Below are positions 1 through 64,000 of a stretch of DNA of 64,000 nt, one piece after another (position 1 is the stretch's first letter; each line of letters opens with the position of its first letter). The translations under genes were made by a program, and so were the position numbers. The notes under the pieces were generated by a model. That model was not told the DNA's origin. It worked only from the letters and a program-made list of their open reading frames with translations, and did not search any database. The stretch is from Bacteroidales bacterium (GTDB taxonomy: Bacteria > Bacteroidota > Bacteroidia > Bacteroidales > VadinHA17), in the NCBI GenBank assembly GCA_040769065.1, contig JAXGLU010000001.1, positions 1,991,218-2,055,217 of the forward strand, written 5' to 3'.

Positions 1-27
1 GCATCAAAAGATTCAAATAGCAGAAGA

Positions 28-98
28 CAGGACGAAACCCGTATGTTTTGAAAATTATGTACATATGTGTTTGTGTATGTGATATATGTGAATTTCAT
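28..98 (+). repeat. IR95 repeat, degenerate copy (IR95 is my working label for a ~95-bp hairpin-containing intergenic repeat family)
   Basis: 'gacgaaacccgtatgttttgaaaattatgtacatatgtgtttgtgtatgtgatatatgtgaatttcat' aligns by eye to the hairpin part of the copies at 21212-21502. The left AT-rich tail has diverged. Confidence 0.45.
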
Positions 99-293
99 TA
101 AATATTATGTAATATAGGCAGTAATACTACTATTATTGAAAAATATTTAATGATAAAGATTTCTCATTTGCAGTGATAATTCAATTGGGAAACATTAATT
201 TGAGCTAAACCCAGTTATATCATTCCCGGGATTTGTCCTGAAAATTTTTTAAATTTATAACAAGCAACATGTTACTAACTTAACCTCCAAAAA

Positions 294-1943
294 ATGAAAA
301 TACTTCGCCTTCTCCCACTGGTATTTCTGATATTCAGCTGCACACATAACAGTAATCAGAAAACAAATTGTGTCAATGTTGACGCCGAAATCTTACCCAC
401 CCTGGTGAATGATCATTTCGGGGGAGTGGGATTCAATGTCTTCGATCATATGCACAACGCATCACGCTGGCATTATGAGCAGATCTTCGCCAAAAGATGG
501 CGCGAACTCAATCCTTCTTTCGCCAGAGTTCCGGATGCCTGTAGCTGGGACTTCGGCAAAATTGACGAAGTGTCATGGTTCCTCGATGTTATGAAGGAAA
601 CAAATACCGAGATCTACATGACCACCTTCAGTAATACCTGCCTGAAGAAGGGCGTCAATGAAAACGAGTATGTGAAAAAAGAGGTCGACAATCTTGAATA
701 CCTTAAAAAAGTTAAGGGATTCAACAATATCACGTATTACTGCATGGCTAATGAGTTATCCCATGGGGAATGGGCATCCATGGTCAAAGACCTTGATTTT
801 TTCAAGAAGATCCACAAAATGTTCCATAATGAACTGCAATCAAGAAACCTCGGCATAGAACTACTGGCATCCGATGCATCCCCTTTTGAATACTGGCACA
901 CCATCGAATGGGCTGCAAACAATATGGACAGCATAACAGGTATTTACGGAGGGCATCACTATATAAATGACCGCGACCTGTTTGACAATTCTTTCTACAA
1001 ATACTTTCACGACAAAATAAAATGGGGAACCGACCTGGCCAAAACCAAAAACAAGAGATTCATCATGGGAGAATTCGGTGCAAAACAGAACAGTAATATT
1101 ATCGATTCTGTCATGCACGACGCAAATATGTATAACCATACCCCGCTTGAAAAATATATGTGCATTCAGGTGTCAGAAGCCATACTTGCATTAATAAATG
1201 CAGGATCTTACGCATGTGGATACTGGACTTTCAGTGATTTCCCCTTCCCGGCTAACGGCCGGCGCACAAACAAGTGGGGACTTTACCATTGGGAAATCGA
1301 TAACTATACAACCAAACCTGCCTATTACTGCCTTGGCCTGCTGACAAAATTCTTCAGAGGCCCCTCAGAAGCTTATGAGGTGGCTTTATCCGATTCTCTT
1401 ATCAGGGCTTCAGCAGTGAAAAATAAAGAGAACGGATCTGTTTCGGTAGCTGTAATAAACAGAAATGACCATCCTGCAAAAATCAACCTGAATCTGGGAT
1501 CCCTGACTGTTGACAAAGCTTTCAGAAAATACCTCTACGACCCTGAAAATGTACCGTTCAACTATTTTGGCGACCTTCAGGATCCATGCTGTAAAATACC
1601 TCTCAAGAAGAACGGCATCTCCGACATCATCCCGCCACATTCACTGGCAGTATACACCACCAGCTATGACGATGATCCGCCTGCAGGAGTCAGCAACCTG
1701 AAGATTGAAAGGATCAGGGAAGAAGGCCGCAACAGGGCGCTGCTAACCTGGGATCCAAATACCGAAAATGACCTGTGCTACTACAGAATCTACAGATCGA
1801 TAAAGCCCACCGTGGAAATCATTCCCCAAAACGAGATCGGAACAACTATTGCAAATTCGTTCAAGGATATTTCCGTTCATAACCTTCCGGAATATCACTA
1901 TCGGGTTATCGCAGTGGATCAATCGGGAAATGCCAGCAATTGA
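294..1943 (+). CDS. Secreted lipoprotein, clan GH-A-like TIM-barrel glycoside hydrolase with C-terminal Fn3-like domain
   Basis: 549-aa ORF with a signal peptide and lipobox 'LIFSC'. 'MANELSHGEW' (NE acid/base-like) and 'IMGEFGAK' (nucleophile E-like) are spaced as in clan GH-A. The C-terminal 'YYRIYRS...YHYRVIAVDQSGN' is Fn3-like. The GH family cannot be assigned by eye. Confidence 0.55.
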   Translation: MKILRLLPLVFLIFSCTHNSNQKTNCVNVDAEILPTLVNDHFGGVGFNVFDHMHNASRWHYEQIFAKRWRELNPSFARVPDACSWDFGKIDEVSWFLDVMKETNTEIYMTTFSNTCLKKGVNENEYVKKEVDNLEYLKKVKGFNNITYYCMANELSHGEWASMVKDLDFFKKIHKMFHNELQSRNLGIELLASDASPFEYWHTIEWAANNMDSITGIYGGHHYINDRDLFDNSFYKYFHDKIKWGTDLAKTKNKRFIMGEFGAKQNSNIIDSVMHDANMYNHTPLEKYMCIQVSEAILALINAGSYACGYWTFSDFPFPANGRRTNKWGLYHWEIDNYTTKPAYYCLGLLTKFFRGPSEAYEVALSDSLIRASAVKNKENGSVSVAVINRNDHPAKINLNLGSLTVDKAFRKYLYDPENVPFNYFGDLQDPCCKIPLKKNGISDIIPPHSLAVYTTSYDDDPPAGVSNLKIERIREEGRNRALLTWDPNTENDLCYYRIYRSIKPTVEIIPQNEIGTTIANSFKDISVHNLPEYHYRVIAVDQSGNASN

Positions 1944-2041
1944 CAAAACCCTGTCTGAATCACTGAATTTAGTTCATTTCAGGCTATGAGACTTACCTAT
2001 AGCCCTCCGGGAGTCCTCATACCTTCCAATTCCTCTTGTTT

Positions 2042-2491
2042 TCATTCCTTTTGATCTGGAATGACCAGGGGATATCTGTAAACATTGGTTTCGCGGAGTA
2101 TAAACCCGATTTTGCTGTATAACTGGTTTGCCGCGATCCTTGAAGGCCGCGAAGTAAGTTCTATCGATTCAGCGCCAAGAGACCTGGCAAATCCGATAGC
2201 AAATAATGTCAGTTCCCTGCCGATTCCCTTGCCCCTCTGAGACTCGTCTACAACCAGATCTTCGATCCATACCCTGATCCCTGTCGGGATCCTATATGTG
2301 GCTACGGTCAGAATACCGGCAACCTGACCATCATCAGATTCAGCCACAAAGAAATGAGCACTCTCAGAACGCAACATCTCTTTAAAATGCTCTCTGGAAG
2401 GTAATTTTATGCCGGGATCAAGCTGAGGCAACAATTTTAGAACTGCCTCATAAACCGTGTTGCTGAATCTTTTTATTTCCTTTATTGTCAT
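2042..2491 (-). CDS. GNAT family N-acetyltransferase
   Basis: 149-aa ORF with the acetyl-CoA binding motif 'VVDESQRGKGIGRELTLFAI'. Confidence 0.85.
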   Translation of the reverse strand: MTIKEIKRFSNTVYEAVLKLLPQLDPGIKLPSREHFKEMLRSESAHFFVAESDDGQVAGILTVATYRIPTGIRVWIEDLVVDESQRGKGIGRELTLFAIGFARSLGAESIELTSRPSRIAANQLYSKIGFILRETNVYRYPLVIPDQKE

Positions 2492-2551
2492 GCGAAAACA
2501 GAGTTATTATGTTGATAATGATTAATCTGACAGAAAGGCAATAGTATATGG

Positions 2552-3019
2552 TTAAGCCGTAAAATTTACGTTTGCCCCGGTAAGATGATCAATGTTACCA
2601 AGGGAATACTTAAGGGCGGCCCTCGCCAGTATCCTGGTTAAATCCAGCACCGGAAGCGAAGATTCACCGGGAAGCACGATCAACGGAATTTCGGTGCATC
2701 CAAGTACAACAGAGTCACAACCTTTCAGTCGTAGTTCATCAATAATCCTCTGAAAACAATCCTTCGATTCATTGGTTATGGTTCCATAAACAAGCTCGCT
2801 GAAGATGATATCATTTATTCTGACCCTCTGTTCTTCCTCCGGGATGCAGTAACTTATATTATTTCGTTGAAATACATCTGTATATACCGCACCTTCCATA
2901 AGGAAACTGGTTCCCAGGATCGCTGCTTTCCTTAATTTTCCTGCCACTGCAACATTTGCAACTTCTTCAGCAATATGAAGCCATGGCAGGGGCGGAGAAT
3001 ATTCTTCCCTGGCTTCCAC
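2552..3019 (-). pseudogene. 5'-truncated aspartate/glutamate racemase family gene
   Basis: The ORF begins near the conserved 'P(L)LHIA' segment and retains the second catalytic-Cys motif 'VVLGCTEIPLIV'. About 90 N-terminal residues, including the first Cys motif, are absent, and no upstream frame continues the protein. Confidence 0.55.
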
Positions 3020-3166
3020 AATTCGATGAATATATTACTTTTTTTAAAGTCAGTTAATTGTATCAAAATTAGTACTAATTTTATGGTTATGAAATGTGTT
3101 TCCAGAATGAACAAAAATCCGACCTGTTAACACACTGTCGCAAATATAAATCTAAACGCCAAAACC

Positions 3167-3763
3167 ATGCCGGATAATTTCTTCAACCTGAATAATCCCG
3201 ATTTCTGGGGTATCCTGATAAGGTTCTTTATTAACCTTATTTTCCTGTCGCTGCTCATTCTGGTTGTATATTTCAGATACTCAAAGAAAGAGAAGTTCGT
3301 GTTCACCTTCTTCCTTATGGGTATCACCGTCTTCTTCATCAGCTCAATGCTCAAGTCGGTCTTTATTGAATTCGGGATGGCAGTAGGACTAATAGCCATT
3401 TTCGCTATTCTCAGGTTCAGAACAAGAAACTTCAGTCTTAAGGATATGTCGTACATCTTTACATCCATCGCAATCTCTATGATAAATTCCCTTAAGCTGG
3501 TTGGCTTCCCTCTGCTGGGGGTTGTAATCTTCAATATCATTATAATTGCAACCGCGGTCGCTTTGGAAGAGTTTACGAGGAAATTCAACACTGTTACACA
3601 TTCAATAGTTTATGAAGATCTCGATCTCCTTAAAACAGCCAAAAAGCAAAAACTCCTGAAAGAGATCTCGGTGCTTACGGGTAAAAACATCATAAAGGTC
3701 AAAATAAGAAGAGTCAACTATAAAGATAAAACTGCATTGCTGGATATATCCTACAAGGAATAA
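3167..3763 (+). CDS. DUF4956-like multi-pass membrane protein
   Basis: 198-aa ORF with 4-5 hydrophobic segments. 'FAILRFRTRNFSLKDMSYIF' resembles the DUF4956 core as I remember it. Confidence 0.55.
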   Translation: MPDNFFNLNNPDFWGILIRFFINLIFLSLLILVVYFRYSKKEKFVFTFFLMGITVFFISSMLKSVFIEFGMAVGLIAIFAILRFRTRNFSLKDMSYIFTSIAISMINSLKLVGFPLLGVVIFNIIIIATAVALEEFTRKFNTVTHSIVYEDLDLLKTAKKQKLLKEISVLTGKNIIKVKIRRVNYKDKTALLDISYKE

Positions 3764-3896
3764 CCCGCATCTGAACCAGGATGATGGCATCTCTTAATCC
3801 CATAATCAACCAGACTCAGTTGATAATTATTTCTGTTAAGGCTTATGATTTCCTGGCCGGAGCCTCCGGGAGTGTCGCTTTTTCATAAACATAAAA

Positions 3897-4784
3897 ATGT
3901 ATAAATTTCTCTTTGCCATATACCGGGTACTCGTACCGAAGTCCCTCAGAACTGTGATCCTTAAAAAGAATCTCAGAAAAAAGATTTCGGCATATTTCAA
4001 ATCCATTTCTCAGGTTGAGCTTAACGATGATCAGAAGGAAATTCTGGACTTCCTTGAAAGCAACCAGGTAAGGATATTTCCCTATCCTTTTCATGATAAC
4101 TATTCACCTGATAAAATCGATGTGAAATATGATCCGGAAAAGTCGATGCGCTTCATAATGCACGATGGAAAACGGTTATATTTCAAGAAGCGATGGGGCT
4201 TGTCGCACATTAAAAGAGCCTATTCCGATCTGTTAAGGGAGCAGGATCCCGGGAGTCCCCACCGGTACCTTACAGATAAATTCATGATCGGTGAAAATGA
4301 GGTGATAGCAGATATAGGTGCGGCAGAAGGCAATTTCTCGCTTTCGGTTATAGAAAAAGCAAAGAAGATATATCTTTTTGAATATGACAGGGAATGGATT
4401 GAAGCGTTGGAGGCAACATTTGCTCCATGGAAGGAAAAAATTGAAATAATAGGTAAATATGTGTCAAACCGTAACGATGATTCTCACATCAGGTTCGACA
4501 CCTTTTCAAAGGACAATAAAGATGTTACTTTTCTTAAAATTGACGTTGACGGAGCTGAATCTGAAGTTCTTGAAGGATGTGAGAACTTTTTCGCCGATGG
4601 TGGCAGCCGGCTGAAAATTGCGCTTTGCACCTATCATAAGAATGACGATGAGAAGAATTTTACGGAAAAGCTGAAAAGTCACGGATTCACAGTAACTCCT
4701 TCAAAGGGTTATATGATAAATTACTACGACAAGAATTTAAAAGCTCCCTGGCTCAGAAGGGGGCTCATCAGGGCTGAGAGATAG
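3897..4784 (+). CDS. FkbM-family SAM-dependent methyltransferase
   Basis: 'VIADIGAAEGNFSL' (SAM motif I) and 'FLKIDVDGAESEVLEG' are typical of FkbM methyltransferases. Confidence 0.6.
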   Translation: MYKFLFAIYRVLVPKSLRTVILKKNLRKKISAYFKSISQVELNDDQKEILDFLESNQVRIFPYPFHDNYSPDKIDVKYDPEKSMRFIMHDGKRLYFKKRWGLSHIKRAYSDLLREQDPGSPHRYLTDKFMIGENEVIADIGAAEGNFSLSVIEKAKKIYLFEYDREWIEALEATFAPWKEKIEIIGKYVSNRNDDSHIRFDTFSKDNKDVTFLKIDVDGAESEVLEGCENFFADGGSRLKIALCTYHKNDDEKNFTEKLKSHGFTVTPSKGYMINYYDKNLKAPWLRRGLIRAER

Positions 4785-4792
4785 TTTCCTGA

Positions 4793-5776
4793 TCAGGATC
4801 TGAAATTTACAGAACGAGGACTGATCCAACTCAGCCTTAACAAGGCTCCTGAATAATAACCCAACAACCTTCTAAAAACAAGGGTTTTGACAAATATGCT
4901 GGGAATAAAGAAGAATACAATTCCCACAATAGCACATATAAAACCTGATGTTAAATTAATAACAACAAGCAAGATCTGCATCAGTATCTTTTCCACACCT
5001 TTAATGTGCTTGCTTACATAAACATGCTCCGAAATCATAACTTCGGTCTTGGTTATGGATGTTGTTTTAAGGTTCACCCTTGAGCTTCCCCCATGATTAT
5101 GTTCAATGGTGACATTTCTCAGGAATACCACCCTGCCTCCTGAATCATGAATCCTTTTACACAGGTCAACATCTTCGTAATACATCCAGAAATCTTCATC
5201 AAATCCTCCGATATGTTGAAATGCCTTTTTGCTGATAAGTATAACAGAACCGGAAACCCAGTCAGGGTAAAGGATGCTACCCTGGGCATCTCCGGGGATA
5301 TCTTTTCGTGAATTTCCTGAAAATGATCTCTGGATTCCTGTCATATTTCTTATTGACGGGAACTGTCCATAAGGGCGGCCCTCCTTCCCTTTTTCACTTA
5401 CCTGCCGGCATGACAATAAGGTGGCACCGGGATTCTGCTGTGCGGCTGACAGCAGTTTTCCCACTTCTTTCTCCAGAATGACGGTATCGGGATTAAGAAA
5501 GAGCAGGAACTCTCCTTCGGCAACACTTGCACCAAGGTTACAACCGTTGGCGAAACCTCCGTTAACGCTATTCTTTATGAAGCGGATGCCGGGAAAGTCT
5601 TTTTCAATCCCGCTTATCATTCCATCAGAAGAGTTGTTATCGACAACTAATACTTCCATGCTGAACCGGCTGGAACCGAAGATACTGAGTGACTCAAGGC
5701 ATTTAAGAAGCCGGTTCCAGCCCCTGTGGCAGACTATTATTACTGAAATATCTTTCATTCGGGAAGGGGCATTCAT
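4793..5776 (-). CDS. Family 2 glycosyltransferase with C-terminal membrane segments
   Basis: 'ISVIIVCHRGWNRLLKCLESL', 'VVDNNSSDG', 'NGGFANGCNLG', 'FLNPD' and 'YYEDVDLC' are GT2 hallmarks. Confidence 0.85.
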   Translation of the reverse strand: MNAPSRMKDISVIIVCHRGWNRLLKCLESLSIFGSSRFSMEVLVVDNNSSDGMISGIEKDFPGIRFIKNSVNGGFANGCNLGASVAEGEFLLFLNPDTVILEKEVGKLLSAAQQNPGATLLSCRQVSEKGKEGRPYGQFPSIRNMTGIQRSFSGNSRKDIPGDAQGSILYPDWVSGSVILISKKAFQHIGGFDEDFWMYYEDVDLCKRIHDSGGRVVFLRNVTIEHNHGGSSRVNLKTTSITKTEVMISEHVYVSKHIKGVEKILMQILLVVINLTSGFICAIVGIVFFFIPSIFVKTLVFRRLLGYYSGALLRLSWISPRSVNFRS

Positions 5777-5851
5777 GTCCGGCTTTTTACCAGGTTAAAT
5801 GGTGCCGGTATTGTTTCTTTCAATAAGCCATTCATAAAGGTTCAGAGATCA

Positions 5852-6967
5852 TTATTTCCCGGAAGGCTTATAATTTCTTTTTACCCTGTCGATAACATCA
5901 AGCAAGCCGTCGGAATAAATGTCACCGCCAAGGTGCCAGTACATGATACCGCCAAGGCCATTGTCAATCACATATCTTGCTTTCGACTCAACTGAACGCT
6001 CGTCGTCATAGGTAAAAAACTGCTTCTTTGAAGAATTATATAAATACGGAGCGCTTGCAGTTTCATCCCAGTGATAAACCCATCCGCTGTCGGCCGATAA
6101 CTGGGTAATGGCATTCCTGTATGTCATTGTATTTTTAAATTTGCCCGGCTGGGAAAGGCCGTTGTCAATATTTTCCACATTCTCAAATATTTTACCGTAA
6201 AAAGCAGCTCCAACTATCAGCTTTTCCCGGGGCACTCCAAGTTCTATCAGCGTTTTTACTGTGCGATCAGCCGACCGTGGCTGCTGTTCCGTTGAATACA
6301 GGGCAGTGTGGTGCCCGGTAATCTTTGATCCCGGTCCCGAATGATCATAGGTCATCAGGTTTACATAATCCACCATTTTCATTACCGGCTTCCATTGAAT
6401 GGCTGAATCTATGAATCTTTGGGAACTACCAGCGGCAAAACTCAATTCATAGTTGTATCCGAGCTTTCTCAGTTCTTTCACCAGCAGTGTGAAGTTCTTT
6501 TTGTCAGCCGGAGAGAATTTATGCCCCGGATAACCTGCTATACCAGGGTACTCCCAGTCAAGATCCAAACCATCGACTTTAAAATAATCGTAAAATTCCT
6601 TTATTGACCGTGCAAAATCCTTCCTTCCCTGTTTTGTCGCGAAAACATCCGAACAAGTCTTGCATCCTCCCCATCCGCCAAGGGAAAGCAATACCTTAAG
6701 ATTGGGATTAATGCTTTTCATAGAAACCATTTTCTGAATCGTTACTGTATCCCTGGCACTTCTTACACTGAATAAGTTACCGTTCAGCCTTCCAAAGCAG
6801 AAGATGATGTGTGTCATTTTATTTGCATCATAGTTATCGAGTGCTTCAGGCGGACCGGAATAGTAAGACAAAACCCTTATATTGTTCTGCGGCTGTGATG
6901 ACAAGGGTAAAACAAAGGCGCCAAATGCCAGAAGTGCAATTAATGTTCTGATTACAGAAGCTTTCAT
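5852..6967 (-). CDS. GH18 chitinase-like glycoside hydrolase, secreted
   Basis: GH18 catalytic signature 'DGLDLDWEYPG'. The start was moved to 'MKASVIRTLIALLAFGAF' (ATG 6965-6967), where the signal peptide begins. The track ORF extends to 7090. Confidence 0.85.
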   Translation of the reverse strand: MKASVIRTLIALLAFGAFVLPLSSQPQNNIRVLSYYSGPPEALDNYDANKMTHIIFCFGRLNGNLFSVRSARDTVTIQKMVSMKSINPNLKVLLSLGGWGGCKTCSDVFATKQGRKDFARSIKEFYDYFKVDGLDLDWEYPGIAGYPGHKFSPADKKNFTLLVKELRKLGYNYELSFAAGSSQRFIDSAIQWKPVMKMVDYVNLMTYDHSGPGSKITGHHTALYSTEQQPRSADRTVKTLIELGVPREKLIVGAAFYGKIFENVENIDNGLSQPGKFKNTMTYRNAITQLSADSGWVYHWDETASAPYLYNSSKKQFFTYDDERSVESKARYVIDNGLGGIMYWHLGGDIYSDGLLDVIDRVKRNYKPSGK

Positions 6968-7361
6968 GAGCGAATAATTTTTAAATAGCAGGCCATATAC
7001 CTGAATATCAAAATACAGGCAGCCCACATGTTTTGAATATTCCTGTTCCGGACTATGCCTGAAACACATGCTGGTTTCATAGACTTGCATCAGTTTAAAA
7101 TCCGGTAAGATTTCAGTCCGGTATATCTCAGCGGGACTGAATTACAGCGTGAATATATACAAAAATTACAAGGGACTCAATGGTCTGCCCGGTGAATATC
7201 GGGAAGCAATACGGTTTTAAAACCGGCCCTTATTAACAAGGACTCCCGCTGGTAAATGGCCGGGTAACGAGATCCTGATCAGGCTGCCTTTGCCCAACAT
7301 CCTGAACCTGATGTTTCACTCGTTCACCTTTTTTTTGTAAATTTGCTTACCGGAAAAAGAA

Positions 7362-7466
7362 TATGAAATCCACATGATTGAATGCAATAGCAAACACGTA
7401 AAGAATATAATTATCAATTATGTGCTATTCCATCCGACCTTTAAAATCAATATTGTATGCGGATGA
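7362..7466 (-). repeat. IR95 repeat, reverse orientation
   Basis: 'atgaaatccacatgattgaatgc...caattatgtgctattccatccgacctttaaaatcaatattgtatgcggatga'. The terminal GGATGA supplies ATG 7463. Confidence 0.8.
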
Positions 7467-7567
7467 AAAAATATGTCAAAATCTTATTATGGATTGCCGG
7501 TGCGATTATCGCTTTAATGATTATTTATGCGGCAGTGTACCTGATAAATTATTTCATCAGTACATAA
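7463..7567 (+). CDS. Possible 34-aa single-pass membrane mini-protein (MKKYVKILLWIAGAIIALMIIYAAVYLINYFIST)
   Basis: Below the ORF-track cutoff. The start codon lies in the end of the IR95 copy at 7362-7466 and the stop TAA in the end of the copy at 7552-7653. The core is strongly hydrophobic. There is no other support. Confidence 0.25.
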   Translation: MKKYVKILLWIAGAIIALMIIYAAVYLINYFIST

Positions 7568-7653
7568 TTTTTATTTCAATGGTCTGATGGAACCGCACAT
7601 GTTTGATAATTATACACATAAGTGTTTGTGTATGAAATACATGTGGGTTTCAC
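7552..7653 (+). repeat. IR95 repeat, forward orientation (subtype with 'ggtctgatgg')
   Basis: 'tttcatcagtacataatttttatttcaatggtctgatggaaccgcacatgtttgataattatacacataagtgtttgtgtatgaaatacatgtgggtttcac'. Confidence 0.8.
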
Positions 7654-7773
7654 AGGGAAATAATAAGCAAATCACACCCATACATCAATGGCATAGACAC
7701 TTACGGGTGAATCTGATTACCAGGCAAATAGCGGCATGCCGGAAATAATATCCTAATAAAAAACATCTGAGCA

Positions 7774-8658
7774 ATGTTCATTGACTATTATAAATTACTT
7801 GGGGTTGATAAGAAGGCCACGCAGAAGGAAATAAAGAGCGCTTACCGTAAGCTTGCCAGGAAATACCACCCCGACCTTAACCCTAATGATAAGGATGCCA
7901 AACGGAAATTTCAGCAGATAAATGAAGCCAATGAGGTTCTTAGCGATCCGGAAAAGAGAAAGAAATACGACCATTACGGAGAACACTGGAAACATGCAGA
8001 AGACCATGCTCATGCCGGCGCATACGAACGACAGGCCTCAGGTGCAGAAAGAGATGGATACCGGAGGACCTATGACGATAGTGAGTTTTCCGAGTTCTTT
8101 GAATCGTTGTTTGGAGAATTCAGGACCGGAGGAAGAAGCAAACGGGTAAAATTCAGGGGGGAAGATTATAACGCAGAGCTTAATCTTGATCTCATCGATG
8201 CTTTCCGAACCCATCAGCGCACCCTGGAAGTTAACGGGAAAAAGATAAGAATCACAATCCCTGCCGGTATTGAGAACGGTCAGACAATTAAAATCGCCGG
8301 GCATGGAGGCAAGGGCATTAATGGAGGACCTGACGGCGATCTTTACATTACATTCCTTATCAACAATCATCCAAAGTTCAAGCGTCTTGGAAATAACCTG
8401 TACACAAATGTTGAGCTGGATCTGTATACAGCTGTTCTGGGTGGCGAGATCACAATAGATACCCTCAGCGGAAAAGTAAAACTCAAGGTCACGCCTGAAA
8501 CACAGAACGGAACCAAAATAAAACTGAAGGGAAAAGGCTTCCCTGTTTACAAAGCAAAGAACCAATACGGCGACCTGTATGTGACCTACACGATCAGGAT
8601 ACCAACAAACCTGACTGAAAGACAAAAAAAGTTATTTACGGAACTGGCCCGATCATAA
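7774..8658 (+). CDS. cbpA: DnaJ-class co-chaperone lacking the zinc finger (CbpA-like curved-DNA-binding protein)
   Basis: J domain 'DYYKLLGV...KYHPDLNP' followed directly by C-terminal substrate-binding domains. No CxxCxGxG repeats are present. Confidence 0.8.
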
Positions 8659-8675
8659 TCTTAATATCAGGAAAA

Positions 8676-8981
8676 ATGAATAGTGGAAACCTAATATCTG
8701 CAACTGAGTTCTGCACAAGTCATAATATCGAGATTTCATTTATAAATTCACTTCAGGAAGCGGGACTTATAAAGATCACCACCCTCAGGGAAAAGGAATA
8801 TATTCATGAAAACCAGCTGAATGATCTCGAAAAAATCGTCCATCTATATTATGATCTCGATATAAACCTTGAGGGCATAGACACAATAATCAATCTGCTG
8901 AACAGGATAAATGAACTCCAGGGAGAAATAATTGACCTCAGAAACAAGCTTCGCCTGTATGAGGGTTATGAATTGTGGTAA
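8676..8981 (+). CDS. cbpM: CbpM-like chaperone modulator (MerR-type HTH)
   Basis: 101-aa ORF starting 18 nt downstream of the cbpA-like gene, matching the conserved cbpA-cbpM pairing. The assignment rests on context and size only. Confidence 0.5.
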   Translation: MNSGNLISATEFCTSHNIEISFINSLQEAGLIKITTLREKEYIHENQLNDLEKIVHLYYDLDINLEGIDTIINLLNRINELQGEIIDLRNKLRLYEGYELW

Positions 8982-9112
8982 ACAAAATGCCGCCTGGCAA
9001 CAACGTATTTATATCCCAACAATGATCACAGGAAGCGGAAGATCAGTGGTGATGATCATAAAGGATTCCGGAATCCGATATTACAGGTAATCATTCAAAC
9101 ATTCGGATCACT

Positions 9113-9652
9113 TCAATTAGAGCTGTTTTTCAGCTGTTGCCTCATGAGATATTCATTTTCCTCATCAAAGCACACAAAGATGATCTTGTCGATATCAGCT
9201 GACTGAGAAAGGAAATCCGTAACAGATCTGAAAGCTATCTCAGCAGCTTCTTTTTTTGGATAACCGTAAACCCCGGTACTGATGTTTGGAAAGGCAACTG
9301 ACCTGCAACTATTCTCAACTGCAAGCCTGAGTGAGTTTTTGTAACAGGCAGCTAGCTTTTCTGCCTCACCCACGCCTCCTCCCTGCCATACAGGTCCCAC
9401 AGTATGGATGACATATTTCGCAGGAAGTCTCCCTGCTCCTGTTATTACTGCCTCCCCGGTCATGCAGCCACCCTGTCTTGCCGCTATAATCCTGCATTCT
9501 TCCAATATGGCAGGACCACCGGCCCGGTGAATTGCCCCATCCACCCCTCCTCCTCCGAGAAGTGAGGAATTTGCTGCGTTTACAATGGCATCAACCCTGA
9601 TCGATGTAATATCTCCCCTTACTACTTCAATAAGTTCATGGATTTTATTCAT
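9113..9652 (-). CDS. ymdB: Macro-domain protein (O-acetyl-ADP-ribose deacetylase, YmdB-like)
   Basis: '[28 protein letters not shown]' and '[12 protein letters not shown]' are macro-domain signatures. Confidence 0.85.
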
Positions 9653-9866
9653 ATATGTTTCTTTTTTTATTCGTCAATTACAAAACAAACCTCTGCAAAT
9701 CAACCACTCATAAATAGCACAGGCTTAAAAAAACATTATCCGGGCCGGTGTCAACAATTTAGCAATAATGACAATACGGAGCGATCATTCCCACCTATAA
9801 TAATTAAATTTAGCGTTTATTACAGGAATATAAGACAGACACGGATGTATAATTAATATTATTGAA

Positions 9867-10775
9867 ATGTCACATGAGAATGCATCAGTAAAATCGATAC
9901 TATTTGCCCTGCTCGCAAATTTTGGAATTGCAATAACCAAAACTGTTGCTGCAGTTATAACCGGGTCTGGCTCAATGCTCGCAGAATCAATCCATTCCTA
10001 TGCCGACTGTGCCAACCAGGGACTTTTGTTCCTTGGTCTGCGGGCAACAAAGAAGAAACCCGACCATGAACATCCCCTTGGATATGGTAAAGAGATATAT
10101 TTCTGGTCATTCATTGTGGCCCTGATCCTTTTCAGCATGGGTGGATTGTTCTCAGTCTATGAGGGCGTCCATAAGCTTAATTCACACGAAGGACTTAAAA
10201 ACCCGACAGTTGCAATTGTTGTACTGGCCGTTAGCATGGTTTTCGAAGCTGCTTCTCTTTATGGCTGCCTGAGGCAGATAAAAAAACTGAGGCATAACAC
10301 ATCCCTCATAAAATGGGTAAGGAATAGCCGTCAGAGTGAACTGATTGTAGTTCTGGGAGAAGACTATGCAGCGCTGATCGGACTCACATTTGCCCTTATT
10401 GCAGTCATTCTTTCAATTGTTACCGGTAATCCGGTATTTGATGCAATCGGAAGTATCAGTATTGGAGTCCTTCTTATTGTTATCTCATTCTTCCTTGCAA
10501 CCAAGGTGAAAAGTCTTTTAATAGGACAGAGTACAGATGATGAAACCAGGGAGGAGATTAAAACGCTGCTGGAATCGAGACAGGAAATTGACCACATTCT
10601 CAATCTTATAACCTTGCAGCTGGGGCCTCATATCATGGTTGCGGTAAAAGCAAAAATGGCCAAAGTGGAATCGACAGATCAGCTTATTAAAAACATAAAT
10701 ATCTGCGAATCAGAATTAAAAAAGAAGATTCCCTCTATCCAATGGGTTTTCTTTGAACCCGATATTATTCCATAG
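9867..10775 (+). CDS. Cation diffusion facilitator (CDF) family transporter
   Basis: Six TM segments, 'SGSMLAESIHSYADCANQ' (TM2 metal site) and a C-terminal cytoplasmic domain. Confidence 0.85.
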   Translation: MSHENASVKSILFALLANFGIAITKTVAAVITGSGSMLAESIHSYADCANQGLLFLGLRATKKKPDHEHPLGYGKEIYFWSFIVALILFSMGGLFSVYEGVHKLNSHEGLKNPTVAIVVLAVSMVFEAASLYGCLRQIKKLRHNTSLIKWVRNSRQSELIVVLGEDYAALIGLTFALIAVILSIVTGNPVFDAIGSISIGVLLIVISFFLATKVKSLLIGQSTDDETREEIKTLLESRQEIDHILNLITLQLGPHIMVAVKAKMAKVESTDQLIKNINICESELKKKIPSIQWVFFEPDIIP

Positions 10776-10796
10776 AGGTGTTACAGTGCAATGTTT

Positions 10797-11648
10797 CTAC
10801 AAAAAAACATTTATAAAATCAGAAGCAGCCACCTGTTTCCGGTTTTTTATCGTCCTTCTGCCATCGGCGTAACTGGTTACAGTACATTCTCCATACACTG
10901 TACAATTTCCTTTGTTATCGGGAGAGTAACCCCTGCAAACACGGAGAACATCGGGAGATATCTCGTCAATAAGAACAATTTTGCCATCCCCGTACTTCAG
11001 CCTGCCTAATTCAAACTTGCCGTCAATCACGTGCAGGTTATTCATTTCAAATTCCTTCGACACGATTTCAGCAATATCCCTGACAAGCCCGACACTGAAA
11101 TCTATTTCCTTCCTGCTCATGGCTCCGGCAGCTTCCAGGGCTTCCAGCGTAATAAGAATATCACTATCGCCCTTTGTCCACGCCTCAACTACCGTATTAA
11201 GGTTCTTACAAGGCCTGACAAAGGGATACCTTCTCCAGAAACTTCCGGTGGCGTTATTTCTCCATGTGAACTCAAGATTCAACAGTGGAGCCGACCCCTG
11301 GAATTCCGGCGCTTCAACCGGCATGCTAAGGGGGATGGCAGGCTCCACAACCATTTCATTATCCTTAATCGTGTCAATATAATGGGAAGGAATGCCTTTT
11401 TCCTTAAGAAGTTTAAAAAAGTGGGTTGCAAATCTGCATGCTATGGCGCCTTTCCCCGGAATACTTCCTACAACAGTGTCATAGCCGGGATCAAAAACCA
11501 CCTTGCCATTTTCAATATAACCTGTGGCTTTATCGGTAAAAACAAGCCGGTATTTACCGGCAAAAGGTCCATCCGGTATATTATATACATCTTTTGATTT
11601 TCCGCGGTAAACGAGATCTTTTTCTTCCATGGATTTTATTTCTTTCAT
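10797..11648 (-). CDS. purC: SAICAR synthase family protein
   Basis: 'YRGKSKDVY', 'IPGKGAIACRFATHFFKLLKEKGIPSHYI' and 'LEFTWRNNATGSFWRRY' follow the PurC pattern. Confidence 0.65.
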   Translation of the reverse strand: MKEIKSMEEKDLVYRGKSKDVYNIPDGPFAGKYRLVFTDKATGYIENGKVVFDPGYDTVVGSIPGKGAIACRFATHFFKLLKEKGIPSHYIDTIKDNEMVVEPAIPLSMPVEAPEFQGSAPLLNLEFTWRNNATGSFWRRYPFVRPCKNLNTVVEAWTKGDSDILITLEALEAAGAMSRKEIDFSVGLVRDIAEIVSKEFEMNNLHVIDGKFELGRLKYGDGKIVLIDEISPDVLRVCRGYSPDNKGNCTVYGECTVTSYADGRRTIKNRKQVAASDFINVFL

Positions 11649-11840
11649 TTAGTATGGTAAATATACGGCACGACATCAGTTTAACAAATCATTTTTATAA
11701 ATTGACAAAAAATTTTTTGCCCATTCTTTTTAAACCCGGCTTTCAGACATGTAACAAGGTGATATACAACACAAATAATTCAGCCATTACATGCCATTCA
11801 AAAGAAATTAATATAAGTTTGCATTTTAAAAATCATAATC

Positions 11841-12062
11841 ATGCCGAGTCTGGGAAAGATCCTTATAGTCGCCGGAATAATTCTGGTCATAGCCGGAATA
11901 GTAATATATTTTTCAGGAGACAAGCTTGGCTGGATAGGACATCTTCCGGGAGACATAAGGATTGAAAAGGAAAACGTGCGGTTCTACTTTCCAATTACCA
12001 CAATGATCATACTGAGCATTGTGCTTTCAATAATCATATGGCTGGCAAGGAAGTTATTCTGA
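11841..12062 (+). CDS. DUF2905-like small membrane protein
   Basis: 73 aa with two TM segments and 'GHLPGDIRIEKENVRFYFPI', typical of DUF2905. A TAAGTTTG -7 box lies at 11814-11821. Confidence 0.65.
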   Translation: MPSLGKILIVAGIILVIAGIVIYFSGDKLGWIGHLPGDIRIEKENVRFYFPITTMIILSIVLSIIIWLARKLF

Positions 12063-12087
12063 TCCTTTTCTTCATAAAAGCCTGTTT

Positions 12088-13410
12088 TTACTTGAGATCA
12101 CTCAGGCTTATCATCCTGCGCTTCCTGGTGAGCAGGTGAATAATTGTCCAGGCAGTAAGGTAAGTAACTCCGCAGATGGTGAATAGCATGTTATACCCTC
12201 CCGTCAGGTTCCCTGCTGCCTTCCAGGTGTCAAGCAGATATCCTACCAGGATGGGAAACAGGATACCTCCCACTGCCCCTGCCATCCCTGCAATTCCCAC
12301 AACCGAGCTTACAGCTTCTGTCGGGAACATGTCGGAAGCCATTGTGAAAACATTGGTTGCCCATGCCTGGTGTACTGCAACAGCCAGACTGATAATCCCT
12401 ACTGCCATCCAGGCAGCTGTAGTGTACTGGGCAAGAATTATCGATAATTCCAGGATGGCGAAAATGAAAAGAGCTGTCTTCCTGGCTTTAATGACCGGCC
12501 AGCCTTTCATTATCAGGAAAGAAGAGAAATATCCCCCAAGGATACTGCCTATGGTAGTGGAAGTATAAATGATTATCAGTTCTATGCTTGGTTTAGTCAG
12601 GTCAATTTCATAAGCCGAAGAAAAATACGAAGGAAGCCAGAACAGGAAAAACCAGAAGATGGGATCGATAAGGCCTTTGCCTGTGATCAGGGCCCAGGTC
12701 TGGGGAAATGTAAAAAGCTTTGACCATTTTATCTTTGTTTTATTATCATTGCCCTGACCTTTTGCTTCATTCCGGGTGTCACTGATGATATAATCGTATT
12801 CTTCTGCCGTCAATCTCTTTTGCCTTGAAGGAATATCGTACAACAGAAGCCAGAAAATAAGCCAGATAAAACCCACTGCCCCTGTAATCAAGAATACCTC
12901 ATGCCAGTTGTAATATTTCAGGATCCATGGAACGATAAGAAGTGCAAGCACCACTCCTATGCTTGTTCCTGAGTTAAATATTCCTGTTGCCAGAGCCCTT
13001 TCCTTCTTTGGGAACCATTCTGAAATTGCCTTGACCCCTGCGGGGAAATTTCCTGATTCACCCAATCCAAGACCAAATCGTGCCATGGCAAAATGAAGCG
13101 CACTTCTTGATACGGCATGAAGCATACCTGCAATGCTCCAGGCACATATTATAAGGGAATAGCCAAGCCGTGTTCCCAGCTTGTCGATAAGCCTGCCTAT
13201 GACCAGAAGACCAATGGCATAGGCAGCAGTAAAAGCCATCACTATATGTGCAAAATCGGTCTCTGACCAGTTGAATTCAGCCTCAAGGATAGGCTTAAGC
13301 AAACCTATTATCTGCCTGTCGATATAGTTTATTGTTGTTGCAAAAAACAACAATACAACTATGATCCATCTGTAGTTCTTTATCTTAATAACCGGCATCT
13401 GAAAAATCAT
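12088..13410 (-). CDS. MFS transporter, hexuronate/acid-sugar (ExuT/ACS) type
   Basis: 12 TM segments. 'TINYIDRQIIGLLKPILEAEFNWS' is typical of the ACS/ExuT subgroup. Confidence 0.8.
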   Translation of the reverse strand: MIFQMPVIKIKNYRWIIVVLLFFATTINYIDRQIIGLLKPILEAEFNWSETDFAHIVMAFTAAYAIGLLVIGRLIDKLGTRLGYSLIICAWSIAGMLHAVSRSALHFAMARFGLGLGESGNFPAGVKAISEWFPKKERALATGIFNSGTSIGVVLALLIVPWILKYYNWHEVFLITGAVGFIWLIFWLLLYDIPSRQKRLTAEEYDYIISDTRNEAKGQGNDNKTKIKWSKLFTFPQTWALITGKGLIDPIFWFFLFWLPSYFSSAYEIDLTKPSIELIIIYTSTTIGSILGGYFSSFLIMKGWPVIKARKTALFIFAILELSIILAQYTTAAWMAVGIISLAVAVHQAWATNVFTMASDMFPTEAVSSVVGIAGMAGAVGGILFPILVGYLLDTWKAAGNLTGGYNMLFTICGVTYLTAWTIIHLLTRKRRMISLSDLK

Positions 13411-13422
13411 TAACGGATTATC

Positions 13423-13857
13423 TTACCAGTCAACAACAGAACCATCATCGGGATCATATCGGGTTTCGTATGGCTGGGGTTCTCCAACCTGAGCCATCAA
13501 TTTATCCTCATCGATAGTTATGCCAAGTCCGGGATCGGTAAGCAAGGGTCGGTATCCATTCTTAATCGTAGGCATGGGTTTTGCCAGCAGATCGGTATAT
13601 TCGTTATCGCCCCGTTCCTGTATAAGGAAATTGGGGATACAGGCTGCAACCTGGTAGCTTGCAGCAAGAGAACAGGGTCCCTGAGGATTATGAGGCGCCA
13701 CCGGAGTATAGTAAGCTTCTGCCATGCCCGCAATAATCCTCATTTCGGTAATACCTCCGGTAAGCGCTGCCGCTGCTGAAATCCCGGCTGTTTTCTTAAA
13801 AAAGTCACGCCTCGACCTGTTCCCGCCCGAAAGGTCATTTTCTGGTATTCTTTTCAT
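13423..13857 (-). pseudogene. 5'-truncated enolase-superfamily acid-sugar dehydratase (ManD/galactonate-dehydratase-like C-terminus only)
   Basis: Only ~140 C-terminal residues are present ('GGITEMRIIAGMAEAYYTPVAPHNPQGP...NFLIQE...DGSVVDW'). The ~250-aa N-terminal capping and barrel parts are missing, and no continuation exists upstream. Confidence 0.55.
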
Positions 13858-13994
13858 TTGGATACTAATTTATATTCTAATGTATCAAAGTGTTTAACAT
13901 ATACAGAAAGCAACCGGCAGTCCCAAACCAGGACAGTTATAAGGCTGCATGGCAAATCCCCGTAATTATCGTCTTAAATTAACATAAAAAAAGA

Positions 13995-14088
13995 TTTTAT
14001 CAGTATATAATTTTTATTTCAACGGTCTGATGGAACTCACATGCTTGAAAATTATATACATACGTGTTTGTGTATGATATACATGAAT
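13995..14088 (+). repeat. IR95 repeat, forward, 3' arm degenerate
   Basis: 'ttttatcagtatataatttttatttcaacggtctgatggaactcacatgcttgaaaattatatacatacgtgtttgtgtatgatatacatgaatg'. Confidence 0.7.
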
Positions 14089-14151
14089 GCAGCAGAACGC
14101 AGCAGGGGCGTTGCATTCAACGCCCCTGCCGTATCTGATCCTGTTGATTTG

Positions 14152-15810
14152 TTATCTTCTGCGCGATCCGGTTCCGGAATCAGATTCTTTTGAACTGTCG
14201 GTCCTTTTAGCTGCCGTGCCAGACGTAGCAGCACCGTTGTTTCTGTTTGCAGCAGAACTTTTGCTGACCGAAGCAGAAGACGGCCGCCTTGCAGTCTCTA
14301 CCCTGCTGTAGGATCCGGTTGCAGGCGCCGGTGTGGATATTCTGCGCATGGTAGCGGAAGAGCTTCTGTTTGATGAGCTGTTACCAGCTCTTTCAGTTGA
14401 AGCTGCAGCCTGCCTGCTGACTGTGTAGCTGCTCCTGTTTACTGGAATTGCTGCTTCCGGCCTGCGGGATCCTGTTGAGCCCTGTACAGAGGTGGAGCTT
14501 GATTCTTTTCTTTGACCTGCATCGTCTGATGATCTCCTGGTATTACCGGTACTCTTACTTGAAGATGTACTGGTTTGTCTTCCAGAAGGTGAAGCCGTGG
14601 TTGACCTGCGGGGGGTAGCAGTGCTTCTTTCTGTCGACGTTCCCGTTCCGGTCCTCGCAGGTGCGGCTGTAGTAGATCTGCGTGAGGTTCCTGTGCTTCT
14701 CTCCACCGAGGTCCCTGTTCCAGTCCTCGCAGGTGCAGCTGTAGTAGATCTGCGCGAGGTTCCTGTACTTCTCTCTACCGATGTTCCCGTTCCGGCTCTC
14801 TCAGGTGCAACTGTAGTAGACCTGCGCGAGGTTCCGGTTGTGGTAGCAGTTGATTTCCTGTCCTGAGACGACTGGGATACTGATCTTCTTTCCTGACTGC
14901 TGCTGGCAACACTTCCAGAGGTGCCGGAATCCCTCCGCGACTGGGTCCTGTTATAGAGAGCCTCCCCTTCACTCCTCAGCTCTGGACGTGAGTAAGTAGT
15001 CCTGTATCGTCCTTCGCTGATTCTCACGCTAACGTAAGGTGAATGCGAGCGGATTCTGCTGTAGTAGTAGTCATTGTACCTGGCGTAGCGGAAGTGGTTC
15101 CATTTTCTGTAGTGTACATAGTAGTGAGTATGCCAGCGATAGTGGTATCCGTAGTAGTAGTGCCAGTAGTAAGGGCGCCAGGGATTCCAGTAGGCAGGGT
15201 AGTAGCCCCAGTACCAGGTTGAGCGCCAGGCCACATAGCCGGGAAGGTATATGTACCTTACCAGAGGCCAGGATTCAACCACTATTGTTGTGGTTCTGAC
15301 CGGGACAGACCGCCTCTTTCTGCCTATATAGCCCGGGTTGGGAGTCTCTGCATAATTCTCGTCGTAGACGGGTTCAATTATGTAGTTCTTCCCGTACAGG
15401 GCCTTGTCGCCGATCAATTGTATCTGAACCGCCCCGTTGCGGAACTTCTGAACGGTAAATACTGCTACATCCTGCTTCTCATACTTATTTATTGCTACCT
15501 GCAAAACGATAGTATGAACATCTCCATCAACATAATCAATCACCATTATGTAGTCGACCAGATTGTCACCGTTCAGGTCGAGATTATTGATCCTTGAATT
15601 TTCATCATTGAGGCTTCTTTCAAAACCCTCAAGTGTTTCAGACTCCTGGAACAGTTTCATAACTGCATACAGGTTGAGATTATCGCCAGGCAGGCCAAGA
15701 TATTCATCCGGCCATTCTTGTGCCTTGGTAGCGGTCCCGAATGCTGTCAGGACTGCTAGGATCGAGGTGATTATGAGCTTTTTCATTTTCTTAAGTATTA
15801 GAAGATTCAT
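14152..15810 (-). CDS. Secreted protein of unknown function: folded N-terminal part, Tyr/Trp/His/Arg-rich segment, long Ser/Thr/Arg-rich repetitive tail
   Basis: 552-aa ORF with signal 'MKKLIITSILAVLTAFGTATKAQ'. It contains a Ca-binding-like 'DLNGDNLVDY', the aromatic run 'YWGYYPAYWNPWRPYYWHYYYGYHYRWHTHYYVHYRKW', and a ~290-aa S/T/R tail with 24-aa tandem repeats. Confidence 0.7.
   Translation of the reverse strand: MNLLILKKMKKLIITSILAVLTAFGTATKAQEWPDEYLGLPGDNLNLYAVMKLFQESETLEGFERSLNDENSRINNLDLNGDNLVDYIMVIDYVDGDVHTIVLQVAINKYEKQDVAVFTVQKFRNGAVQIQLIGDKALYGKNYIIEPVYDENYAETPNPGYIGRKRRSVPVRTTTIVVESWPLVRYIYLPGYVAWRSTWYWGYYPAYWNPWRPYYWHYYYGYHYRWHTHYYVHYRKWNHFRYARYNDYYYSRIRSHSPYVSVRISEGRYRTTYSRPELRSEGEALYNRTQSRRDSGTSGSVASSSQERRSVSQSSQDRKSTATTTGTSRRSTTVAPERAGTGTSVERSTGTSRRSTTAAPARTGTGTSVERSTGTSRRSTTAAPARTGTGTSTERSTATPRRSTTASPSGRQTSTSSSKSTGNTRRSSDDAGQRKESSSTSVQGSTGSRRPEAAIPVNRSSYTVSRQAAASTERAGNSSSNRSSSATMRRISTPAPATGSYSRVETARRPSSASVSKSSAANRNNGAATSGTAAKRTDSSKESDSGTGSRRR
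14581..14866 (-). repeat. In-frame 72-bp tandem repeat (~3.7 units) inside the 14152-15810 CDS
   Basis: Units start at about 14581, 14651, 14723 and 14795 and encode 'TGTSVERSTGTSRRSTTAAPARTG'. The same periodicity shows in the antisense track ORF 14597-14866. Confidence 0.8.
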
Positions 15811-15922
15811 TTCTTCACTTAACAGATATCAAAAGCCATACCAACTTTTCGTCTTTACGGGTATTGCATTTGCATCTATTTGTTATACAATCTGTTAAAA
15901 ACAAACAACATCCTCAACGACT

Positions 15923-17278
15923 TCAAACAGATACAGAAGACTTGATCTTTCTGATCTGCCATTGCAATATCACAAATGTTATAAGTGTTGAAGAGAGGTC
16001 GGAAACCGGCCCGCTAAGCCATACTCCCCTGAGCCCTAAAAAGTGAGGCAGTATTAAAAGTGCAGGGATGAAGAACAATACCTGCCTCGACAGGGAAAGG
16101 AATATGGATATACCAGCCTTGCCGATAGACTGGAAAAAGCTTGATGTCACAACCTGGAATCCAACTATTGGGAAAATGATAAGGTTTAACCTCATCCCCA
16201 AGGTTGCATGGTCAATAAGTTCCTTGCTCGTTGTAAACGCAGAAGACAGCTGTCGTGGGAATACTTCTCCGAGTAAGAAACCAAAAGTGGTAACAGCGAT
16301 ACCTGCAAAAACAGTCAGCCTGTAAGCTCTGGTCACGCGGTCGAATTTTTTCGCTCCATAGTTATACCCTACAATCGGCTGCATGCCCTGGTTAAATCCT
16401 ATCACAATCATTACAACAAGACCGGCGATACTGTTGATAATGCCAAATGCACCGATGGCCATGTCACCGCCGTACTTTTTCAGGCTGAGGTTTACTATTG
16501 ATGTCACAACACTTGAAGTCATCAGCATAAGGAAGTTAGCCATACCGATAGAGAAAATCTCTTTTATCACTGTTCTTTTCAGCCTCATATATCCGGGGAG
16601 AAAGTGCACGAAACTCTCTATCCGGGTGAAATGACAGAGCACCCAAATTGTCCCTGTTATCTGGGCAATGACCGTTGCCAGAGCTGCTCCCCTTATCCCC
16701 CATTTGAATCCAAAAATGAACAAAGGTGCCAGGATCAGGTTTACAGCCACAGTGAAAAGAGTGGTTCGCATTGCTTTCCTGGGATAACCTGACGAACGCA
16801 TGACATTGTTAAGCCCCAGGTAAAGATGCGTGAAGATATTGCCTGCCAGTATTACCTGCATGAAATCCCTTGCATACGGCAGGGTGTCATCGCTTGCCCC
16901 GAGAGCATAGAGTATCGGATTGAGAAATATTAGCCCCGTGAAACCAACCCCTAAGCCCAGAATAATATTGAGCATAACTGCATTGCCAAGTATCAGAGTT
17001 GCTCCCCTCCTGTCGTGCTGTCCGAGACGAATTGATACCATGGCACTTGCACCCACACCTACAAGTGAGCCGAAAGCTGCAAGAATATTCATCATAGGAA
17101 AAGTCAGTGCCAATCCGGAAATAGCAAGAGGCCCCACTCCCTGACCGATAAATACCCTGTCGATTATATTATACAAAGAGGATGCAGCTGTGCCAACAAT
17201 AGCCGGAAATGAATATTGTATAAGCAGTTTGCCCACTTTCCCTGAGCCCAGTTCCTTCGCATTACCGTCAACAGCCAT
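15923..17278 (-). CDS. MATE family efflux transporter
   Basis: 451 aa, 12 TM segments, with 'LLIQYSFPAIVGTAASSLYNIIDRVFIGQGVG' as the typical MATE N-terminus. Confidence 0.9.
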   Translation of the reverse strand: MAVDGNAKELGSGKVGKLLIQYSFPAIVGTAASSLYNIIDRVFIGQGVGPLAISGLALTFPMMNILAAFGSLVGVGASAMVSIRLGQHDRRGATLILGNAVMLNIILGLGVGFTGLIFLNPILYALGASDDTLPYARDFMQVILAGNIFTHLYLGLNNVMRSSGYPRKAMRTTLFTVAVNLILAPLFIFGFKWGIRGAALATVIAQITGTIWVLCHFTRIESFVHFLPGYMRLKRTVIKEIFSIGMANFLMLMTSSVVTSIVNLSLKKYGGDMAIGAFGIINSIAGLVVMIVIGFNQGMQPIVGYNYGAKKFDRVTRAYRLTVFAGIAVTTFGFLLGEVFPRQLSSAFTTSKELIDHATLGMRLNLIIFPIVGFQVVTSSFFQSIGKAGISIFLSLSRQVLFFIPALLILPHFLGLRGVWLSGPVSDLSSTLITFVILQWQIRKIKSSVSV

Positions 17279-17662
17279 ATAACCGATCTAAAAACAGGAT
17301 GCAAATATCTTTATTTTATATATAAGTACTGCTATTAAAACGTAGATGTTGAAAACTGATTGCAAATTGGAGATCCTTGCAGAAAAAGGGAAGAACCAAT
17401 TCAAAAAGTTCAACATTGGCAGGGCACTCAATGAAATTGCCTGATAATCTATGCTATGTGTGGTCCTCCTCAGTTAATCCTTTAAAACTGCTAACATATG
17501 CAAAATCGGTGCTGAATGAATCTAAGGCACATCAGGCCGCCATAGTCAGGTTAGAATGAATCTTTTCATATCAGGACATCTGGACAAAAAACTTCCTGAT
17601 CACAGTTAGCTCCCGGGCTGACTTTCGGTGTCAGCCAGGCAATACTGGCGGAACTTACGTTA

Positions 17663-19333
17663 TTATCGTTCCGAGGCTTCAAAAAGGCTTTTTTCCCTGA
17701 GGTTATGACTTCCCCGTGAATTTACGGCCTTATTAACATCCAACTTCAGAAGATCTTTTGCATTACCCGTCTCCATCACTGTAAGATAAACCAGTTTTGT
17801 AGTTCTATACAATTTTTGATAATCGACTGCTTCCGGTACATCCCCCTTGGTGTGATAATCGGGAGTAAAACCCGAAAAGAACCATACACTGGGAATGCCA
17901 AACCTGATGAACGGGTAATGATCGCTCCTGAAATAAACTCTTTGGGGATGGTCTGTTACGGAATACGTGTAGTCAAAGCCAAAATTGAGACCCGAGCGCC
18001 TGTTAACCCTGTTGATTGCCGCATCCAACTCTGAACTCAACAGGTCGGATCCCACAAGGAAAAGACTGTCGGGATTATTGCGCGCTATCATATCCATATT
18101 GAGACAGGTGCTTATTTTTTCAACAGGCACAGGGCAGTTATTGATAAAATAATGCGATCCGTTCATCCCCTGTTCCTCTCCGGTGAACCAGGCCAGGATA
18201 ACAGATCTTTTTGGCCTGTCGACCATAAGAGCCTGGGCAATTTCAAGAAGTGCAACAGTGGCCGAACCATTATCGTCGGCACCTGCAACGATCTCGCCGT
18301 CATCGATGCCACGGGCGTCATGATGACCACAAACAACTATGTATTCATTCCTTAGATTCCTGTCTGATCCTTCAACAAGTGCCAGTACATTGCTCGATGT
18401 TCCGCTGTAATTTTCAACTTCAACATCGAATTTCACACGCACGCCGGGGATAACACGCGAAGGAACCTGCCTGCCCTGCCTTATATCAGAAAACATCCCT
18501 GAAATATCGGCCTTGGGTATTCCAAGTATATCAGCTGCCAGTTCATGGCTTATTTCAGCTCTCCCTAAGGGGGCTTCAGGCCGCATAATGGCACCTGCAG
18601 GTTTTGACTGCTGTTCAGGTCCAAAGTAAGTTCGCTGGGAATCGTATAAAGCAGCCAGGCGCCCGGTTGGAATATAACCGAAGATGTTTTCTCCTTCGGC
18701 CATGCGCTTTTCCCTCTCATCGCTGACAATCGAAAAGACAGCCGAGGCTCCCCTGTTACGAATTTCCGTTATTCGCGCGTTCAACCTGCTGGTCCTTGTA
18801 AATCCGGGTTCATAACGCCCATCCCCTGGCTTTTGCTCATCGAGGATAATAACAATCTTACCCCTAAGATCAAGACCATCAAGATCGTCCCATCCGCCAG
18901 ACGGATCGCTTATGCCAAGCCCTGCAAAGACGACATTTCCTGACCATGACCCGCTTGCCGTGAAATTTCCGCTGAACGCCTTCCCAAAATAATAGACATG
19001 CTCCCCAATCCCATTTGAGACCTTAATTTTTGTACCCGGTTGAAAAACCGAAGTTACATTGAGAGGTACTTTCTGGTAGAATGACCCATCGGGCATTAAG
19101 GGCTTAACACCGCTGGCTTTAAGCCAGTTTCCGAGATACAGGGTAGCTATCTCCAGTTCCGGTGAGGGTGTTTCCCTGCCCCTGAACTCAGGAGCTCCAA
19201 GAAAATAGAGGTGATACCTGAGTTCTTTTTCCGTAATAGTCTTCAGGCCTCTTGTCTGAGAAGTTGATACAACTGATCCTGCAAGGAACAGAATAAAAAA
19301 CACAGCCCGTGATAAGAAACAGCAATTCTTCAT
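17663..19333 (-). CDS. M28 family metallopeptidase with PA domain, secreted
   Basis: 'VVCGHHDARG', 'DDNGSATVALLEIAQAL', 'FTGEEQGMNGS' and 'SDHYPF' are the M28 metal ligands. An N-terminal signal peptide is present. Confidence 0.85.
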   Translation of the reverse strand: MKNCCFLSRAVFFILFLAGSVVSTSQTRGLKTITEKELRYHLYFLGAPEFRGRETPSPELEIATLYLGNWLKASGVKPLMPDGSFYQKVPLNVTSVFQPGTKIKVSNGIGEHVYYFGKAFSGNFTASGSWSGNVVFAGLGISDPSGGWDDLDGLDLRGKIVIILDEQKPGDGRYEPGFTRTSRLNARITEIRNRGASAVFSIVSDEREKRMAEGENIFGYIPTGRLAALYDSQRTYFGPEQQSKPAGAIMRPEAPLGRAEISHELAADILGIPKADISGMFSDIRQGRQVPSRVIPGVRVKFDVEVENYSGTSSNVLALVEGSDRNLRNEYIVVCGHHDARGIDDGEIVAGADDNGSATVALLEIAQALMVDRPKRSVILAWFTGEEQGMNGSHYFINNCPVPVEKISTCLNMDMIARNNPDSLFLVGSDLLSSELDAAINRVNRRSGLNFGFDYTYSVTDHPQRVYFRSDHYPFIRFGIPSVWFFSGFTPDYHTKGDVPEAVDYQKLYRTTKLVYLTVMETGNAKDLLKLDVNKAVNSRGSHNLREKSLFEASER

Positions 19334-20058
19334 TATACTTTGTTTTTACAGATAGTTTTTATGCCCGATTATCACCTGCGTCAGGTGACATGATGGATAA
19401 AGATAACCGGTTTGTATGAAAATCCATCGGCGATAAAGCCAATTTAGACAAAGATTTTCAAAATAATACGGCCCAAATTAAGAAAATCATGCCCGATTAA
19501 TATCCGGATAATAATAAATGGGGCAGGAAACAGAATATTTCTATCATATATGCGTTATAATGATGTCTATAGTGAAGATTTAAACAATTGATTTAAAAAT
19601 AATAACTATGGAGAAGTCGAATTTACACAATGAAGTCTTTGCAAATCCTTACCAAATAAGCCTTGCAAAGCAAATGGAAGAGAACAAAAGACTTCTAGAG
19701 GATTACCAGAGGGCTAAGGACCAGCAAAAACGAACTGAACGGCTTGTGAAACAAGGGGCAGAAAACTTTATATGTGACTGGCAGCAATCCTAGAATACCT
19801 TTGAGCGCCAAATTCCAGGCACATAGTTGTTCCCGGCAGTTCTATCACATATCAATTAATAATAGCGGTAATAATTACTCATGGCCTTTCTATAACCATT
19901 TTTTTCCTGTTTCCAGTCTTACTTTCCGCACGTCACAAACAGCTTTTATTTCAACTATGCCTACGGTTTCATTCCTTGCCTGACCCCGTGCATTATAACC
20001 CATTACATTCCTTTCAGAAAATGCTGTCATTTCCCCGGCAAGCAGATCATCAATAAAA

Positions 20059-21132
20059 TCAGCCTTTTTTAAAATTCTTAATAGCACTCCTCACCTGGTT
20101 AACAGCTTCCATATGCCTGTCAAGGCATGGAGCAAGAGTCGGCCTCCATGGAGCGGTCATGAAACCCATAAGCCTCGACGGATCTATAACTTTTTTACAG
20201 TAATCCACCGTGGATCCGAAGTTGTCGGGGACAGAGTGGTTACTGCCTGTTGGCACCTGATCATATCCATGTTTCTCAAGGTCGTCGTATAATTTCACGT
20301 AGGTTTTCGCAGGTTCTTTAAGGGTATTGATATTGAAATCCGATCCATAGTACCAGTTGCTCTGAAGTACGGATTTCGGCATTTTTCTGAAAAACACATC
20401 GGGATTATGCCATGCATAGTCAGACCATACCCATGGACGTACTCCTCTTTTTTCCACTTCACCTATAAAGAAGTAGAGATCTCCCCACCAAAGATCCTTC
20501 TGCCGTACAACAACATAATCCTGTCTTTTCTGGTATGAGGCCAGCTCTTCGTCCATCCCGAGGTGGAAGAATCTCGGCCTTCCGAATAGCTCAATCACCT
20601 CCTCTATGAGATCGCGGCAAACACCGTAATAAATATCTGTTGATACCATCCTGGAATATTTCCCGAGCCAGATATCGTGAGTTGTTGCAAAGTTGAGCTT
20701 GGGAATCGGTTCCAGTCCCATTTTTCGCATCATCGAGAGTTCTGATTTCAGTTTTGAGGGCGACCATGCATTCGTTACTGCAATCTCCGGATGGCTTTCA
20801 TACCTGACGGCATCTCCAAGGTCGATAATCACCATGTTCATTCCGGCTGAGGCCATCTCCTGAAGAAGGGTCTGCCACAATACCTCATCAAATGTAAGAT
20901 CAGGCCGGTAGCCATGGGCCCATTCTCTGGCTTCCTGACATGTGCTGCAATTATAATTGTCATCCCTGTATTTCTCAGGCAGGTTATCTTCCCACATGTT
21001 ATAGCTCAGATGCAGAAGATTGGCCCATATCATTTTTCTTTCAGGTTCCTGCGGAATTATTAACGGTCGGGCAAAAGTTCCCACAATACCGGCAGCTGCC
21101 GCTTGTTTGATAAATGTTCTCCTGTTTGTCAT
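20059..21132 (-). CDS. Tat-exported putative glycoside hydrolase (GH20-like catalytic motif)
   Basis: Twin-arginine signal 'MTNRRTFIKQAAAAG'. 'IPKLNFATTHD...VIELFGRPRFFHLGMDEE' resembles the GH20 'H-x-G-x-D-E' region. This is tentative. Confidence 0.45.
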   Translation of the reverse strand: MTNRRTFIKQAAAAGIVGTFARPLIIPQEPERKMIWANLLHLSYNMWEDNLPEKYRDDNYNCSTCQEAREWAHGYRPDLTFDEVLWQTLLQEMASAGMNMVIIDLGDAVRYESHPEIAVTNAWSPSKLKSELSMMRKMGLEPIPKLNFATTHDIWLGKYSRMVSTDIYYGVCRDLIEEVIELFGRPRFFHLGMDEELASYQKRQDYVVVRQKDLWWGDLYFFIGEVEKRGVRPWVWSDYAWHNPDVFFRKMPKSVLQSNWYYGSDFNINTLKEPAKTYVKLYDDLEKHGYDQVPTGSNHSVPDNFGSTVDYCKKVIDPSRLMGFMTAPWRPTLAPCLDRHMEAVNQVRSAIKNFKKG

Positions 21133-21211
21133 ATTGTTTTATTATAAATAGGTTTTGTATTATAATTCTAAATTTTACAATTGTTTAATTTATTCTGCGA
21201 TTCTGCAATTT

Positions 21212-21502
21212 TCATCCGTATATAATTTATTTTAATGGTCGGATGGAACCGCACATGTTTGATAATTATATACATACGTGTTTGTGTATGTAATACATGA
21301 GGGTTTCATCCGTATATAATTTATTTTAATGGTCGGATGGAACCGCACATGTTTGATAATTATATACATAAGTGTTTGTGTATGCAATACATGTGGGTTT
21401 CATCATAATATAATTTTGATTTTTACGGTATGATGGAACCCACATGATTGAAAATCACATTCATTATATGTTTGCGTTTGAATTCAATCATGTGGGTTTC
21501 AT
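21212..21502 (+). repeat. Head-to-tail array of three IR95 units (21212-21305, 21306-21399, 21400-21502)
   Basis: Units 1 and 2 are near-identical, each 94 bp. Unit 3 is the 'ataatataattttgattttt...ggaacccacatgattgaa...ttcaatcatgtgggtttc' subtype. Each unit starts with TCATC, which is also the end of the preceding unit. Confidence 0.9.
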
Positions 21503-21618
21503 ATTAGTTGCCTGTGTACCCTAAGCCCGGTGCCTCATCCTTCAACATTTACAACCATTTTTTTGCAATTCCATATATCTATGAACTTCTTCCCCGGAAA
21601 TATTGAAATCCTGAATAT

Positions 21619-22989
21619 CTACTCCCAGAATGCATTTATAAGCCGTACCGTCTCATCTACCAGCTTGTATCCACCCTCAGGGCCAACAAAGTATTTATCA
21701 GCACTGTAACCTCCACCCTTAACTGCTCTTTCAGTAGGAAGATATCCGCTGTGATGGCACGAAAGCTGGACTATGAAAGTCAGGATTGCCTTGCTTCTGG
21801 ATTTCATAAGCAGGCCGTAATCGGAAAAAAGCTCAAAGGGATTGGTGGCAATTGCAATATCACCAAGCCTTATTATATGTAATTCCGCCGGCGTAACGCT
21901 GTCGACCATATAGAAAGGCAGGTTTGCCGGTCCCATGCTGGGCAGGTTGATCTTTGCCACCAAATGCCTGAAAACAGTTCTTTCCGAAATGCCGGTTTTG
22001 GAATAAGGGAAAACATCTTCGACAGCCTGCAGCATTCTGTCAGCCAGTTCCTGTCGCGCCGATATCCCTTTTCTCTCCAGCATGGCCTTCGTTGCCCTTC
22101 TGTAAATATACTCATGACTGGCAGGGGTTATATCGCCTGCAGCTCCAATCTGGAAAAATACAAAAACATCCTCACCGAATTTTTTCCTGAAGTTTTCCCT
22201 TGCCTCGTTGTAGAAGTCAGCTGAAATAAAATTGGTGTTGTCAGTTACCTGGGCGGTAGCAACTGAATTAACAACCATTCCGGTAAGATTTTTATCGACA
22301 TCAAAGAAAAAGAGCATCTGAACCATTTCATCGTCAATGCTTTCATAGTGGAGAAAATCTGGGTCGCCAACTCCGTACATCTTTGCACTGCCATCGGTTT
22401 TTACTGTTCTGCGGTTATGCCCCAGTAATGCATTTCCCAGGCCCCAGCTGTAAGCGCCGGGTTTTCTTCCTTCCCAGGCACTGACAACGGCATCAGTTAC
22501 CCTCTCCAGAAAAAATATCTCATATTCCGAGGGTTTCATTACTCCTTTATCATTGCTTGTATCATACAATCCATAATACTCATCGTCAATGAATCCGGGT
22601 GATGTATGCGAATGAAGGGCGTTAATGAAGAGCTTTGAAGGATCAAAATCGGTAAGCTTAAAAGCAATGGCATCCTGAAGTTTCTTCTGGGTCTGAGCTC
22701 TTACAAACAGGATATCGCAGGATATCATTATCGCCTGTTCCCTGCTTCCATCCTGCGCCCTGGTTTCCAAAGCCAGTACGGTTGCAGTCAGAGGGTCCTG
22801 AACCGCTTCGGAGATTCGCTTATGCAACTGTCCTACCAGGGCTACCGGCCTGTCGGGTGTTATATCAGCACCAGCCCATCCGACATAAAGCTGACCTTCA
22901 CCGGCAAAAAGATCCTGACTTATAATAATTGTAATGGTCAGAAAAAGGATCTGCCTGAAACTCGTATGTGTTATTTTTTTTGTGTCCAT
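21619..22989 (-). CDS. Secreted neutral/alkaline ceramidase-like hydrolase (N-terminal domain type)
   Basis: 'GWAGADITPDRPVALVGQ' and 'DPLTATVLALE' resemble the start of the neutral ceramidase fold. Signal peptide present. Tentative. Confidence 0.45.
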   Translation of the reverse strand: MDTKKITHTSFRQILFLTITIIISQDLFAGEGQLYVGWAGADITPDRPVALVGQLHKRISEAVQDPLTATVLALETRAQDGSREQAIMISCDILFVRAQTQKKLQDAIAFKLTDFDPSKLFINALHSHTSPGFIDDEYYGLYDTSNDKGVMKPSEYEIFFLERVTDAVVSAWEGRKPGAYSWGLGNALLGHNRRTVKTDGSAKMYGVGDPDFLHYESIDDEMVQMLFFFDVDKNLTGMVVNSVATAQVTDNTNFISADFYNEARENFRKKFGEDVFVFFQIGAAGDITPASHEYIYRRATKAMLERKGISARQELADRMLQAVEDVFPYSKTGISERTVFRHLVAKINLPSMGPANLPFYMVDSVTPAELHIIRLGDIAIATNPFELFSDYGLLMKSRSKAILTFIVQLSCHHSGYLPTERAVKGGGYSADKYFVGPEGGYKLVDETVRLINAFWE

Positions 22990-23134
22990 TGTTTATTCTG
23001 TTAGTGCTGTAATTGCTGTTCATTTACATGACAATGATCCATAACTTTCCCGGCATCTGCATATTATTCCCGCCTTCACTCTTAAAGTATATCAGGACGG
23101 TTCTTGTTTATCTCGACAATGTCTGCCGGTTTTT

Positions 23135-23233
23135 TCACACGTATATAATTTATTTTAATGGTCGGATGGAACCGCACATGTTTGATAATTATATGCATAA
23201 GTATTTGTGTATGAAATACATATGGGTTTCATC
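23135..23233 (+). repeat. IR95 repeat, forward
   Basis: 'tcacacgtatataatttattttaatggtcggatggaaccgcacatgtttgataattatatgcataagtatttgtgtatgaaatacatatgggtttcatc'. Confidence 0.85.
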
Positions 23234-23370
23234 AATTATACATAATAAATGGATCAGGTAAAAGAATTACATATTTCCAAAAACTTTTTTTTCATCATTT
23301 GTTCATCTTCGCGGGTTTATTTTTGATCCGTACTAATTTATTAATAATGCAAACAATAAACTCAAATAAG

Positions 23371-23856
23371 ATGAAAAGAACAGTTTTAATTACGGTTGCT
23401 GCGCTTTTAATAAGCGCAGGCCTTACAGCACAGAGTTCTGTTCAGAATCAGAACCAGAATGGTACTCAGAGTCAGACACAGGAGCAAACCGGTATTCAGA
23501 CACAGACACAACAGCAGACAGGGACTCAGAACCAGAACCAGACCCAGTCGCAGACTCAGGCAGGCACACAGCTACAGAATCGGGGTCAGAATCAGACCGG
23601 GGCAGAAAGTCAGGACCGGATAAGGGAGCAAACCAGGCTGCATGATGGCACCGGAACGGGCGATATGGTTCGCAAGCGTGACCAGACACGCCTTCAGGAT
23701 CCTGCAGGACCGGCTGCGCAAACCGGAGCGCAAAAGGCAACAAGGGCCATGAACAACACCCAGGCCCGCAGGATTCAGGCAAATGACGGCACACGTAATG
23801 CTACGATGCACAGAAATATGAAAATGTCGAACATGGCAGGAGCCAAAAGAAGATAA
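23371..23856 (+). CDS. Secreted Gln/Thr-rich low-complexity protein
   Basis: Start moved to 'MKRTVLITVAALLISAGLTAQ' (ATG 23371). The sequence runs '(Q/T/N)n...QNQNQNGTQSQTQEQTGIQTQTQQQTGTQNQNQTQSQTQ' and has a basic C-terminus. Confidence 0.55.
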   Translation: MKRTVLITVAALLISAGLTAQSSVQNQNQNGTQSQTQEQTGIQTQTQQQTGTQNQNQTQSQTQAGTQLQNRGQNQTGAESQDRIREQTRLHDGTGTGDMVRKRDQTRLQDPAGPAAQTGAQKATRAMNNTQARRIQANDGTRNATMHRNMKMSNMAGAKRR

Positions 23857-23893
23857 GAGAACAAGAAGTCTGACATTCATCTTTGTAAAACTA

Positions 23894-23927
23894 AAACCCC
23901 GGTAAAAAATCGGGGTTTCGTTTTTTT
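23894..23927 (+). terminator. Rho-independent terminator
   Basis: 'aaaccccg-gtaaaaaat-cggggttt' stem-loop followed by a T7 run. Confidence 0.75.
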
Positions 23928-24025
23928 AGCTACTGCCTTGAAATGTTAATTAATCCAACGGGGAAGTTACATCTGCCGTAATCATAATAACTTCAACCGG
24001 CAATCCAAATGTACTGATTGATTCC

Positions 24026-24179
24026 TGAAAATAAATTATATTTGAAAGTTCCATCAGACCATTGAAATAAAATATACTGTGAAACCCACATGATTGAATT
24101 CAAACGCAAACACGCAATGAATACAATTTTCAATCATGTGTGGTTCCATCCGACCTTTAAAATCAAAATTATATTATGA
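24026..24179 (-). repeat. IR95, one full reverse copy (24079-24179) preceded by two truncated tail fragments (24026-24045, 24048-24078)
   Basis: Full copy: 'gtgaaacccacatgattgaattcaaacgcaaacacgcaatgaatacaattttcaatcatgtgtggttccatccgacctttaaaatcaaaattatattatga'. Fragments: 'gttccatcagaccattgaaataaaatatact' and 'aaaataaattatat'. Confidence 0.8.
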
Positions 24180-25513
24180 TAAAAAGAAATTTACTTACTT
24201 GTGCCGGAATTTTACTTATCTGTTCGTGCTGCAACAGGAACAGCCACATAGGCGAAACAACAGTAACAAAATGGCAAGACGGAAAAAAAGGAGCGGTATC
24301 CCTGACCTATGATGACGGAACGATAAACCAGTTCCTTAAAGCTCTCCCAATAATGAACGAGCTTGGTTTTCCGGCAACATTTTTCATCAATACAGGTGTG
24401 ATAAAAGGCTCAAAACACAAGGGAACTTTTATCGGAAGGCCTGTAAATAATATCATAAAAGAAACGGCTAATGTGCCGACAAACAGTGAAAACTTCTATG
24501 AGAGGGCATCAGCAGCAAGATATCTCGGCCTGAGAGGGACAGGCGAATATCATACAAATGCCGGTGCACAGATCGATGAAGGCAATCCTGAAGAAGCTTA
24601 CAGGATAATGGACGAACTCTATGAAAAGGTCAGGAAAGGAGAATTTGCTCCAGCCAGAAAAAGTGGAAATGACAGCGAAAATGAAGGAGTAGTATCCTGG
24701 GATGACATCAGATCATTCGCAGCACAGGGACACGAATTTGCAAGTCACATGGTGACACATCCGCGGCTGGCAGCCCTTGACGAAGCCAACATACTTTATG
24801 AACTTGAGAAAAGCCGCGAGGAGATTCTGAATCAGCTTGGACCTGAACATACTTTTTCAGCTGAGGTTCCTTATGGAACCGAAAATGACCGGGCCATGGA
24901 ATACTCATACAAAGTATATCCTGCTCTCAGGAACAGGATGCCTGAAGATTTCCTTAAGGAACTTAACAGGGCAAGCAGAGAGGATCCGGTATCTGCCGAT
25001 AAAGAGTACGTCCAATGGCAGCGCGGAGCCACAACAAAAACCCCCATGCCTCTTATGAAATCATGGATCGACACAACAGCATCTCATGATAACATCTGGC
25101 TTGTACTTGTTTTCCACGGCATTGACGGAATAGGCTGGGAAGCCCTTACCAGCGAGGCAATTGAAGATTATTTCAGATACATAAAGGATAAAGAGGAAGT
25201 TCTATGGGTGGCAACATTCGGTGATGCAGCGAAATACATGCGCGAAAGAATGAATTCAACCGTCAGCTCAGAGAATAAAAAAGGAAGCATCAAAGTGAAT
25301 TTAAGCCATTCTCTTGATACATCCATGTACAATTTACCACTTACACTAAAGACATATGTCCCCTCAAAATGGCAGAAAGTGATTGTAAAACAGGGTGATA
25401 ATATCACCACGACACTTCCGCTGAAGGATTCAAACGGCTGTTTTGTCCTTTACCGGGCAGAACCCAACTCAGCTGTGACAGAACTGTTGCGCGACCAGAC
25501 TGACCAGGTATAA
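24176..25513 (+). CDS. Polysaccharide deacetylase (CE4) family lipoprotein
   Basis: 'GAVSLTYDDGTINQF' and 'FPATFFINTG' (NodB motifs 1-2), 'HEFASHMVTHP' (motif 3), and lipobox 'LLICSC'. The ATG lies in the terminal ATGA of the IR95 copy. Confidence 0.8.
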   Translation: MIKRNLLTCAGILLICSCCNRNSHIGETTVTKWQDGKKGAVSLTYDDGTINQFLKALPIMNELGFPATFFINTGVIKGSKHKGTFIGRPVNNIIKETANVPTNSENFYERASAARYLGLRGTGEYHTNAGAQIDEGNPEEAYRIMDELYEKVRKGEFAPARKSGNDSENEGVVSWDDIRSFAAQGHEFASHMVTHPRLAALDEANILYELEKSREEILNQLGPEHTFSAEVPYGTENDRAMEYSYKVYPALRNRMPEDFLKELNRASREDPVSADKEYVQWQRGATTKTPMPLMKSWIDTTASHDNIWLVLVFHGIDGIGWEALTSEAIEDYFRYIKDKEEVLWVATFGDAAKYMRERMNSTVSSENKKGSIKVNLSHSLDTSMYNLPLTLKTYVPSKWQKVIVKQGDNITTTLPLKDSNGCFVLYRAEPNSAVTELLRDQTDQV

Positions 25514-25579
25514 TAATTTACCTTCTTTAAACGCTGAAATCCCTGATCGCTTCGTCGGCGGTTCAAATATTCTTTTTAA

Positions 25580-25960
25580 TTATTCAGAGGTTTTAAGAAG
25601 AATATCCTTAATTGCTTTTTCGAAAGTGTGCTTTGGAAGGGCTCCTTTTGCAGCCTGAGGCTGGCCATCCTTTGGAATGAATAGAATGGTAGGGATGCTC
25701 TGTATGCCGAATACAGCTGCAAGTTCCTGTTCAACCTCAGTATTCACCTTGTAAATTACAATCTTTCCGGAATATTCTTTTGCCAGTTCATCAAGAACAG
25801 GAGCTACCATTTTGCACGGCATGCACCAGTCAGCATAAAAATCAACTATTGCAGGCAAAGAACCTTCATATTTCCATTCCTTGTTTGTCTCATAATTGAA
25901 GATCTTTTCCTTGAACTCCTGGGTAGTAAGATGTACAACCTGATTTATATCTGTTTCCAT
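25580..25960 (-). CDS. Thioredoxin (cytoplasmic, N-terminally extended)
   Basis: Active site 'DFYADWCMPCKMVAP'. Confidence 0.9.
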   Translation of the reverse strand: METDINQVVHLTTQEFKEKIFNYETNKEWKYEGSLPAIVDFYADWCMPCKMVAPVLDELAKEYSGKIVIYKVNTEVEQELAAVFGIQSIPTILFIPKDGQPQAAKGALPKHTFEKAIKDILLKTSE

Positions 25961-26001
25961 GATATTTTCTGTTTTTTATTATATGTGTTTTAAATGTGCT
26001 G

Positions 26002-26042
26002 CAAAGATAAAAACAATTTATTTAAATCGCAATAGCATCACT
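26002..26042 (-). promoter_or_regulatory. Putative promoter: -7 box TATCTTTG (26002-26009) plus conserved 20-mer over the -33 region (26023-26042)
   Basis: The minus strand reads AGTGATGCTATTGCGATTTA-N13-TATCTTTG, 42 nt upstream of ATG 25960. The same 20-mer recurs at 26961-26980. Confidence 0.5.
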
Positions 26043-26092
26043 CATTAATTGGTCTGAAATACATGTCCTATTCAATCTCAACAACGAATGCT

Positions 26093-26560
26093 TTATTTAA
26101 CCATAAGCACATCATTTATTGCCTGAACCAGGCTCTCTTTGGGCAGTGCTCCCACAGCCACCTGCGGTTTCCCTTTGGCTGGTATAAAAAGCAAAGTAGG
26201 CAGTCCCGTTATTCCAAGATTCCGTGCCAGAATATCTTCTTTTACTGTATCAACCTTGTATACAATAATTTTCCCTGAATATTCCCTGGCAAGTTCTTCC
26301 ACCACTGGCGACAGCTGGCGGCATGGAGCACACCAGTCAGCATAAAAGTCAATTATCGCAGGCAAAGAACCTTCATATTTCCATTCCTTGTTTGTCTCAT
26401 AATTGAAGACCTGTTTCTTAAAGCTGGCATCCGTAAGATAAATTACAGAGCCGGTGGCAACCGGCTTATCAGAGTTATCTGAATGATTTTCTGCCCTGCA
26501 TTCAACTGCCATCAGTGTGAAAGCAGCTGCAACAAATGATAAAAGCATAATATTCTTCAT
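26093..26560 (-). CDS. Thioredoxin, exported (signal peptide)
   Basis: Active site 'DFYADWCAPCRQLSP'. N-terminal signal 'MKNIMLLSFVAAAFTLMAVEC'. Confidence 0.9.
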   Translation of the reverse strand: MKNIMLLSFVAAAFTLMAVECRAENHSDNSDKPVATGSVIYLTDASFKKQVFNYETNKEWKYEGSLPAIIDFYADWCAPCRQLSPVVEELAREYSGKIIVYKVDTVKEDILARNLGITGLPTLLFIPAKGKPQVAVGALPKESLVQAINDVLMVK

Positions 26561-26567
26561 GTTTGTC

Positions 26568-26912
26568 TTATTTTTTGTTTTCGTTATCAGCTTTTTTGGA
26601 TTCCGGGCTTAAAGAGCCAAAAAGAAGAAATCCCAGGATACTTCCGGCAATGATACTTCCGAACGGATTGCTGGTAATAGGGCATGTTCCTGATTTGCAT
26701 CCTACAAAGTAATAATAAATAAAACCTCCGGCTCCTCCTATAAAGACGGATAAAAGCGGTACCAGAAATTTGCCACGTTTGAGCAAACCTCCAATAAAGC
26801 AAGTTCTTTTGCCATGTTTTAATTCCTGAGTGAATAAACCTGAAGCCTGCTTCGCAGAGTCATCGGTACGGGTTTCATTTTTTGCTTCCTTTCTTCCTTC
26901 TGAGTTACTCAT
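26568..26912 (-). CDS. Small membrane protein with 'VGCKSGTCP' motif, co-directional with the exported thioredoxin
   Basis: 114-aa ORF with two TM segments, ending 8 nt upstream of the thioredoxin start. Function unknown. Confidence 0.5.
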   Translation of the reverse strand: MSNSEGRKEAKNETRTDDSAKQASGLFTQELKHGKRTCFIGGLLKRGKFLVPLLSVFIGGAGGFIYYYFVGCKSGTCPITSNPFGSIIAGSILGFLLFGSLSPESKKADNENKK

Positions 26913-26937
26913 AGTTCTTTTTCTAAAATTAACGGTG

Positions 26938-26980
26938 CAAATGTATTAAAATACTTTTGATAAATCGCAATAGTATCACT
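26938..26980 (-). promoter_or_regulatory. Putative promoter: -7 box TACATTTG (26938-26945) plus the same conserved 20-mer (26961-26980)
   Basis: The minus strand reads AGTGATACTATTGCGATTTA-N15-TACATTTG, 26 nt upstream of ATG 26912. Confidence 0.5.
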
Positions 26981-27035
26981 TAAATCTTTTTGATATCACT
27001 ATTTTTTTTATTTTTGCAGTGTGAATACATCTGTC

Positions 27036-27473
27036 ATGAAACCTCTTTTTAATAAAGAAATATCTGAAGCACAACTGGATGAGCTGTTTAACAATGATGA
27101 TAAATGTTTTGAATTCCTGGCCGATCTTAAATGGGAAGACGGATTTACATGTCGTAAATGCGGGAATACCAATTCCTGTCCGGGCAAATCGCCGCATTCC
27201 AGGAGGTGTACAAAATGCAAAACCGAAGAATCTGCAACTTCCGGAACCATATTCCATAATTGCAAATTTCCCGTAAGCAAGGCATTTTATATTGCCTACA
27301 CTGTTTGCAAAAAAAAAGAGGATATTTCGACTTATGAATATGCCCGCAGATTATCCCTGCGACAAATGACATGCTGGAAATTCAAGACAAAAATCAAACA
27401 AGCCCTTGAGGAGATTGACACGTTAAGCGATAAAGAGAAGCTTGCAATAGAAAAGATTCTCTCAAACCGCTAA
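27036..27473 (+). CDS. Stand-alone IS1595-type transposase zinc-ribbon domain protein (no DDE domain)
   Basis: 'CFEFLADLKWEDGFTCRKCGNTNSCPGKSPHSRRCTKCKTEESATSGTIFHNCKFPVSKAF' matches the IS1595 N-terminal Zn-ribbon pattern. The start was moved to ATG 27036. A TATTTTTG -7 box lies at 27009-27016. Confidence 0.6.
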   Translation: MKPLFNKEISEAQLDELFNNDDKCFEFLADLKWEDGFTCRKCGNTNSCPGKSPHSRRCTKCKTEESATSGTIFHNCKFPVSKAFYIAYTVCKKKEDISTYEYARRLSLRQMTCWKFKTKIKQALEEIDTLSDKEKLAIEKILSNR

Positions 27474-27541
27474 CCACTCCTTCCATACTGCCTGCTGTTA
27501 TATTATTAACAGCACTTATAACCGGCTTGAAGGTAAATTTC

Positions 27542-28864
27542 TCATGAATTCTCAGGGAACCTGAAGGAAAATATTGTCCCTTTGCCGGTTTCTGATGTGC
27601 AAGTGATAACTATATCATGAAAATCTGCTATCGTTTTTGCTATGGCCAGGCCTATTCCGGTGCCTTCTTCATCGTTGCCTTCCCTGCTTTTAAACCTTGA
27701 AAAAAGGTTTGCCTTCCGGGATTCTGGAATGCCCCTGCCGGTATCAGCTATATCCAGGGTATAAAAGCCATCGCGATACTCTCCCTTAATTCTCACGGAT
27801 CCCCCGGATGAGGTATTCTTAAGAGAATTGTTCAGTATGTTGTAGAACATTGAAAATACAAGAGACCTGTTGGCCCCGATCAGATTATGTTCGTGCCCGG
27901 AGACGATGGTTATTTTAACACCCTTGTCCTCAGCCACGGGTTTCTGCTCGATTATAATTTCATTCAGGACATCATGAACAGAAAAGTTATCTTCCCTCAG
28001 GTACTGGTGGCTTTCAATGCGCGCAATAAACAACAGGGAGTTCACCAAAGTCTGGAGCCTGTGCAGGGTCTTCAGTGAGTCCTCTATACGAGCCGAAATA
28101 TCATCATCAATACGCGGATCAAGGAGAAGGTTCTCAAGCTTGCTTCTCAGAACAGAAATAGGAGTCATCAGCTCATGCGATATATTGACAGTGATTTCCT
28201 TCTCTTTCTGAAACAGTTCTCCAATATGTTCCATCAGGTCGATGAGCGCTTTGTCGAGGCTCAGAAAATCCGCGGTGGTGGTTCTTACAGGTATTTTATC
28301 AAAGCCCGAAGGATCCGAGATTTTTTTCAGCTTACGTGTGATTTTTTCAAGCGGACGAAGCAGAATGCTCGTGTACCGCAGGTCGGTGAGCAGGGTAAGG
28401 ACAATTATTATTCCAAGAAATGCAAGAATCACTTTCGTGATATTCCTGCGTGCATCACGGATGCTTGCAAGGCTTTTTCCGATTTCCAGCAGATACATCT
28501 TCCCGTCGACCAGAAATGAATAATTAAGCACACGGTAGTCAATCTCCTCATCCTCAATAAGGCGGCGCGCTATTTCGATATGGTTCAGGTATTCCTCTGT
28601 TCCGGTCCTTTCCAGGCTTATAAATTCTTCCTTCAGTATATTATAGCTGCCAAAGGTATCAGTGGAATCTGAAGTTATAAAAGGTTCTATACCCACGTTG
28701 GCAATAAGCCCTATGACCTGTTCCCTTTTTTGGATAAGATTATTATCAACCTGGCGGAGGTTAATACGCTCAATAATAAATGGAAGGAACAGGAGAAACA
28801 ATGCGGTGAATGCCAGCTTTGAAAGCAGGTTAAAAAGTGCCAGCTTAGTCTTGAGTCTGATCAT
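27542..28864 (-). CDS. Sensor histidine kinase (two TM, HisKA + HATPase_c)
   Basis: H-box 'SHELMTPISVLRS', N-box 'NILNNSLKNT' and G-box 'GTGIGLAIAKTIA'. Confidence 0.9.
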   Translation of the reverse strand: MIRLKTKLALFNLLSKLAFTALFLLFLPFIIERINLRQVDNNLIQKREQVIGLIANVGIEPFITSDSTDTFGSYNILKEEFISLERTGTEEYLNHIEIARRLIEDEEIDYRVLNYSFLVDGKMYLLEIGKSLASIRDARRNITKVILAFLGIIIVLTLLTDLRYTSILLRPLEKITRKLKKISDPSGFDKIPVRTTTADFLSLDKALIDLMEHIGELFQKEKEITVNISHELMTPISVLRSKLENLLLDPRIDDDISARIEDSLKTLHRLQTLVNSLLFIARIESHQYLREDNFSVHDVLNEIIIEQKPVAEDKGVKITIVSGHEHNLIGANRSLVFSMFYNILNNSLKNTSSGGSVRIKGEYRDGFYTLDIADTGRGIPESRKANLFSRFKSREGNDEEGTGIGLAIAKTIADFHDIVITCTSETGKGTIFSFRFPENS

Positions 28865-28881
28865 TCAGTGAGAAAATGAAG

Positions 28882-29562
28882 CTATCTGTCATCAGCAACC
28901 CTGTAACCGACACCTCTTACAGTTTCCAGCCAGGGCGCAGGGGCATGGTCAACTAATTTCTTCCTTATATTCTTAATATGAACGTCAATAAAGTTGCTGT
29001 CATATTGATCATCGAGGATATTTCCCCATATGTGCTCATAAAGCTGATGGCGCGTCAACACCTTGCCCTGATTGAGCACAAGGTACTGAAGAAGGTCGAA
29101 TTCCTTCCTGGTCAGCTCTACCTCCGTATTGCCGTGAAGAAGCTTCCTTGACTGTACCTGCATAATGAATTCACCAAGTGTGATATCCTGACTTTGTATG
29201 TTAAACTTTCTCCTGGCAACGGCATTGATCCGTGACAGAAGTTCGATAAGAGCAAACGGTTTTGCAAGATAATCGTCGGCACCTAAATCCAAACCCTTCA
29301 CTTTATCTTCAACAGCTCCCCTGGCGGTAATTATGATAAAAGACGCCTCACTTCCTGCCTTCCTGGCTTCCGTTATCAGGTCCAACCCGTTATAATCAGG
29401 CAGTCCGAGATCAAGAAGGACAAAATCATACAGGTTGACAGCGATCTTTTCAGAGGCTTCATTCCCGGTATAGGCCAGATCGCAAAGAAAATTCTCAGAC
29501 CGTAGAAATGATGCTATTTCCTTTGCCAGGGCTTTTTCGTCTTCAACAATAAGTATGTTCAT
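28882..29562 (-). CDS. OmpR/PhoB-family response regulator
   Basis: Receiver 'ILIVEDE...VLLDLGLPDYNG...KPF' and winged helix 'LTRKEFDLLQYL...VRGVGYR'. Confidence 0.9.
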   Translation of the reverse strand: MNILIVEDEKALAKEIASFLRSENFLCDLAYTGNEASEKIAVNLYDFVLLDLGLPDYNGLDLITEARKAGSEASFIIITARGAVEDKVKGLDLGADDYLAKPFALIELLSRINAVARRKFNIQSQDITLGEFIMQVQSRKLLHGNTEVELTRKEFDLLQYLVLNQGKVLTRHQLYEHIWGNILDDQYDSNFIDVHIKNIRKKLVDHAPAPWLETVRGVGYRVADDR

Positions 29563-29571
29563 GAAACAAAA

Positions 29572-30465
29572 TTAAAAAAACCTGAATATTCCGGAGAGCA
29601 GGAATATAAAGCCTTTGGTGTCGGGATAGTACTGGTTGTCATACATTGGATACACATAAGAGATCTCGGTTTCAATGGTAAAAGAACTGGTATTAAACGA
29701 CACAGGAATGCCGAAATCCATCTCCATCAGGCCTGATTTTCTTGCATAGCTGGTAGTGTTGCCGGGGGGATGATTGTATTTATTCCATTTGCGGCCGGGG
29801 CCAGATGGAGACACGATTGTTTCTGAAAGTGTTTCAGCATTAATGAGAGTTCCGAAAAGAAGGTTTATATATGGATCAAATGCGATATAAGCTTTCTTGT
29901 TGAAGAAATCAGGGGTCTTGAAGTAACGTGAGTTCTTCAGCTGAAAATAGGCCTGGTTATCATCCGACAACAATCCTCCTGCCGAAACTTTTGTATAGAT
30001 GAGGCGCCAGTCAAAACCAAGGGTGAGTTCTCCGTATGTAAAGCTTCCGAACAGGGAATCGGCCAGTGATTGTGCAACCTCGTACCGGTATGCGCCGGCC
30101 GATATGTCGAACCATGAATTGAATGTGTGATTATAACTCAGGGCACCAATATAAAACGAAAGGAAGGGATTAAGACCAGAAAGATGAACCGCTGATACCG
30201 AAGCATACAGCTCGCCGTTGAAACCATATATCAGTGAACCATAACCGTAAGGCTGATTCCGTGATATTGTTGATCCAAGATAGATCATATTGCTGCCGTA
30301 ACCGGAACCGGCATAAAGAGCATGCTTTGAACCATCCGGGGCCTTTGTCACGGTATCAGCACCGGTAACAGCCGAAGGCACTGAATCCTGCGACAGTGCT
30401 GAAGGGTGACAAACAGCCAGAATGCAAAAGATGATCCCAAAGAGATATGAAGCTGACTTAGCCAT
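29572..30465 (-). CDS. Putative outer-membrane beta-barrel protein
   Basis: Start moved to 'MAKSASYLFGIIFCILAVCHPSALSQ' (ATG 30463-30465). The sequence shows an alternating aromatic/Gly beta-strand pattern and a C-terminal '...IFRFF'. Confidence 0.5.
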   Translation of the reverse strand: MAKSASYLFGIIFCILAVCHPSALSQDSVPSAVTGADTVTKAPDGSKHALYAGSGYGSNMIYLGSTISRNQPYGYGSLIYGFNGELYASVSAVHLSGLNPFLSFYIGALSYNHTFNSWFDISAGAYRYEVAQSLADSLFGSFTYGELTLGFDWRLIYTKVSAGGLLSDDNQAYFQLKNSRYFKTPDFFNKKAYIAFDPYINLLFGTLINAETLSETIVSPSGPGRKWNKYNHPPGNTTSYARKSGLMEMDFGIPVSFNTSSFTIETEISYVYPMYDNQYYPDTKGFIFLLSGIFRFF

Positions 30466-30481
30466 ATTTCCGGTTTTAAGC

Positions 30482-30841
30482 TTACCTTCCTCCGTGACGG
30501 CCGGCACCTCCGGGCTTTCCAACACCACGAGGCACCTGTGAGCCTGATGGTCTGACAATTGATGGCGGACGGGCCCCCCTGGCTTTTGTCATATCGGGAC
30601 GGGCACTTTTCACCTGCTTAACGGCACGATTGGAATTATTAGTGCCGGTCTTTCCGGCCTGTTTTCTGACTTCGGCCTGAGTTTCCTGACCCCTGGCCTT
30701 ATCTGCATTTCCGGGTTTCTCCTTTTGCACCTGTTCCTTAACGGAATCCCCTCCGGGAACAGTAGCCTGCGCAAAACTATCCTGCCCTTTGAATAAGAGC
30801 AGCATTAACGCAATAATTAATATTTTTCCTGTTCTCTTCAT
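30482..30841 (-). CDS. Secreted basic low-complexity protein
   Basis: Signal 'MKRTGKILIIALMLLLFKGQDSFAQ' followed by a K/R/G/P-rich sequence. It is the first gene of the co-directional run ending in the two-component system. Confidence 0.45.
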   Translation of the reverse strand: MKRTGKILIIALMLLLFKGQDSFAQATVPGGDSVKEQVQKEKPGNADKARGQETQAEVRKQAGKTGTNNSNRAVKQVKSARPDMTKARGARPPSIVRPSGSQVPRGVGKPGGAGRHGGR

Positions 30842-30975
30842 TTTATTCTACAGATCAGCTGACTATTTTAAGAAACCATCCTGTTATTCTTCAATATATT
30901 AGTCTGACAACTATATTTTACAGTAACCAAAGCTAAGAGACCAAGATGAAGAACAGATGAAGCCGGTCAGCAAAT

Positions 30976-31338
30976 TCACCTTTCCATTATAACACTCACC
31001 GAGCCTATTTTCCCACGCATGGGCGGATTAATCTTTGACACCTTTACAGTCGCCTTCTTTATTCCATCCATCTCATTGTATAATGAATCCAGTATCCTGC
31101 CGGCAATATTTTCAAGCAGATGTGATTTCTTTTCCATCTCCTTCTTTATAATCTCATATGCGTGCTGGTAGTTCACAGCATCCTTCAGGTTGTCGCTAGC
31201 AGACGGCAGTGACATATCCGTTTCAATTGTGAGGTCGACAAGAAACCTGCTTCCAACTATCTGTTCTTCCCTGAAATGACCATGGAATGAATAAAACTCC
31301 ATGTTTTCGATCTGAATTAGACCCATCTTACTGCTCAA
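30976..31338 (-). CDS. folB: Dihydroneopterin aldolase
   Basis: 'IENMEFYSFHGHFREEQIVGSRFLVDL...VNYQHAYEII' follows the FolB pattern. Length 120 aa. Confidence 0.8.
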   Translation of the reverse strand: MSSKMGLIQIENMEFYSFHGHFREEQIVGSRFLVDLTIETDMSLPSASDNLKDAVNYQHAYEIIKKEMEKKSHLLENIAGRILDSLYNEMDGIKKATVKVSKINPPMRGKIGSVSVIMER

Positions 31339-31583
31339 TATGAATTTACTGAAGACAAATATATCACATTATTGCTGTATGAGACACAACACTTACAGCC
31401 TTAATAAGCTTTCCTGTTTACAAAACCTGGCCGGGGCCTTTAGTGCCTGTCAGGATCATGTACACAGAACAAATTCCGTTGATTCGTTGCTTGCACGAAC
31501 CTGTCCATACAACGATTTTACGGTAATTACAAATGTGTCAGACTAATTTATAAAAGGCTTATAATATATTCATTTAGATTTCT

Positions 31584-31591
31584 TATATTTG
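31584..31591 (+). promoter_or_regulatory. Bacteroidota-type -7 box TATATTTG upstream of tRNA-Gln
   Basis: Matches TAnnTTTG and ends 13 nt before tRNA position 1. Confidence 0.5.
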
Positions 31592-31603
31592 CAACCTTCA
31601 AAT

Positions 31604-31676
31604 TGCTCCGTGGTGTAATTGGCAACACGTCTGACTCTGGATCAGAAAAGTTCAGGTTCGAGCCCTGACGGAGCAA
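31604..31676 (+). tRNA. tRNA-Gln (anticodon CTG)
   Basis: Hand-folded cloverleaf: acceptor tgctccg/cggagca, D arm gtgt-aattggca-acac, anticodon arm tctga-ctCTGga-tcaga, variable aaagt, T arm tcagg-ttcgagc-cctga, discriminator a. Confidence 0.9.
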
Positions 31677-31677
31677 C
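31633..31677 (+). repeat. attL: 45-bp direct repeat (3' half of tRNA-Gln)
   Basis: 'gactctggatcagaaaagttcaggttcgagccctgacggagcaac' is identical to 38404-38448. Confidence 0.9.
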
Positions 31678-31685
31678 AACATTAT

Positions 31686-31727
31686 AAGCCACTTGCGGCA
31701 GTTAAATGTTCAGTGGCTTTTTTTATT
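31686..31727 (+). terminator. Rho-independent terminator for tRNA-Gln, supplied by the island
   Basis: 'aagccact-tgcggcagttaaatgttc-agtggctt' followed by a T8 run. Confidence 0.65.
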
Positions 31728-31744
31728 TGCATACGATTTGCATA
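31726..31744 (+). promoter_or_regulatory. Pair of TTTGCATA 8-mers, 11-bp period (candidate integrase arm-type sites, left end)
   Basis: 'TTTGCATAcgaTTTGCATA' recurs identically at 38267-38285. Confidence 0.4.
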
Positions 31745-31782
31745 AAAATGAGGGCTATTTTGAAAATTGAGGATAAAAGAGT

Positions 31783-32007
31783 TTAATAATTCTCGTATTC
31801 TTCAGCCGTAATCTCGACAGGTTCCTCAAAGGTTTCGCACACCAGATCGGTTTTCCTTTCAATCGGGTATTCCCTGCCTCCTTTATACTTTGCCTTGTAA
31901 TTTGTCGTTCCTGGAATAACTTTGATCGCGGTTGAGTAAAATTCATTCAACAGGTAAACCGTCTTGCCTTCCTGCAATTTCTTTACTATGTCGTCATAAG
32001 TGGTCAT
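31783..32007 (-). CDS. Small island protein, paralog 2 (74 aa, ends EEYENY)
   Basis: About 50% identical by eye to the adjacent 76-aa ORF. Both share 'TVYLLNE(L/F)Y..AIK.IPGT.NY.AK.KGG.EYPI' and the C-terminal 'EEYENY'. Confidence 0.6.
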   Translation of the reverse strand: MTTYDDIVKKLQEGKTVYLLNEFYSTAIKVIPGTTNYKAKYKGGREYPIERKTDLVCETFEEPVEITAEEYENY

Positions 32008-32027
32008 AATGCAATATGAATAACGGC

Positions 32028-32258
32028 TTAATAGTTTTCGTATTCTTCTTTTGTCATGATAACAGCATCTGTTAATGCTTCATATACTATCTCTGCACCG
32101 CTATTTATAGGGTATTCTTCTCCGCCTTTTATTTTTGCAATATAATTAGCTGTTCCAGGGATAAACTTAATTGCTATTTCATATAATTCATTTAGCAAAT
32201 AAACAGTCTCTCCCTTGTCAAGTAGGTGGTACACTTCCTTATAAGTACTTTTTCTCAT
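32028..32258 (-). CDS. Small island protein, paralog 1 (76 aa, ends EEYENY)
   Basis: See the paralog at 31783-32007. Conservation between tandem duplicates supports coding. Confidence 0.6.
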   Translation of the reverse strand: MRKSTYKEVYHLLDKGETVYLLNELYEIAIKFIPGTANYIAKIKGGEEYPINSGAEIVYEALTDAVIMTKEEYENY

Positions 32259-32442
32259 TTGGCCTTTATATTACTAAGTTAATAAAAATTCTTTTGAAGT
32301 TTTACTGAAAATTTAGTAAAACGGTGGGTGGATTCAATTATCTAGGGAATGCTGTGCTTTAAATGTGCGAAATTGCACATATGACATTTGCAATAAGATG
32401 TCATCCGTTCGGCATATTTGCCCAACGGGCTCCTCTCCTTGA

Positions 32443-32464
32443 ATCTCCACAAAATTGTGGAGAT
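32443..32464 (-). terminator. 9-bp stem hairpin 5 nt downstream of the 32469-32690 stop (no U tract)
   Basis: 'atctccaca-aaat-tgtggagat'. A terminator role is inferred from position only. Confidence 0.3.
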
Positions 32465-32468
32465 CAGC

Positions 32469-32690
32469 TCATTTTTGAGCAGACCCGGTTCTTGATAGCA
32501 TCAATTCGGTGAGTGCTTTTTCGGCCTGTCCACACAGCACGACATTTGCACCCCCGGAAGCCATCAGTAACCCCGTGAACGCTTCTCCCCTCTCACTGCA
32601 AATGACCGGGTTAGGTGGAATATCCGCCGGATCAATCAGGCCTGCCTCAATATCCCTAAGTAGCTGAATCTTATCTTTTTTGGTGTTCAT
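32469..32690 (-). CDS. Island hypothetical protein (73 aa)
   Basis: Its ATG overlaps the terS stop by 4 nt (ATGA coupling). Confidence 0.5.
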   Translation of the reverse strand: MNTKKDKIQLLRDIEAGLIDPADIPPNPVICSERGEAFTGLLMASGGANVVLCGQAEKALTELMLSRTGSAQK

Positions 32691-33193
32691 TTCTTGTTAG
32701 TAATTCGGTTAATAATTGCATCCAGTGTTGTTTCATCAAGTCGGTCGAGGTTGACGTCAAGCGCCTGCGGACTCTCAAATCCCAATATTCGGCAAATTCG
32801 TTCGGTTGTCCAGGCTTTTCCGTGCAACTTTAACTCAATCCCATGCCGAGTCTGTCGGATGCCTTCTACGGCCTTTATTTGGCTTTCTGGGAGGTCTGCA
32901 AAATCCTTGAATTGAATTTTTTTCCCATCGAAGTTCAGATAATCGGTAATTTTTGCCCGCAAGATGCTCGCTAGTTCCGCAAGTATTTCATCCTTAGTGA
33001 TATCAGTTCGTTTTCTTGCTTCTGTCTGAAGTTGCTGTAAAAATTGCTGCACCTTAACTAAACTTAACAACCTGGACGCTTGAAATTCTGCAGTGCGGGC
33101 CGAATAACCGGCCCGAATTGCGGCCTGCTTTCCGTTGAGGTCAAGAAGAAACTGCTGGCAAAACGCCTTCTGTTTTGGCGTTAATCGGCTCAT
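32687..33193 (-). CDS. terS: Phage terminase small subunit (Terminase_2/P27 type)
   Basis: 'LTPKQKAFCQQFLLDLNGKQAAIRAGYSARTAEFQASRLLSLVKVQQFL' is the canonical N-terminal HTH of this family. Confidence 0.85.
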   Translation of the reverse strand: MSRLTPKQKAFCQQFLLDLNGKQAAIRAGYSARTAEFQASRLLSLVKVQQFLQQLQTEARKRTDITKDEILAELASILRAKITDYLNFDGKKIQFKDFADLPESQIKAVEGIRQTRHGIELKLHGKAWTTERICRILGFESPQALDVNLDRLDETTLDAIINRITNKK

Positions 33194-33195
33194 AT

Positions 33196-33432
33196 TTAAT
33201 GGTTTATATCTCTCATTTCATTAATGAAGTCGTCTTCCTCATTATTTCCTTCCCCAGGTTGGTCAGCTTGACCAGTGGTGTTAATCTCTGCCATCGTCTT
33301 TATAAATTCATCTTCCGCCTCTTTTGCCGGATCCGGTGGCTCCTTCTCCGGGTTTTCGAGTTTCTTCATGCGTTCCTCAAAATTTTCGAGGTGTTTTTGG
33401 GCCCATTCTGGAATTTTTTCTTCAGCACTCAT
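33196..33432 (-). CDS. Island acidic protein (78 aa)
   Basis: Its ATG overlaps the upstream stop by 4 nt, and the sequence is E/D-rich. Function unknown. Confidence 0.45.
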   Translation of the reverse strand: MSAEEKIPEWAQKHLENFEERMKKLENPEKEPPDPAKEAEDEFIKTMAEINTTGQADQPGEGNNEEDDFINEMRDINH

Positions 33433-34061
33433 TTCACTAATTGTTGATAATCATTATATTTACTTGGGAAAAAGCTAGTTTCATCGAAATCAATCAGGTC
33501 AAATACATCTAATTGGCTCGTTTTGTCTTTAAAATTTGACCCCAAATTCGCCCAGAAGGTCGTTAATGCTTCACACGCCTTTTGAAGTTGTTCATACAGT
33601 GAGCGTTGTTCTTCTGTTTCTATTATGCTGCTGCATTCCTCCCGGATCAAATTCCAGGTTGAATCTGGAATACTGAAAACGCCGTCAATCAGATCATACC
33701 TATCCAGGGGAGTTGGAATATTAAATGGCGGTCGCCCCTTATTATGTTCAAACTCTGAAATCAGGGCCATTGCCTTTTCTTGGAATTCAGCTATTCGCTT
33801 GGCGGCCAGATCATCAAAAACCTCTGCCATCACGGGGTTCAATTTCCCCTTGAATGACTTCTTCAAAGCCTGCCGCAAATGCTCCTCGATCGTTTCAAAG
33901 TGCCTTTCCATGATTTGATCTAAAGTCATGCGATCTATTGGGCCTAGGCCTAAGGAAGCAAACAGGGCACCGATTTTGCGCAAGGTTTCAAGGTTTGCCT
34001 GATATATCCTTCGCCTCTCGCCGAACGCCACTTCATCAAAAAACAAAATTTCTTTTTCCAT
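33429..34061 (-). CDS. Island hypothetical protein (210 aa)
   Basis: Long ORF in the co-directional island gene run. No motif recognised. Confidence 0.55.
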   Translation of the reverse strand: MEKEILFFDEVAFGERRRIYQANLETLRKIGALFASLGLGPIDRMTLDQIMERHFETIEEHLRQALKKSFKGKLNPVMAEVFDDLAAKRIAEFQEKAMALISEFEHNKGRPPFNIPTPLDRYDLIDGVFSIPDSTWNLIREECSSIIETEEQRSLYEQLQKACEALTTFWANLGSNFKDKTSQLDVFDLIDFDETSFFPSKYNDYQQLVK

Positions 34062-34117
34062 ATTCTATAAAACTGTTAGATTTATTTGACCAAAAATATT
34101 TTTCATTATGTTCTTGA

Positions 34118-35476
34118 TTAATTGATAGATACAGGGATTGTAACATCATATTGTATTATACAGTTTTCACTTACTTCATTCTCTCTATCATCAACTCTAT
34201 AATTCTCAATAACTATTTTGGGTGAAAATCCAACAAATTTTGTAAGTTCTTCGCACATAATTTTGCGGACGGCTTCCACCTCATCAGTGAGTATGCCCGT
34301 CATTATGGAATCATGAATACTTATCGCCACCACCCCCGGCAACTCCCTGTAAATTCTTTTAAGGATTACGTCAATTACTAAAAAACTCTCAATGGTTGCC
34401 AGCAGGATGGCAAATCTGTTGCTGTTTTTAAAACTGGTTCCCTGATCTCTCCCCCTAACTTTTGAAAAAACCCTGTGAACGGTCGGAAAACTCTTCTTAA
34501 AAATCATGCGGCATTTCCTGTTTACTTCATCTTTCGGCATTCTGTTGGGAGCAAATAAGATTCTTAATAGCTGAACTTTCGTTTCATCACGGGTTAGAAT
34601 TATCCCTTCCACGGCAAATTTTTGCATCAGGTATTCGTAAAGATTCCCGCAAATCACAAGCGAAATATATTTTTTTACATCATCCTTGTTTACAGATATT
34701 TTCAATGTTTGTAACAACATTTGAAAAGCAGGATTTTTTGCAAGGTGTGCGACCTTGGCGGGATACGTCAGAATAATAGTGCTGAGGTATGGTTGGCTGT
34801 TTTTTATATCAATGTTTGTGAGCGGTTTTCCGTTTACCCTGAGATATGACCTCAGTTCTTTTTTCATGTTAGTCACATTACTGTGAAACCGCCTTTCCGT
34901 GGCATCCCGTGAGTGCGTCCAGTCTTTGTTTACAATACGCATGGCAGAAGATAGGACTGAGTTGTAAACTTCCGTGTTGTCTTTATAGCTTTCAACCAGT
35001 TCCCGCCATCCATCGGCAAGCGTTAACTGTCGAATATACTTCACTTGTGGGGCGCACCCCCAAATCAATTTTATTGATTGCTTGCTCATCTCGGCATAAG
35101 CATTGCGGATCCTCCTTATGAGCTTGTTGTTTTTCAGGGGCAGGATGATATATTTACTTTGGTAGTCCTGTGTGAAGGTGTACCTGTAACTTACTTGTCC
35201 TGGAATGTAGTTAGGTGATCTTTTAATAACCTGAAGCTCTATTAAACCGGCCAGATACCTTTCGGCATAAGGCACCAATCGTCTCAGATACTCCATTCGT
35301 AGCGGGGGATCTTCATCATCCTTGCGTACATTACAGGCAACTATTGAAATAACCTCTTTCAGATAGTCAGAATTGTAACCTTTTATCTCCGCTGATAATA
35401 GTTTTTCTATTACCGGAAGATTCTGAATAACTTTTTCAGGAATTAACTGATAATATTTTCCCCCTTCAGCGTTCAT
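34118..35476 (-). CDS. 452-aa protein with T7-like/family-A polymerase motifs A, B and C (candidate compact polymerase or replicase)
   Basis: By-eye motifs are D191-ATERR, 'PLTNID223IKNS227QPYLSTIIL', 'R296DETK300VQLLRILF308A' and 'SIH388D389SIMT', in the canonical order. See findings. Confidence 0.4.
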   Translation of the reverse strand: MNAEGGKYYQLIPEKVIQNLPVIEKLLSAEIKGYNSDYLKEVISIVACNVRKDDEDPPLRMEYLRRLVPYAERYLAGLIELQVIKRSPNYIPGQVSYRYTFTQDYQSKYIILPLKNNKLIRRIRNAYAEMSKQSIKLIWGCAPQVKYIRQLTLADGWRELVESYKDNTEVYNSVLSSAMRIVNKDWTHSRDATERRFHSNVTNMKKELRSYLRVNGKPLTNIDIKNSQPYLSTIILTYPAKVAHLAKNPAFQMLLQTLKISVNKDDVKKYISLVICGNLYEYLMQKFAVEGIILTRDETKVQLLRILFAPNRMPKDEVNRKCRMIFKKSFPTVHRVFSKVRGRDQGTSFKNSNRFAILLATIESFLVIDVILKRIYRELPGVVAISIHDSIMTGILTDEVEAVRKIMCEELTKFVGFSPKIVIENYRVDDRENEVSENCIIQYDVTIPVSIN

Positions 35477-35706
35477 TAATTGTTCAGAATTGCGTTCACC
35501 GACCCAAGAGAAATATTTAATTGTTCGGCTATTTCCCGCTGACTTAGCCCCTTATCCCTTAATTTTCTTACCATGAACCTTGCCGGATCTGCTTTTTTCT
35601 CCCAATAGGCAGCATTATATTTCTTGATTAAGTCAGGATTCTTCCGCCGGTACTGCCGTTGATACTCGTTCCTTAATTGTCTTGCTTTTTCTGATAACAT
35701 TTTCAA
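35476..35706 (-). CDS. Small HTH protein (76 aa)
   Basis: C-terminal 'GLSQREIAEQLNISLGSVNAIL' is a sigma-70 region 4/LuxR-like HTH. The stop overlaps the next ATG (TAATG). The 5' end overlaps the nuclease ORF by 74 nt, so the true start may be internal. Confidence 0.55.
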   Translation of the reverse strand: MKMLSEKARQLRNEYQRQYRRKNPDLIKKYNAAYWEKKADPARFMVRKLRDKGLSQREIAEQLNISLGSVNAILNN

Positions 35707-36010
35707 TGAGTTTTATAAAATCCTGAAATTTCATCGCCACCACTGCCCCGGTATTATTCTTTTTGTGAATTACCAGGTTAATTTTGCTGTTCTGGGGCAT
35801 CTTGCAGTTAAGAATTTCATGATAGCCAGGCGACAGACGTTCCACATGTTTGCACTGAATTTGAAAATCTCCGGTGCCAGTCAGATCAATACCATTATAA
35901 TCATCCCAGGCACTTCCCATAAATCGTGAGGTGTAGCACTCTGGCCAGATAGCTCTTAAAATGCTTGCACATTCACGTTCCCACCGGTTGCCTTTTCGCT
36001 TAGAATTCAT
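35633..36010 (-). CDS. PD-(D/E)XK nuclease, Holliday-junction-resolvase-like
   Basis: 'KGNRWERECASIL' followed by 'NGIDLTGTGDFQIQCKHVE' gives an E...D...QxK arrangement, as in Hjc/RecB-like phage nucleases. Confidence 0.5.
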   Translation of the reverse strand: MNSKRKGNRWERECASILRAIWPECYTSRFMGSAWDDYNGIDLTGTGDFQIQCKHVERLSPGYHEILNCKMPQNSKINLVIHKKNNTGAVVAMKFQDFIKLIENVIRKSKTIKERVSTAVPAEES

Positions 36011-36018
36011 TGCCTGTT

Positions 36019-36327
36019 TTATTTAAGGTAAGAATCAGCGTTTTCCTTCATTTCCTGCCTTGTCGCATATCTCCCGGCTTTCAGGTATGCTATCAGCTCA
36101 TCGGTGGAAAAGTATAGACGCCCGCTCCTTTTCATGAAAGGAATTTCCTTTTTTGAAACTTTTGTGTAAAGTGTCGGGACGGTCAGATCTAGGAATTCGG
36201 ATGCTTCCTTAACATTAAGAATTCTTTCGGCCTCAGGATTTCCCGGTATGGGATGCTTCAGGTCGAGCAAAAGAGTTTCAATGCTCTCAAGCTTTGCATT
36301 AATAAAATCAAAAGGGTTTGTCATCAT
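36019..36327 (-). CDS. Excisionase-type HTH (HTH_17/MerR-like) DNA-binding protein
   Basis: 'LNVKEASEFLDLTVPTLYTKVSKKEIPFMKRSGRLYFSTDELIAYL' is the pattern common in Bacteroidota integrative elements. Confidence 0.75.
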   Translation of the reverse strand: MMTNPFDFINAKLESIETLLLDLKHPIPGNPEAERILNVKEASEFLDLTVPTLYTKVSKKEIPFMKRSGRLYFSTDELIAYLKAGRYATRQEMKENADSYLK

Positions 36328-36365
36328 TGCTTTTTTTCTGCAATGATAGACTTAGTGATAGGCTG

Positions 36366-36385
36366 TTACCGGTAATTACCGGTAA
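36366..36385. promoter_or_regulatory. Two abutting perfect palindromes TTACCGGTAA-TTACCGGTAA (candidate operator)
   Basis: Lies in the 63-bp gap between the 201-aa ORF and the Xis-type HTH gene. Each 10-mer is its own reverse complement. Confidence 0.5.
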
Positions 36386-36390
36386 TTATT

Positions 36391-36996
36391 TTAATAGTGG
36401 ATTCTTTTTAGGCTTTCAAGCTCTGCAGTTGCCCTGTTAATAGCAGCCTCAGATTTTAACAATGGGACAACACTTTCAAATAATTTTGTTTTCTCTTTTA
36501 ACCTGCGGGCTGTGCCGGGATCACCTGTGCGGTCAATCGATTTGGCGTATTTAAGATATGTGCTATACAATTTTTCACCACTTGTCAGACCGTAAGCTTT
36601 GACTATTTTATCCCCGTTTTGGCGGGTAATCTGAATCCCTTCATAAATATGGATTAATACAACCTGCTTCACAGTTAAGCCTGTTCTCTTTGGCTCTGAG
36701 AATTTCAAATTCCCGTTATCTTCAAGGAAGGTTTTTATTTCACTAATTAATAGCTCTATTCTTCTAATCTTAGAGGCTATCGGTTGAATCGTTGGACTCC
36801 CTTTGTAAGGTTCTAGTTCGGTTAACCAATATAGAAGTTTTTGACGGCATTCTTTTAAATGCTCAATGTCCTTGGCGGCCATGGCCTCACGTGTTTTATA
36901 CTTAATATCTTGCAAGACTTTATTAAGCTCAAGTTCGGCCGGCACATTCCTGGCTGTATTAATAAAATCATCTAACGTCTTAAATGTTTTCCTCAT
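36391..36996 (-). CDS. Island hypothetical protein (201 aa)
   Basis: Starts at the integrase stop. No motif recognised. Confidence 0.55.
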   Translation of the reverse strand: MRKTFKTLDDFINTARNVPAELELNKVLQDIKYKTREAMAAKDIEHLKECRQKLLYWLTELEPYKGSPTIQPIASKIRRIELLISEIKTFLEDNGNLKFSEPKRTGLTVKQVVLIHIYEGIQITRQNGDKIVKAYGLTSGEKLYSTYLKYAKSIDRTGDPGTARRLKEKTKLFESVVPLLKSEAAINRATAELESLKRIHY

Positions 36997-36997
36997 A

Positions 36998-38254
36998 TCA
37001 GTTAAAATCCATTAGCGTTTCAGCAAATTCTTTTTTACTCTGATCATCAAAACCGGCAAAATACGCCTGCGTGGTGGTAATATTATTGTGGCCCAAAGCT
37101 TCGCTAACGAATTCCATTGAGACCCCGCTCCGGATGGCAGTTGTGGCGTATGAATGCCTGGCCGTGTAAAATGATATGGTTTCCGGCAGACCGTTAACCT
37201 TGCAGATATGCTTTAAACTTTGATTCAGCATGCTGAGAAACGCAATTATCTTTTTACGCTGTACCTCAGCTGACTGATCGGCCCGGATTATGTCAAAAAT
37301 AAAGTTTTCCGGCGTTATATCAGGGGTGCCGTATTTCTGAATTACCTGTTTGGCAAAGTCATTCAAATAAACTGTAATTGCCTTTTGATTGCCTTTACTT
37401 GTGAGTCGGGTCTTTGCCCGGACAAATGTCAGTCGGTCATCCTGAATGTCTCTGTAGCGCAAATATGCCAGGTCTTTTAAATTGATGCCTGAACAGGAGA
37501 ATGACAGGAAGAAAAAATCTTTTGCTTTCTCCTGCCAAGGGGTTGAGGTAGGGGCATCAAATAACTGTTTTAATTCTTCTTTGCTCAGGGCTTTTTTTAC
37601 TTTCCTGGTTCGGGGAATTTCATATTTGAGGAACGGGTAAAAATCCTTACTGATTTCACCTTCATTAATTGCCCGATTATATACCGCCCTCAACGTTCTC
37701 GCATAAATCCCGACAGTTGTAAGACTGCGCTTTTTTGATGCTTGAACAGTCAAATAATGCTCAAAATCAGTCAGCCACTTAACCGTAATGTCGTAAAATG
37801 TCAGATTTTCATATTTAGTATTTCTACTTTCTGAGAATTCGCGAATGGCCTTTTCTGTAAGGTCGTAGCTGCTGGCACTTCCAAAACGTTCATATTTTTT
37901 CAGTTCCTTTATTACTTGCTGGAATTGGTATTGAAGCCTTATCCCGGCCCCAGCTTTGCGGTAAATTTTCTTTTCAAAGGTTTCTATATTAAACGGCTGT
38001 ATTTGCTTGGCTATTTCATTTGCCCGTCCTACAAGTGCCTGCATTTCAGCCCGTGTCTCCTTATATTTTTTTCTGGGCTTAGTTGTTAACCATGTGGCGG
38101 AAAATTCATCTTCTGAAAACTCAAATTTAGTTGCGAACAGCTTTTGACTTTTTATTGGCAACTGGGTATAGACCCGAAGTTTTACCGGAAATTTCCCGCT
38201 TTTTAATTTTCGGCGAGGATCAAGCCACAAACTAATCTCATAGTCTCTTTTCAT
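36998..38254 (-). CDS. int: Tyrosine recombinase/integrase (Bacteroidota phage-integrase type)
   Basis: 'TARHSYATTAIRSGVSMEFVSEALGHNNITTTQAYF' carries the R..H..R..Y catalytic box, and an N-terminal arm-binding/SAM-like region is present. The start was moved to 'MKRDYEISLW' (ATG 38252-38254). Confidence 0.9.
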   Translation of the reverse strand: MKRDYEISLWLDPRRKLKSGKFPVKLRVYTQLPIKSQKLFATKFEFSEDEFSATWLTTKPRKKYKETRAEMQALVGRANEIAKQIQPFNIETFEKKIYRKAGAGIRLQYQFQQVIKELKKYERFGSASSYDLTEKAIREFSESRNTKYENLTFYDITVKWLTDFEHYLTVQASKKRSLTTVGIYARTLRAVYNRAINEGEISKDFYPFLKYEIPRTRKVKKALSKEELKQLFDAPTSTPWQEKAKDFFFLSFSCSGINLKDLAYLRYRDIQDDRLTFVRAKTRLTSKGNQKAITVYLNDFAKQVIQKYGTPDITPENFIFDIIRADQSAEVQRKKIIAFLSMLNQSLKHICKVNGLPETISFYTARHSYATTAIRSGVSMEFVSEALGHNNITTTQAYFAGFDDQSKKEFAETLMDFN

Positions 38255-38266
38255 TGTTACTATGAA

Positions 38267-38285
38267 TTTGCATACGATTTGCATA
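38267..38285 (+). promoter_or_regulatory. Pair of TTTGCATA 8-mers (candidate arm-type sites, right end), 13 nt upstream of int start
   Basis: 'TTTGCATAcgaTTTGCATA' is identical to 31726-31744. Confidence 0.4.
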
Positions 38286-38403
38286 CAAAATAACAAAATA
38301 TACATATAACAAACAAGCAAAGAGTTTTGTTTTTAAAACATAACTATTATATTTACAAAGGATTCTAACAAATAACAATAAATAAAGAATAAGCGACTTT
38401 TAA

Positions 38404-38448
38404 GACTCTGGATCAGAAAAGTTCAGGTTCGAGCCCTGACGGAGCAAC
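38404..38448 (+). repeat. attR: 45-bp direct repeat of the tRNA-Gln 3' half
   Basis: Identical to 31633-31677. Confidence 0.9.
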
Positions 38449-38452
38449 CAGA

Positions 38453-38477
38453 TGCCGGTTATTTAGCCGGCATTTTT
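38453..38477 (+). terminator. Terminator-like hairpin in the 72-bp spacer between attR and a third partial att copy
   Basis: 'tgccgg-ttatttag-ccggca' followed by a T5 run. Confidence 0.4.
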
Positions 38478-38520
38478 CTTTGCGACGACAGGGCGAGAAG
38501 TTTACCCCCACGAAGGAGGG

Positions 38521-38558
38521 GAGCCCTGACGGAGCAATAACATTATAAGCCACTTATC
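38521..38558 (+). repeat. Third, partial copy of the tRNA-Gln 3' end (17 bp) plus ~20 bp resembling the region just downstream of the tRNA
   Basis: 'gagccctgacggagcaaTaacattataagccactt' compares with 31661-31697 'gagccctgacggagcaaCaacattataagccactt'. A hairpin and T run follow at 38550-38584. Confidence 0.7.
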
Positions 38559-39001
38559 ACTTTCCCATGACAGGTGGTTTTTTATCCTGCCAGATTTTTG
38601 CCTAAACCTGACAGGCTGACCACTTTCGACTGGTCAGATGTTCATGAAATCAGGAAATACGATATGTAATTTTCCTGAAAACTTGGTTGTATTAATCACA
38701 TCTAACTGTATGCCTGTGCAGTGTCCGTCGTTCCGGTCATAATATAGAAAGACCGCTCAAGAATATAAGCCCGGTCGATTCCTCTATCATTTTTCTGAAT
38801 GTTTTAATTTTATCAAGAAATCCTGTTTCTTTTCCAATATTTGTAAGTGGATTAAATGCAAAGCATATCCTTATTTCTTTACTTCCTCATGATATCATAT
38901 TTTTAATTTTAATTCTAAATACATAAATTAGCCTGATAACACTGGTTACATAAACCTGATTATAGATTTTTTACCCGGTCCTTAAAATCAAACCTGGAGA
39001 G

Positions 39002-39586
39002 ATGAAGGATCAGATTGCCTATAGAATCAAAAATGGAGATGAGTACTCTTTCGAACTGCTCTTCAGGAAGTATTATGTAAGATTATGCTGTTTCGCCAAC
39101 AAATTTCTCAATGATCCAGAAGAGGCACGTGAAATCGTTCAGGATGTATTTCTTAAGTTATGGGAGGCAAGGGAAGACATTAAACCGGAAGATTCACTTA
39201 ACTCCTACATCTTCAGTGTGACCAGGAACAAATGTATAAATAAACTTCGCAGGAGAAATATTGAATCAAAATATACTGAAATTCTACAACTGGTGTATGC
39301 TGAAAACAGGGAAATTTCCCCACATGATTCCCTCCTTGCCAATGAACTGGGTAATGAATTCTCCGTTGCTATTGAAAAACTGCCGGCTAGATGCAGGGAA
39401 ATATTCGATCTAAGCAGAATAGAGGGTCTCAGATACAACGAAATTGCCATAATGCTGCATATATCAGTTAAAACTGTTGAAGCACAAATGTCAAAAGCAT
39501 TGAAGATCCTCAGATTTGAACTTAAGGATTACCTTTTAATACTGATACTTGTCTGTCTGTCAGCCTCATATAATCTTTCTTTATAA
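39002..39586 (+). CDS. ECF-type RNA polymerase sigma-70 factor
   Basis: Region 2 'EIVQDVFLKLWE' and region 4 'LPARCREIFDLSRIEGLRYNEIAIMLHISVKTVEAQMSKAL'. Confidence 0.9.
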   Translation: MKDQIAYRIKNGDEYSFELLFRKYYVRLCCFANKFLNDPEEAREIVQDVFLKLWEAREDIKPEDSLNSYIFSVTRNKCINKLRRRNIESKYTEILQLVYAENREISPHDSLLANELGNEFSVAIEKLPARCREIFDLSRIEGLRYNEIAIMLHISVKTVEAQMSKALKILRFELKDYLLILILVCLSASYNLSL

Positions 39587-39888
39587 TCTCTTTCCGGCAA
39601 TCCTTTGCAGGCATCATTAAAGTGAATGCAAAACAAACAAATAATTAAAGAAGTTTTTGTTCCTGCTTGTCTTTAATCAAAGTAATCATACTGTCTAAAT
39701 AGAAAACCCGGGGGTCAGCTTTCCCGCTTCAGTTCCTGGGTAAAAACCGAAATCAAATTAAATATGATCTGTAAGTTTAGAATTATTTCAACTTTAGGTC
39801 AACGGGTATGGTAAGAATTAACAATTTCTTTTACTGCCAATAAGGGTAAAAAGTGTTCAGATTGTATTATCATATATAAAACCATCAA

Positions 39889-40947
39889 ATGAAAGAAGAA
39901 TTGGACTACAGGGAACTGCTTGTTAAATTTTTAGCCGGCGAGATTTCTGATAACGAAGCTGACGTTTTAAAGGAATGGCTGAAAAAAGATCCTGACAACC
40001 GGAGGATTTTTGATATTGAAAATGAATTGTGGCAGAAAACAGGGGTAAAGACTATTCTTGACCATTTTAAAACTGATGAAGACTGGTCGGAAATTTCCGG
40101 GAAGATTGGATTGAAAAAAGATGGTGAAGGCCACTTAATGACAATTACCAGGACCAGGTTCAGAATACTGATAGCAGCAGCATCAATCGCCTTTTTAGCT
40201 GCACTGGGGGGTATTACATTATGGATGACCGAAAGAAAATCGGTAAAAATGATATCCGACGCATCAACAGTCATCAGCACCTGTGAGGGAGAAAAGGCAA
40301 GAATCTGGCTTTCAGACTCTACAAAAGTAATCATCAATTCAGGAAGCAATATCGAATATAAATCAGATTATAATGTCAGGGAACGTATTTTAAAACTGAA
40401 AGGGGAGGCCTTTTTTGATGTTCGGACAAACCCTGAAAAACCCCTTCTGGTACAGCTGGGAGAAATGACCATCTCTGCAGCTGGAACTAAGTTCAATGTT
40501 TTTTCCTACGAAAATGAAGATCGTATTGAAACAACACTTGAAGAAGGTAAATTAAAGGTTGAAATACCCGGGCTGGAGTCAATTGAATTAAAAGCCGGTC
40601 AGCAGGTCGTTTATTTCACAAAAAAGAAAAAAGCCGAAGTGAGGAATGTAAATACGGAAACCTATACGTCATGGAAAGAAAACAAGCTTAGGTTTATTGA
40701 CACACCTTTCGAAGAGGTATTAAGAAGGATTGCGAGACGATATAATGTCACTTTTGAGGTGACAAGCAGGCACCTTCTTGACCTGCAATATACAGCTACC
40801 TTTATTGATGAGTCTATCGAAGAAGTGATGCATATGTTAAGGGAAGTAAGTCCCATTACTTACAAAATACATAACCGTACCACAGTTAAGGATAAATATT
40901 ATCTAAAACCCAAGATTGTTGTGGGCAAGAGAAAAAGTTCCGTTTGA
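39889..40947 (+). CDS. FecR-family anti-sigma factor
   Basis: N-terminal anti-sigma segment, a single TM ('ILIAAASIAFLAALGGITLWM'), a FecR domain ('LSDSTKVIINSGSNIEY...LKGEAFFDV') and a C-terminal DUF4974-like part. Confidence 0.85.
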   Translation: MKEELDYRELLVKFLAGEISDNEADVLKEWLKKDPDNRRIFDIENELWQKTGVKTILDHFKTDEDWSEISGKIGLKKDGEGHLMTITRTRFRILIAAASIAFLAALGGITLWMTERKSVKMISDASTVISTCEGEKARIWLSDSTKVIINSGSNIEYKSDYNVRERILKLKGEAFFDVRTNPEKPLLVQLGEMTISAAGTKFNVFSYENEDRIETTLEEGKLKVEIPGLESIELKAGQQVVYFTKKKKAEVRNVNTETYTSWKENKLRFIDTPFEEVLRRIARRYNVTFEVTSRHLLDLQYTATFIDESIEEVMHMLREVSPITYKIHNRTTVKDKYYLKPKIVVGKRKSSV

Positions 40948-41195
40948 CCTGAAATATAATTATTTAACCTACTCTAAACCTCTAATGCCTATGAAATAAA
41001 CCTTCTACGACAAGAAAAAGCAGGGAAGCCCTTCCCGGCCTCCCCGCAGTTTTAAAGCATTTATACCCGATTCTAGCCCGGTAAAAATGCGATTTAGCTT
41101 ATTAACTTTCTAAATCATACAAATTTATGAAAAAAATCTTTATTGTTTTACATACAGGTCCGTTCCGTGTCTGTACGTATAAAATTATCAGAATC

Positions 41196-44100
41196 ATGAA
41201 ACTAACCTATTTTCTGTTATTTTCTACAATTCTCAGTGCATATAGCAGTTCAACATATTCCCAGTATACAAAGTTGAACCTCGAAATGGAGGATGTCCCG
41301 ATCCATACAGTGCTTAGCTCAATAGAAAGACAGAGCGAATTCTTTTTCCTTTATAGCTCAAAAATGATAGATGTTACCCAAAAAGTAGACATCAAAGCTG
41401 AAGGACAAAGTGTTTATGAAATTATGGATAAGCTTTTTGCGGATACCGATATTAAATACACTGTAAGGGACAGACAGATACTTCTTGTAAACAAAGAAGC
41501 CGAACCTGTAATAACACCTGTGCAGAAGAGGATCACAGGACGTATAACCGACGAAAACGGATTACCTGTTACAGGGGCAAATGTTACAGTGAAAGGATCA
41601 ACCGTTGGGGCTATAACTGATATTGATGGCAGATATAGCCTGATCCCTCCCGACAGAGCTGAAACTCTCATAATATCATTTGTCGGCTACATATCTCAGG
41701 AAATAAATATCGGTAATGCATCGACAATAAATGCTACTCTGGTCCCGGACACACAATCCCTTTCTGAAGTGGTGGTTGTGGGATATGGATCGCAAAGGAA
41801 AAGCGACATTACCGGTTCTGTAAGCTCAGTTAAAGGCCCCGACCTGGTTCAACTGCCCTCTATCAGGTCAGATGAAGCCTTACAAGGACGTGCCGCCGGC
41901 GTTGTGGTCACAAACAATGACGGGGCTCCGGGTGGTGCAGCAACGATCAGAATCAGGGGAGGAAATTCAATTACAGGAAGCAACGATGCCCTTGTAGTAA
42001 TTGACGGATTTCAGGGAGGAGATCTCAGCTCATTGAATCCCAATGAGGTCGAATCAATAGAAGTACTTAAGGATGCTTCGGCTACAGCTATATATGGCTC
42101 AAAGGGCGCCAACGGAGTGATTCTTGTTACAACAAAAAGAGGAAAGACCGGAGCTCCCATTATTGATTACAGCTATAGCTACGGTGCTCAGTCAATTGTA
42201 AAGAAAATTGACCTTTTCAATGCCGGTGAATATGCAAGGATAGCCAATGTATGGAAAGCATCCCAGAATCTCTACGGTGATCCTGTACTGCCCTTCACTG
42301 AAGCTCAGATTGCCGAGCTTGACAGGAAAGGGGGAACTGACTGGCAGGACGAGATGTTCCGGACAGCCCCGTTACAGATACACCAGATCTCTTTAAGGGG
42401 AGGATCGGAGTCAGTCAGATATTTCATTGCAGGAGGCTATTTTGATCAGACAGGATTGATCGTCAATACTCAGTTCGAACGCTATACTCTTCGGTCTAAT
42501 CTGGATATGAACCTTACAAAATGGCTGAAGGGTGGCCTTAATATGAATGTGATCAAGGACAAAGGCAATATACCTCCGTCAGGAGAAGGTACCAGATATG
42601 TCGATATTTTAACTCAGGCTGTTAATGCTGTCCTTCGCTTCGATCCCATAACTCCTGTCTTTGATGAACTTGGCAATTACAGCAGACCACCCAGTACATA
42701 TGGCGACAGGGATGTCTGGAATCCGATGGCTACAGCTATGGGCTCTTTTAACGAGCGGAGCAACACGACAACCAATTTAAATGCATTCCTGGAATTCAGA
42801 ATCATTGAAGGACTAACCCTCAAAGTTACCGGTGCTGCCGGAATCTATAATTCTGACAGGAAACAATATTACAATACTCTGACAAAAGTAGGAAGACCTA
42901 TTAATGGCATTGGTAATCTGATAGATGACAAAAATCTATATTATCAGAACTCAAATATTCTTACATATGATAAAATCATAAATACAAAACATCATTTAAC
43001 CCTTACGGGTGTGGCTGAGCAGCAGTCGACCTCGGCCTATGGTTCGAACATACAGGTTCAGGGATTTGCCTCCGATATTACCGGTGTTTATGATATAGGC
43101 GGAGCAAGCCAGACAAATTACAGATCTTCTTATGAATCAAAAAGAAATATAAATTCATGGTTGCTCCGTGCCAACTACGGATTTGCCAATAAATATCTGC
43201 TGACAGTAAGCTATCGGGCAGACGGATCCTCAGTTTTTGGTAAGAACAATAAGTGGGGTTATTTCCCGTCGGCATCCATTGCCTGGAGAGCATCAGAAGA
43301 AGATTTTATAAAAACCCTCAATATCTTTTCTGATCTGAAGCTGAGAGGAAGCTGGGGTCAGACGGGTAACCAGGCTATCGCTGTTTATGGTTCACTGGCA
43401 AAGATCGGATCGGGATTGAATTATCCCTATAACGGCACAAGCACTACTGATACAGGGTATGGTATAACAAGTGCTCCAAATGTGAATCTCAAATGGGAAA
43501 CAACCTCACAGACCAACCTTGGTATTGACATGGGATTTTTTAAGGGCAGGCTGACAGCTACATTCGATGTATATCGGAAAGAGACCTCCGACCTGCTTCT
43601 TGACAAGCCTGTTCCATTCTATACAGGGGCACCAAGTGCTCAGTTACTGGATAATGTAGGGTCGATCGAAAACAAAGGAATGGAAATTACTGTCAGCGGT
43701 GATCCGCTGGTGCGTTCTTTCAGATGGAACACCGGCATAAACATTACAATAAACAGAAGCAAAGTACTTAAGCTGCTTAATGAATTACCGATGGGTCTGA
43801 AAACATCTACCGGTGGCGGATATGGAATCTACAGGGCAGCATCCAATTCACTGATGTATCTGCAGGAAGGCCAGCCAATGGGCCAGATGCGTGGTTATAT
43901 CGTTCTGGGCACATGGAGTGAGGCGGAACGTGACGAAGCCCTGAAATATGGCCAGCTGCCCGGCGATCAGAAGTACAAGGATATTAACAATGACGGAAAG
44001 ATAACTGAAGCCGGAGATGTTACAGTGATAGGAAATTCATCACCTGATTTTGTTTTCGGATGGAATAACAGTATGGCCTGGAAAAACTTCACCCTCTCCT

Positions 44101-44582
44101 TCCTTATTCAGGGATCACAGGGTAATGATATATTCAATGCAACCAGGATACAACTCGAAGCTCCCAGCAAGGGAACTAGCAAAGCCCTGGATAACAGATG
44201 GACAATTGACAACCAGGATACCGACATCCCGGCATTTACCGACCAGATAACACGACGAGAAGCTCTTCTGGGAATACCATCAAAGATAAACCTCGGAAGG
44301 TCACCTAATAGACTTAGCAGATATGTTGAAGACGGATCCTATGCCAGGCTGAAAACAATAACTCTGGGATATAACCTCCCGAAAACACTTATCGAAAAAG
44401 TTGGCCTTTCTAACCTCAGGGCATATGTCACAGCTGCCAACATCATTACCCTAACAAAGTATTCCGGCTATGATCCGGAGGTTAGTTCCTTTAACGTTGC
44501 TACCGATGGGGGAAGAGGAATAGATCTGAGTAATTATCCCACTGTAAAAACAATCACATTCGGAATCAATTTAACTTTCTAA
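41196..44582 (+). CDS. susC: SusC/RagA-family TonB-dependent transporter with N-terminal STN signalling domain
   Basis: STN-like 'EDVPIHTVLSSIERQSEFFFLYS', a CarboxypepD_reg-like 'ITGRITDENGLPVTGANVTVKGS', plug 'VVVVGYGSQRKSDITGSV...NGVILVTTKRG', and C-terminal '...ITFGINLTF'. The start was moved to MKLTYFLLF (41196). Confidence 0.9.
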   Translation: MKLTYFLLFSTILSAYSSSTYSQYTKLNLEMEDVPIHTVLSSIERQSEFFFLYSSKMIDVTQKVDIKAEGQSVYEIMDKLFADTDIKYTVRDRQILLVNKEAEPVITPVQKRITGRITDENGLPVTGANVTVKGSTVGAITDIDGRYSLIPPDRAETLIISFVGYISQEINIGNASTINATLVPDTQSLSEVVVVGYGSQRKSDITGSVSSVKGPDLVQLPSIRSDEALQGRAAGVVVTNNDGAPGGAATIRIRGGNSITGSNDALVVIDGFQGGDLSSLNPNEVESIEVLKDASATAIYGSKGANGVILVTTKRGKTGAPIIDYSYSYGAQSIVKKIDLFNAGEYARIANVWKASQNLYGDPVLPFTEAQIAELDRKGGTDWQDEMFRTAPLQIHQISLRGGSESVRYFIAGGYFDQTGLIVNTQFERYTLRSNLDMNLTKWLKGGLNMNVIKDKGNIPPSGEGTRYVDILTQAVNAVLRFDPITPVFDELGNYSRPPSTYGDRDVWNPMATAMGSFNERSNTTTNLNAFLEFRIIEGLTLKVTGAAGIYNSDRKQYYNTLTKVGRPINGIGNLIDDKNLYYQNSNILTYDKIINTKHHLTLTGVAEQQSTSAYGSNIQVQGFASDITGVYDIGGASQTNYRSSYESKRNINSWLLRANYGFANKYLLTVSYRADGSSVFGKNNKWGYFPSASIAWRASEEDFIKTLNIFSDLKLRGSWGQTGNQAIAVYGSLAKIGSGLNYPYNGTSTTDTGYGITSAPNVNLKWETTSQTNLGIDMGFFKGRLTATFDVYRKETSDLLLDKPVPFYTGAPSAQLLDNVGSIENKGMEITVSGDPLVRSFRWNTGINITINRSKVLKLLNELPMGLKTSTGGGYGIYRAASNSLMYLQEGQPMGQMRGYIVLGTWSEAERDEALKYGQLPGDQKYKDINNDGKITEAGDVTVIGNSSPDFVFGWNNSMAWKNFTLSFLIQGSQGNDIFNATRIQLEAPSKGTSKALDNRWTIDNQDTDIPAFTDQITRREALLGIPSKINLGRSPNRLSRYVEDGSYARLKTITLGYNLPKTLIEKVGLSNLRAYVTAANIITLTKYSGYDPEVSSFNVATDGGRGIDLSNYPTVKTITFGINLTF

Positions 44583-44586
44583 GAAA

Positions 44587-46065
44587 ATGAAAAAAACATA
44601 TAGGAATATTTCAGCATGGTGCATTATTATATTGCTCATTATGACGGGAATATCTTGTCTGAAGCTTGAGGAAGAACCTAAAGGATTATCAACCCCTGAT
44701 AATTTTTATTCAACTCCTGGCCAGTGTGAAGCTGCTTTTGCTGCCTCCATGAACACCCTCTATAATACCTGGGAGGGTTATGAAAATGTATACGGTGCTT
44801 TTCCTGACGGACAATATACCAACGTCAACCTCGATTATGGCCCTAATTATAATTCAATGTACTGGCAGATCCATTACAGGGCGATAAATGATATAAATGC
44901 TGTCTTAAAAGCGGTAATTAAGCGAAACAGCCTGGGAGCCACTGATCCTGTGACAGTTAAAAACATCATTGCCCAGGCAAAATTTCTCAGGGCATTCAAT
45001 TATTTCACCCTGGTCAGATTATGGGGAAAGGTACCATTTTTAACAGAGCACTCTCCCGATCCTATAAGTAATCCGCTTACACCCGAATCCCGTCTGGAGA
45101 TCGCTGCCATATATGATTCCCTTGAAGCGGATCTGGATTTTGCAATTGAAAATCTTGAAGATTATGATGCTTCACGCCCGGCACGCCCGAATATATGGCT
45201 GGCAAAAACATTGCTTGCAAAAGTCTATATTACACGGGCAACTAATCCTCTGAATGAGACATCCTATTATGCCAAAGCAAGAGATCTGGCTGATGATATT
45301 ATTTTGCACGGCCCATTTGTTCTTCTTCCAAAATTCGAGGATGTTTTTCTGAGTACAAACAAGAATAACCTGGAGATTATCTGGGCTTTTCAGACTACGG
45401 ACGATGATCCTAATATCGATGGTGTAGCTATGGCGCCATCAGAGTGGGGTGGCTGGAGCGGAGGAGCCGTCAAGCCCCGCTGGGCGGAGGAATATCCGGA
45501 ACAGCCCCGTAAGAAGGGCTACATTTTAATGGATTTTCCCTCGGACATTACAACTGATCCGATGGGACCGATTATCAATTATAGGGAGTCCATTGACGGA
45601 ACACCGTATATCCAGAAATATCTGTGGCCGATGATAACACTCGAGGAACAGCTTAATATATCACGGCAATACGCTCCCATTTACAGGTTCCCCGATGTTT
45701 TGCTTATCTATGCCGAGGCAGCCAACATGGCCGGAACCGGTCCTACACAGCTTGCAGTTGACCGTATAAACATGATAATAGACAGGGCTAACACCGATGG
45801 CAAGACAGGATTAATGACCGGTACTGAGCCAAGAGCAGACATCACCATGTCGCAGGCTGAATTTGATGCCAAAGTGATAAGGGAGAGAGACCTGGAGCTC
45901 TGCTTTGAGAATGACAGAATCTTCGATGTTTTCAGAAAAAGATTGTTACAGGAAGTAACTGTCGATGAGGAAGGAGTGCCCAATCCCGATTATAACGAGA
46001 ATTGCTACCTCTTCCCGATCCCTGTCAATGATGCACTGGACATAGGCCAGAACCCAGGCTATTGA
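44587..46065 (+). CDS. susD: SusD/RagB-family nutrient-binding lipoprotein
   Basis: Starts 5 nt after susC. Has lipobox 'TGISC' and TPR-like SusD motifs ('AKFLRAFNYFTLVRLWGKVPF', 'RERDLELCFENDRIFD'). Confidence 0.9.
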   Translation: MKKTYRNISAWCIIILLIMTGISCLKLEEEPKGLSTPDNFYSTPGQCEAAFAASMNTLYNTWEGYENVYGAFPDGQYTNVNLDYGPNYNSMYWQIHYRAINDINAVLKAVIKRNSLGATDPVTVKNIIAQAKFLRAFNYFTLVRLWGKVPFLTEHSPDPISNPLTPESRLEIAAIYDSLEADLDFAIENLEDYDASRPARPNIWLAKTLLAKVYITRATNPLNETSYYAKARDLADDIILHGPFVLLPKFEDVFLSTNKNNLEIIWAFQTTDDDPNIDGVAMAPSEWGGWSGGAVKPRWAEEYPEQPRKKGYILMDFPSDITTDPMGPIINYRESIDGTPYIQKYLWPMITLEEQLNISRQYAPIYRFPDVLLIYAEAANMAGTGPTQLAVDRINMIIDRANTDGKTGLMTGTEPRADITMSQAEFDAKVIRERDLELCFENDRIFDVFRKRLLQEVTVDEEGVPNPDYNENCYLFPIPVNDALDIGQNPGY

Positions 46066-46158
46066 TATATTGTTCCTCATATAAAATTTACAGCCTCACT
46101 GAAATTTTGTGGGGCTGTAATATATAATCAGGATTCTTCAAAATCATGAAATAATGTC

Positions 46159-56453: not shown

Positions 56454-57133
56454 TGATTATGTTAAAAATAGAAGTACTATCAATTAGCAATTAATTTACC
56501 TGTTGATAGCTTAAATTTATTAAATTTTATTATGACTTATATAACTAATTCTTAATAACATGAAATTAAATTGGCATTTTCTTTTCCAATACTGCTTATT
56601 TAAATTTCCGTTGCCGGATTCAACCAGGGGCCTGTGGCTGAGGGAGCAGGTTTCGTCAAAAGGTGAATGGACTTCCCTTTCTTTCAACGTAACAAACCCG
56701 GCCAAACCTGTTAAAGCATGAAAAATTGAAAGTTGTGGTAAAAAAAGACTGTCATATTCCAGTTGTTGATACAGGGGCATTCCTCAATGGCCGGTGGGCT
56801 GGTATAGACACGAAAACCGCAGGGAAGAATTATTTTCCACACAACTTTGATGACCTATGGAAAATTTTATATTAAAAATGTTTACTCTTGTAAAGTGTTT
56901 TGCCAGAGCTGAAAGAAAATGTAAATTTAAAACCCTTCGTTTTGAAGGATTTTACAAGACCTAATGCATTAATGGCTTGTTGATACACATTGATCCAGGC
57001 ATGATTATTGCCGGCTACAGCAGAAAGTTGCAAATGACCAATATAATTATGAAGAGTTGTTTGGAATTATAGAATGAGATTAAAGGCATTCAGGGTCGTG
57101 AGAATGTAAGTTTATCAGAAATTGAGAAAAAAG

Positions 57134-58108
57134 ATGAGAAAGATTACAGGTTCATTATTTACAGCACTTATTTTGATAACTGTCTTATCATATTCCTGCA
57201 AAAAGGGAGGAATACCTGTGGTAACTACTGCTGATATTACAGGGATCAATCAGACTTCAGTAACCACCGGAGGAACCATAGTGGATGACGGAGGCTCAGA
57301 GATCACCTCCAGAGGTGTCTGCTGGAATACAAGCGGGAATCCAACAACTGCAAACCAAAGGACCATCGACGGCAGCGGCTCCGGTTCCTTTGTCAGCACT
57401 CCCAGCCAGTTGATGCCCAAAACTTATTATACTCTAAGAGCATATGCTACGAACAAAGCCGGAACAGGATATGGCGAAGAGCGCAGCTTTCTGACAGGTG
57501 AAATAATCATTGGTTCCGTTGATGATTTTGAGGGTAACACTTACAAAACAATTTCAATGGGCACTCAGACATGGATGGCGGAAAACCTGAAATCAACAAA
57601 ATACAACGATGGCACTCCTATTCCTTTGGTTTCAGAATTTTCTGCATGGAAAAGCCTCACCACACCAGGTTACTGTTGGTATAACAATGATTCTTCAAAC
57701 TACGCTGCTGAATATGGCTCATTATACAACTGGTACGCCGTATCATCACGTAAGCTATGTCCGGCAGGCTGGCATGTGCCTTCCGATGCAGAATGGATAC
57801 AGATGACAACTTATCTCGGAGGAGAAGATATTGCAGGAGATAAGCTTAAGGAAGCCGGAACAGACCACTGGCTGATATATAACGAAAAGTCAACCAATGA
57901 AACAGGTTTTACCGCCCTTCCCGCGGGAGGTCGCGTTGAGGGCGAATATATTGCCCTTGGTTACTCCTGTGCGTTCTGGACAGCAACATCTTACGATGAA
58001 GCAAATGCCTGGTGCCGTGAGCTTAGTTCTGAATATAGCTTTATAATTTTTAGCTATGAGGACAAGAATCAAGGATTCTCTGTCAGGTGCGTTAAAAATC
58101 CTGAATAA
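57134..58108 (+). CDS. Lipoprotein with FISUMP (Fibrobacter succinogenes major paralogous) domain
   Basis: 'DFEGNTYKTISMGTQTWMAENLKSTKYNDGTPI', 'YGSLYNWYAV', 'LCPAGWHVPSDAEW' and 'TNETGFTALPAGGR' match the TIGR02145 pattern. The start was moved to ATG 57134. Confidence 0.8.
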   Translation: MRKITGSLFTALILITVLSYSCKKGGIPVVTTADITGINQTSVTTGGTIVDDGGSEITSRGVCWNTSGNPTTANQRTIDGSGSGSFVSTPSQLMPKTYYTLRAYATNKAGTGYGEERSFLTGEIIIGSVDDFEGNTYKTISMGTQTWMAENLKSTKYNDGTPIPLVSEFSAWKSLTTPGYCWYNNDSSNYAAEYGSLYNWYAVSSRKLCPAGWHVPSDAEWIQMTTYLGGEDIAGDKLKEAGTDHWLIYNEKSTNETGFTALPAGGRVEGEYIALGYSCAFWTATSYDEANAWCRELSSEYSFIIFSYEDKNQGFSVRCVKNPE

Positions 58109-58204
58109 TGCACAACTTTTACGGGAAGCATAACTGAAACTATATGGATCCGTTTCCTCAAAAACAGAAGCCTAAATCAAATGGACAATAGATCCCTAAA
58201 TGAG

Positions 58205-58292
58205 AGATATTTTAACGGTATAATGGAACCCACATAACTGAAAATTATATTCATTACGTGTTTGCGTTTTCATGCAATCATGTGGATTTCAT
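58205..58292 (+). repeat. IR95 repeat, forward, left tail truncated
   Basis: 'gatattttaacggtataatggaacccacataactgaaaattatattcattacgtgtttgcgttttcatgcaatcatgtggatttcat'. Confidence 0.75.
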
Positions 58293-58437
58293 ATACACAC
58301 CCCGCATAATGTCTCAAATATCCCTGGAATCATCTGACTTTAGATTATTCATAACTTAATTTTATTCAAGCTATGCAGACATTATTATCAATATGTACGT
58401 TATTATCAATATAAACGACACTAACCAATATTAACCA

Positions 58438-59553
58438 ATGAATCTGTCAGGAAGATCAAGATATGCCAGGCTTAAAATGCTGATTTCGTGCATGTTGATT
58501 TTGTTGTTCCTTTCAATTTCCGGATTGAAAGGACAGAATGATACTGCCGCGACCAAAAAGGGAAAGAATGAGTCGCCTGAGATAATAAATCCTCTCTTCG
58601 ACAGCGATGAACTTCTTGAGGTATCACTTTATTTCGATATGGCGAGATTCCTTAAAAAGAATCCCGAAGACGGGAATCTTGATGCACTTATGAGAATAAA
58701 ATACAGCGAAACAGATTCCCTGGAGAAAAAAATAAACATGAGAGCCAGAGGTGTTAATCGCCGGGAAAGATGTCACTTCCCTCCTGTAATGGTTACTTTT
58801 AAAAAACCAGTTTATTTTGGCACTGATTCCGTTAAGGTAAAGAAGTTGAAACTGGTGACACATTGTGAAACAGGAGCTGTTTATGAAGAATATGTTCTGA
58901 GAGAATACCTTGTATACAAGCTGTACAATGTCATAACCGATACCAGCTTTAATGTCAGACTTTTGAAAGTCAATTATATAGATAATCAAAATAAAAGAAA
59001 GCCCCTGAGCAAATACGGATTTTTCATCGAACCGTTGAATTCACTGGCTGCAAGGACAAACACAACAGTTGTCAAAACAACTACCCTGGGTCAGAAGCTG
59101 ATAATCCCCGAAATTATGGACCAGGTTGCTATCTTTAATTATATGATCGCAAACTGGGATTGGTCAGTTGCCGGACAGCATAATATCAATGTTGTAACCC
59201 CAAAACAAATTGGAGCCTCTCCCTTAGGTATTGCCATTCCTTATGACTTTGACCTTACTGGGATCGTAAATGCTTCTTTTGCCATACCTCCTCCCGATAT
59301 AGGTATTGAAACCGTGCGCGACAGACTTTTTACAGGAATGTGCAGAACAAAAGATGAATTCCGTATCAGCCTTAAAAAATTTCACGATAAAAAAGAAGAA
59401 TTATATAAAGTTATTGACGAATTCCAATATCTGAACCAGAGAGCCAAAAAAGATATTAAATACTTCCTTGACGGATTCTTTGACCAGTTTGAAAAACAAA
59501 GAAGCTTTGACTATCTTATTGACTTATTGTTAAATAATTGCAAGAACCTTTAA
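58438..59553 (+). CDS. Secreted protein of unknown function (weak CotH-like resemblance)
   Basis: 371-aa ORF with a signal-anchor. 'EEYVLREYLVYKLYNVITD...KYGFFIEPLNSLAAR...NYMIANWDW' loosely recalls CotH-family patterns. Confidence 0.5.
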   Translation: MNLSGRSRYARLKMLISCMLILLFLSISGLKGQNDTAATKKGKNESPEIINPLFDSDELLEVSLYFDMARFLKKNPEDGNLDALMRIKYSETDSLEKKINMRARGVNRRERCHFPPVMVTFKKPVYFGTDSVKVKKLKLVTHCETGAVYEEYVLREYLVYKLYNVITDTSFNVRLLKVNYIDNQNKRKPLSKYGFFIEPLNSLAARTNTTVVKTTTLGQKLIIPEIMDQVAIFNYMIANWDWSVAGQHNINVVTPKQIGASPLGIAIPYDFDLTGIVNASFAIPPPDIGIETVRDRLFTGMCRTKDEFRISLKKFHDKKEELYKVIDEFQYLNQRAKKDIKYFLDGFFDQFEKQRSFDYLIDLLLNNCKNL

Positions 59554-59602
59554 ATGGGGTCACTCATAATTCCATATGTAACACAATACTGAGCAAAACA
59601 GG

Positions 59603-59738
59603 TTCACCGGAATGAAGCATGTATTTGTCAATGGTATCCGGGTACTTAAAGACGATGAGCATACATACCGGAACCAAGTCCTGCTGGATTGTCAGTGGTC
59701 CGGGATATAAGTACCAGGTAACTAGCGATAGCCATTAA
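59603..59738 (+). pseudogene. C-terminal remnant (~45 codons, apparent +1 frameshift near 59666) of a D-aminoacylase-type amidohydrolase
   Basis: Frame 1 reads 'FTGMKHVFVNGIRVLKDDEHT' and the shifted frame reads 'TGTKSCWIVSGPGYKYQ'. Compare the family C-terminus 'GI..V.VNG..V..DG..TG..PGR.LRGPG' as I remember it. No upstream body is present. Confidence 0.35.
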
Positions 59739-59759
59739 TAAAGGCCCGGAAGTATTTCA

Positions 59760-60656
59760 TTACCTGGGTGCATCAAACAAGTGCAGGGCATTCTCGACAA
59801 CATTTTCCTTTGTTATCAGTTTGGGTTCAGGCAGCCTGGGATCAAGATCAAGATACTGCATCTTAATATGAATGGGCGTTTTCATGACATAAGGCTTGCA
59901 ATAAGGTATTGCTGCCACCGCTTTTTTTGCTCCTTCATACAGAGCCTGGCGGGTCTCATTAAATGGATAAAGAACGGCAGCTTCTCTTGCAAGTCCGCGT
60001 TTTGTGGCAACAGTTACAACGTTCTCTCCAAGGAATTCCCTTGCTTCACGGCAGGTGGCCTCATCGCCTGTGACCATAATAACAGGTACGCCATAGTATC
60101 CGGCAATTGCCCCGCTCTGGGCTATCTCTCCCGATTCCACTCCATTGTACCAATAACGATTTTCAGACCTTGAACTCTGCGTATGACAAAGGACACCATC
60201 GGGTGTGCCCATCATTGCATGGAAACCGAGAAGTACCATGCCTGCATACGTACTGTCGAGGAGGCTTGCAACGCCCGGCCTGGGAATCCCGGTTATGTAA
60301 TGTGCCCCAGGCTCCATCAGGTGAGGTAAAACTGCCTGAGTTCCGTGTCCGTCAAGAACTACAATCTCAGTAGCTCCTCCATCGCGCAGACCTCTTATCA
60401 CTGCAGAAAGGTCAGCCATAAAGAACTCACAAGCCTGTATATTCAAAGGAGTGTCCTTTTCACGGGTCTGCGAAAACTTGAAAACACCACTTATCCCTTC
60501 AAGATCAGTATTAACATAGATCTTAACCTGGGCTAGCGATATTTGAGAAACACAAAGGAAAATCAGTGACATCACCTTCATGAAATTCCCGGTCTTAATT
60601 CTTTTTAAAAATGAAATCGATTCATCCGAAACAGTTTTTAATCTTTCTCTTTTCAT
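59760..60656 (-). CDS. M55 (DppA-type D-aminopeptidase) family protein with N-terminal signal
   Basis: 'KIYVNTDLEGISGV' and 'GFHAMMGTPDGVLCHT' are DppA-like. The start is ambiguous: ATG 60656 lies at the IR95 junction, while ATG 60581 gives 'MKVMSLIFLCVSQISLAQ'. The track start at 60695 reads into the repeat. Confidence 0.65.
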   Translation of the reverse strand: MKRERLKTVSDESISFLKRIKTGNFMKVMSLIFLCVSQISLAQVKIYVNTDLEGISGVFKFSQTREKDTPLNIQACEFFMADLSAVIRGLRDGGATEIVVLDGHGTQAVLPHLMEPGAHYITGIPRPGVASLLDSTYAGMVLLGFHAMMGTPDGVLCHTQSSRSENRYWYNGVESGEIAQSGAIAGYYGVPVIMVTGDEATCREAREFLGENVVTVATKRGLAREAAVLYPFNETRQALYEGAKKAVAAIPYCKPYVMKTPIHIKMQYLDLDPRLPEPKLITKENVVENALHLFDAPR

Positions 60657-60870
60657 CCTTATATAATTTATTTTAATGGTTGGATGGAACCGCACATGAT
60701 TGTGATAATTATATTCATTACGTGTTTGCGTTTGAATTTAATCATGTGGGTTTCATCCGTATATAATTTATTTTAATGGTCGGATGGAACCGCACATGTT
60801 TGATAATTACATACATACGTGTTTGTGTATGCAATACATGTGGGTTTCATCATAATATAATTTTGATTTG
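60653..60870 (+). repeat. Head-to-tail IR95 array: unit 1 (60653-60762, 110 bp), unit 2 (60763-60846), truncated unit 3 (60847-60870)
   Basis: Both full units begin 'tcatcc(g/t)tatataatttattttaatggt(c/t)ggatggaaccgcacatg' and end 'catgtgggtt'. The trailing 'tcatcataatataattttgattt' is the start of the third subtype. Confidence 0.9.
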
Positions 60871-61161
60871 TATAATATATTACACAATAACTTCTGATTT
60901 CCAGGAAATTACTTCCCTGGCAGAAACCTGCCTTTCCCTATCAAATATACTAAATCAGAGCCTGTCTTTTAAATGTCGTTGATAGAAAACTGGCTGAACC
61001 TATTCTAATTATCTTAATTATAAAATGTGATTTTCTTTGTATTATTGGAAGTATCTCAGGCGGTGGTATTGGTGACAATGTTCTTCTGGAATACTCCCTT
61101 GCCGGGGTAAATGCTTTTCAGTAATTTAGCAAATGCAATTAATTGTAAAATATTCTCTTAA

Positions 61162-62403
61162 ATGAAAAATATCAGTTTGCTTTTGTTGGTTCTCATAGCT
61201 GCAGGATCCTTTTCCTGCGGCGATAAAAAGTCCGTGGGTATCTCAGTGACATTCCCGGAAATTATTGGTCCCACGCAAATCACCAGTAATGATAAAGAAC
61301 ACTTTTTTGCCAGTTATTACGGTATTAATTCATTTGACAAATCTCAACGTTATGCCACTGTTCTTGAAACTGACATAAAATACGAACTCCCCGATGAGTC
61401 AGATCCTGCAACACTTGGGCTTGTAGATCTGGCAACATACGAGTTCATGCCATTGGCTGTGACTCATGCCTGGAATTTTCAGCAGGGGTGCATGGCACAC
61501 TGGCTTGGTACTTCACCAGACTCTTTGATCATATTTAATGATTTCCGGGAAGGCAAATATGTATCAGTTATTATGAATGTCCATTCAAAAGAGGAAGTCA
61601 GGATAATCCCATATCCTGTCAGTGCTGTTTCTCCCGATGGCAGGGAAGCTGTTAGCATTAACTTTTCCAGGCTCAGAATAACACGGCCTGATTACGGTTA
61701 TGGCGGGAATGGTCAGGATCCCTTGGAAGATGATCCATTCCCGGCAAATGATGGGCTGTTTCTGGTTAACCTTGAAACAGGAAGCTGCAGGTTGCTCGTT
61801 TCATATGAGCAGGTCATGGATCTTGTTCCACCGATAAGCGAAGGAAGTATCGAATGGTTTAATCATACGCTTTTCAGCCGTAACGGTTCAAAAATATTCT
61901 GGCTTTCCCGCCAGATGGATGGCAAAATACGTATCACCACTTCACTTACCGTGAACAGGGACGGCACCGGTCTGAGAAGATGCTTCCCCGACAACTGGGC
62001 AGGATCGCATTACGACTGGCTGAATGATGATGAACTGATGATCACTGCCAATTATGAAGGGAAACAGTATGCCCATGTACTGTTCACGATTGGAAAACAG
62101 GATTACAAAAGACTTGGCAAGGGATTGCTTGACTATGACGGGCATGGAACCTTTTCCCCTGACCAGAAATGGATGGTGACCGATACTTACCCCAGTTCAG
62201 GTTTACATGAACAGAAGATATACCTTATGAATATGAGTACTGAAGCCGTAATTTCATTGGGCCGGTTTGTTCATCCACCTGAATTTGAAGGCTTCTGGCG
62301 TTGTGACATACACTGCCGATGGAGTCCGAAAGGTAACATAATAGGCTTTAACTCAACAAATTCCGGAAGCAGGCAGGTATATATCTACCGGCTGAAATTC
62401 TGA
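61162..62403 (+). CDS. Lipoprotein of unknown function (beta-propeller-like, tentative)
   Basis: 413-aa ORF with lipobox 'AAGSFSC'. Repeated short beta-strand/Asp-Gly turn pattern. No family recognised with confidence. Confidence 0.5.
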   Translation: MKNISLLLLVLIAAGSFSCGDKKSVGISVTFPEIIGPTQITSNDKEHFFASYYGINSFDKSQRYATVLETDIKYELPDESDPATLGLVDLATYEFMPLAVTHAWNFQQGCMAHWLGTSPDSLIIFNDFREGKYVSVIMNVHSKEEVRIIPYPVSAVSPDGREAVSINFSRLRITRPDYGYGGNGQDPLEDDPFPANDGLFLVNLETGSCRLLVSYEQVMDLVPPISEGSIEWFNHTLFSRNGSKIFWLSRQMDGKIRITTSLTVNRDGTGLRRCFPDNWAGSHYDWLNDDELMITANYEGKQYAHVLFTIGKQDYKRLGKGLLDYDGHGTFSPDQKWMVTDTYPSSGLHEQKIYLMNMSTEAVISLGRFVHPPEFEGFWRCDIHCRWSPKGNIIGFNSTNSGSRQVYIYRLKF

Positions 62404-62434
62404 CATCTGAGGTTAACGGGGCTATTCCGTAGTA

Positions 62435-63358
62435 TTATGCTCCATAACCCCATTTTTTCATTACCTCAAGATTTATTTTCATGCAGTCCATCGGGGCCTT
62501 CCCCTGGTACGACTCCTGTTCAATTATATAAACCTCTGTACCTCCTATTTGTGTAGCAAGATCGATGACCTTTTTTGCACTTACAATACCTTGACCTATA
62601 ATTGTGCTTTCATATTTTTCAGGCCCTCCTGAACTGATAATTTCATCCTTAACATGGATGTTCTCAAATCTGCCCGGATACTGCTTCACTACATCCAGAG
62701 CTATTGCGCCGCCGTTGTAAAGATTCCCGATATCAAGCTGAACTACAACCATATCAGGATCCATGCTGTTCATCATTATATCGAAAAGCTTCTGATTGTT
62801 AAGGCTTTCACTGAATTCAAAATCGTGATTGTGATATCCGAATTTCATACCTGACCTTCTGCACAATTCACCACATTTATTGAAAACATCCATATAACGT
62901 TTGAAGTCGTCATAATTGCTTCTCATGCTGTTATCCATGGAAGGGCTTACAACGTATTTCTGCCCCAGTATCGCAGCATCCTCAACCGTTTGCTTCCAGC
63001 TATCGGAGAAATCGTTTTTACTCTCATCCCAATGCTGCCTTCCCATGACAGTATGACCGCTGATCATATTCAGGCCCAGATCGTCAAGTATTTTCCTGAA
63101 CTCAGATGGTGAATACCCATAGAATTTCCTGTTAACATAATTTGCATGTTCTACATATTTATATCCCATACCGGCTACCTGTTTCAAAGATCCAAGCGGA
63201 TCATCCGACATTTCCTTCCGTATAGAATACAACTGCAATCCAACAATTCCTTTCCCTTTCCCTTTCCGGGCAGCATATACAGTTGAAGGTACCAACGCCA
63301 ATCCGGCTGTTGCCAAAGCTCCTGTCCTGATAAAGTCTCTCCTTGAAGTTTTCATCAA
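62435..63358 (-). CDS. Tat-exported xylose-isomerase-like TIM-barrel (sugar phosphate isomerase/epimerase family) protein
   Basis: Tat leader 'SRRDFIRTGALATAGLAL'. 'GYKYVEHANY', 'FGYHNHDFEF' and 'HVKD' follow the AP-endonuclease-2/xylose-isomerase-like pattern. Confidence 0.75.
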   Translation of the reverse strand: MMKTSRRDFIRTGALATAGLALVPSTVYAARKGKGKGIVGLQLYSIRKEMSDDPLGSLKQVAGMGYKYVEHANYVNRKFYGYSPSEFRKILDDLGLNMISGHTVMGRQHWDESKNDFSDSWKQTVEDAAILGQKYVVSPSMDNSMRSNYDDFKRYMDVFNKCGELCRRSGMKFGYHNHDFEFSESLNNQKLFDIMMNSMDPDMVVVQLDIGNLYNGGAIALDVVKQYPGRFENIHVKDEIISSGGPEKYESTIIGQGIVSAKKVIDLATQIGGTEVYIIEQESYQGKAPMDCMKINLEVMKKWGYGA

Positions 63359-63580
63359 TTTGTCTGTTTTAAGTATGAATAATCTGATTATTTTCCTTTT
63401 GCTATTCTTTATAAAATTATAACAAACATATCAGGATTTCAAAATATAAGGATAAAAAAGCCCTCAGACATTACAGATGGCTTAGGCTTAAAGCCTGGTA
63501 TGTGATAAATGTTTTCTGCATAGGGCAACTGCTGAAGATTGCCCTGACAGGTATTAGTGAACAAGCCGGATATGATTAAA

Positions 63581-63997
63581 CTAATTCTTGCCGTGAAGTA
63601 TCTTCTTTACCCTTTTCCAGTAAAATTCCGTCTTAGGACCCGAACCATTCCAGTCGCGGGTGATCTTTTCAAGGTTGTAGGGACCCGTCCTCGAGGCATA
63701 ATATAGAAAAACCTTTTTTGACAATTCGGGGTTGAACATATCTTCCAGGCTGTAATTATTCCCCGTTCTCATGTTATAGTCATCAAGCCTTACCGGGCGT
63801 ATCTGCAAAAAACCTGCTGCCTGTTCCAAAGGGTTATATGCCAGGGGATTATTCCCGGTTTCAACCATACCTATGGCGTTAATAAGATCATTAAAAGGTT
63901 CTATCCGCGGAGGCTTAGATATATATAGCGATCTCTCGTCCGGAGCAGAAAGCTTAAGATTAACCGAAAGCAACAAAGGTATCAGGGCAAATCTCAA
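63581..63997 (-). CDS. Lysozyme-like/SLT-type lytic transglycosylase domain protein (5' end may lie beyond the window)
   Basis: 'AIGMVETGNNPLAYNPLEQAAGFLQIRP' resembles the SLT catalytic Glu region. The only start inside the window is TTG 63997. Confidence 0.5.
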   Translation of the reverse strand: MRFALIPLLLSVNLKLSAPDERSLYISKPPRIEPFNDLINAIGMVETGNNPLAYNPLEQAAGFLQIRPVRLDDYNMRTGNNYSLEDMFNPELSKKVFLYYASRTGPYNLEKITRDWNGSGPKTEFYWKRVKKILHGKN

Positions 63998-64000
63998 TAT

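Follow-up and report, generated by a model that had tools for sequence, protein, structure and literature searches.

The repeat family IR95 is apparently a previously undescribed mobile DNA repeat, best read as a hairpin transposon resembling the REP or IS200/IS605-derived elements. Its members are AT-rich, about 95-140 bp long, and are characterized by a forward strand that folds into two adjacent hairpins, HP1 and HP2, with a central arm common to both. They lie immediately 3' of (T)TTCAT; ~60% of them abut a start codon, and their orientation relative to it never varies. As neither a partner enzyme nor an autonomous copy was found, we only infer the mechanism of movement from the repeats and their sites.

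The family is genuine. In the window, i.e. the entire 64-kb stretch of DNA that was analysed, an nhmmer profile built from the 13 copies of the original prediction recovered all 13 of them (E 1.7e-14 to 8.9e-32; Table 1), 10 of which are intact; the three fragments listed alongside are also real, each deriving from the 5' (HP1) side. A core 13-mer occurs 17 times in the window as against 4.5 +/- 2.1 in shuffles, with 0/100 shuffles reaching 17, and TRF detects a 94-bp tandem array at 21210-21455. A wider profile search of genomes and metagenomes, proposed at the outset, returned 166 full copies across 155 loci, and at least 23 genomes of GTDB species contain true copies. The hosts, which belong to the Bacteroidales, Rikenellaceae and Lentimicrobiaceae, are poorly studied environmental Bacteroidales (digesters, sediments). 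Short-read contigs are seen to end at the copies. No named repeat or Rfam family had been put forward for it at the outset, and searches of Rfam, plasmids, phages and the literature gave no match. Among the Rfam 15 covariance models only tRNA-Gln passes the gathering score, and IR95 matches none, the FopS and Bacteroidales motifs included; the E-value mode yields far sub-threshold matches, nearly all to miRNA models, in addition to rteR and SNORD111.

Table 1. IR95 copies, fragments and an enclosed ORF in the window.
Position	Strand	Feature	Evidence
23..100	+	IR95 copy (c28), 5'-truncated, degenerate; only HP2 and 3' TTTCAT left	nhmmer E 1.7e-14, profile positions 31-108
7363..7468	-	IR95 copy; the 34-aa ORF 7464-7568(+) starts with the ATGAAA complementary to its 5' TTTCAT	nhmmer
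7464..7568	+	Small membrane-like ORF, 34 aa (MKKYVKILLWIAGAIIALMIIYAAVYLINYFIST), between two divergent IR95 copies; stop codon within copy 7552-7653; other assemblies annotate a 36-aa gene here
7552..7653	+	IR95 copy, CAG/CTG subtype	nhmmer
13995..14097	+	IR95 copy without 3' end (c13995)	nhmmer
21210..21309	+	IR95 copy 1 of triple tandem array, CCG/CGG subtype; missing in other strains	nhmmer
21304..21403	+	IR95 copy 2 of triple array, CCG/CGG subtype; missing in other strains; TTTCAT common to both adjoining copies	nhmmer
21398..21502	+	IR95 copy 3 of triple array, CATA/TATG subtype, extended HP2	nhmmer
23133..23232	+	IR95 copy whose mutated 5' flank reads TTTCAC	nhmmer
24024..24078	-	Two 5' (HP1) IR95 fragments, 24048-24078 and 24024-24047, immediately behind copy 24079-24184: one HP1 unit with HP2 deleted, ending at GATGGAAC, and a shorter HP1-loop piece	weak nhmmer match 24047-24072
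24079..24184	-	IR95 copy; start of gene 24176-25513(+) inside its 5' end; TTTCAT mutated to TTTTAT, gene start shifted to the in-frame ATG within the CATA stem	nhmmer
52892..52992	+	IR95 copy, older, diverged; gene 51683-52897(-) has its start codon in the TTTCAT	nhmmer
58192..58295	+	IR95 copy, degenerate 5' part (c58205)	nhmmer
60651..60756	+	IR95 copy; M55 peptidase gene 59760-60656(-) has its start codon in the TTTCAT (60651-60656)	nhmmer
60751..60850	+	IR95 copy, tandem; locus copy number strain-dependent	nhmmer
60845..60870	+	5' IR95 fragment (TTTCATCATAATATAATTTTGATTT), last piece of array

The anatomy differs from that first proposed, namely an AT-rich tail followed by one hairpin: the tail is the loop of HP1, whose 5' arm is TTTCATC(NNN). 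HP1 comprises TTTCATC-NNN paired to NNN-GATGGAA around a conserved AT-rich loop, with compensatory subtypes, and HP2 comprises CC(N)CACATG... paired to ...CATGTGGG beneath a variable apex. At least three subtypes had been distinguished; these hold, and further ones exist. The central GATGGAA, situated directly 5' of the HP2 foot, has alternative partners, either the TTTCAT of the 5' flank or the TTTCAT ending the element (GGGTTTCAT), and is complementary to both in 131/131 copies. It is the only putative guide segment; its pairing is canonical, and pairing with the 3' end is kept equally well as that of HP1. The G that had been seen to face a T wherever both arms were intact proves to be an invariant G·T wobble (U-G pair), present in all 131 distinct copies from many genomes. 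A check of covariation finds compensatory pairs at 20-47 (AU 91, CG 31, UA 2), 21-46 (GC 69, UA 51) and 84-140 (UA 68, AU 41). Paired cells amount to 91.2%, versus 84.8% in shuffles (0/500 reach the observed value) and 27-45% with the partners slid. The forward strand is stabler than the reverse in 136/140 copies with RNA parameters and in 121/140 with DNA parameters. The strand asymmetry of the fold, as originally pointed out, is supported; between the RNA and the single-stranded DNA that had been suggested, we favour action as DNA.

The target is equally well-defined. CAT is present at the 5' boundary in 168/174 copies, and in 103/174 the boundary hexamer is the reverse complement of an ATG-AAA start of an ORF of at least 60 aa. 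ATGAAA is a common gene start (162/691 called genes), and the frequent contact with start codons is explained by TTTCAT being its complement. The AT-rich side does point toward gene 5' ends, as had been claimed: of the 141 arrays with a called neighbour, 121 have a divergent gene start on their 5' side, 79 of these within 15 nt. The statement that all copies are intergenic is nearly correct, the exceptions being three window loci, where the first 6 nt of the repeat (TTTCAT) are the start and Lys codons of the neighbouring gene, and the copy at 7552, which overlaps the end of the 34-aa ORF. Two decisive features had escaped the original prediction, namely the direct TTTCAT at the flank and the fact that it coincides with the ATGAAA start codon of the divergent gene.

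The 5' flanks are sometimes deviant (ATTCAT, CTTCAT, GGTCAT), and the 3' end (GGGTTTCAT) is constant; hence, the 3' TTTCAT is probably element-encoded. This argues against a 6-bp target duplication, and one of 4-5 bp may occur. The same observations bear on whether IR95 might be an ordinary MITE of a DDE transposase with a 5-6 bp TTCAT target duplication, which its direct TTCAT at both ends, its size of ~100 bp and its mainly intergenic placement would fit. We consider this origin highly improbable: terminal inverted repeats are absent, in agreement with the earlier remark that this is no classical TIR-MITE, and the ends, C(A/C)(T/G)(A/T)ATATAA... and ...CATGTGGGTTTCAT or ...CATGTGGG(T), are unrelated. 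Moreover, the 5' and 3' hexamers are unequal in several copies with the 3' one constant, and the target is strictly sequence-specific with a fixed orientation.

Insertion polymorphism, which had been put forward as worth seeking, is apparent at two loci. At the 60.65-kb locus, contigs with an identical encoded protein have 2, 1 or 0 copies, and a related species with a 90%-identical ortholog displays a clean empty site, ...AAGACCT|ATGAAAAAAGAG. At the 21.2-kb locus there are three copies here and one in four other contigs. The two extra copies represent another subtype and sit precisely between the flanking TTCAT and the resident copy (21398-21502), which is found in all strains seen; any simple insertion model requires one extra G/T change at target position -6. 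Tandem arrays are head-to-tail, with one TTTCAT common to adjoining copies.

The location of 60% of the copies exactly at a start codon could also be understood if IR95 were primarily an RNA element, with its spread being secondary. It might act as an mRNA-leader switch, wherein the upstream AUGAAACC and the real start (NNNGAUGAAA) would be alternative pairing partners of GGUUCCAUC, thereby switching translation, or give rise to an sRNA from a TAnnTTTG box in the HP1 loop. In line with this, HP1 encloses an AUG on the gene strand and its inner pairs covary; the loop sequences (ATATAATTT, TTTTAA, GTGTTTGTG) are strongly conserved; and the exact Bacteroidetes -7 box TAnnTTTG is present on the forward strand of the HP1 loop in 43/140 copies, with a near match in 105/140. 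Multicopy sRNA families are also found in Bacteroides: like the FopS/GibS sRNAs, IR95 is a multicopy intergenic family in Bacteroidota (PMC11697453). FopS has 12-15 copies per genome, is restricted to the Bacteroidaceae and features a single-stranded 5' seed and a terminator (PMC11697453); unlike FopS, which is in Rfam, IR95 has no match to it or to any other Rfam model. Further, the wobble becomes an A-C mismatch on the gene-sense strand, making this the poorer folder, and 40% of copies have no abutting gene. The inner pairs of HP1 are intact in 89% of the copies that abut a start, 96% of those that do not and 100% of those inside arrays; thus, HP1 is as intact far from start codons and within tandem arrays, and its intactness is independent of gene context. 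No gene family is specifically associated with the copies, only one subtype has the exact -7 box, a transcript from that box would be devoid of the HP1 5' arm, and copy number differs between strains with an identical flanking protein. A primarily RNA-level function is hence unlikely in our assessment; loop conservation beyond the needs of a spacer could nevertheless reflect an RNA or protein-binding role.

We lean toward IR95 being a non-autonomous, strand-specific element that moves as folded single-stranded DNA via a trans-acting enzyme, most likely of the HUH/Y1 type. GATGGAA would serve as a guide presenting both cleavage sites, the left flank TTTCAT| and the right end TTTCAT|, to a transposase probably similar to IS200/IS605 TnpA or to RAYT. 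Tandem arrays would arise when a new copy inserts at the TTTCAT flanking a resident one. Start-codon insertions, we propose, may be tolerated because the gene keeps its ATGAAA and gains an AU-rich leader with no evident terminator on the gene strand. If the forward strand is the active one, its placement relative to GC skew would be opposite to the IS608 rule: the forward strand of 11/13 window copies is the + strand, with negative GC skew, a pattern confounded by gene orientation (35/54 genes on the - strand). A bolder version, which we regard as doubtful, would make IR95 a new minimal kind of single-strand transposon in which one guide reads both cleavage sites, the G-T wobble shields the element's own complementary strand and the ATGAAA start context is the preferred target. 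In that event, the 5' leaders of many genes of uncultured Bacteroidales would be systematically replaced, and IR95 might also add a competing uAUG/AUG pairing switch to mRNAs.

In 1.5 Mb of repeat-carrying loci (~210 matches), we found no autonomous copy, no gene bracketed by IR95 ends and no recurrent transposase among the neighbouring genes; nor did these loci yield the partner first suggested, an IS200/IS605 TnpA or RAYT gene with this hairpin at its flanks. The sole Y1/RAYT-like gene seen (L035:132-578) was rejected as a partner, its flanks being its own unrelated GC-rich CAGGGCAATGCCCTG-type palindromes. Alternatively, the folded strand might be moved by a tyrosine recombinase, as are integron attC sites and the CTX-phage attP, with GATGGAAC/GTTTCATC as an R''/R'-like box with AAC...GTT, and the tandem arrays as ORF-less cassettes. 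Like attC, IR95 is an imperfect hairpin formed by a folded single strand, 60-140 nt long, with a bulged base, a variable apex and, at its foot, AAC...GTT, the triplets reading at attC-like positions. It also combines head-to-tail arrays with a strand-specific fold, and in a circle or tandem array both stems would stack as a single uninterrupted duplex that carries a bulged G, and the scissile position would fall inside a stem. Unlike attC, the copies are scattered over hundreds of sites rather than grouped behind one attI and have no cassette ORFs, and their target has no G|TT because only 19% of flanks have G as the preceding base, compared with 51% that have T. An integron-type integrase (IntI) was not found near the copies, and the only integrase in the window is part of a tRNA-Gln island; moreover, integron integrases need less than a 6-nt conserved target. 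We therefore deem movement by such a recombinase quite unlikely.

If the reading of IR95 as a hairpin transposon is true, it is both widespread and very dense, with 13 copies in the 64 kb of the window, and it replaces the upstream leader of each gene it touches. As strains with the same protein differ in copy number, it could plausibly give rise to rapid regulatory variation. In practical terms, it affects both contig assembly, via breaks, and gene-start calls: the database version of the M55 peptidase, at 311 aa, begins from a GTG inside IR95, whereas the ortholog-supported start gives 298 aa. More generally, gene callers push ORFs into the repeat.

Like the IS200/IS605-derived PATEs and IS608/ISDra2, IR95 has neither inverted terminal repeats nor an evident target duplication. 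With PATEs and IS608 it further shares the position 3' of a short specific sequence, imperfect strand-asymmetric hairpins and the capacity to settle repeatedly beside one target. IS608 recognises its target TTAC via a guide 5' of the hairpin foot, and the comparable segment of IR95, immediately 5' of the foot, is complementary to the sequence of its putative cleavage site (PMC5027513). Unlike IS608, with its contacts of 4 nt, partly non-canonical, IR95 would have a guide-site contact of 6-10 canonical pairs including the invariant G-T, a disparity that counts against the proposed mechanism. Its single central guide appears to serve both ends; if true, guide-directed single-strand transposition would here take a compact form. 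IR95 also differs from the IS200/IS605 elements in that no cognate TnpA-bearing element was found among the ~210 matches, its left site lies within HP1, a covarying stem, and its target is a hexamer coinciding with start codons. With the REP/REPIN sequences it shares high copy number, a non-coding, hairpin-forming and strand-specific nature, a conserved motif 5' of the stem and clustered arrays; like these with their RAYT, it presumably owes its movement to a single-copy HUH enzyme acting in trans. REPs are GC-rich, 20-40 bp long and bear a GTAG or CGTC tag (PMC3733652, PMC2817692). They are usually located downstream of genes. In contrast, IR95 is AT-rich, ~100 bp long and devoid of either tag, with GATGGAA as the motif 5' of the stem; its arrays are head-to-tail, unlike the alternating REPINs. 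Lastly, it is located upstream of genes, and among the bacterial repeats compared it is unusual in sitting directly on start codons.

IR95 is a real family of dispersed repeats: a search profile built from the 13 copies of the window (alignment A1) recovers exactly the 13 copies of the original prediction, with E-values from 1.7e-14 to 8.9e-32, and its three fragments are also borne out, all of them being 5' pieces of the repeat. Ten of the 13 copies are complete: those starting at 28 and 13995 (c28 and c13995) are without the 5' third and the 3' end, respectively, and the 5' part of c58205 has decayed. The core GGAACCNCACATG occurs 17 times in the window against 4.5 expected, a count reached by none of 100 shuffles, and TRF gives a 94-bp period for the triple array at 21.2 kb, whose tandem units can also be seen by eye. 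All 13 copies lie in 36 kb of the window; the other 28 kb (24200-52880) are free of IR95 and take in an ECF-sigma/anti-sigma and SusC-like locus and a tRNA-Gln island (see table). The latter, with a partial repeat of the tRNA beside a tyrosine integrase gene, looks like a ~6.8-kb element integrated in the tRNA-Gln gene (window 31604-38453), and there are no IR95 copies inside it. Two further repeats of the window lie in coding sequence: a 72-bp tandem repeat is probably a repeated protein module, and a 176-bp direct repeat runs over two small ORFs that are probably paralogs, since the first is a thioredoxin-family gene. With a G+C content of ~42% and genes for a SusC-type TonB-dependent receptor, a Fib_succ_major protein and a GH18 enzyme, the source of the window is a member of Bacteroidota; contigs with proteins identical to those of the window come from anaerobic-digester and similar metagenomes.

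Beyond the window, true copies occur in at least 23 species-level genomes labelled Bacteroidales, Rikenellaceae, Rikenella, Lentimicrobiaceae or Bacteroidia, the pattern used to scan genome contigs being loose, such that about three quarters of its matches are chance ones in unrelated phyla. One further 2.7-kb contig with a true copy is binned as Peptococcaceae, probably wrongly. A specific pattern finds at least 120 loci in metagenomes, and among the matches listed the profile matches number at least 210, at least 166 of them full length, and the grouping of adjacent copies gives 157 single, 14 double and 2 triple arrays. Plasmid and phage collections searched with blastn gave no IR95 match, and of three viral-contig scans one was empty and each of the others returned 2 loci, both times on one and the same pair of contigs, so IR95 is essentially chromosomal.

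On the forward strand the layout of IR95 is TTTCAT↓C...GATGGAACC-hairpin-GGGTTTCAT↓ (arrows, putative cleavage sites), with GGGTTTCAT as the 3' end of every copy. An AT-rich tail and a single hairpin had been proposed: the hairpin stands, the tail does not, because both single-copy folds and an alignment (A3, made with MAFFT) of 131 distinct copies, taken from many genomes, give two adjacent hairpins, and the supposed tail is the loop of the first. The paired arms of this first hairpin (HP1) are TTTCATC-NN(N) and (N)NN-GATGGAA, and its loop, ATATAATTT...TTTTAA(T/A)GG, is conserved; in the second (HP2) CC(N)CACATG... pairs with ...CATGTGGG, and the apex is variable, yet contains a conserved ATTATAT...GTGTTTGTG. 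As IR95 ends in TTTCAT, the central arm GATGGAA is able to pair either with the TTTCAT of the 5' boundary or with that of the 3' end; circularised or in tandem, IR95 would have its HP1 and HP2 stems stacked as one rod. RNAalifold predicted no pairs on the 131-copy alignment owing to its gap-rich columns, and explicit pair counting was used in its place. The copies being related by descent, the resulting counts reflect a handful of events and not 131 independent ones: pairing holds in 91.2% of cells, a value that none of 500 column shuffles reaches (84.8%) and that falls to 27-45% with the partners slid; double-change cells number 147 against 61 expected; at least four compensated versions of the inner HP1 pairs exist (CCG/CGG, CAG/CTG, CATA/TATG and CTG/CAG); and the ninth HP2 pair alternates between T-A (68) and A-T (41).

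Two finer points of the original prediction hold across genomes. The G opposite T is indeed invariant, as a T-G pair in 131/131 copies and likewise in the alternative 3' pairing; a speculative reason for this invariance is that a perfect guide, GATGAAA, would make a TTTCATC target on the opposite strand. The strand asymmetry is also general, the forward strand being the better folder in 136/140 copies with RNA parameters (mean -27.7 versus -21.5 kcal/mol for the complement) and in 121/140 with DNA parameters. Some copies have additional GC-rich mini-hairpins (GAGCTCGCAAGCTCGG or CCCGACAAAGTCGGG, for example) in the HP2 apex or beside GATGG, which may represent another, nested family of small repeats. 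A coding role was rejected, as uORFs on both strands are broken by subtype indels in the 131-copy alignment.

A feature that the first reading missed is the boundary of IR95 at start codons. Directly 5' of every copy stands (T)TTCAT, and the 5' hexamer reads ATGAAA on the opposite strand, where its ATG opens an ORF (at least 60 codons, or reaching the contig end) in 103 of the 174 copies that are not array-internal; among unoccupied TTTCAT sites of the same loci, 134/1623 (8%) are gene starts. Of 141 arrays for which a cruder gene call gives a neighbour, 121 have a divergent gene start on the 5' side, 79 of them within 15 nt. At the 3' side a co-directional gene start follows in 35%, close to the 29% expected from the background, and thus there is no sign that IR95 serves the downstream gene. 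Outside long ORFs, TTTCAT sites at gene starts are ~5 times more occupied than others (103 occupied/134 free versus ~71/455), which, given crude gene calls and loci picked for containing a copy, is a hint rather than proof of an extended target or of selection.

Coordinates of genes abutted by IR95 and of other features discussed in the text (window positions unless a contig is named)
Feature	Coordinates	Strand	Remarks
M55 peptidase, abutted	59760-60656	-	
WbsX-like transferase, abutted	51683-52897	-	
Deacetylase, abutted	24176-25513	+	hexamer mutated; in-frame HP1-stem ATG now the start
34-aa membrane-like ORF, abutted	7464-7568	+	single helix; between two divergent IR95 copies
ORF bracketed by convergent copies	23371-23856	+	clear terminator
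30-bp tandem repeat	23464-23530		in the bracketed ORF
ORF of 552 aa	14152-15810	-	no Pfam match
72-bp tandem repeat	14641-14835		2.7 copies, 88% matches; inside the 552-aa ORF
176-bp direct repeat	25740-25915 / 26247-26422		78% identity; over two adjacent small ORFs
Thioredoxin-family gene	25580-25960		first of the two small ORFs
tRNA-Gln(CTG)	31604-31677		
Repeat of tRNA-Gln 3' 50 nt	38404-38453		96% identical
Tyrosine integrase gene	36998-38320	-	beside the tRNA-Gln repeat
ECF-sigma/anti-sigma and SusC-like locus	39002-48597		
RAYT-like Y1 (HUH) gene	L035:132-578		within L035:1-900; motif HVHLL
Copy with mini-hairpins	L029:4097-4244		
Copy with mini-hairpins	L049:2190-2373		
Copy with mini-hairpins	L091:4782-4926		
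Copy with mini-hairpins	L139:6-141		
Copy with mini-hairpins	L163:4522-4690		
Copy with mini-hairpins	L164:2740-2860		

The 34-aa ORF starts at the TTTCAT of one copy and stops inside the other, and is a 36-aa gene in other assemblies. The database model of the M55 peptidase (P0001) has 311 aa and a GTG start inside IR95 (IR95 stretch at window 60657-60695); the ATGAAA start, giving 298 aa, is supported by an ortholog with an empty site. Gene callers are misled by IR95, and short-read contigs often end at the repeat. Insertions at the start codon would plausibly be tolerated, since the ATGAAA of the gene is retained and an AU-rich leader is acquired. No U-run follows the hairpin on the strand of the abutted gene, and a canonical Bacteroidetes promoter facing that gene was found in only 2 of 140 copies. 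IR95 may nonetheless have a role as RNA, for which speak its strongly conserved loops, the exact TAnnTTTG box that one subtype (43/140 copies) has in its HP1 loop, and the enclosure of the AUG by HP1 on the gene's strand. The inner pairs of HP1, though, are intact in 89% of gene-abutting, 96% of non-abutting and 100% of array-internal copies; this equal preservation with or without gene contact argues that the fold serves the element rather than the neighbouring mRNA.

Three locus comparisons indicate that IR95 is mobile. At 60.65 kb all contigs encode an identical 298-aa peptidase: the window has two copies and a fragment, contigs L119 and L121 one copy and a fragment (the L121 copy being of another HP1 subtype), and L115 a hybrid fragment only. 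A species with a 90%-identical ortholog has an empty site, ...TATACAAATAAGACCT↓ATGAAAAAAGAGAG..., although the intergenic region around it can be aligned, which implies that the gene's ATGAAA pre-existed and that the elements were added directly before it. At 21.2 kb four contigs with an identical neighbouring 357-aa protein have only a CATA/TATG copy; the window has two extra CCG/CGG copies, which start right after the TTCAT of the flank and stop right before the resident copy, and as these newcomers are of another subtype they point to insertion from elsewhere, not slippage. The sole other difference over ~330 nt is at target position -6 (window 21204), which is G (GTTCAT) in the one-copy allele (L262-L264, L266) and T (TTTCAT) in the three-copy allele; the change fits no simple insertion model, and the T allele may be a better target. 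L119 and L115 show that arrays also shrink by recombination, and HP2 can drop out as a whole, so that HP1 fragments stand alone. Among the contigs compared no polymorphism was found at the 52.9-kb and 7.4-kb loci.

The 3' TTTCAT is constant while the 5' flank reads ATTCAT, CTTCAT or GGTCAT, and is therefore element-borne and not a 6-bp duplication. IR95 combines a fixed target sequence and orientation, strand-asymmetric folding, head-to-tail arrays with one hexamer in common and presence/absence polymorphism with a lack of terminal inverted repeats, so that, as predicted, it is not a TIR-MITE. We propose that it would move as folded single-stranded DNA, with GATGGAA, directly 5' of the HP2 foot, offering the two cleavage sites to an HUH/Y1 enzyme that acts in trans. 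In IS608, TTAC is recognised by a guide situated on the 5' side of the hairpin foot (PMC5027513), and the same logic may apply to IR95; in contrast, the forward strand of IR95 is the negative-GC-skew strand in 11/13 window copies, a pattern that would misfit the IS608 orientation rule and is confounded by gene orientation. An attC- or CTX-like action of a tyrosine recombinase on the folded strand is quite improbable in view of the dispersed sites and the targets without G↓TT; on the same two grounds IR95 was rejected as an attC array.

Among the IR95 loci collected we found no autonomous version, no gene bracketed by IR95 ends and no recurrent recombinase. The 'half' matches considered as autonomous versions are all contig ends or copies with the extra GC-rich mini-hairpins in the HP2 apex. 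A Y1 or RAYT partner flanked by the repeat had been suggested; tblastn with approximate Y1 transposase baits gave one true RAYT-like gene, on contig L035, with unrelated flanks, the other weak matches being antisense frames of a glycosidase. This gene has GC-rich palindromes of its own (CAGGGCAATGCCCTG; GTAAGGCCTACGGCC) and forms a REP/RAYT-type system distinct from IR95, the two occurring together in one Rikenellaceae genome. There is likewise no recombinase among 1101 clustered ORFs neighbouring IR95, whose recurrent families, sensor kinases, oxidoreductases, ECF sigma factors and SusC, are all common in Bacteroidota. The window ORF that lies between the two convergent copies (23.1 and 24.1 kb) encodes, instead of an enzyme, a secreted Q/T/N-rich low-complexity protein.

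Rfam offers no match: apart from tRNA, searches at gathering scores and in E-value mode gave just chance matches far below threshold, nearly all of them to miRNA models. The FopS sRNA differs in architecture and host range and was rejected. A literature string search with four IR95 motifs found no paper, and searches on MITEs in Bacteroidales and on TTTCAT with IS605 found nothing relevant. IR95 acts most like the IS200/IS605-derived elements or the REP/RAYT repeats. From the former it differs in that no cognate TnpA was found and in its single guide; from the latter, in lacking the GTAG/CGTC tag and in size, composition and position. We rate it as belonging to the hairpin-bearing non-autonomous repeats, among which its distinctive property is the systematic abutment of start codons, absent from the repeat families compared here.

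Follow-up and report, generated by a model that had tools for sequence, protein, structure and literature searches.

PICIs, as known from SaPIs, EcCICFT073 and the SatelliteFinder definition, have a site-specific integrase at one end, a regulator of the AlpA, MerR or excisionase type, a replication module and a stand-alone TerS (PMC10085698). Their genes run in one direction, accessory genes occupy slots beside the integrase and after terS, and tail, holin and portal genes are missing (PMC10085698). The island described here shares all of these features. It differs in its replicase, which is a Pri-Rep primase-helicase in PICIs and a TV-Pol-like family-A polymerase here, in the lack of a recognizable capsid-morphogenesis or packaging-interference gene, in its size (6.8 kb versus a PICI median of 9.5 kb) and in its Bacteroidota host, as >99.9% of detected PICIs reside in Proteobacteria or Firmicutes (PMC10085698).

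[quoted passage not shown] 2022, PMC9618062). TerS and DNA polymerase genes occur in some of them (module 6), HNH and serine proteases in others, and a major capsid gene in none; they are integrated in Flavobacteria among other taxa, and full-size capsids take them up as concatemers (PMC9618062). The island resembles them in being small and integrative, with a tyrosine integrase and an excisionase-type regulator, and some VEIMEs match it in TerS and polymerase as well. VEIMEs are, however, defined by their presence in virions and come from marine plankton, whereas the island family was found in Bacteroidales MAGs; the only link between the two is a structural match to ~400-aa polymerases of "uncultured marine phage". 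The PICMIs of Vibrionaceae, a different phylum from the island host, are minimalist satellites of virulent helper phages, packaged as concatemers without capsid remodelling (PMC10803314). Their core of integrase, AlpA-type regulator and replication protein is similar to that of the island and serves excision and replication; TerS is not among the features given in the abstract, and PICMIs insert beside fis, not into a tRNA gene (PMC10803314).

Elements combining TV-Pol with a lambda-type integrase have been described from bacterial genomes, including some from Bacteroidetes (Iyer, Abhiman & Aravind 2008, PMC2579912). Like the CcPol-type A-family primases of SCCmec (Rice 2022, bioRxiv 10.1101/2022.12.02.518924) and the island protein p452, TV-Pol is a minimal stand-alone family-A-like polymerase of 400–600 aa that has a helical domain at its N terminus but lacks a nuclease domain, and for which priming and polymerizing are predicted. 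The elements that carry such polymerases were interpreted as replicative transposons or SCC-type islands rather than phage satellites, and no association with TerS or head genes was described.

An island integrated in a tRNA-Gln gene

The analyzed window, a 64-kb stretch of a Bacteroidales genome, contains an island of 6,771 bp from repeat start to repeat start (Table 1). An initial annotation had placed a perfect 45-bp repeat, equal to the 3′ part of tRNA-Gln(CTG), around 6.8 kb; both ends are indeed formed by an exact 45-mer, the match stops at base 46, and the attL core is the 3′ 45 nt of the tRNA (nucleotides 30–74). Housekeeping genes flank the island, and no helper phage lies in the 64-kb window. 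In an exact-pattern scan of metagenome and viral contigs, neither attP nor an empty attB of the island was found.

Beyond attR, we found a third, partial att copy (38521–38555; 97% identical to 31660–31694) that is absent from the initial annotation. It joins 17 nt from the 3′ end of the tRNA to a segment matching the left end of the island (31678–31695) in 17 of 18 nt, and is probably a scar left by a previous insertion together with native tRNA downstream sequence. Paired ATTTGCATA repeats at both island ends had also been overlooked. Four of the six matches to this motif in the window lie there, with 1.6 expected for the whole window. The pair near attL is a candidate arm-type binding site for integrase or Xis (P′ arm), and the pair near the integrase gene could be a P-arm site, an int promoter element or both. 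The real start codon of the integrase is, judging from the sequence, likely the ATG at 38254, likewise overlooked before.

Table 1 Features of the island and its borders in the 64-kb window.
Feature	Position	Strand	Evidence
Intact tRNA-Gln(CTG), integration target	31604..31677	+	ARAGORN; Rfam RF00005, 64 bits
attL core, 45-bp exact direct repeat	31633..31677	.	repeat search and sequence
Tandem ATTTGCATA ×2, 11-bp spacing, 48 nt inside attL	31725..31744	+	repeat search
o74, 74 aa, last gene before attL	31783..32007	-	ORF call; o76 paralog
o76, 76 aa, o74 paralog	32028..32258	-	ORF call
Hairpin-rich non-coding gap, 210 nt, four stem-loops	32259..32468	-	folding versus shuffles
o73, 73 aa, overlaps TerS stop by 4 nt	32469..32690	-	dN/dS 0.30–0.35
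Stand-alone TerS (Terminase_2)	32687..33193	-	PF03592 E=3.9e-35; phrog_51 E=1e-33
o78, 78 aa, directly upstream of TerS	33196..33432	-	dN/dS 0.25
o210, divergent member of ~210-aa helical family Y210	33429..34061	-	hhalign
p452, 452 aa, compact family-A (TV-Pol-like) polymerase, predicted	34118..35476	-	AF2 model, Foldseek, motifs
HTH76, small helix-turn-helix, stop overlaps p452 start	35476..35706	-	HTH_24 E=1e-6
PD-(D/E)XK nuclease, overlaps HTH76 by 74 nt as called	35633..36010	-	phrog_244 E=4e-16; PDDEXK_15
HTH_17 (MerR/excisionase/AlpA-like)	36019..36327	-	PF12728 E=5e-11; phrog_66 "excisionase and transcriptional regulator"
Tandem palindromes TTACCGGTAA-TTACCGGTAA, ~40 nt upstream of HTH_17 start	36366..36385	.	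sequence scan
o201, orphan, 201 aa	36391..36996	-	slot between integrase and HTH_17
Tyrosine integrase, N-terminal SAM-like domain (Phage_int_SAM_5)	36998..38320	-	PF13102 E=4e-17; PF00589 E=3e-14
Second tandem ATTTGCATA ×2, 12–31 nt upstream of integrase ATG	38266..38285	+	repeat search
attR core, second 45-bp repeat copy	38404..38448	.	repeat search and sequence
72-nt spacer with own terminator hairpin, then third partial att	38449..38555	.	repeat search and sequence

Gene content and regulatory sites

Between the repeats lie 12 substantial ORFs, all on the minus strand. The single direction agrees with the initial annotation; the count does not, as 13 ORFs had been stated and its own gene list totals 12. 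Overlaps of 1–4 nt between neighbors, also described there, were found at three junctions (o210/o78, 4 nt, 33429–33432; TerS/o73, 4 nt, 32687–32690; HTH76/p452, 1 nt, 35476), and gaps of 1–2 nt separate the integrase gene from o201 and o78 from TerS.

Most ORFs were searched against Pfam and PHROGs, and ten ORFs each against NCBIfam and PADLOC. The profiles upheld the proposed integrase, Xis-type HTH, PD-(D/E)XK nuclease, small HTH and TerS, with the nuclease reaching 26.4 bits against PDDEXK_15, slightly below the cut-off of 27. No island ORF matched TerL, portal, capsid, tail, lysis, relaxase or defense families in these four collections, consistent with the earlier statement that no virion, lysis or relaxase gene had been found. 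No pac site, origin or phage-sensing regulator was identified in the island.

The HTH_17 protein is a backbone gene product, its cluster occurring in 61 related loci, and presumably acts as excisionase and/or activator. The motif TTACCGGTAA has three exact copies in the 64 kb, two of them adjacent; this pair is the tandem palindrome previously called operator-like, and it is a candidate operator. Homologs of the nuclease are found in L004 and L006, and those of HTH76 upstream of the polymerase in L001 and L033. The slot between the integrase and HTH_17 is hypervariable among relatives, and its occupant here, o201, matches no family and shows no relationship to any of the protein clusters that fill the slot elsewhere.

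At the other end, o74 and o76, proposed earlier to be paralogs, are 55% identical. Homologs of o74 occupy the distal end of the islands L033/L034 and L127, and o76 matched nothing in Pfam, PHROGs, NCBIfam or PADLOC. The adjoining gap folds far beyond shuffled sequences (MFE -33.6 versus -17.3±3.2 kcal/mol; z=-5.1, 0/200 shuffles), as its description as hairpin-rich had implied. Its candidate roles are those of a terminator combined with a promoter, an origin or a pac region; in the relatives L120 and L033, no comparable gap follows the o73 homolog.

A compact family-A polymerase

The protein p452 had no match in the sequence libraries searched or among PDB sequences. Its AF2 model (pLDDT 82.8), by contrast, retrieved KlenTaq, T7 DNA polymerase and the apicoplast polymerase in Foldseek at probability 1.0, as well as viral ~400-aa proteins named "putative DNA polymerase I" (TM 0.65–0.74) and virophage replication proteins. 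The polymerase-like character suggested initially is borne out by the modeled family-A fold and not by sequence libraries. Residues D223, R296, K300 and H388-D389 are invariant, and there is no exonuclease domain. As modeled, p452 is a compact TV-Pol-like family-A polymerase with intact catalytic motifs. It is the hallmark of the family and its presumed replicase/primase. No helicase or OB-fold partner was recognized adjoining it.

Related islands in Bacteroidales

Searching for relatives of the polymerase yielded 23 genome loci and 113 metagenome matches, 80 of which were fetched. The combination of integrase, HTH_17 and polymerase genes is common to at least 98 non-redundant loci, almost all of them from Bacteroidales MAGs. 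The units are 6.5–12 kb long, have flanking repeats of 14–49 bp and lie antiparallel to many different tRNA genes. Two independent contigs of 7–8 kb are circular, and in one of them the attP region contains a 46-bp exact 3′ segment of tRNA-Pro. No polymerase relative was found in IMG/VR; one island with the TerS cassette is present there, IMG/VR entries being predictions, not virion DNA.

Isolated head or packaging genes were detected in 30 of the 48 informative loci and a full set in none (DUF5681 in 23, HNH in 4, Pfam-type TerS in only 2, TerL in 2, prohead protease in 2, HK97 capsid in 1). Such scattering is the pattern expected of satellites. The remaining 18 loci, including the circular contig L089, have no recognizable packaging gene, so the backbone can exist without a hijack module. 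Several of these genes are shared with cfPICIs, namely HK97 capsid (L006), prohead protease (L012, L074), HNH, and TerL with a DUF5681 gene (L003, L081); cfPICIs, however, possess the full capsid-portal-connector-TerS-TerL set, in contrast to one or two such genes per relative and to TerS as the only one in the window island. Its place in L003, where it precedes TerL, is what makes DUF5681 a candidate TerS analog. Relatives also carry phage regulators (Rha-like, anti-repressor, KilA-N) and, in L012, a TIR-domain cargo protein.

The conserved TerS cassette

The initial annotation had called a Terminase_2-type TerS and staked its reading on this call holding in profile searches, which gave a strong full-length match. 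Compared with island homologs, its dN/dS is 0.12–0.15. Two small genes are its conserved partners, o73 (together with TerS in L033-37, L120-125, L127 and L130) and o78 (L033-37, L120-123 and L127). The family of o210 aligned with cluster 1 in hhalign (probability 97.4%, E=1e-11); Y210 members, present in 17 of the 48 informative loci, lie 3′ of the polymerase in many relatives and beside TerS in others. The AF2 model of o210 (pLDDT 54) was too poor for use. The cassette o210-o78-TerS-o73 recurs in other small integrase-bearing islands, some of which have the polymerase (L033-35) while others lack it (L120, L127). Judging from the substitution rates (dN/dS 0.12–0.35), TerS and its small neighbors are subject to purifying selection, and this holds for islands with different backbones.

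Among the contexts inspected, TerS homologs of at least 54% identity are never followed by TerL, whereas some of those at ~45% identity or below belong to real phages with TerL immediately downstream (L038, L136-140, L147). TerL, capsid and protease seeds from related islands had no match in the 64-kb window.

The probable satellite reading and its alternatives

The anatomy put forward initially, an integrase, a regulator, a replication gene and a stand-alone TerS without virion genes, proved correct by profile searches and the polymerase model. We consider it probable that the island is a helper-dependent phage satellite that works in a PICI-like manner and resembles the small marine VEIMEs. 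Of the earlier PICI-like designation, the layout and the family data support the satellite part; the TV-Pol-like replicase and the missing capsid-morphogenesis gene speak against membership in the PICIs. The satellite reading is strengthened by the mobility of the family, its circles, the isolated packaging genes of relatives and the selection on the TerS cassette outside phages. Dependence on a helper phage is what we infer from this. Counting against it are the empty results of the helper search in the window, of the scan for attP and attB and of the polymerase search in IMG/VR, as well as the rarity of Pfam-type TerS and the 18 informative loci with no recognizable packaging gene.

A self-replicating integrative element of the TV-Pol plus integrase type, be it a plasmid that integrates or a replicative island, would equally have integrase, HTH_17 and polymerase as its conserved backbone. 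Its packaging genes would be phage passengers or fill another DNA-binding role, and TerS may then serve replication initiation, partition or packaging interference as defense. The variability of the packaging genes and their absence from more than a third of the informative loci are consistent with this, as are distant polymerase homologs on Hymenobacter plasmids and the previous interpretation of TV-Pol elements (PMC2579912). We nevertheless regard it as rather unlikely, because the TerS cassette is under selection over different backbones and because passengers would not come so consistently from head and packaging functions, which are among the few phage categories seen more than once in 132 downstream cluster representatives. 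Moreover, 6.8 kb without transfer genes would still need a vehicle to reach many hosts and tRNA sites.

The NBU-type elements of Bacteroides, such as NBU1 and NBU2, are ~10-kb islands of Bacteroidota inserted at tRNA 3′ ends, with SAM-like-domain integrases related to that of the island. NBUs are cited as mobilizable elements (PMC11389934). If the island were of this type, a co-resident conjugative element would act on it via an unrecognized oriT and/or relaxase (o201 or o210), for which the two ~200-aa ORFs without family assignment, the host, the insertion site and the Phage_int_SAM_5 integrase could be adduced. Yet searches of Pfam, PHROGs and NCBIfam gave no relaxase, Mob, coupling-protein or type IV secretion match for any ORF of the island, and a Mob relaxase/oriT module was not found, whereas TerS, which has no role in conjugation, is present. 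Among the top families for the 132 downstream proteins of relatives, head and packaging functions appear and Mob does not, making this explanation improbable. Least credible is a decayed prophage that lost its structural genes. Such a remnant could account for the phage-type integrase, the excisionase-like HTH, the nuclease, TerS and the scar adjoining attR, but hardly for exact att repeats, 12 of 12 ORFs intact and tightly packed, genes under purifying selection, circular relatives, a compact architecture repeated at many tRNA sites in many genomes, and the lack of DNA similarity to deposited phages.

Proposed life cycle of the satellite

For a satellite, infection by or induction of a helper phage would lift control at the TTACCGGTAA operator and switch on the single minus-strand array. 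The integrase and the HTH_17 protein would then cut out a 6.77-kb circle, with the paired ATTTGCATA repeats as arm sites, and the polymerase would prime and copy it into concatemers, perhaps helped by HTH76, the nuclease and o210. The island TerS would bind island DNA and recruit the TerL of the helper, likely of the Terminase_3 type as in the phages with the nearest TerS relatives. Packaging would most likely be headful, with multimers filling full-size helper capsids, as a 6.8-kb unit is much shorter than a phage genome and the island has no visible capsid-resizing gene; for very small satellites, concatemer packaging has precedent in VEIMEs (PMC9618062) and PICMIs (PMC10803314). After injection, the DNA would recircularize and integrate at tRNA-Gln.

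The novelty initially claimed for a Bacteroidota example has to be toned down: VEIMEs, found in Flavobacteria among other hosts and in part equipped with TerS and DNA polymerase genes (PMC9618062), and TV-Pol plus integrase elements in Bacteroidetes (PMC2579912) came earlier. On the basis of the sequence comparisons, the island belongs to a large, mobile, tRNA-targeting and previously undescribed family of Bacteroidales elements that also occurs in the form of circles.

Boundaries and gene content of the island

The window holds a single tRNA gene, tRNA-Gln(CTG), and its last 45 nt are repeated exactly at the far end of the island, a 6.8-kb candidate phage satellite, with the identity ending at base 46. 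This confirms the perfect direct repeat that the initial annotation had derived from the 3′ part of the gene. We call the left copy attL and the right copy attR; measured from start to start, they delimit a unit of 6,771 bp. A tandem pair of ATTTGCATA with 11-bp spacing lies 48 nt inside attL, and a second tandem pair 12–31 nt upstream of the integrase ATG. Four of the six ATTTGCATA matches in the 64 kb (1.6 expected by chance) form these two pairs, which we regard as candidate arm-type sites that would flank the core in the excised circle, as in an attP. Outside attR follow a 72-nt spacer that contains a terminator hairpin of its own and a third partial att copy, in which 17 nt of the tRNA-Gln 3′ end are joined to a segment identical to the left end of the island in 17 of 18 nt. 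This copy is most simply read as the original end of the tRNA together with the native sequence that followed it, to which the island attP is similar; the spacer would then be a scar left by an earlier insertion. The GC content of the island is not distinct from that of its flanks, making composition uninformative.

Features of the island and its boundaries (window positions)
Feature	Position	Strand	Evidence or remark
tRNA-Gln(CTG)	31604-31677	plus	ARAGORN, Rfam
attL	31633-31677		45-bp exact repeat
ATTTGCATA pair	31725-31744		candidate arm-type site
o74	31783-32007	minus	no family; paralogue of o76 (55% identical)
o76	32028-32258	minus	no family; paralogue of o74
Hairpin-rich gap	32259-32468		210 nt
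TerS (small terminase subunit)	32687-33193	minus	Terminase_2 (PF03592) E=3.9e-35; phrog_51 E=1e-33
o73, o78, o210		minus	no family match in any library searched
p452 (452-aa polymerase)	34118-35476	minus	predicted family-A fold
HTH76	35476-35706	minus	generic small helix-turn-helix
Nuclease	35633-36010	minus	PDDEXK_15 26.4 bits (cut-off 27); phrog_244 E=4e-16
HTH_17 protein	36019-36327	minus	PF12728 E=5e-11; phrog_66 "excisionase and transcriptional regulator"
Tandem palindrome	36366-36385		TTACCGGTAA-TTACCGGTAA
o201 (integrase/HTH_17 slot)	36391-36996	minus	no family match in any library searched
Integrase	36998-38320	minus	Phage_int_SAM_5 (PF13102) + Phage_integrase (PF00589)
ATTTGCATA pair	38266-38285		candidate arm-type site
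attR	38404-38448		45-bp exact repeat
Spacer and third att copy	38449-38555		72-nt spacer, terminator hairpin
Third partial att copy	38521-38555		

All substantial ORFs between the repeats are on the minus strand, as initially annotated, but they number 12 and not 13, and the annotation's own list also sums to 12. Its tight gene junctions recur in our analysis, in which neighbouring ORFs share 4 nt at 33429-33432 and at 32687-32690 and 1 nt at 35476, and two further pairs are only 1–2 nt apart. The tandem palindrome was found again, and the gap described as hairpin-rich folds far better than shuffled sequences (z=-5.1; 0 of 200 as good). Matches in Pfam and PHROGs support the earlier calls of an integrase, a Xis-type HTH protein, a PD-(D/E)XK nuclease and a small HTH protein, and the TerS call passed the profile check. 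The integrase ORF as listed begins with TTG; a better start, read from the sequence, is the ATG at 38254, giving MKRDYEISLW. Called from their first start codons, the nuclease and HTH76 ORFs overlap by 74 nt (35633-35706), and the nuclease homologues in the related loci L004 and L006 are ~20 aa shorter; either the C-terminal extension of the nuclease or the start of HTH76 may be mis-called.

Profile searches of the island ORFs gave no match to TerL (large terminase), portal, capsid, tail, lysis, relaxase or defence families, in agreement with the initial annotation on the missing virion and relaxase genes, and PADLOC returned no meaningful defence gene among them. The slot between the integrase and HTH_17 genes is hypervariable across relatives, where many unrelated protein clusters of 150–330 aa occupy it; o201 is an orphan, unrelated to any of these clusters. 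Such a slot would be consistent with rapidly evolving genes for immunity, sensing or defence.

A predicted family-A polymerase without a domain model

The protein p452 had no sequence match in Pfam, PHROGs, NCBIfam, PADLOC or the PDB, the last searched with both the single protein and a profile. Its homologues number in the hundreds, all unnamed and mostly from Bacteroidales MAGs. Searched against 1.84 billion representative proteins, the family profile gave 5,086 matches with E<=1e-3, of which 504 reached E<=1e-30. The family is without a Pfam, PHROG or NCBIfam model, and ten of its distant members also lacked any Pfam match. Distant homologues (25–29% identity) were found in metagenomic records of 595–735 kb labelled "uncultured phage" (LR756511.1, LR756504.1, LR745206.1, LR756501.1) and on two Hymenobacter plasmids (NZ_CP060788.1, NZ_CP094674.1).

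An AlphaFold (AF2) model built from 30 homologues (pLDDT 82.8, pTM 0.78) retrieved only family-A DNA polymerases from the PDB with Foldseek (KlenTaq, T7 DNA polymerase and the apicoplast polymerase; probability 1.0, E~1e-4), with TM-scores that were low, as expected for multi-domain enzymes. The best matches among viral models were two proteins of ~400 aa (TM 0.65–0.74), one of them named "putative DNA polymerase I [uncultured marine phage]"; weaker, compact matches (~300 columns, rmsd 6–8 Å) were virophage replication proteins, e.g. that of Zamilon. In the alignment of the 30 homologues, D223 in DIKNSQ (cf. DYSQIE), R296...K300...F308 (cf. RxxxKxxxF) and H388-D389 (cf. HDE) are invariant, as is R196 just before the palm; these residues were assigned to motifs A, B and C by pattern and not by residue-level structural alignment. 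The relation of p452 to family-A polymerases appears only in the modeled structure and these motifs.

Minimal stand-alone family-A-like polymerases of 400–600 aa without a nuclease domain have been described as TV-Pol; in a subset of them a helical domain stands at the N terminus, and these are associated with lambda-type integrases in mobile elements of bacteria, Bacteroidetes among them (PMC2579912). They were predicted to combine primase and polymerase in one protein (PMC2579912), and the related SCCmec enzymes are primases with an SSB-like partner (bioRxiv 10.1101/2022.12.02.518924). At 452 aa, p452 has the family-A core of thumb, palm and fingers, no exonuclease domain and, as assigned by pattern, the two catalytic Asp, the RxxxK fingers motif and the conserved Arg before the palm. 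Because this fold and these motifs are the TV-Pol signature, the "polymerase-like" label of the initial annotation was correct. Judged by the model, p452 is most plausibly the replicase/primase of the island.

A mobile family sharing the polymerase

Alignment of the polymerase yielded 23 loci in species-representative genomes, 22 titled Bacteroidota (mostly Bacteroidales, also Rikenellaceae, Prolixibacteraceae and Bacteroidaceae) and one in a Melioribacteraceae bin. Metagenomes gave 113 matches, 80 of which were fetched, and 98 loci remained in all after duplicate removal. They share a constant backbone consisting of an integrase, a hypervariable gene (150–300 aa), an HTH_17 gene, an optional PD-(D/E)XK or HNH gene and the polymerase, followed by a variable region. 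About 35 loci hold a tRNA gene, among them genes for Ala, Met, Pro, Arg, Val, Asp, Gly, Lys and Cys; it mostly lies on the strand opposite to the polymerase and 2.4–9 kb downstream, and in a few loci (L004, L008, L033/L035, L074) upstream, before the integrase. In 18 loci, 14–49 bp of the tRNA 3′ part are repeated at the other end, which delimits units of 6.5–12 kb. Two different contigs are circular by terminal overlap (~6.9 and 8.0 kb). In one of them, L011, nt 31–76 of tRNA-Pro(TGG), the tRNA in which other family members are inserted, recur exactly as a 46-bp segment in the non-coding stretch ahead of the integrase; this segment is an attP and closely parallels the 45-bp tRNA-Gln core of the island. 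Taken together, the tRNA-bounded units, the circular contigs and this attP indicate that the family excises and circularises.

The variable region was described from 48 non-redundant loci in which the sequence continues for at least 2.5 kb past the polymerase. At least one head or packaging-type gene was present in 30 of them, and none approached a full virion module. The commonest was DUF5681 (23 loci), followed by an HNH endonuclease (4 loci; phrog_99 E=7e-29), a Terminase_2 TerS (2 loci), a TerL (2 loci; phrog_2 E=2e-23, related to phage Terminase_3 TerL at 2e-41), a prohead protease S78 (2 loci; E=6e-31) and an HK97 major capsid protein (1 locus; PF05065 E=1e-37). The remaining 18 loci, including one of the two circular contigs, had no packaging gene, so the backbone can exist without such genes. 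DUF5681, for which the literature found gives no function, directly precedes and overlaps TerL in L003 and may be an unrecognised type of small terminase. In the 7.2-kb family member L003 (the same island as L026 and L027), DUF5681 overlaps the start of the element's own TerL (12325-13927); L081 carries both genes as well.

Other cargo of the relatives includes a TIR/SEFIR protein, RadC, an HD-domain protein, Rha-like and anti-repressor regulators and KilA-N. Defence-like or unusual cargo lies in L012 (14764-15975), L028 (10988-14288), L030 (10533-11621) and L033 (11328-12308), and two different islands share an SDH_protease (ClpP/SppA-like) gene. A compact integrase-regulator-replicase backbone with stray head and packaging genes and defence-like cargo is the pattern of PICIs and cfPICIs (PMC10085698).

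The TerS cassette

The block o210-o78-TerS-o73 occurs together with a polymerase homologue in L033-35 (TerS 73% identical), in the IS-disrupted remnant L036-37 (61%) and in islands that have other genes in place of the polymerase (L120, 93%; L127, 89%). IMG/VR holds one island with this cassette, L127, as a prediction. Three of the cassette genes are under purifying selection, with dN/dS of 0.12–0.15 for TerS, 0.25 for o78 and 0.30–0.35 for o73. The homologue search for o210 gave 3 sequences only and its AF2 model reached a pLDDT of 54; by hhalign (probability 97.4%), o210 is a divergent member of a ~210-aa family, Y210, which is found after the polymerase in many islands and, in small IMG/VR contigs, next to TerS genes that are less closely related.

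No TerL adjoined TerS in any of the homologues of at least 54% identity whose context was inspected. Homologues at ~45% identity were mixed, some lying in islands and others in real phages (L038, L136-140, L147), which have replication genes and a Terminase_3 TerL immediately after TerS. The island TerS therefore belongs to an island-specific clade, the nearest phage relatives of which package with a Terminase_2 + Terminase_3 pair. Phages with such a pair would, from these gene contexts, be the most likely type of helper.

Some small TerS islands contain a single giant gene, encoding 1,369 aa with the tape-measure domain TMP_3 in L120 (5599-9708) and 1,079 aa with the minor-tail domain PhageMin_Tail in L126 (4535-7774); an unannotated ORF of 1,332 aa takes this position in L129 (9735-13733). 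No other tail genes were found in these three islands. A role of the giant genes in tail length or tail interference is possible.

Search for a helper phage and excision products

No phage was found in the 64-kb window, where the island is flanked by housekeeping genes (FolB, an ECF sigma factor, TonB-dependent receptors, glycoside hydrolases, peptidases), and TerL, capsid and protease seeds from related islands had no match there. An exact-pattern scan of metagenome and viral contigs for attP, attB, attL and attR, each as the 45-bp core with island- or chromosome-side flank, gave no hit. IMG/VR held no relatives of the polymerase, and the island DNA had no blastn match to deposited phages. 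A second TerS, P0125, 92% identical to that of the island, lies on a contig of 3,356,042 bp, the same length as the contig with the window TerS and presumably identical with it. This points to another related island, probably, or to a helper phage in a different part of the genome.

Discussion

The initial annotation had assigned the island a PICI-type layout. Compared with the PICI definition of SatelliteFinder (PMC10085698), the island has a functional match in three of five core components if a plausible regulator is counted with the integrase and TerS, and among its 12 ORFs no tail, holin, portal or connector genes were found. The HTH_17 protein stands where an AlpA/MerR/Stl regulator is expected, and Pfam did not report Phage_AlpA. 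The layout fails in the other two components: no ORF belongs to a primase or helicase family of the Pri-Rep module, of which the TV-Pol-like polymerase would be an analogue and not a homologue, and no capsid-related match for a morphogenesis gene was obtained in Pfam or PHROGs. Because of these two differences the island should not be filed as a PICI. It also differs from cfPICIs, which have their own capsid, portal, head-tail connectors and TerL, genes that are absent from the island and carried only singly by its relatives. The closest likeness is to VEIMEs, small integrative elements with an integrase and no major capsid gene (PMC9618062), as is the island with its 6,771 bp and tyrosine integrase; VEIME membership itself is defined by encapsidation, as DNA concatemers in virions. 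Some VEIMEs carry TerS and DNA polymerase genes, and some are integrated in Flavobacteria (PMC9618062).

The best-supported account, which we consider more likely than not, is a helper-dependent satellite, the dependence on a helper being inferred. The integrase and the HTH_17 protein would excise a 6.77-kb circle, which the TV-Pol-like enzyme would replicate, and TerS, with o78 and o73, would divert the large terminase of the helper onto island DNA. Packaging would occur as concatemers in full-size helper capsids, the likeliest mode because a 40-kb phage genome is about six times as long as the island, in which no gene for capsid resizing is visible. Such packaging was shown for marine VEIMEs (PMC9618062) and for PICMIs (PMC10803314).

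The 18 relatives without packaging genes speak for another reading, a self-replicating integrative element in which the phage genes are passengers or have a different role; we find this rather unlikely, though it deserves some weight. An NBU-like mobilisable element, characterised by a Mob relaxase and an oriT, is improbable, as no Mob or relaxase family matched an island ORF (an oriT may still be present). Against a prophage remnant, the att sites are exact, the genes intact and the relatives mobile; since these relatives excise and circularise, decay is very unlikely, and we give this reading hardly any credence. We also rejected a tiny prophage, since a virion cannot be made from 6.8 kb in which none of the 12 ORFs is structural.

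The island is a well-supported satellite candidate with a ready comparative series and a presumed dependence on a helper. More tentatively, it may represent an unnamed, widespread Bacteroidota satellite family with a fixed backbone (integrase, HTH_17, self-priming mini family-A polymerase) and interchangeable single hijack genes (Terminase_2 TerS with o78/o73, DUF5681, TerL, HK97 capsid, prohead protease, HNH). Its members might then hit different head-assembly or packaging steps of Bacteroidales phages, the smallest, like the island, traveling as concatemers in unmodified helper capsids. The association of TV-Pol with integrases was noted in 2008 without a link to phage packaging (PMC2579912), and the literature searched contained no description of a Bacteroidales satellite family. 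Catalogued satellites are almost all from Proteobacteria and Firmicutes, and Bacteroidota are unmentioned in the SatelliteFinder survey (PMC10085698).

The kind of replicase differs from the primase-helicases of known satellites, and annotating this polymerase family (5,086 representative clusters, no Pfam model) would provide a practical marker for finding such elements. The same backbone with different single head or packaging genes forms a natural series, which would help to define the minimum for hijacking a tailed phage. Satellites influence the dynamics between phages and their hosts, disseminate defence genes and bias the counting of viruses; if the proposed reading is true, a Bacteroidales satellite family would add a missing player to those communities.

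Follow-up and report, generated by a model that had tools for sequence, protein, structure and literature searches.

An exonuclease-less family-A-type polymerase with a winged-helix-like N-terminal domain in a small tRNA-Gln island of a Bacteroidales bacterium

The window, which is the whole stretch of 64,000 nucleotides that was analysed (contig JAXGLU010000001.1 of a Bacteroidales bacterium, positions 1,991,218 to 2,055,217), contains a 6.8-kb island adjoining a tRNA-Gln(CTG) gene. The 3′ end of the tRNA gene (attL) is repeated at the other border of the island (attR), the distance from attL to attR being 6771 bp (Table 1). A terminator-like hairpin lies at 38450-38475, just past attR. The tyrosine integrase encoded next to attR probably starts at the internal MKRDYEIS near position 38254. 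At the opposite end, the gene of the small terminase subunit (TerS) had tblastn matches to annotated phage TerS genes. Apart from the polymerase gene, Pfam and PHROGs searches revealed no replication-type gene in the island, and they detected no capsid or tail families. The island thus has the composition of a small phage-satellite-like element, with an integrase, an excisionase-like protein, a replication gene of its own and TerS but without structural genes, and it may behave as a satellite. A search of the island for iterons and similar origin-like repeats was negative, which counts against the replicative role that we favour below. A promoter and terminator scan of the island returned nothing notable, the sigma-70 promoter scan being ill-suited to Bacteroidota.

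Table 1. Features of the tRNA-Gln island and predicted domains of the polymerase (positions in the window)
Feature	Position	Strand	Evidence
tRNA-Gln(CTG); 3′ 45 nt (31633-31677) = attL	31604..31677	+	ARAGORN, Rfam, direct repeat
Small terminase subunit (TerS)	32687..33193	-	Pfam Terminase_2, E 3.9e-35
210-aa protein downstream of the polymerase	33429..34061	-	no family match (Pfam, PHROGs, NCBIfam, PADLOC)
452-aa exonuclease-less family-A-type (TV-Pol-like) polymerase	34118..35476	-	ORF listing, AF2 model, Foldseek, hhalign, BLASTP
Palm and fingers with motifs 2, A, B, FxxxFPxV, 6 and C (codons 186-425)	34202..34921	-	hhalign to Klenow pol domain; conservation
Helical region taken as thumb, long helices 117-138 and 168-182 (codons 117-185)	34922..35128	-	secondary structure of the model
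Winged-helix-like domain at the N-terminus, where Pol I has its exonuclease domain (codons 1-116)	35129..35476	-	separate AF2 model and Foldseek
HTH protein of 76 aa, its gene coupled in translation to that of the polymerase	35476..35706	-	Pfam HTH_24, E 1e-6; stop/start overlap
125-aa PDDEXK-type nuclease	35633..36010	-	Pfam PDDEXK_15, E 7e-6; PHROG 244, E 4e-16
102-aa HTH_17 (excisionase/AlpA-like) protein	36019..36327	-	Pfam HTH_17, E 5e-11
201-aa protein between the integrase and HTH_17 genes	36391..36996	-	no family match (Pfam, PHROGs, NCBIfam, PADLOC)
Tyrosine integrase	36998..38320	-	Pfam Phage_int_SAM_5 (E 4e-17) and Phage_integrase (E 3e-14)
attR, 45-nt direct repeat of the tRNA-Gln 3′ end	38404..38448	+	direct-repeat search (50 nt, 96%)

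In the ORF listing of the window the polymerase gene starts with ATG, which shares one base with the TAA stop codon of the upstream HTH gene (TAATG). The full-length protein was modelled by AF2 with a pLDDT of 82 and a pTM of 0.78, and the N-terminal domain alone with a pLDDT of 83.5. Foldseek comparison of this domain with the PDB gave weak matches (E ≥ 0.12), almost all of the 50 listed being winged-helix DNA-binding proteins, including MarR, ArsR/SmtB, ScpB and TubR. Five of its residues (P13, Y74, R86, Y99, S107) are invariant in the close family, and the conservation of the domain suggests a specific DNA-recognition step. Neither a 3′-5′ nor a 5′-3′ exonuclease domain, active or vestigial, precedes the polymerase domain, and no nuclease family was matched in Pfam or PHROGs, in agreement with the first-pass annotation, which had considered the protein too short for an exonuclease. 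The region taken to be the thumb was judged from the secondary structure of the model; it aligned loosely with the Klenow thumb region in a low-stringency hhalign comparison that has no significance on its own. The same annotation had called the enzyme miniaturised. That description holds to a small extent at most: residues ~117-425 come near a whole Pol I polymerase domain in length (Klenow 520-928, 409 aa), and it is the exonuclease domain that is missing.

Family scans did not recognise the polymerase. It had no Pfam match at E ≤ 1, and 54 diverse relatives had none at E ≤ 0.01, the gathering threshold of PF00476 being missed; PHROGs, NCBIfam and PADLOC scans and searches of PDB sequences by phmmer and hmmsearch were likewise negative, and none of the family scans pointed to an unrelated known family. 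Aligning the family profile by hhalign with T7 DNAP, T7 RNAP and E. coli Pol I, each taken as a single sequence, matched motif C or a spurious stretch only (Prob <1%), an uninformative outcome that made a proper PolA profile necessary. Against a profile of 28 PF00476 polymerase domains the family profile aligned with Prob 92.9% and E 3.7e-7 over 221 colinear columns, and against the PF00476 profile Prob was in the range of 93-95%. The C-terminal half alone gave Prob 74% in local mode (E 2.9e-5) and 91% in global mode. BLASTP found Pol I of Lactobacillus phage Dionysus (Herelleviridae) at E 8e-7.

In the Foldseek search of the PDB with the AF2 model the top 50 matches were all family-A polymerases (probability 0.75-1.0, TMq 0.22-0.37): 49 DNA polymerases, among them Klenow, KlenTaq, apicoplast Pol, T7 DNAP and Pol nu, and POLRMT. 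In BFVD the best matches were stand-alone viral proteins of ~400 aa, one of them named 'Putative DNA polymerase I' (TM 0.66/0.73, E 7e-15). Three independent tests, namely structural comparison of the model, profile-profile alignment and BLASTP to a phage Pol I, thus place the protein in the family-A (Pol I/T7) superfamily, with a predicted palm/fingers/thumb fold. The right-hand polymerase that had first been proposed from motifs read by eye is supported by the predicted structure and the alignments.

The first reading had compared the protein with T7-like and other family-A single-subunit polymerases alike. The family-A fold and motifs stood, whereas the likeness to T7 proved the weaker part, the family being closer in sequence to DNA Pol I than to the T7-like RNA polymerases: by hhalign it matched PolA with Prob 72-93% and the RNAP profile with 15%, the latter over motif C alone, and Foldseek ranks 1-34 were DNA polymerases throughout, POLRMT appearing at rank 35. 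This bears on the idea that the protein is a small T7-like single-subunit RNA polymerase, which would transcribe the genes of the island or synthesise a primer RNA at its origin. Some features speak for such an enzyme. Motif C reads HDS, as in T7 RNAP (H811-D812-S813), where Pol I has HDE; in motif A a Ser stands at D+4, again in common with T7 RNAP; POLRMT is among the structural matches; the RNAP profile was matched better by the family profile (Prob 15%) than by the PolA profile (1.2%); and the N-terminal DNA-binding domain that replaces the exonuclease is similar in concept. T7 RNAP and POLRMT are, moreover, known to prime DNA replication (PMC2579912). On the other hand, the protein is half the size of the T7-like RNAPs and its 452 residues include neither a specificity loop nor a T7-type promoter-binding domain. 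Together with the profile and structure rankings and the residues at the nucleotide-selecting positions described below, this makes an RNA polymerase improbable.

The first-pass annotation had listed four motifs, and all of the residue numbers that it gave (D191-A-T-E-R-R196, D223, S227, R296, K300, F308, H388, D389) proved correct, as did the spacings of 77 aa from D223 to K300 and 89 aa from K300 to D389. The profile alignment maps R196, D223, R296, K300, F308, H388 and D389 onto Klenow R668, D705, R754, K758, Y766, H881 and D882, respectively. R196 is carried by a β-hairpin, and D223 and D389 correspond to the metal-binding aspartates of the palm. In the fingers, R296xxxK300xxxL304xxxF308 is equivalent to Klenow R754, K758, F762 and Y766. 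Further motif residues are Q228 in motif A, F326, F330 and P331 in FxxxFPxV, E363 in motif 6 and S390 in motif C.

Conservation was counted, over non-gap cells, in 150 representatives of clusters formed at 50% identity. R196 (143/143), K300 (143/143) and D223 (142/142) were invariant, D389 (141/142), H388 (137/142) and R296 (133/143) nearly so, and Q228 and E363 were also invariant or close to it. The residue at position 308 was Phe in 108 representatives (76%) and Tyr in 33. In an alignment of 54 sequences of 24-53% identity R196, D223, Q228, K300, E363 and D389 were likewise kept. By this conservation and the E-value of the profile alignment the motif set goes far beyond what chance would give, and the motif residues recur throughout the family. 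The motif around D191, which had been likened to the T/DxxGR and TGR motifs, is motif 2, present as proposed; its key residue, though, is R196 and not D191, which is conserved in just 125 of 142 representatives.

Two substitutions count against an enzyme that replicates the island. Q360 (Klenow Q849), near-invariant elsewhere in the family, is lost in the subclade of the island, the query having A360, and the third carboxylate of Pol I in motif C (E883) is replaced by Ser. L304 also departs from the family, which has Phe here. BLASTP to the phage polymerase had put motif B on residues 267-283 (G277/Y280). We preferred R296/K300/F308, since the Lys is absent from the helix 267-283, Y280 is aligned with Klenow H734 of the DIH region in the profile comparison and R296xxxK300 coincides there with R754xxxK758.

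In the gapless hhalign register the invariant Q228 (D+5) aligns to the steric-gate residue E710; in another register S227-Q228 could fall on S707-Q708 with an insertion of two residues. T7 RNAP has Gly (Gly542) at the steric-gate position and uses Tyr639 to select rNTPs. A preference of the island enzyme for dNTPs is suggested by the bulky Gln at the steric gate, by the Phe that most relatives, like the query, have at position 308 where T7 RNAP needs Tyr639, and by the profile similarity of the family, which is greater with PolA than with T7-like RNAPs. DNA would accordingly be the expected product.

Compared with canonical Pol I (Klenow, KlenTaq, the Herelleviridae phage Pol I), the polymerase shares the fold, the length of the polymerase domain and the colinear order of motifs 2, A, B, YFxxYPGV, 6 and C. 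It differs by an identity of only ~11-14%, by the missing PF00476 match and exonuclease domains, by the winged-helix-like N-terminus, by the replacement of E710, Y766 and E883 with Gln, Phe and Ser, and by an insertion of ~29 aa between motif A and the region equivalent to GxDIH. The family is large, comprising 5149 clusters at 50% identity (E ≤ 1e-3), and in the few sources that name its members they are called 'hypothetical'. A term search of the 2023 reclassification of family-A polymerases met no mention of a group like this one, and a literature search joining phage satellites with family-A polymerases returned nothing; the nearest publication on satellites of Bacteroidota turned out to have no bearing on the subject.

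Genome neighbourhoods of relatives showed that a core of integrase, HTH_17 protein and polymerase recurs in 6-9-kb elements across Bacteroidota (Bacteroidales, Rikenellaceae, Prolixibacteraceae and relatives), most of which adjoin a tRNA gene. In 21 related loci HTH_17 homologs were found upstream of the polymerase in 20, integrase homologs in 16 and a tRNA no more than a few kb away from the polymerase in 12. The gene coupled to the polymerase on its upstream side varies and can encode an HTH protein, a PDDEXK nuclease or a 289-aa protein. Homologs of the PDDEXK nuclease of the island lie directly upstream of the polymerase in three loci, and another nuclease family has this position in four further ones; altogether at least 8 of the 21 loci have a PDDEXK or Holliday-junction-resolvase-like nuclease gene there. 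ORFs of 186-289 aa occupy a position comparable to that of the 201-aa protein, without sequence similarity, and an ORF of 204-242 aa, comparable to the 210-aa protein by size and position only, follows the polymerase in most related loci. Some of the elements, including this island, bear small-terminase genes. Neither the island nor five other neighbourhoods contained a helicase, and we found no SSB or primase linked to the polymerase gene in the neighbourhoods examined and, by comparison of neighbours across the related loci, no conserved OB-fold partner gene. An element of this kind must therefore borrow much of a replisome.

Not all relatives reside in such elements. A homolog is encoded by a Hymenobacter plasmid with Rep and ParA of its own, whose context is thus silent on a replicase role, and another by a megaphage, outside any integrase element; being 'the' replicase of the replicon is therefore not a role that the enzyme has everywhere. 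Homologs on replicons with their own replication machinery would also suit an anti-phage or helper-interference effector, acting for instance by aberrant DNA synthesis or by sequestering replication intermediates of the helper. Defence cargo is present in related elements (AbiH in one of them), and defence has been raised as a possibility for PolA-SSB modules (Rice, PMC10061031). Yet the polymerase belongs to the conserved core beside the integrase and excisionase genes while defence-type genes are variable cargo, and no PADLOC model was matched. We consider an effector function very unlikely.

The idea of a minimal mobile-element polymerase is already known from the TV-Pol (transposon-virus polymerase) family described by Iyer, Abhiman and Aravind (2008, PMC2579912). 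The island polymerase resembles TV-Pol in having a bi-helical thumb (judged from secondary structure only), an Arg in the β-hairpin, two Asp residues in the palm and RxxxK in the fingers, and in lacking an exonuclease or fused nuclease. As in the present case, TV-Pols are proteins of 400-600 aa, found in mobile elements beside lambda-type integrases and without a Pfam model; members have been reported from Bacteroidetes and a subset has an extra N-terminal domain. Foldseek, moreover, linked the model in BFVD to TV-Pol-helicase-type proteins of virophages and giant viruses such as the Zamilon 'DNA replication protein' (V13-type; prob 1.0, E 7e-3). Differences are the absence of a linked D5-like helicase, the nuclease gene that is often adjacent here, the small terminase of this island and the N-terminal domain, which appears to be winged-helix-like (α+β) whereas TV-PolN was predicted to be all-helical (PMC2579912). 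The family fits the TV-Pol concept and would form a very large, un-annotated branch of this kind of polymerases. Direct profile comparison was made with the family of gp030 of phage Ma-LMM01. This protein, which adjoins transposases, may be the TV-Pol of that phage; Prob was 1.8% in local and 10% in global mode, with only LLQRIE in common. An additional parallel is divPolA2 of barbaviruses (PMC11348598), a PolA-like protein of ~435 aa without exonuclease and with an unrecognised N-terminal domain, which differs in being encoded by phage genomes of 80-85 kb alongside PolB. The Barba31A protein was at rank 17 of the BFVD structural matches, a weak match (TM ~0.29).

CcPol-MP of SCCmec is a primase-polymerase that uses dNTPs (Bebel 2020, PMC7581432), and related PolA-SSB primases have been described (Rice 2023, PMC10061031). 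Like CcPol, the island enzyme has a family-A catalytic domain without a functional exonuclease, a bulky steric-gate residue consistent with dNTP use and a position beside the recombinase of a small integrative element. CcPol, however, needs the adjacent OB-fold protein MP and the Cch2 helicase and is encoded beside serine recombinases in Bacillota, whereas the island polymerase, associated with a tyrosine integrase in Bacteroidota hosts, has neither a conserved partner gene nor a helicase. It also belongs to a family that is not recognised by PF00476 and has Gln at the steric-gate position.

The first-pass annotation had proposed a replicase, primase or transcriptase of the satellite, a role suggested by the genomic context. 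Our preferred reading, probable when taken as a whole, is that of an exonuclease-less TV-Pol-type enzyme that synthesises the DNA of the island after excision. The excised, circular element would be copied by the polymerase from dNTPs, without proofreading, and its copy number would rise; the product would be the substrate that the TerS of the island diverts into the capsids of a helper phage. By analogy with CcPol-MP and from the prediction made for TV-Pol, chains might be started de novo, and the N-terminal DNA-binding domain may take the place of a separate ssDNA-binding partner. In its boldest form, which we hold only tentatively, the protein would be a single-polypeptide family-A primase-polymerase whose winged-helix domain recognises the satellite origin, acting without an SSB partner, a primase or a helicase of the element. 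No family-A enzyme is known to prime de novo on its own, CcPol itself being dependent on MP.

A strictly primer-dependent DNA polymerase, extending a supplied 3′ end or acting in gap filling or repair, has to be weighed against this, and we give it a lesser but real chance. The characterised canonical family-A DNA polymerases all need a primer, CcPol alone only extends primers (PMC7581432) and the related loci lack the conserved OB-fold partner. The 3′ end could come from a host or island transcript, as in ColE1, or from nicking by the PDDEXK nuclease encoded next to the polymerase. In the latter case rolling-circle or strand-displacement synthesis would yield concatemers for packaging; the recurrent position of nuclease genes directly upstream of the polymerase fits this, and marine satellites (VEIMEs) are packaged as concatemers, some having TerS and a DNA polymerase gene (PMC9618062). 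Nucleases are, however, not universal in these elements, the conserved winged-helix-like domain suggests specific DNA recognition, as in self-priming enzymes, and for TV-Pol a context argument for priming has been put forward (PMC2579912).

With its ~7 kb, integrase, excisionase-like regulator, replication gene, TerS and lack of capsid genes the island resembles both PICI satellites and VEIMEs, whose module 6 consists of TerS and a DNA polymerase gene (PMC9618062). PICIs normally carry a primase/helicase (Pri-Rep) instead of a family-A polymerase, and the first-pass annotation had pointed to the polymerase gene as occupying its place. A search of IMG/VR viral contigs, started from the closer alignment, found no close relative, and packaging of the island is therefore only putative.

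The polymerase of the island thus probably copies, and perhaps also primes, the element's own DNA. A self-contained primase-polymerase, if confirmed, would represent a new class of replication initiators, and the phage satellites of Bacteroidota marked by it would make up a large family that has gone unrecognised. To our knowledge, CcPol-MP is the only TV-Pol-type enzyme that has been characterised biochemically. On a stand-alone enzyme that has a DNA-binding domain of its own, it could be tested cleanly whether the active site of family A is able to prime unaided by a partner protein. Annotation of the family would make thousands of small islands of gut and environmental Bacteroidota recognisable as replicative elements or candidate phage satellites.

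Searches of Pfam (E ≤ 1), NCBIfam and PADLOC with the 452-aa polymerase gave no match. The single PHROGs match (E 0.05) was meaningless, and among all PDB sequences neither phmmer nor hmmsearch returned anything relevant. A word-indexed search yielded 397 relatives; the few named by their source were all 'hypothetical', and where an organism was given it was a Bacteroidales or Bacteroidetes MAG. When 1.84 billion cluster representatives were scanned in full by HMMER with a profile of 38 sequences, 5149 proteins were detected at E ≤ 1e-3 and 3089 at E ≤ 1e-10. The top-scoring full-length matches were mostly 420-560 aa long. None of 54 diverse members (0/54) carried a Pfam domain. In the alignment of these 54 members, which share 24-53% identity with the query, R196, D223, Q228, Y280, K300, E363, H388 and D389 were invariant. 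The near-complete conservation in this alignment and among 150 family representatives indicates that the motif residues are strongly constrained.

Conserved residues of the polymerase family, their Klenow equivalents in the hhalign map to the PolA profile, and conservation among 150 representatives (non-gap cells)
Residue	Klenow	Representatives
R196	R668, motif 2 ('TGRLSS..NLQN' vs 'T.GRFHSN.TNL')	143/143
D223	D705	142/142
Q228	E710	140/142
Y280	H734	
R296	R754	133/143
K300	K758	143/143
L304 (F in most relatives)	F762	
F308	Y766	F 108, Y 33
F330-P331	Y795-P796 ('YFxxYPGV')	
360 (family Q, query A)	Q849	Q 137/142
E363		142/142
H388	H881	137/142
D389	D882	141/142
S390	E883	129/142

Three independent and agreeing lines (structure, pairwise sequence and profile-profile comparison) support assignment to family A. 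In a Foldseek search of the PDB with the AlphaFold2 model built from the alignment (mean pLDDT 82, pTM 0.78), all of the best 50 matches were family-A polymerases (E from 7e-4, probability ~1), among them apicoplast Pol, Klenow, KlenTaq, Aquifex and M. smegmatis Pol I, T7 DNAP and Pol nu, with POLRMT at rank 35. The TM-scores were low (0.22-0.37), which is to be expected because the enzyme has several domains, its fingers and thumb are mobile and its N-terminus differs. The best matches among predicted viral structures (BFVD) were stand-alone proteins of ~400 aa (TM 0.65-0.73, E 2e-18 and 7e-15), one of them bearing the name 'Putative DNA polymerase I'. BFVD also yielded DNA polymerases of phages and replication proteins of virophages or giant viruses, the Zamilon 'DNA replication protein' among them. 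tblastn against phages gave weak matches to Herelleviridae DNA polymerases. BLASTP aligned 256 residues with Lactobacillus phage Dionysus Pol I (25% identity, E 8e-7), placing D223 on motif A 'NLDFKSLE' and 'ISIHDSI' on 'ITVHDSI'. For profile comparison we used 28 PF00476 (DNA_pol_A) polymerase domains: Klenow 520-928, T7 DNAP, Dionysus and 25 metagenomic PolAs. hhalign matched the family to this profile with Prob 79% and E 1.6e-5 (default columns), Prob 92.9% and E 3.7e-7 over 221 colinear columns (first-sequence match states), or 94.8% and E 1e-8 (global). The C-terminal half alone (258-430, without motifs 2 and A) gave Prob 74% (local) and 91% (global). The polymerase is demonstrably homologous to the DNA_pol_A family, though it fails the Pfam definition.

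The first-pass annotation had aligned motifs A, B and C by eye. A script found all its named residues at their given positions, and the hhalign map bears out its alignment of these three motifs at every residue. BLAST placed motif B on G277/Y280; this was a gap-cost artefact, the profile map putting R296/K300/F308 there instead. At position 360 the query has Ala ('LLATIES') where the family has Gln ('LLQRIES'), the equivalent of the minor-groove contact Klenow Q849. In the nearest relatives of the query the residue is of Ala, Ser or Arg type, and the loss of Gln is specific to the query's subclade.

In the AlphaFold2 model residues 117-185 are helical and were taken as the thumb, residues 186-425 form palm and fingers, and residues 427-452 are disordered. 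Residues 1-116, modelled separately (pLDDT 83.5), had weak structural matches (E ≥ 0.12), nearly all to winged-helix DNA-binding proteins (MarR, ArsR/SmtB, ScpB, TubR). An exonuclease domain is absent, as had been anticipated from the length. In length the polymerase part is close to the polymerase domain of Klenow, and the enzyme is therefore better described as exo-less than, as first proposed, miniaturised.

Motif C reads HDS, as in T7 RNAP, and a T7-like RNA polymerase had to be considered. A profile of nine T7-like RNAPs from phage genomes matched the family with Prob 15%, over motif C only, whereas a size-matched nine-member PolA profile gave 72% and the 28-member profile 93%. The invariant Q228 occupies the position of E710, the steric gate of Pol I, where T7 RNAP has Gly, although the motif A register may be shifted by two residues. 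Position 308 is Phe in most family members; T7 RNAP needs Tyr639 at the matching position. From the profile scores, Q228 and the prevalent Phe at 308 we infer a DNA polymerase, with dNTP use favoured. CcPol, the SCCmec polymerase, reportedly retains the E710 and F762 equivalents (PMC7581432).

Features of the island, its surroundings and related loci (L-numbers denote loci with homologs; other positions refer to the window)
Feature	Position	Strand
tRNA-Gln(CTG)	31604-31677	
Repeat of the last 45 nt of tRNA-Gln (attR)	38404-38448	
24-nt end sequences	31725-31748; 38266-38289	
Tandem paralogs, 74 and 76 aa	31783-32258	minus
Polymerase ORF, 452 codons	34118-35476	minus
Polymerase codon 360	34397-34399	
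Integrase ORF as listed, TTG start	36998-38320	minus
Third partial tRNA-Gln copy	38521-38555	
Genes beyond attR	39002-44582	
DUF5681 proteins (four more loci besides)	L008:11407-11748; L012:9629-9946; L020:9942-10253	
Family member, 387 aa (megaphage LR756511, 595 kb)	L046:5863-7026	
Second PolA-like ORF, 428 aa (same megaphage)	L046:7023-8309	
CDS annotated 'DNA methyltransferase' (Pinkberry virus OP947160)	L005:1695-2762	

The tRNA-Gln repeats lie 6771 bp apart, and all island genes between them are on the minus strand. From the attR side these encode a tyrosine integrase, a 201-aa unknown protein, an HTH_17 excisionase-like protein, a PDDEXK nuclease, a 76-aa HTH protein, whose stop codon shares one base with the polymerase ATG, and the polymerase; then follow 210-aa and 78-aa unknown proteins, a small terminase, a 73-aa ORF and two paralogous ~75-aa ORFs. 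The small terminase belongs to Terminase_2 (E 4e-35) and has matches among annotated TerS genes of phages. Structural genes are lacking from the island, as are genes for a helicase, a primase or an SSB. Its make-up is that of a PICI-like phage satellite. PICIs carry a primase/helicase, whereas here the polymerase stands in that place, in keeping with the first-pass annotation.

Several further features were noted at the island ends. A third copy, incomplete, of the end of tRNA-Gln (3′) with island-side flank lies 73 bp past attR and is 97% identical to 31660-31694; it resembles a scar left when a related element inserted at an earlier time. The 24-nt sequence ATTTGCATACGATTTGCATA(A/C)AAA just inside both ends contains two ATTTGCATA units and is a candidate arm-type integrase/excisionase binding site. 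The listed integrase N-terminus has 22 odd-looking residues; translation probably begins at the Met of 'MKRDYEIS' (near 38254), which would place the 24-nt copy at 38266-38289 in the integrase promoter region. The tandem paralogs at the tRNA-proximal end have no family match and on inspection appear beta-rich. Directly past attR, the translations suggest three genes, one ECF sigma-like, one FecR-like (anti-sigma-like) and one for a SusC/TonB-type outer-membrane protein; such a host context fits a Bacteroidota chromosome.

Close relatives occur in 22 species-representative genomes (Bacteroidales, Rikenellaceae, Prolixibacteraceae, Bacteroidaceae, one Melioribacteraceae MAG and Lutibacter litoralis). 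Of 21 loci, 20 have an HTH_17 gene upstream of the polymerase, 16 have an integrase, and at least 8 have a PDDEXK/resolvase-like nuclease directly upstream of the polymerase. In 10/21 loci a tRNA gene, whose identity varies, is found on the other strand 2.5-7 kb downstream, and in two further loci one lies just upstream; these positions imply elements of 6-9 kb. Downstream, a 204-242-aa ORF, often followed by one of ~100 aa, recurs (judged by size and position), with variable cargo (AbiH, RadC, DUF5681 proteins). The DUF5681 proteins (~105 aa, N-terminal 'GxSGNPxGRPKG'; 7/21 elements) are encoded roughly at the small terminase position and may be an alternative packaging protein.

More distant homologs were found in four uncultured megaphage records (595-735 kb), a Pinkberry virus and two Hymenobacter plasmids, of which the one examined encodes its own Rep. 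The megaphage homolog is outside any integrase element. In LR756511 the family member overlaps, stop to start, with a second, different exo-less PolA-like ORF (motifs FDYHFHE, RSLCKD..TVYG, IIQSPGA, HIHDG), and no integrase is near these genes. The Pinkberry virus CDS is homologous from motif 2 to motif C (tblastn E 2e-5); its 'DNA methyltransferase' label is probably a mis-annotation.

The gp030 protein of phage Ma-LMM01 may be the TV-Pol (transposon-virus polymerase) of that phage; hhalign of our family against the gp030 family gave Prob 2-10%, and no sequence connection to a named TV-Pol was obtained. TV-Pols, defined by Iyer, Abhiman and Aravind in 2008, combine a thumb with a beta-hairpin Arg, two Asp and RxxxK, never contain a proofreading domain, and are predicted to have primase-polymerase activity; a subset has an additional N-terminal domain and adjoins lambda-type integrases (PMC2579912). 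The polymerase fits this definition in structure and context. SCCmec CcPol with its OB-fold partner MP is a dNTP-using primase-polymerase (PMC7581432; PMC10061031). CcPol-MP has a partner gene, a helicase, a serine recombinase and Glu at the steric gate, whereas here no partner gene was recognised, there is no helicase, the recombinase is a tyrosine recombinase and the gate residue is Gln. Divergent exo-less PolAs (divPolA1, divPolA2) occur in phages (PMC11348598), and marine VEIME satellites of 'module 6' encode TerS as well as DNA polymerases (PMC9618062). In the 2023 PolA reclassification into 19 clusters, a search by terms turned up no mention of such a family or of Bacteroidetes (PMC10201439).

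The initial motif observation is thus confirmed and its interpretation supported; a putative role as replicase or primase is inferred. Since the kind has been described since 2008, the polymerase is a further example of it; new here is a large clade from Bacteroidota that is un-annotated and whose context is satellite-like. It is worth asking whether a stand-alone enzyme with its own winged-helix domain may prime DNA synthesis partner-free.
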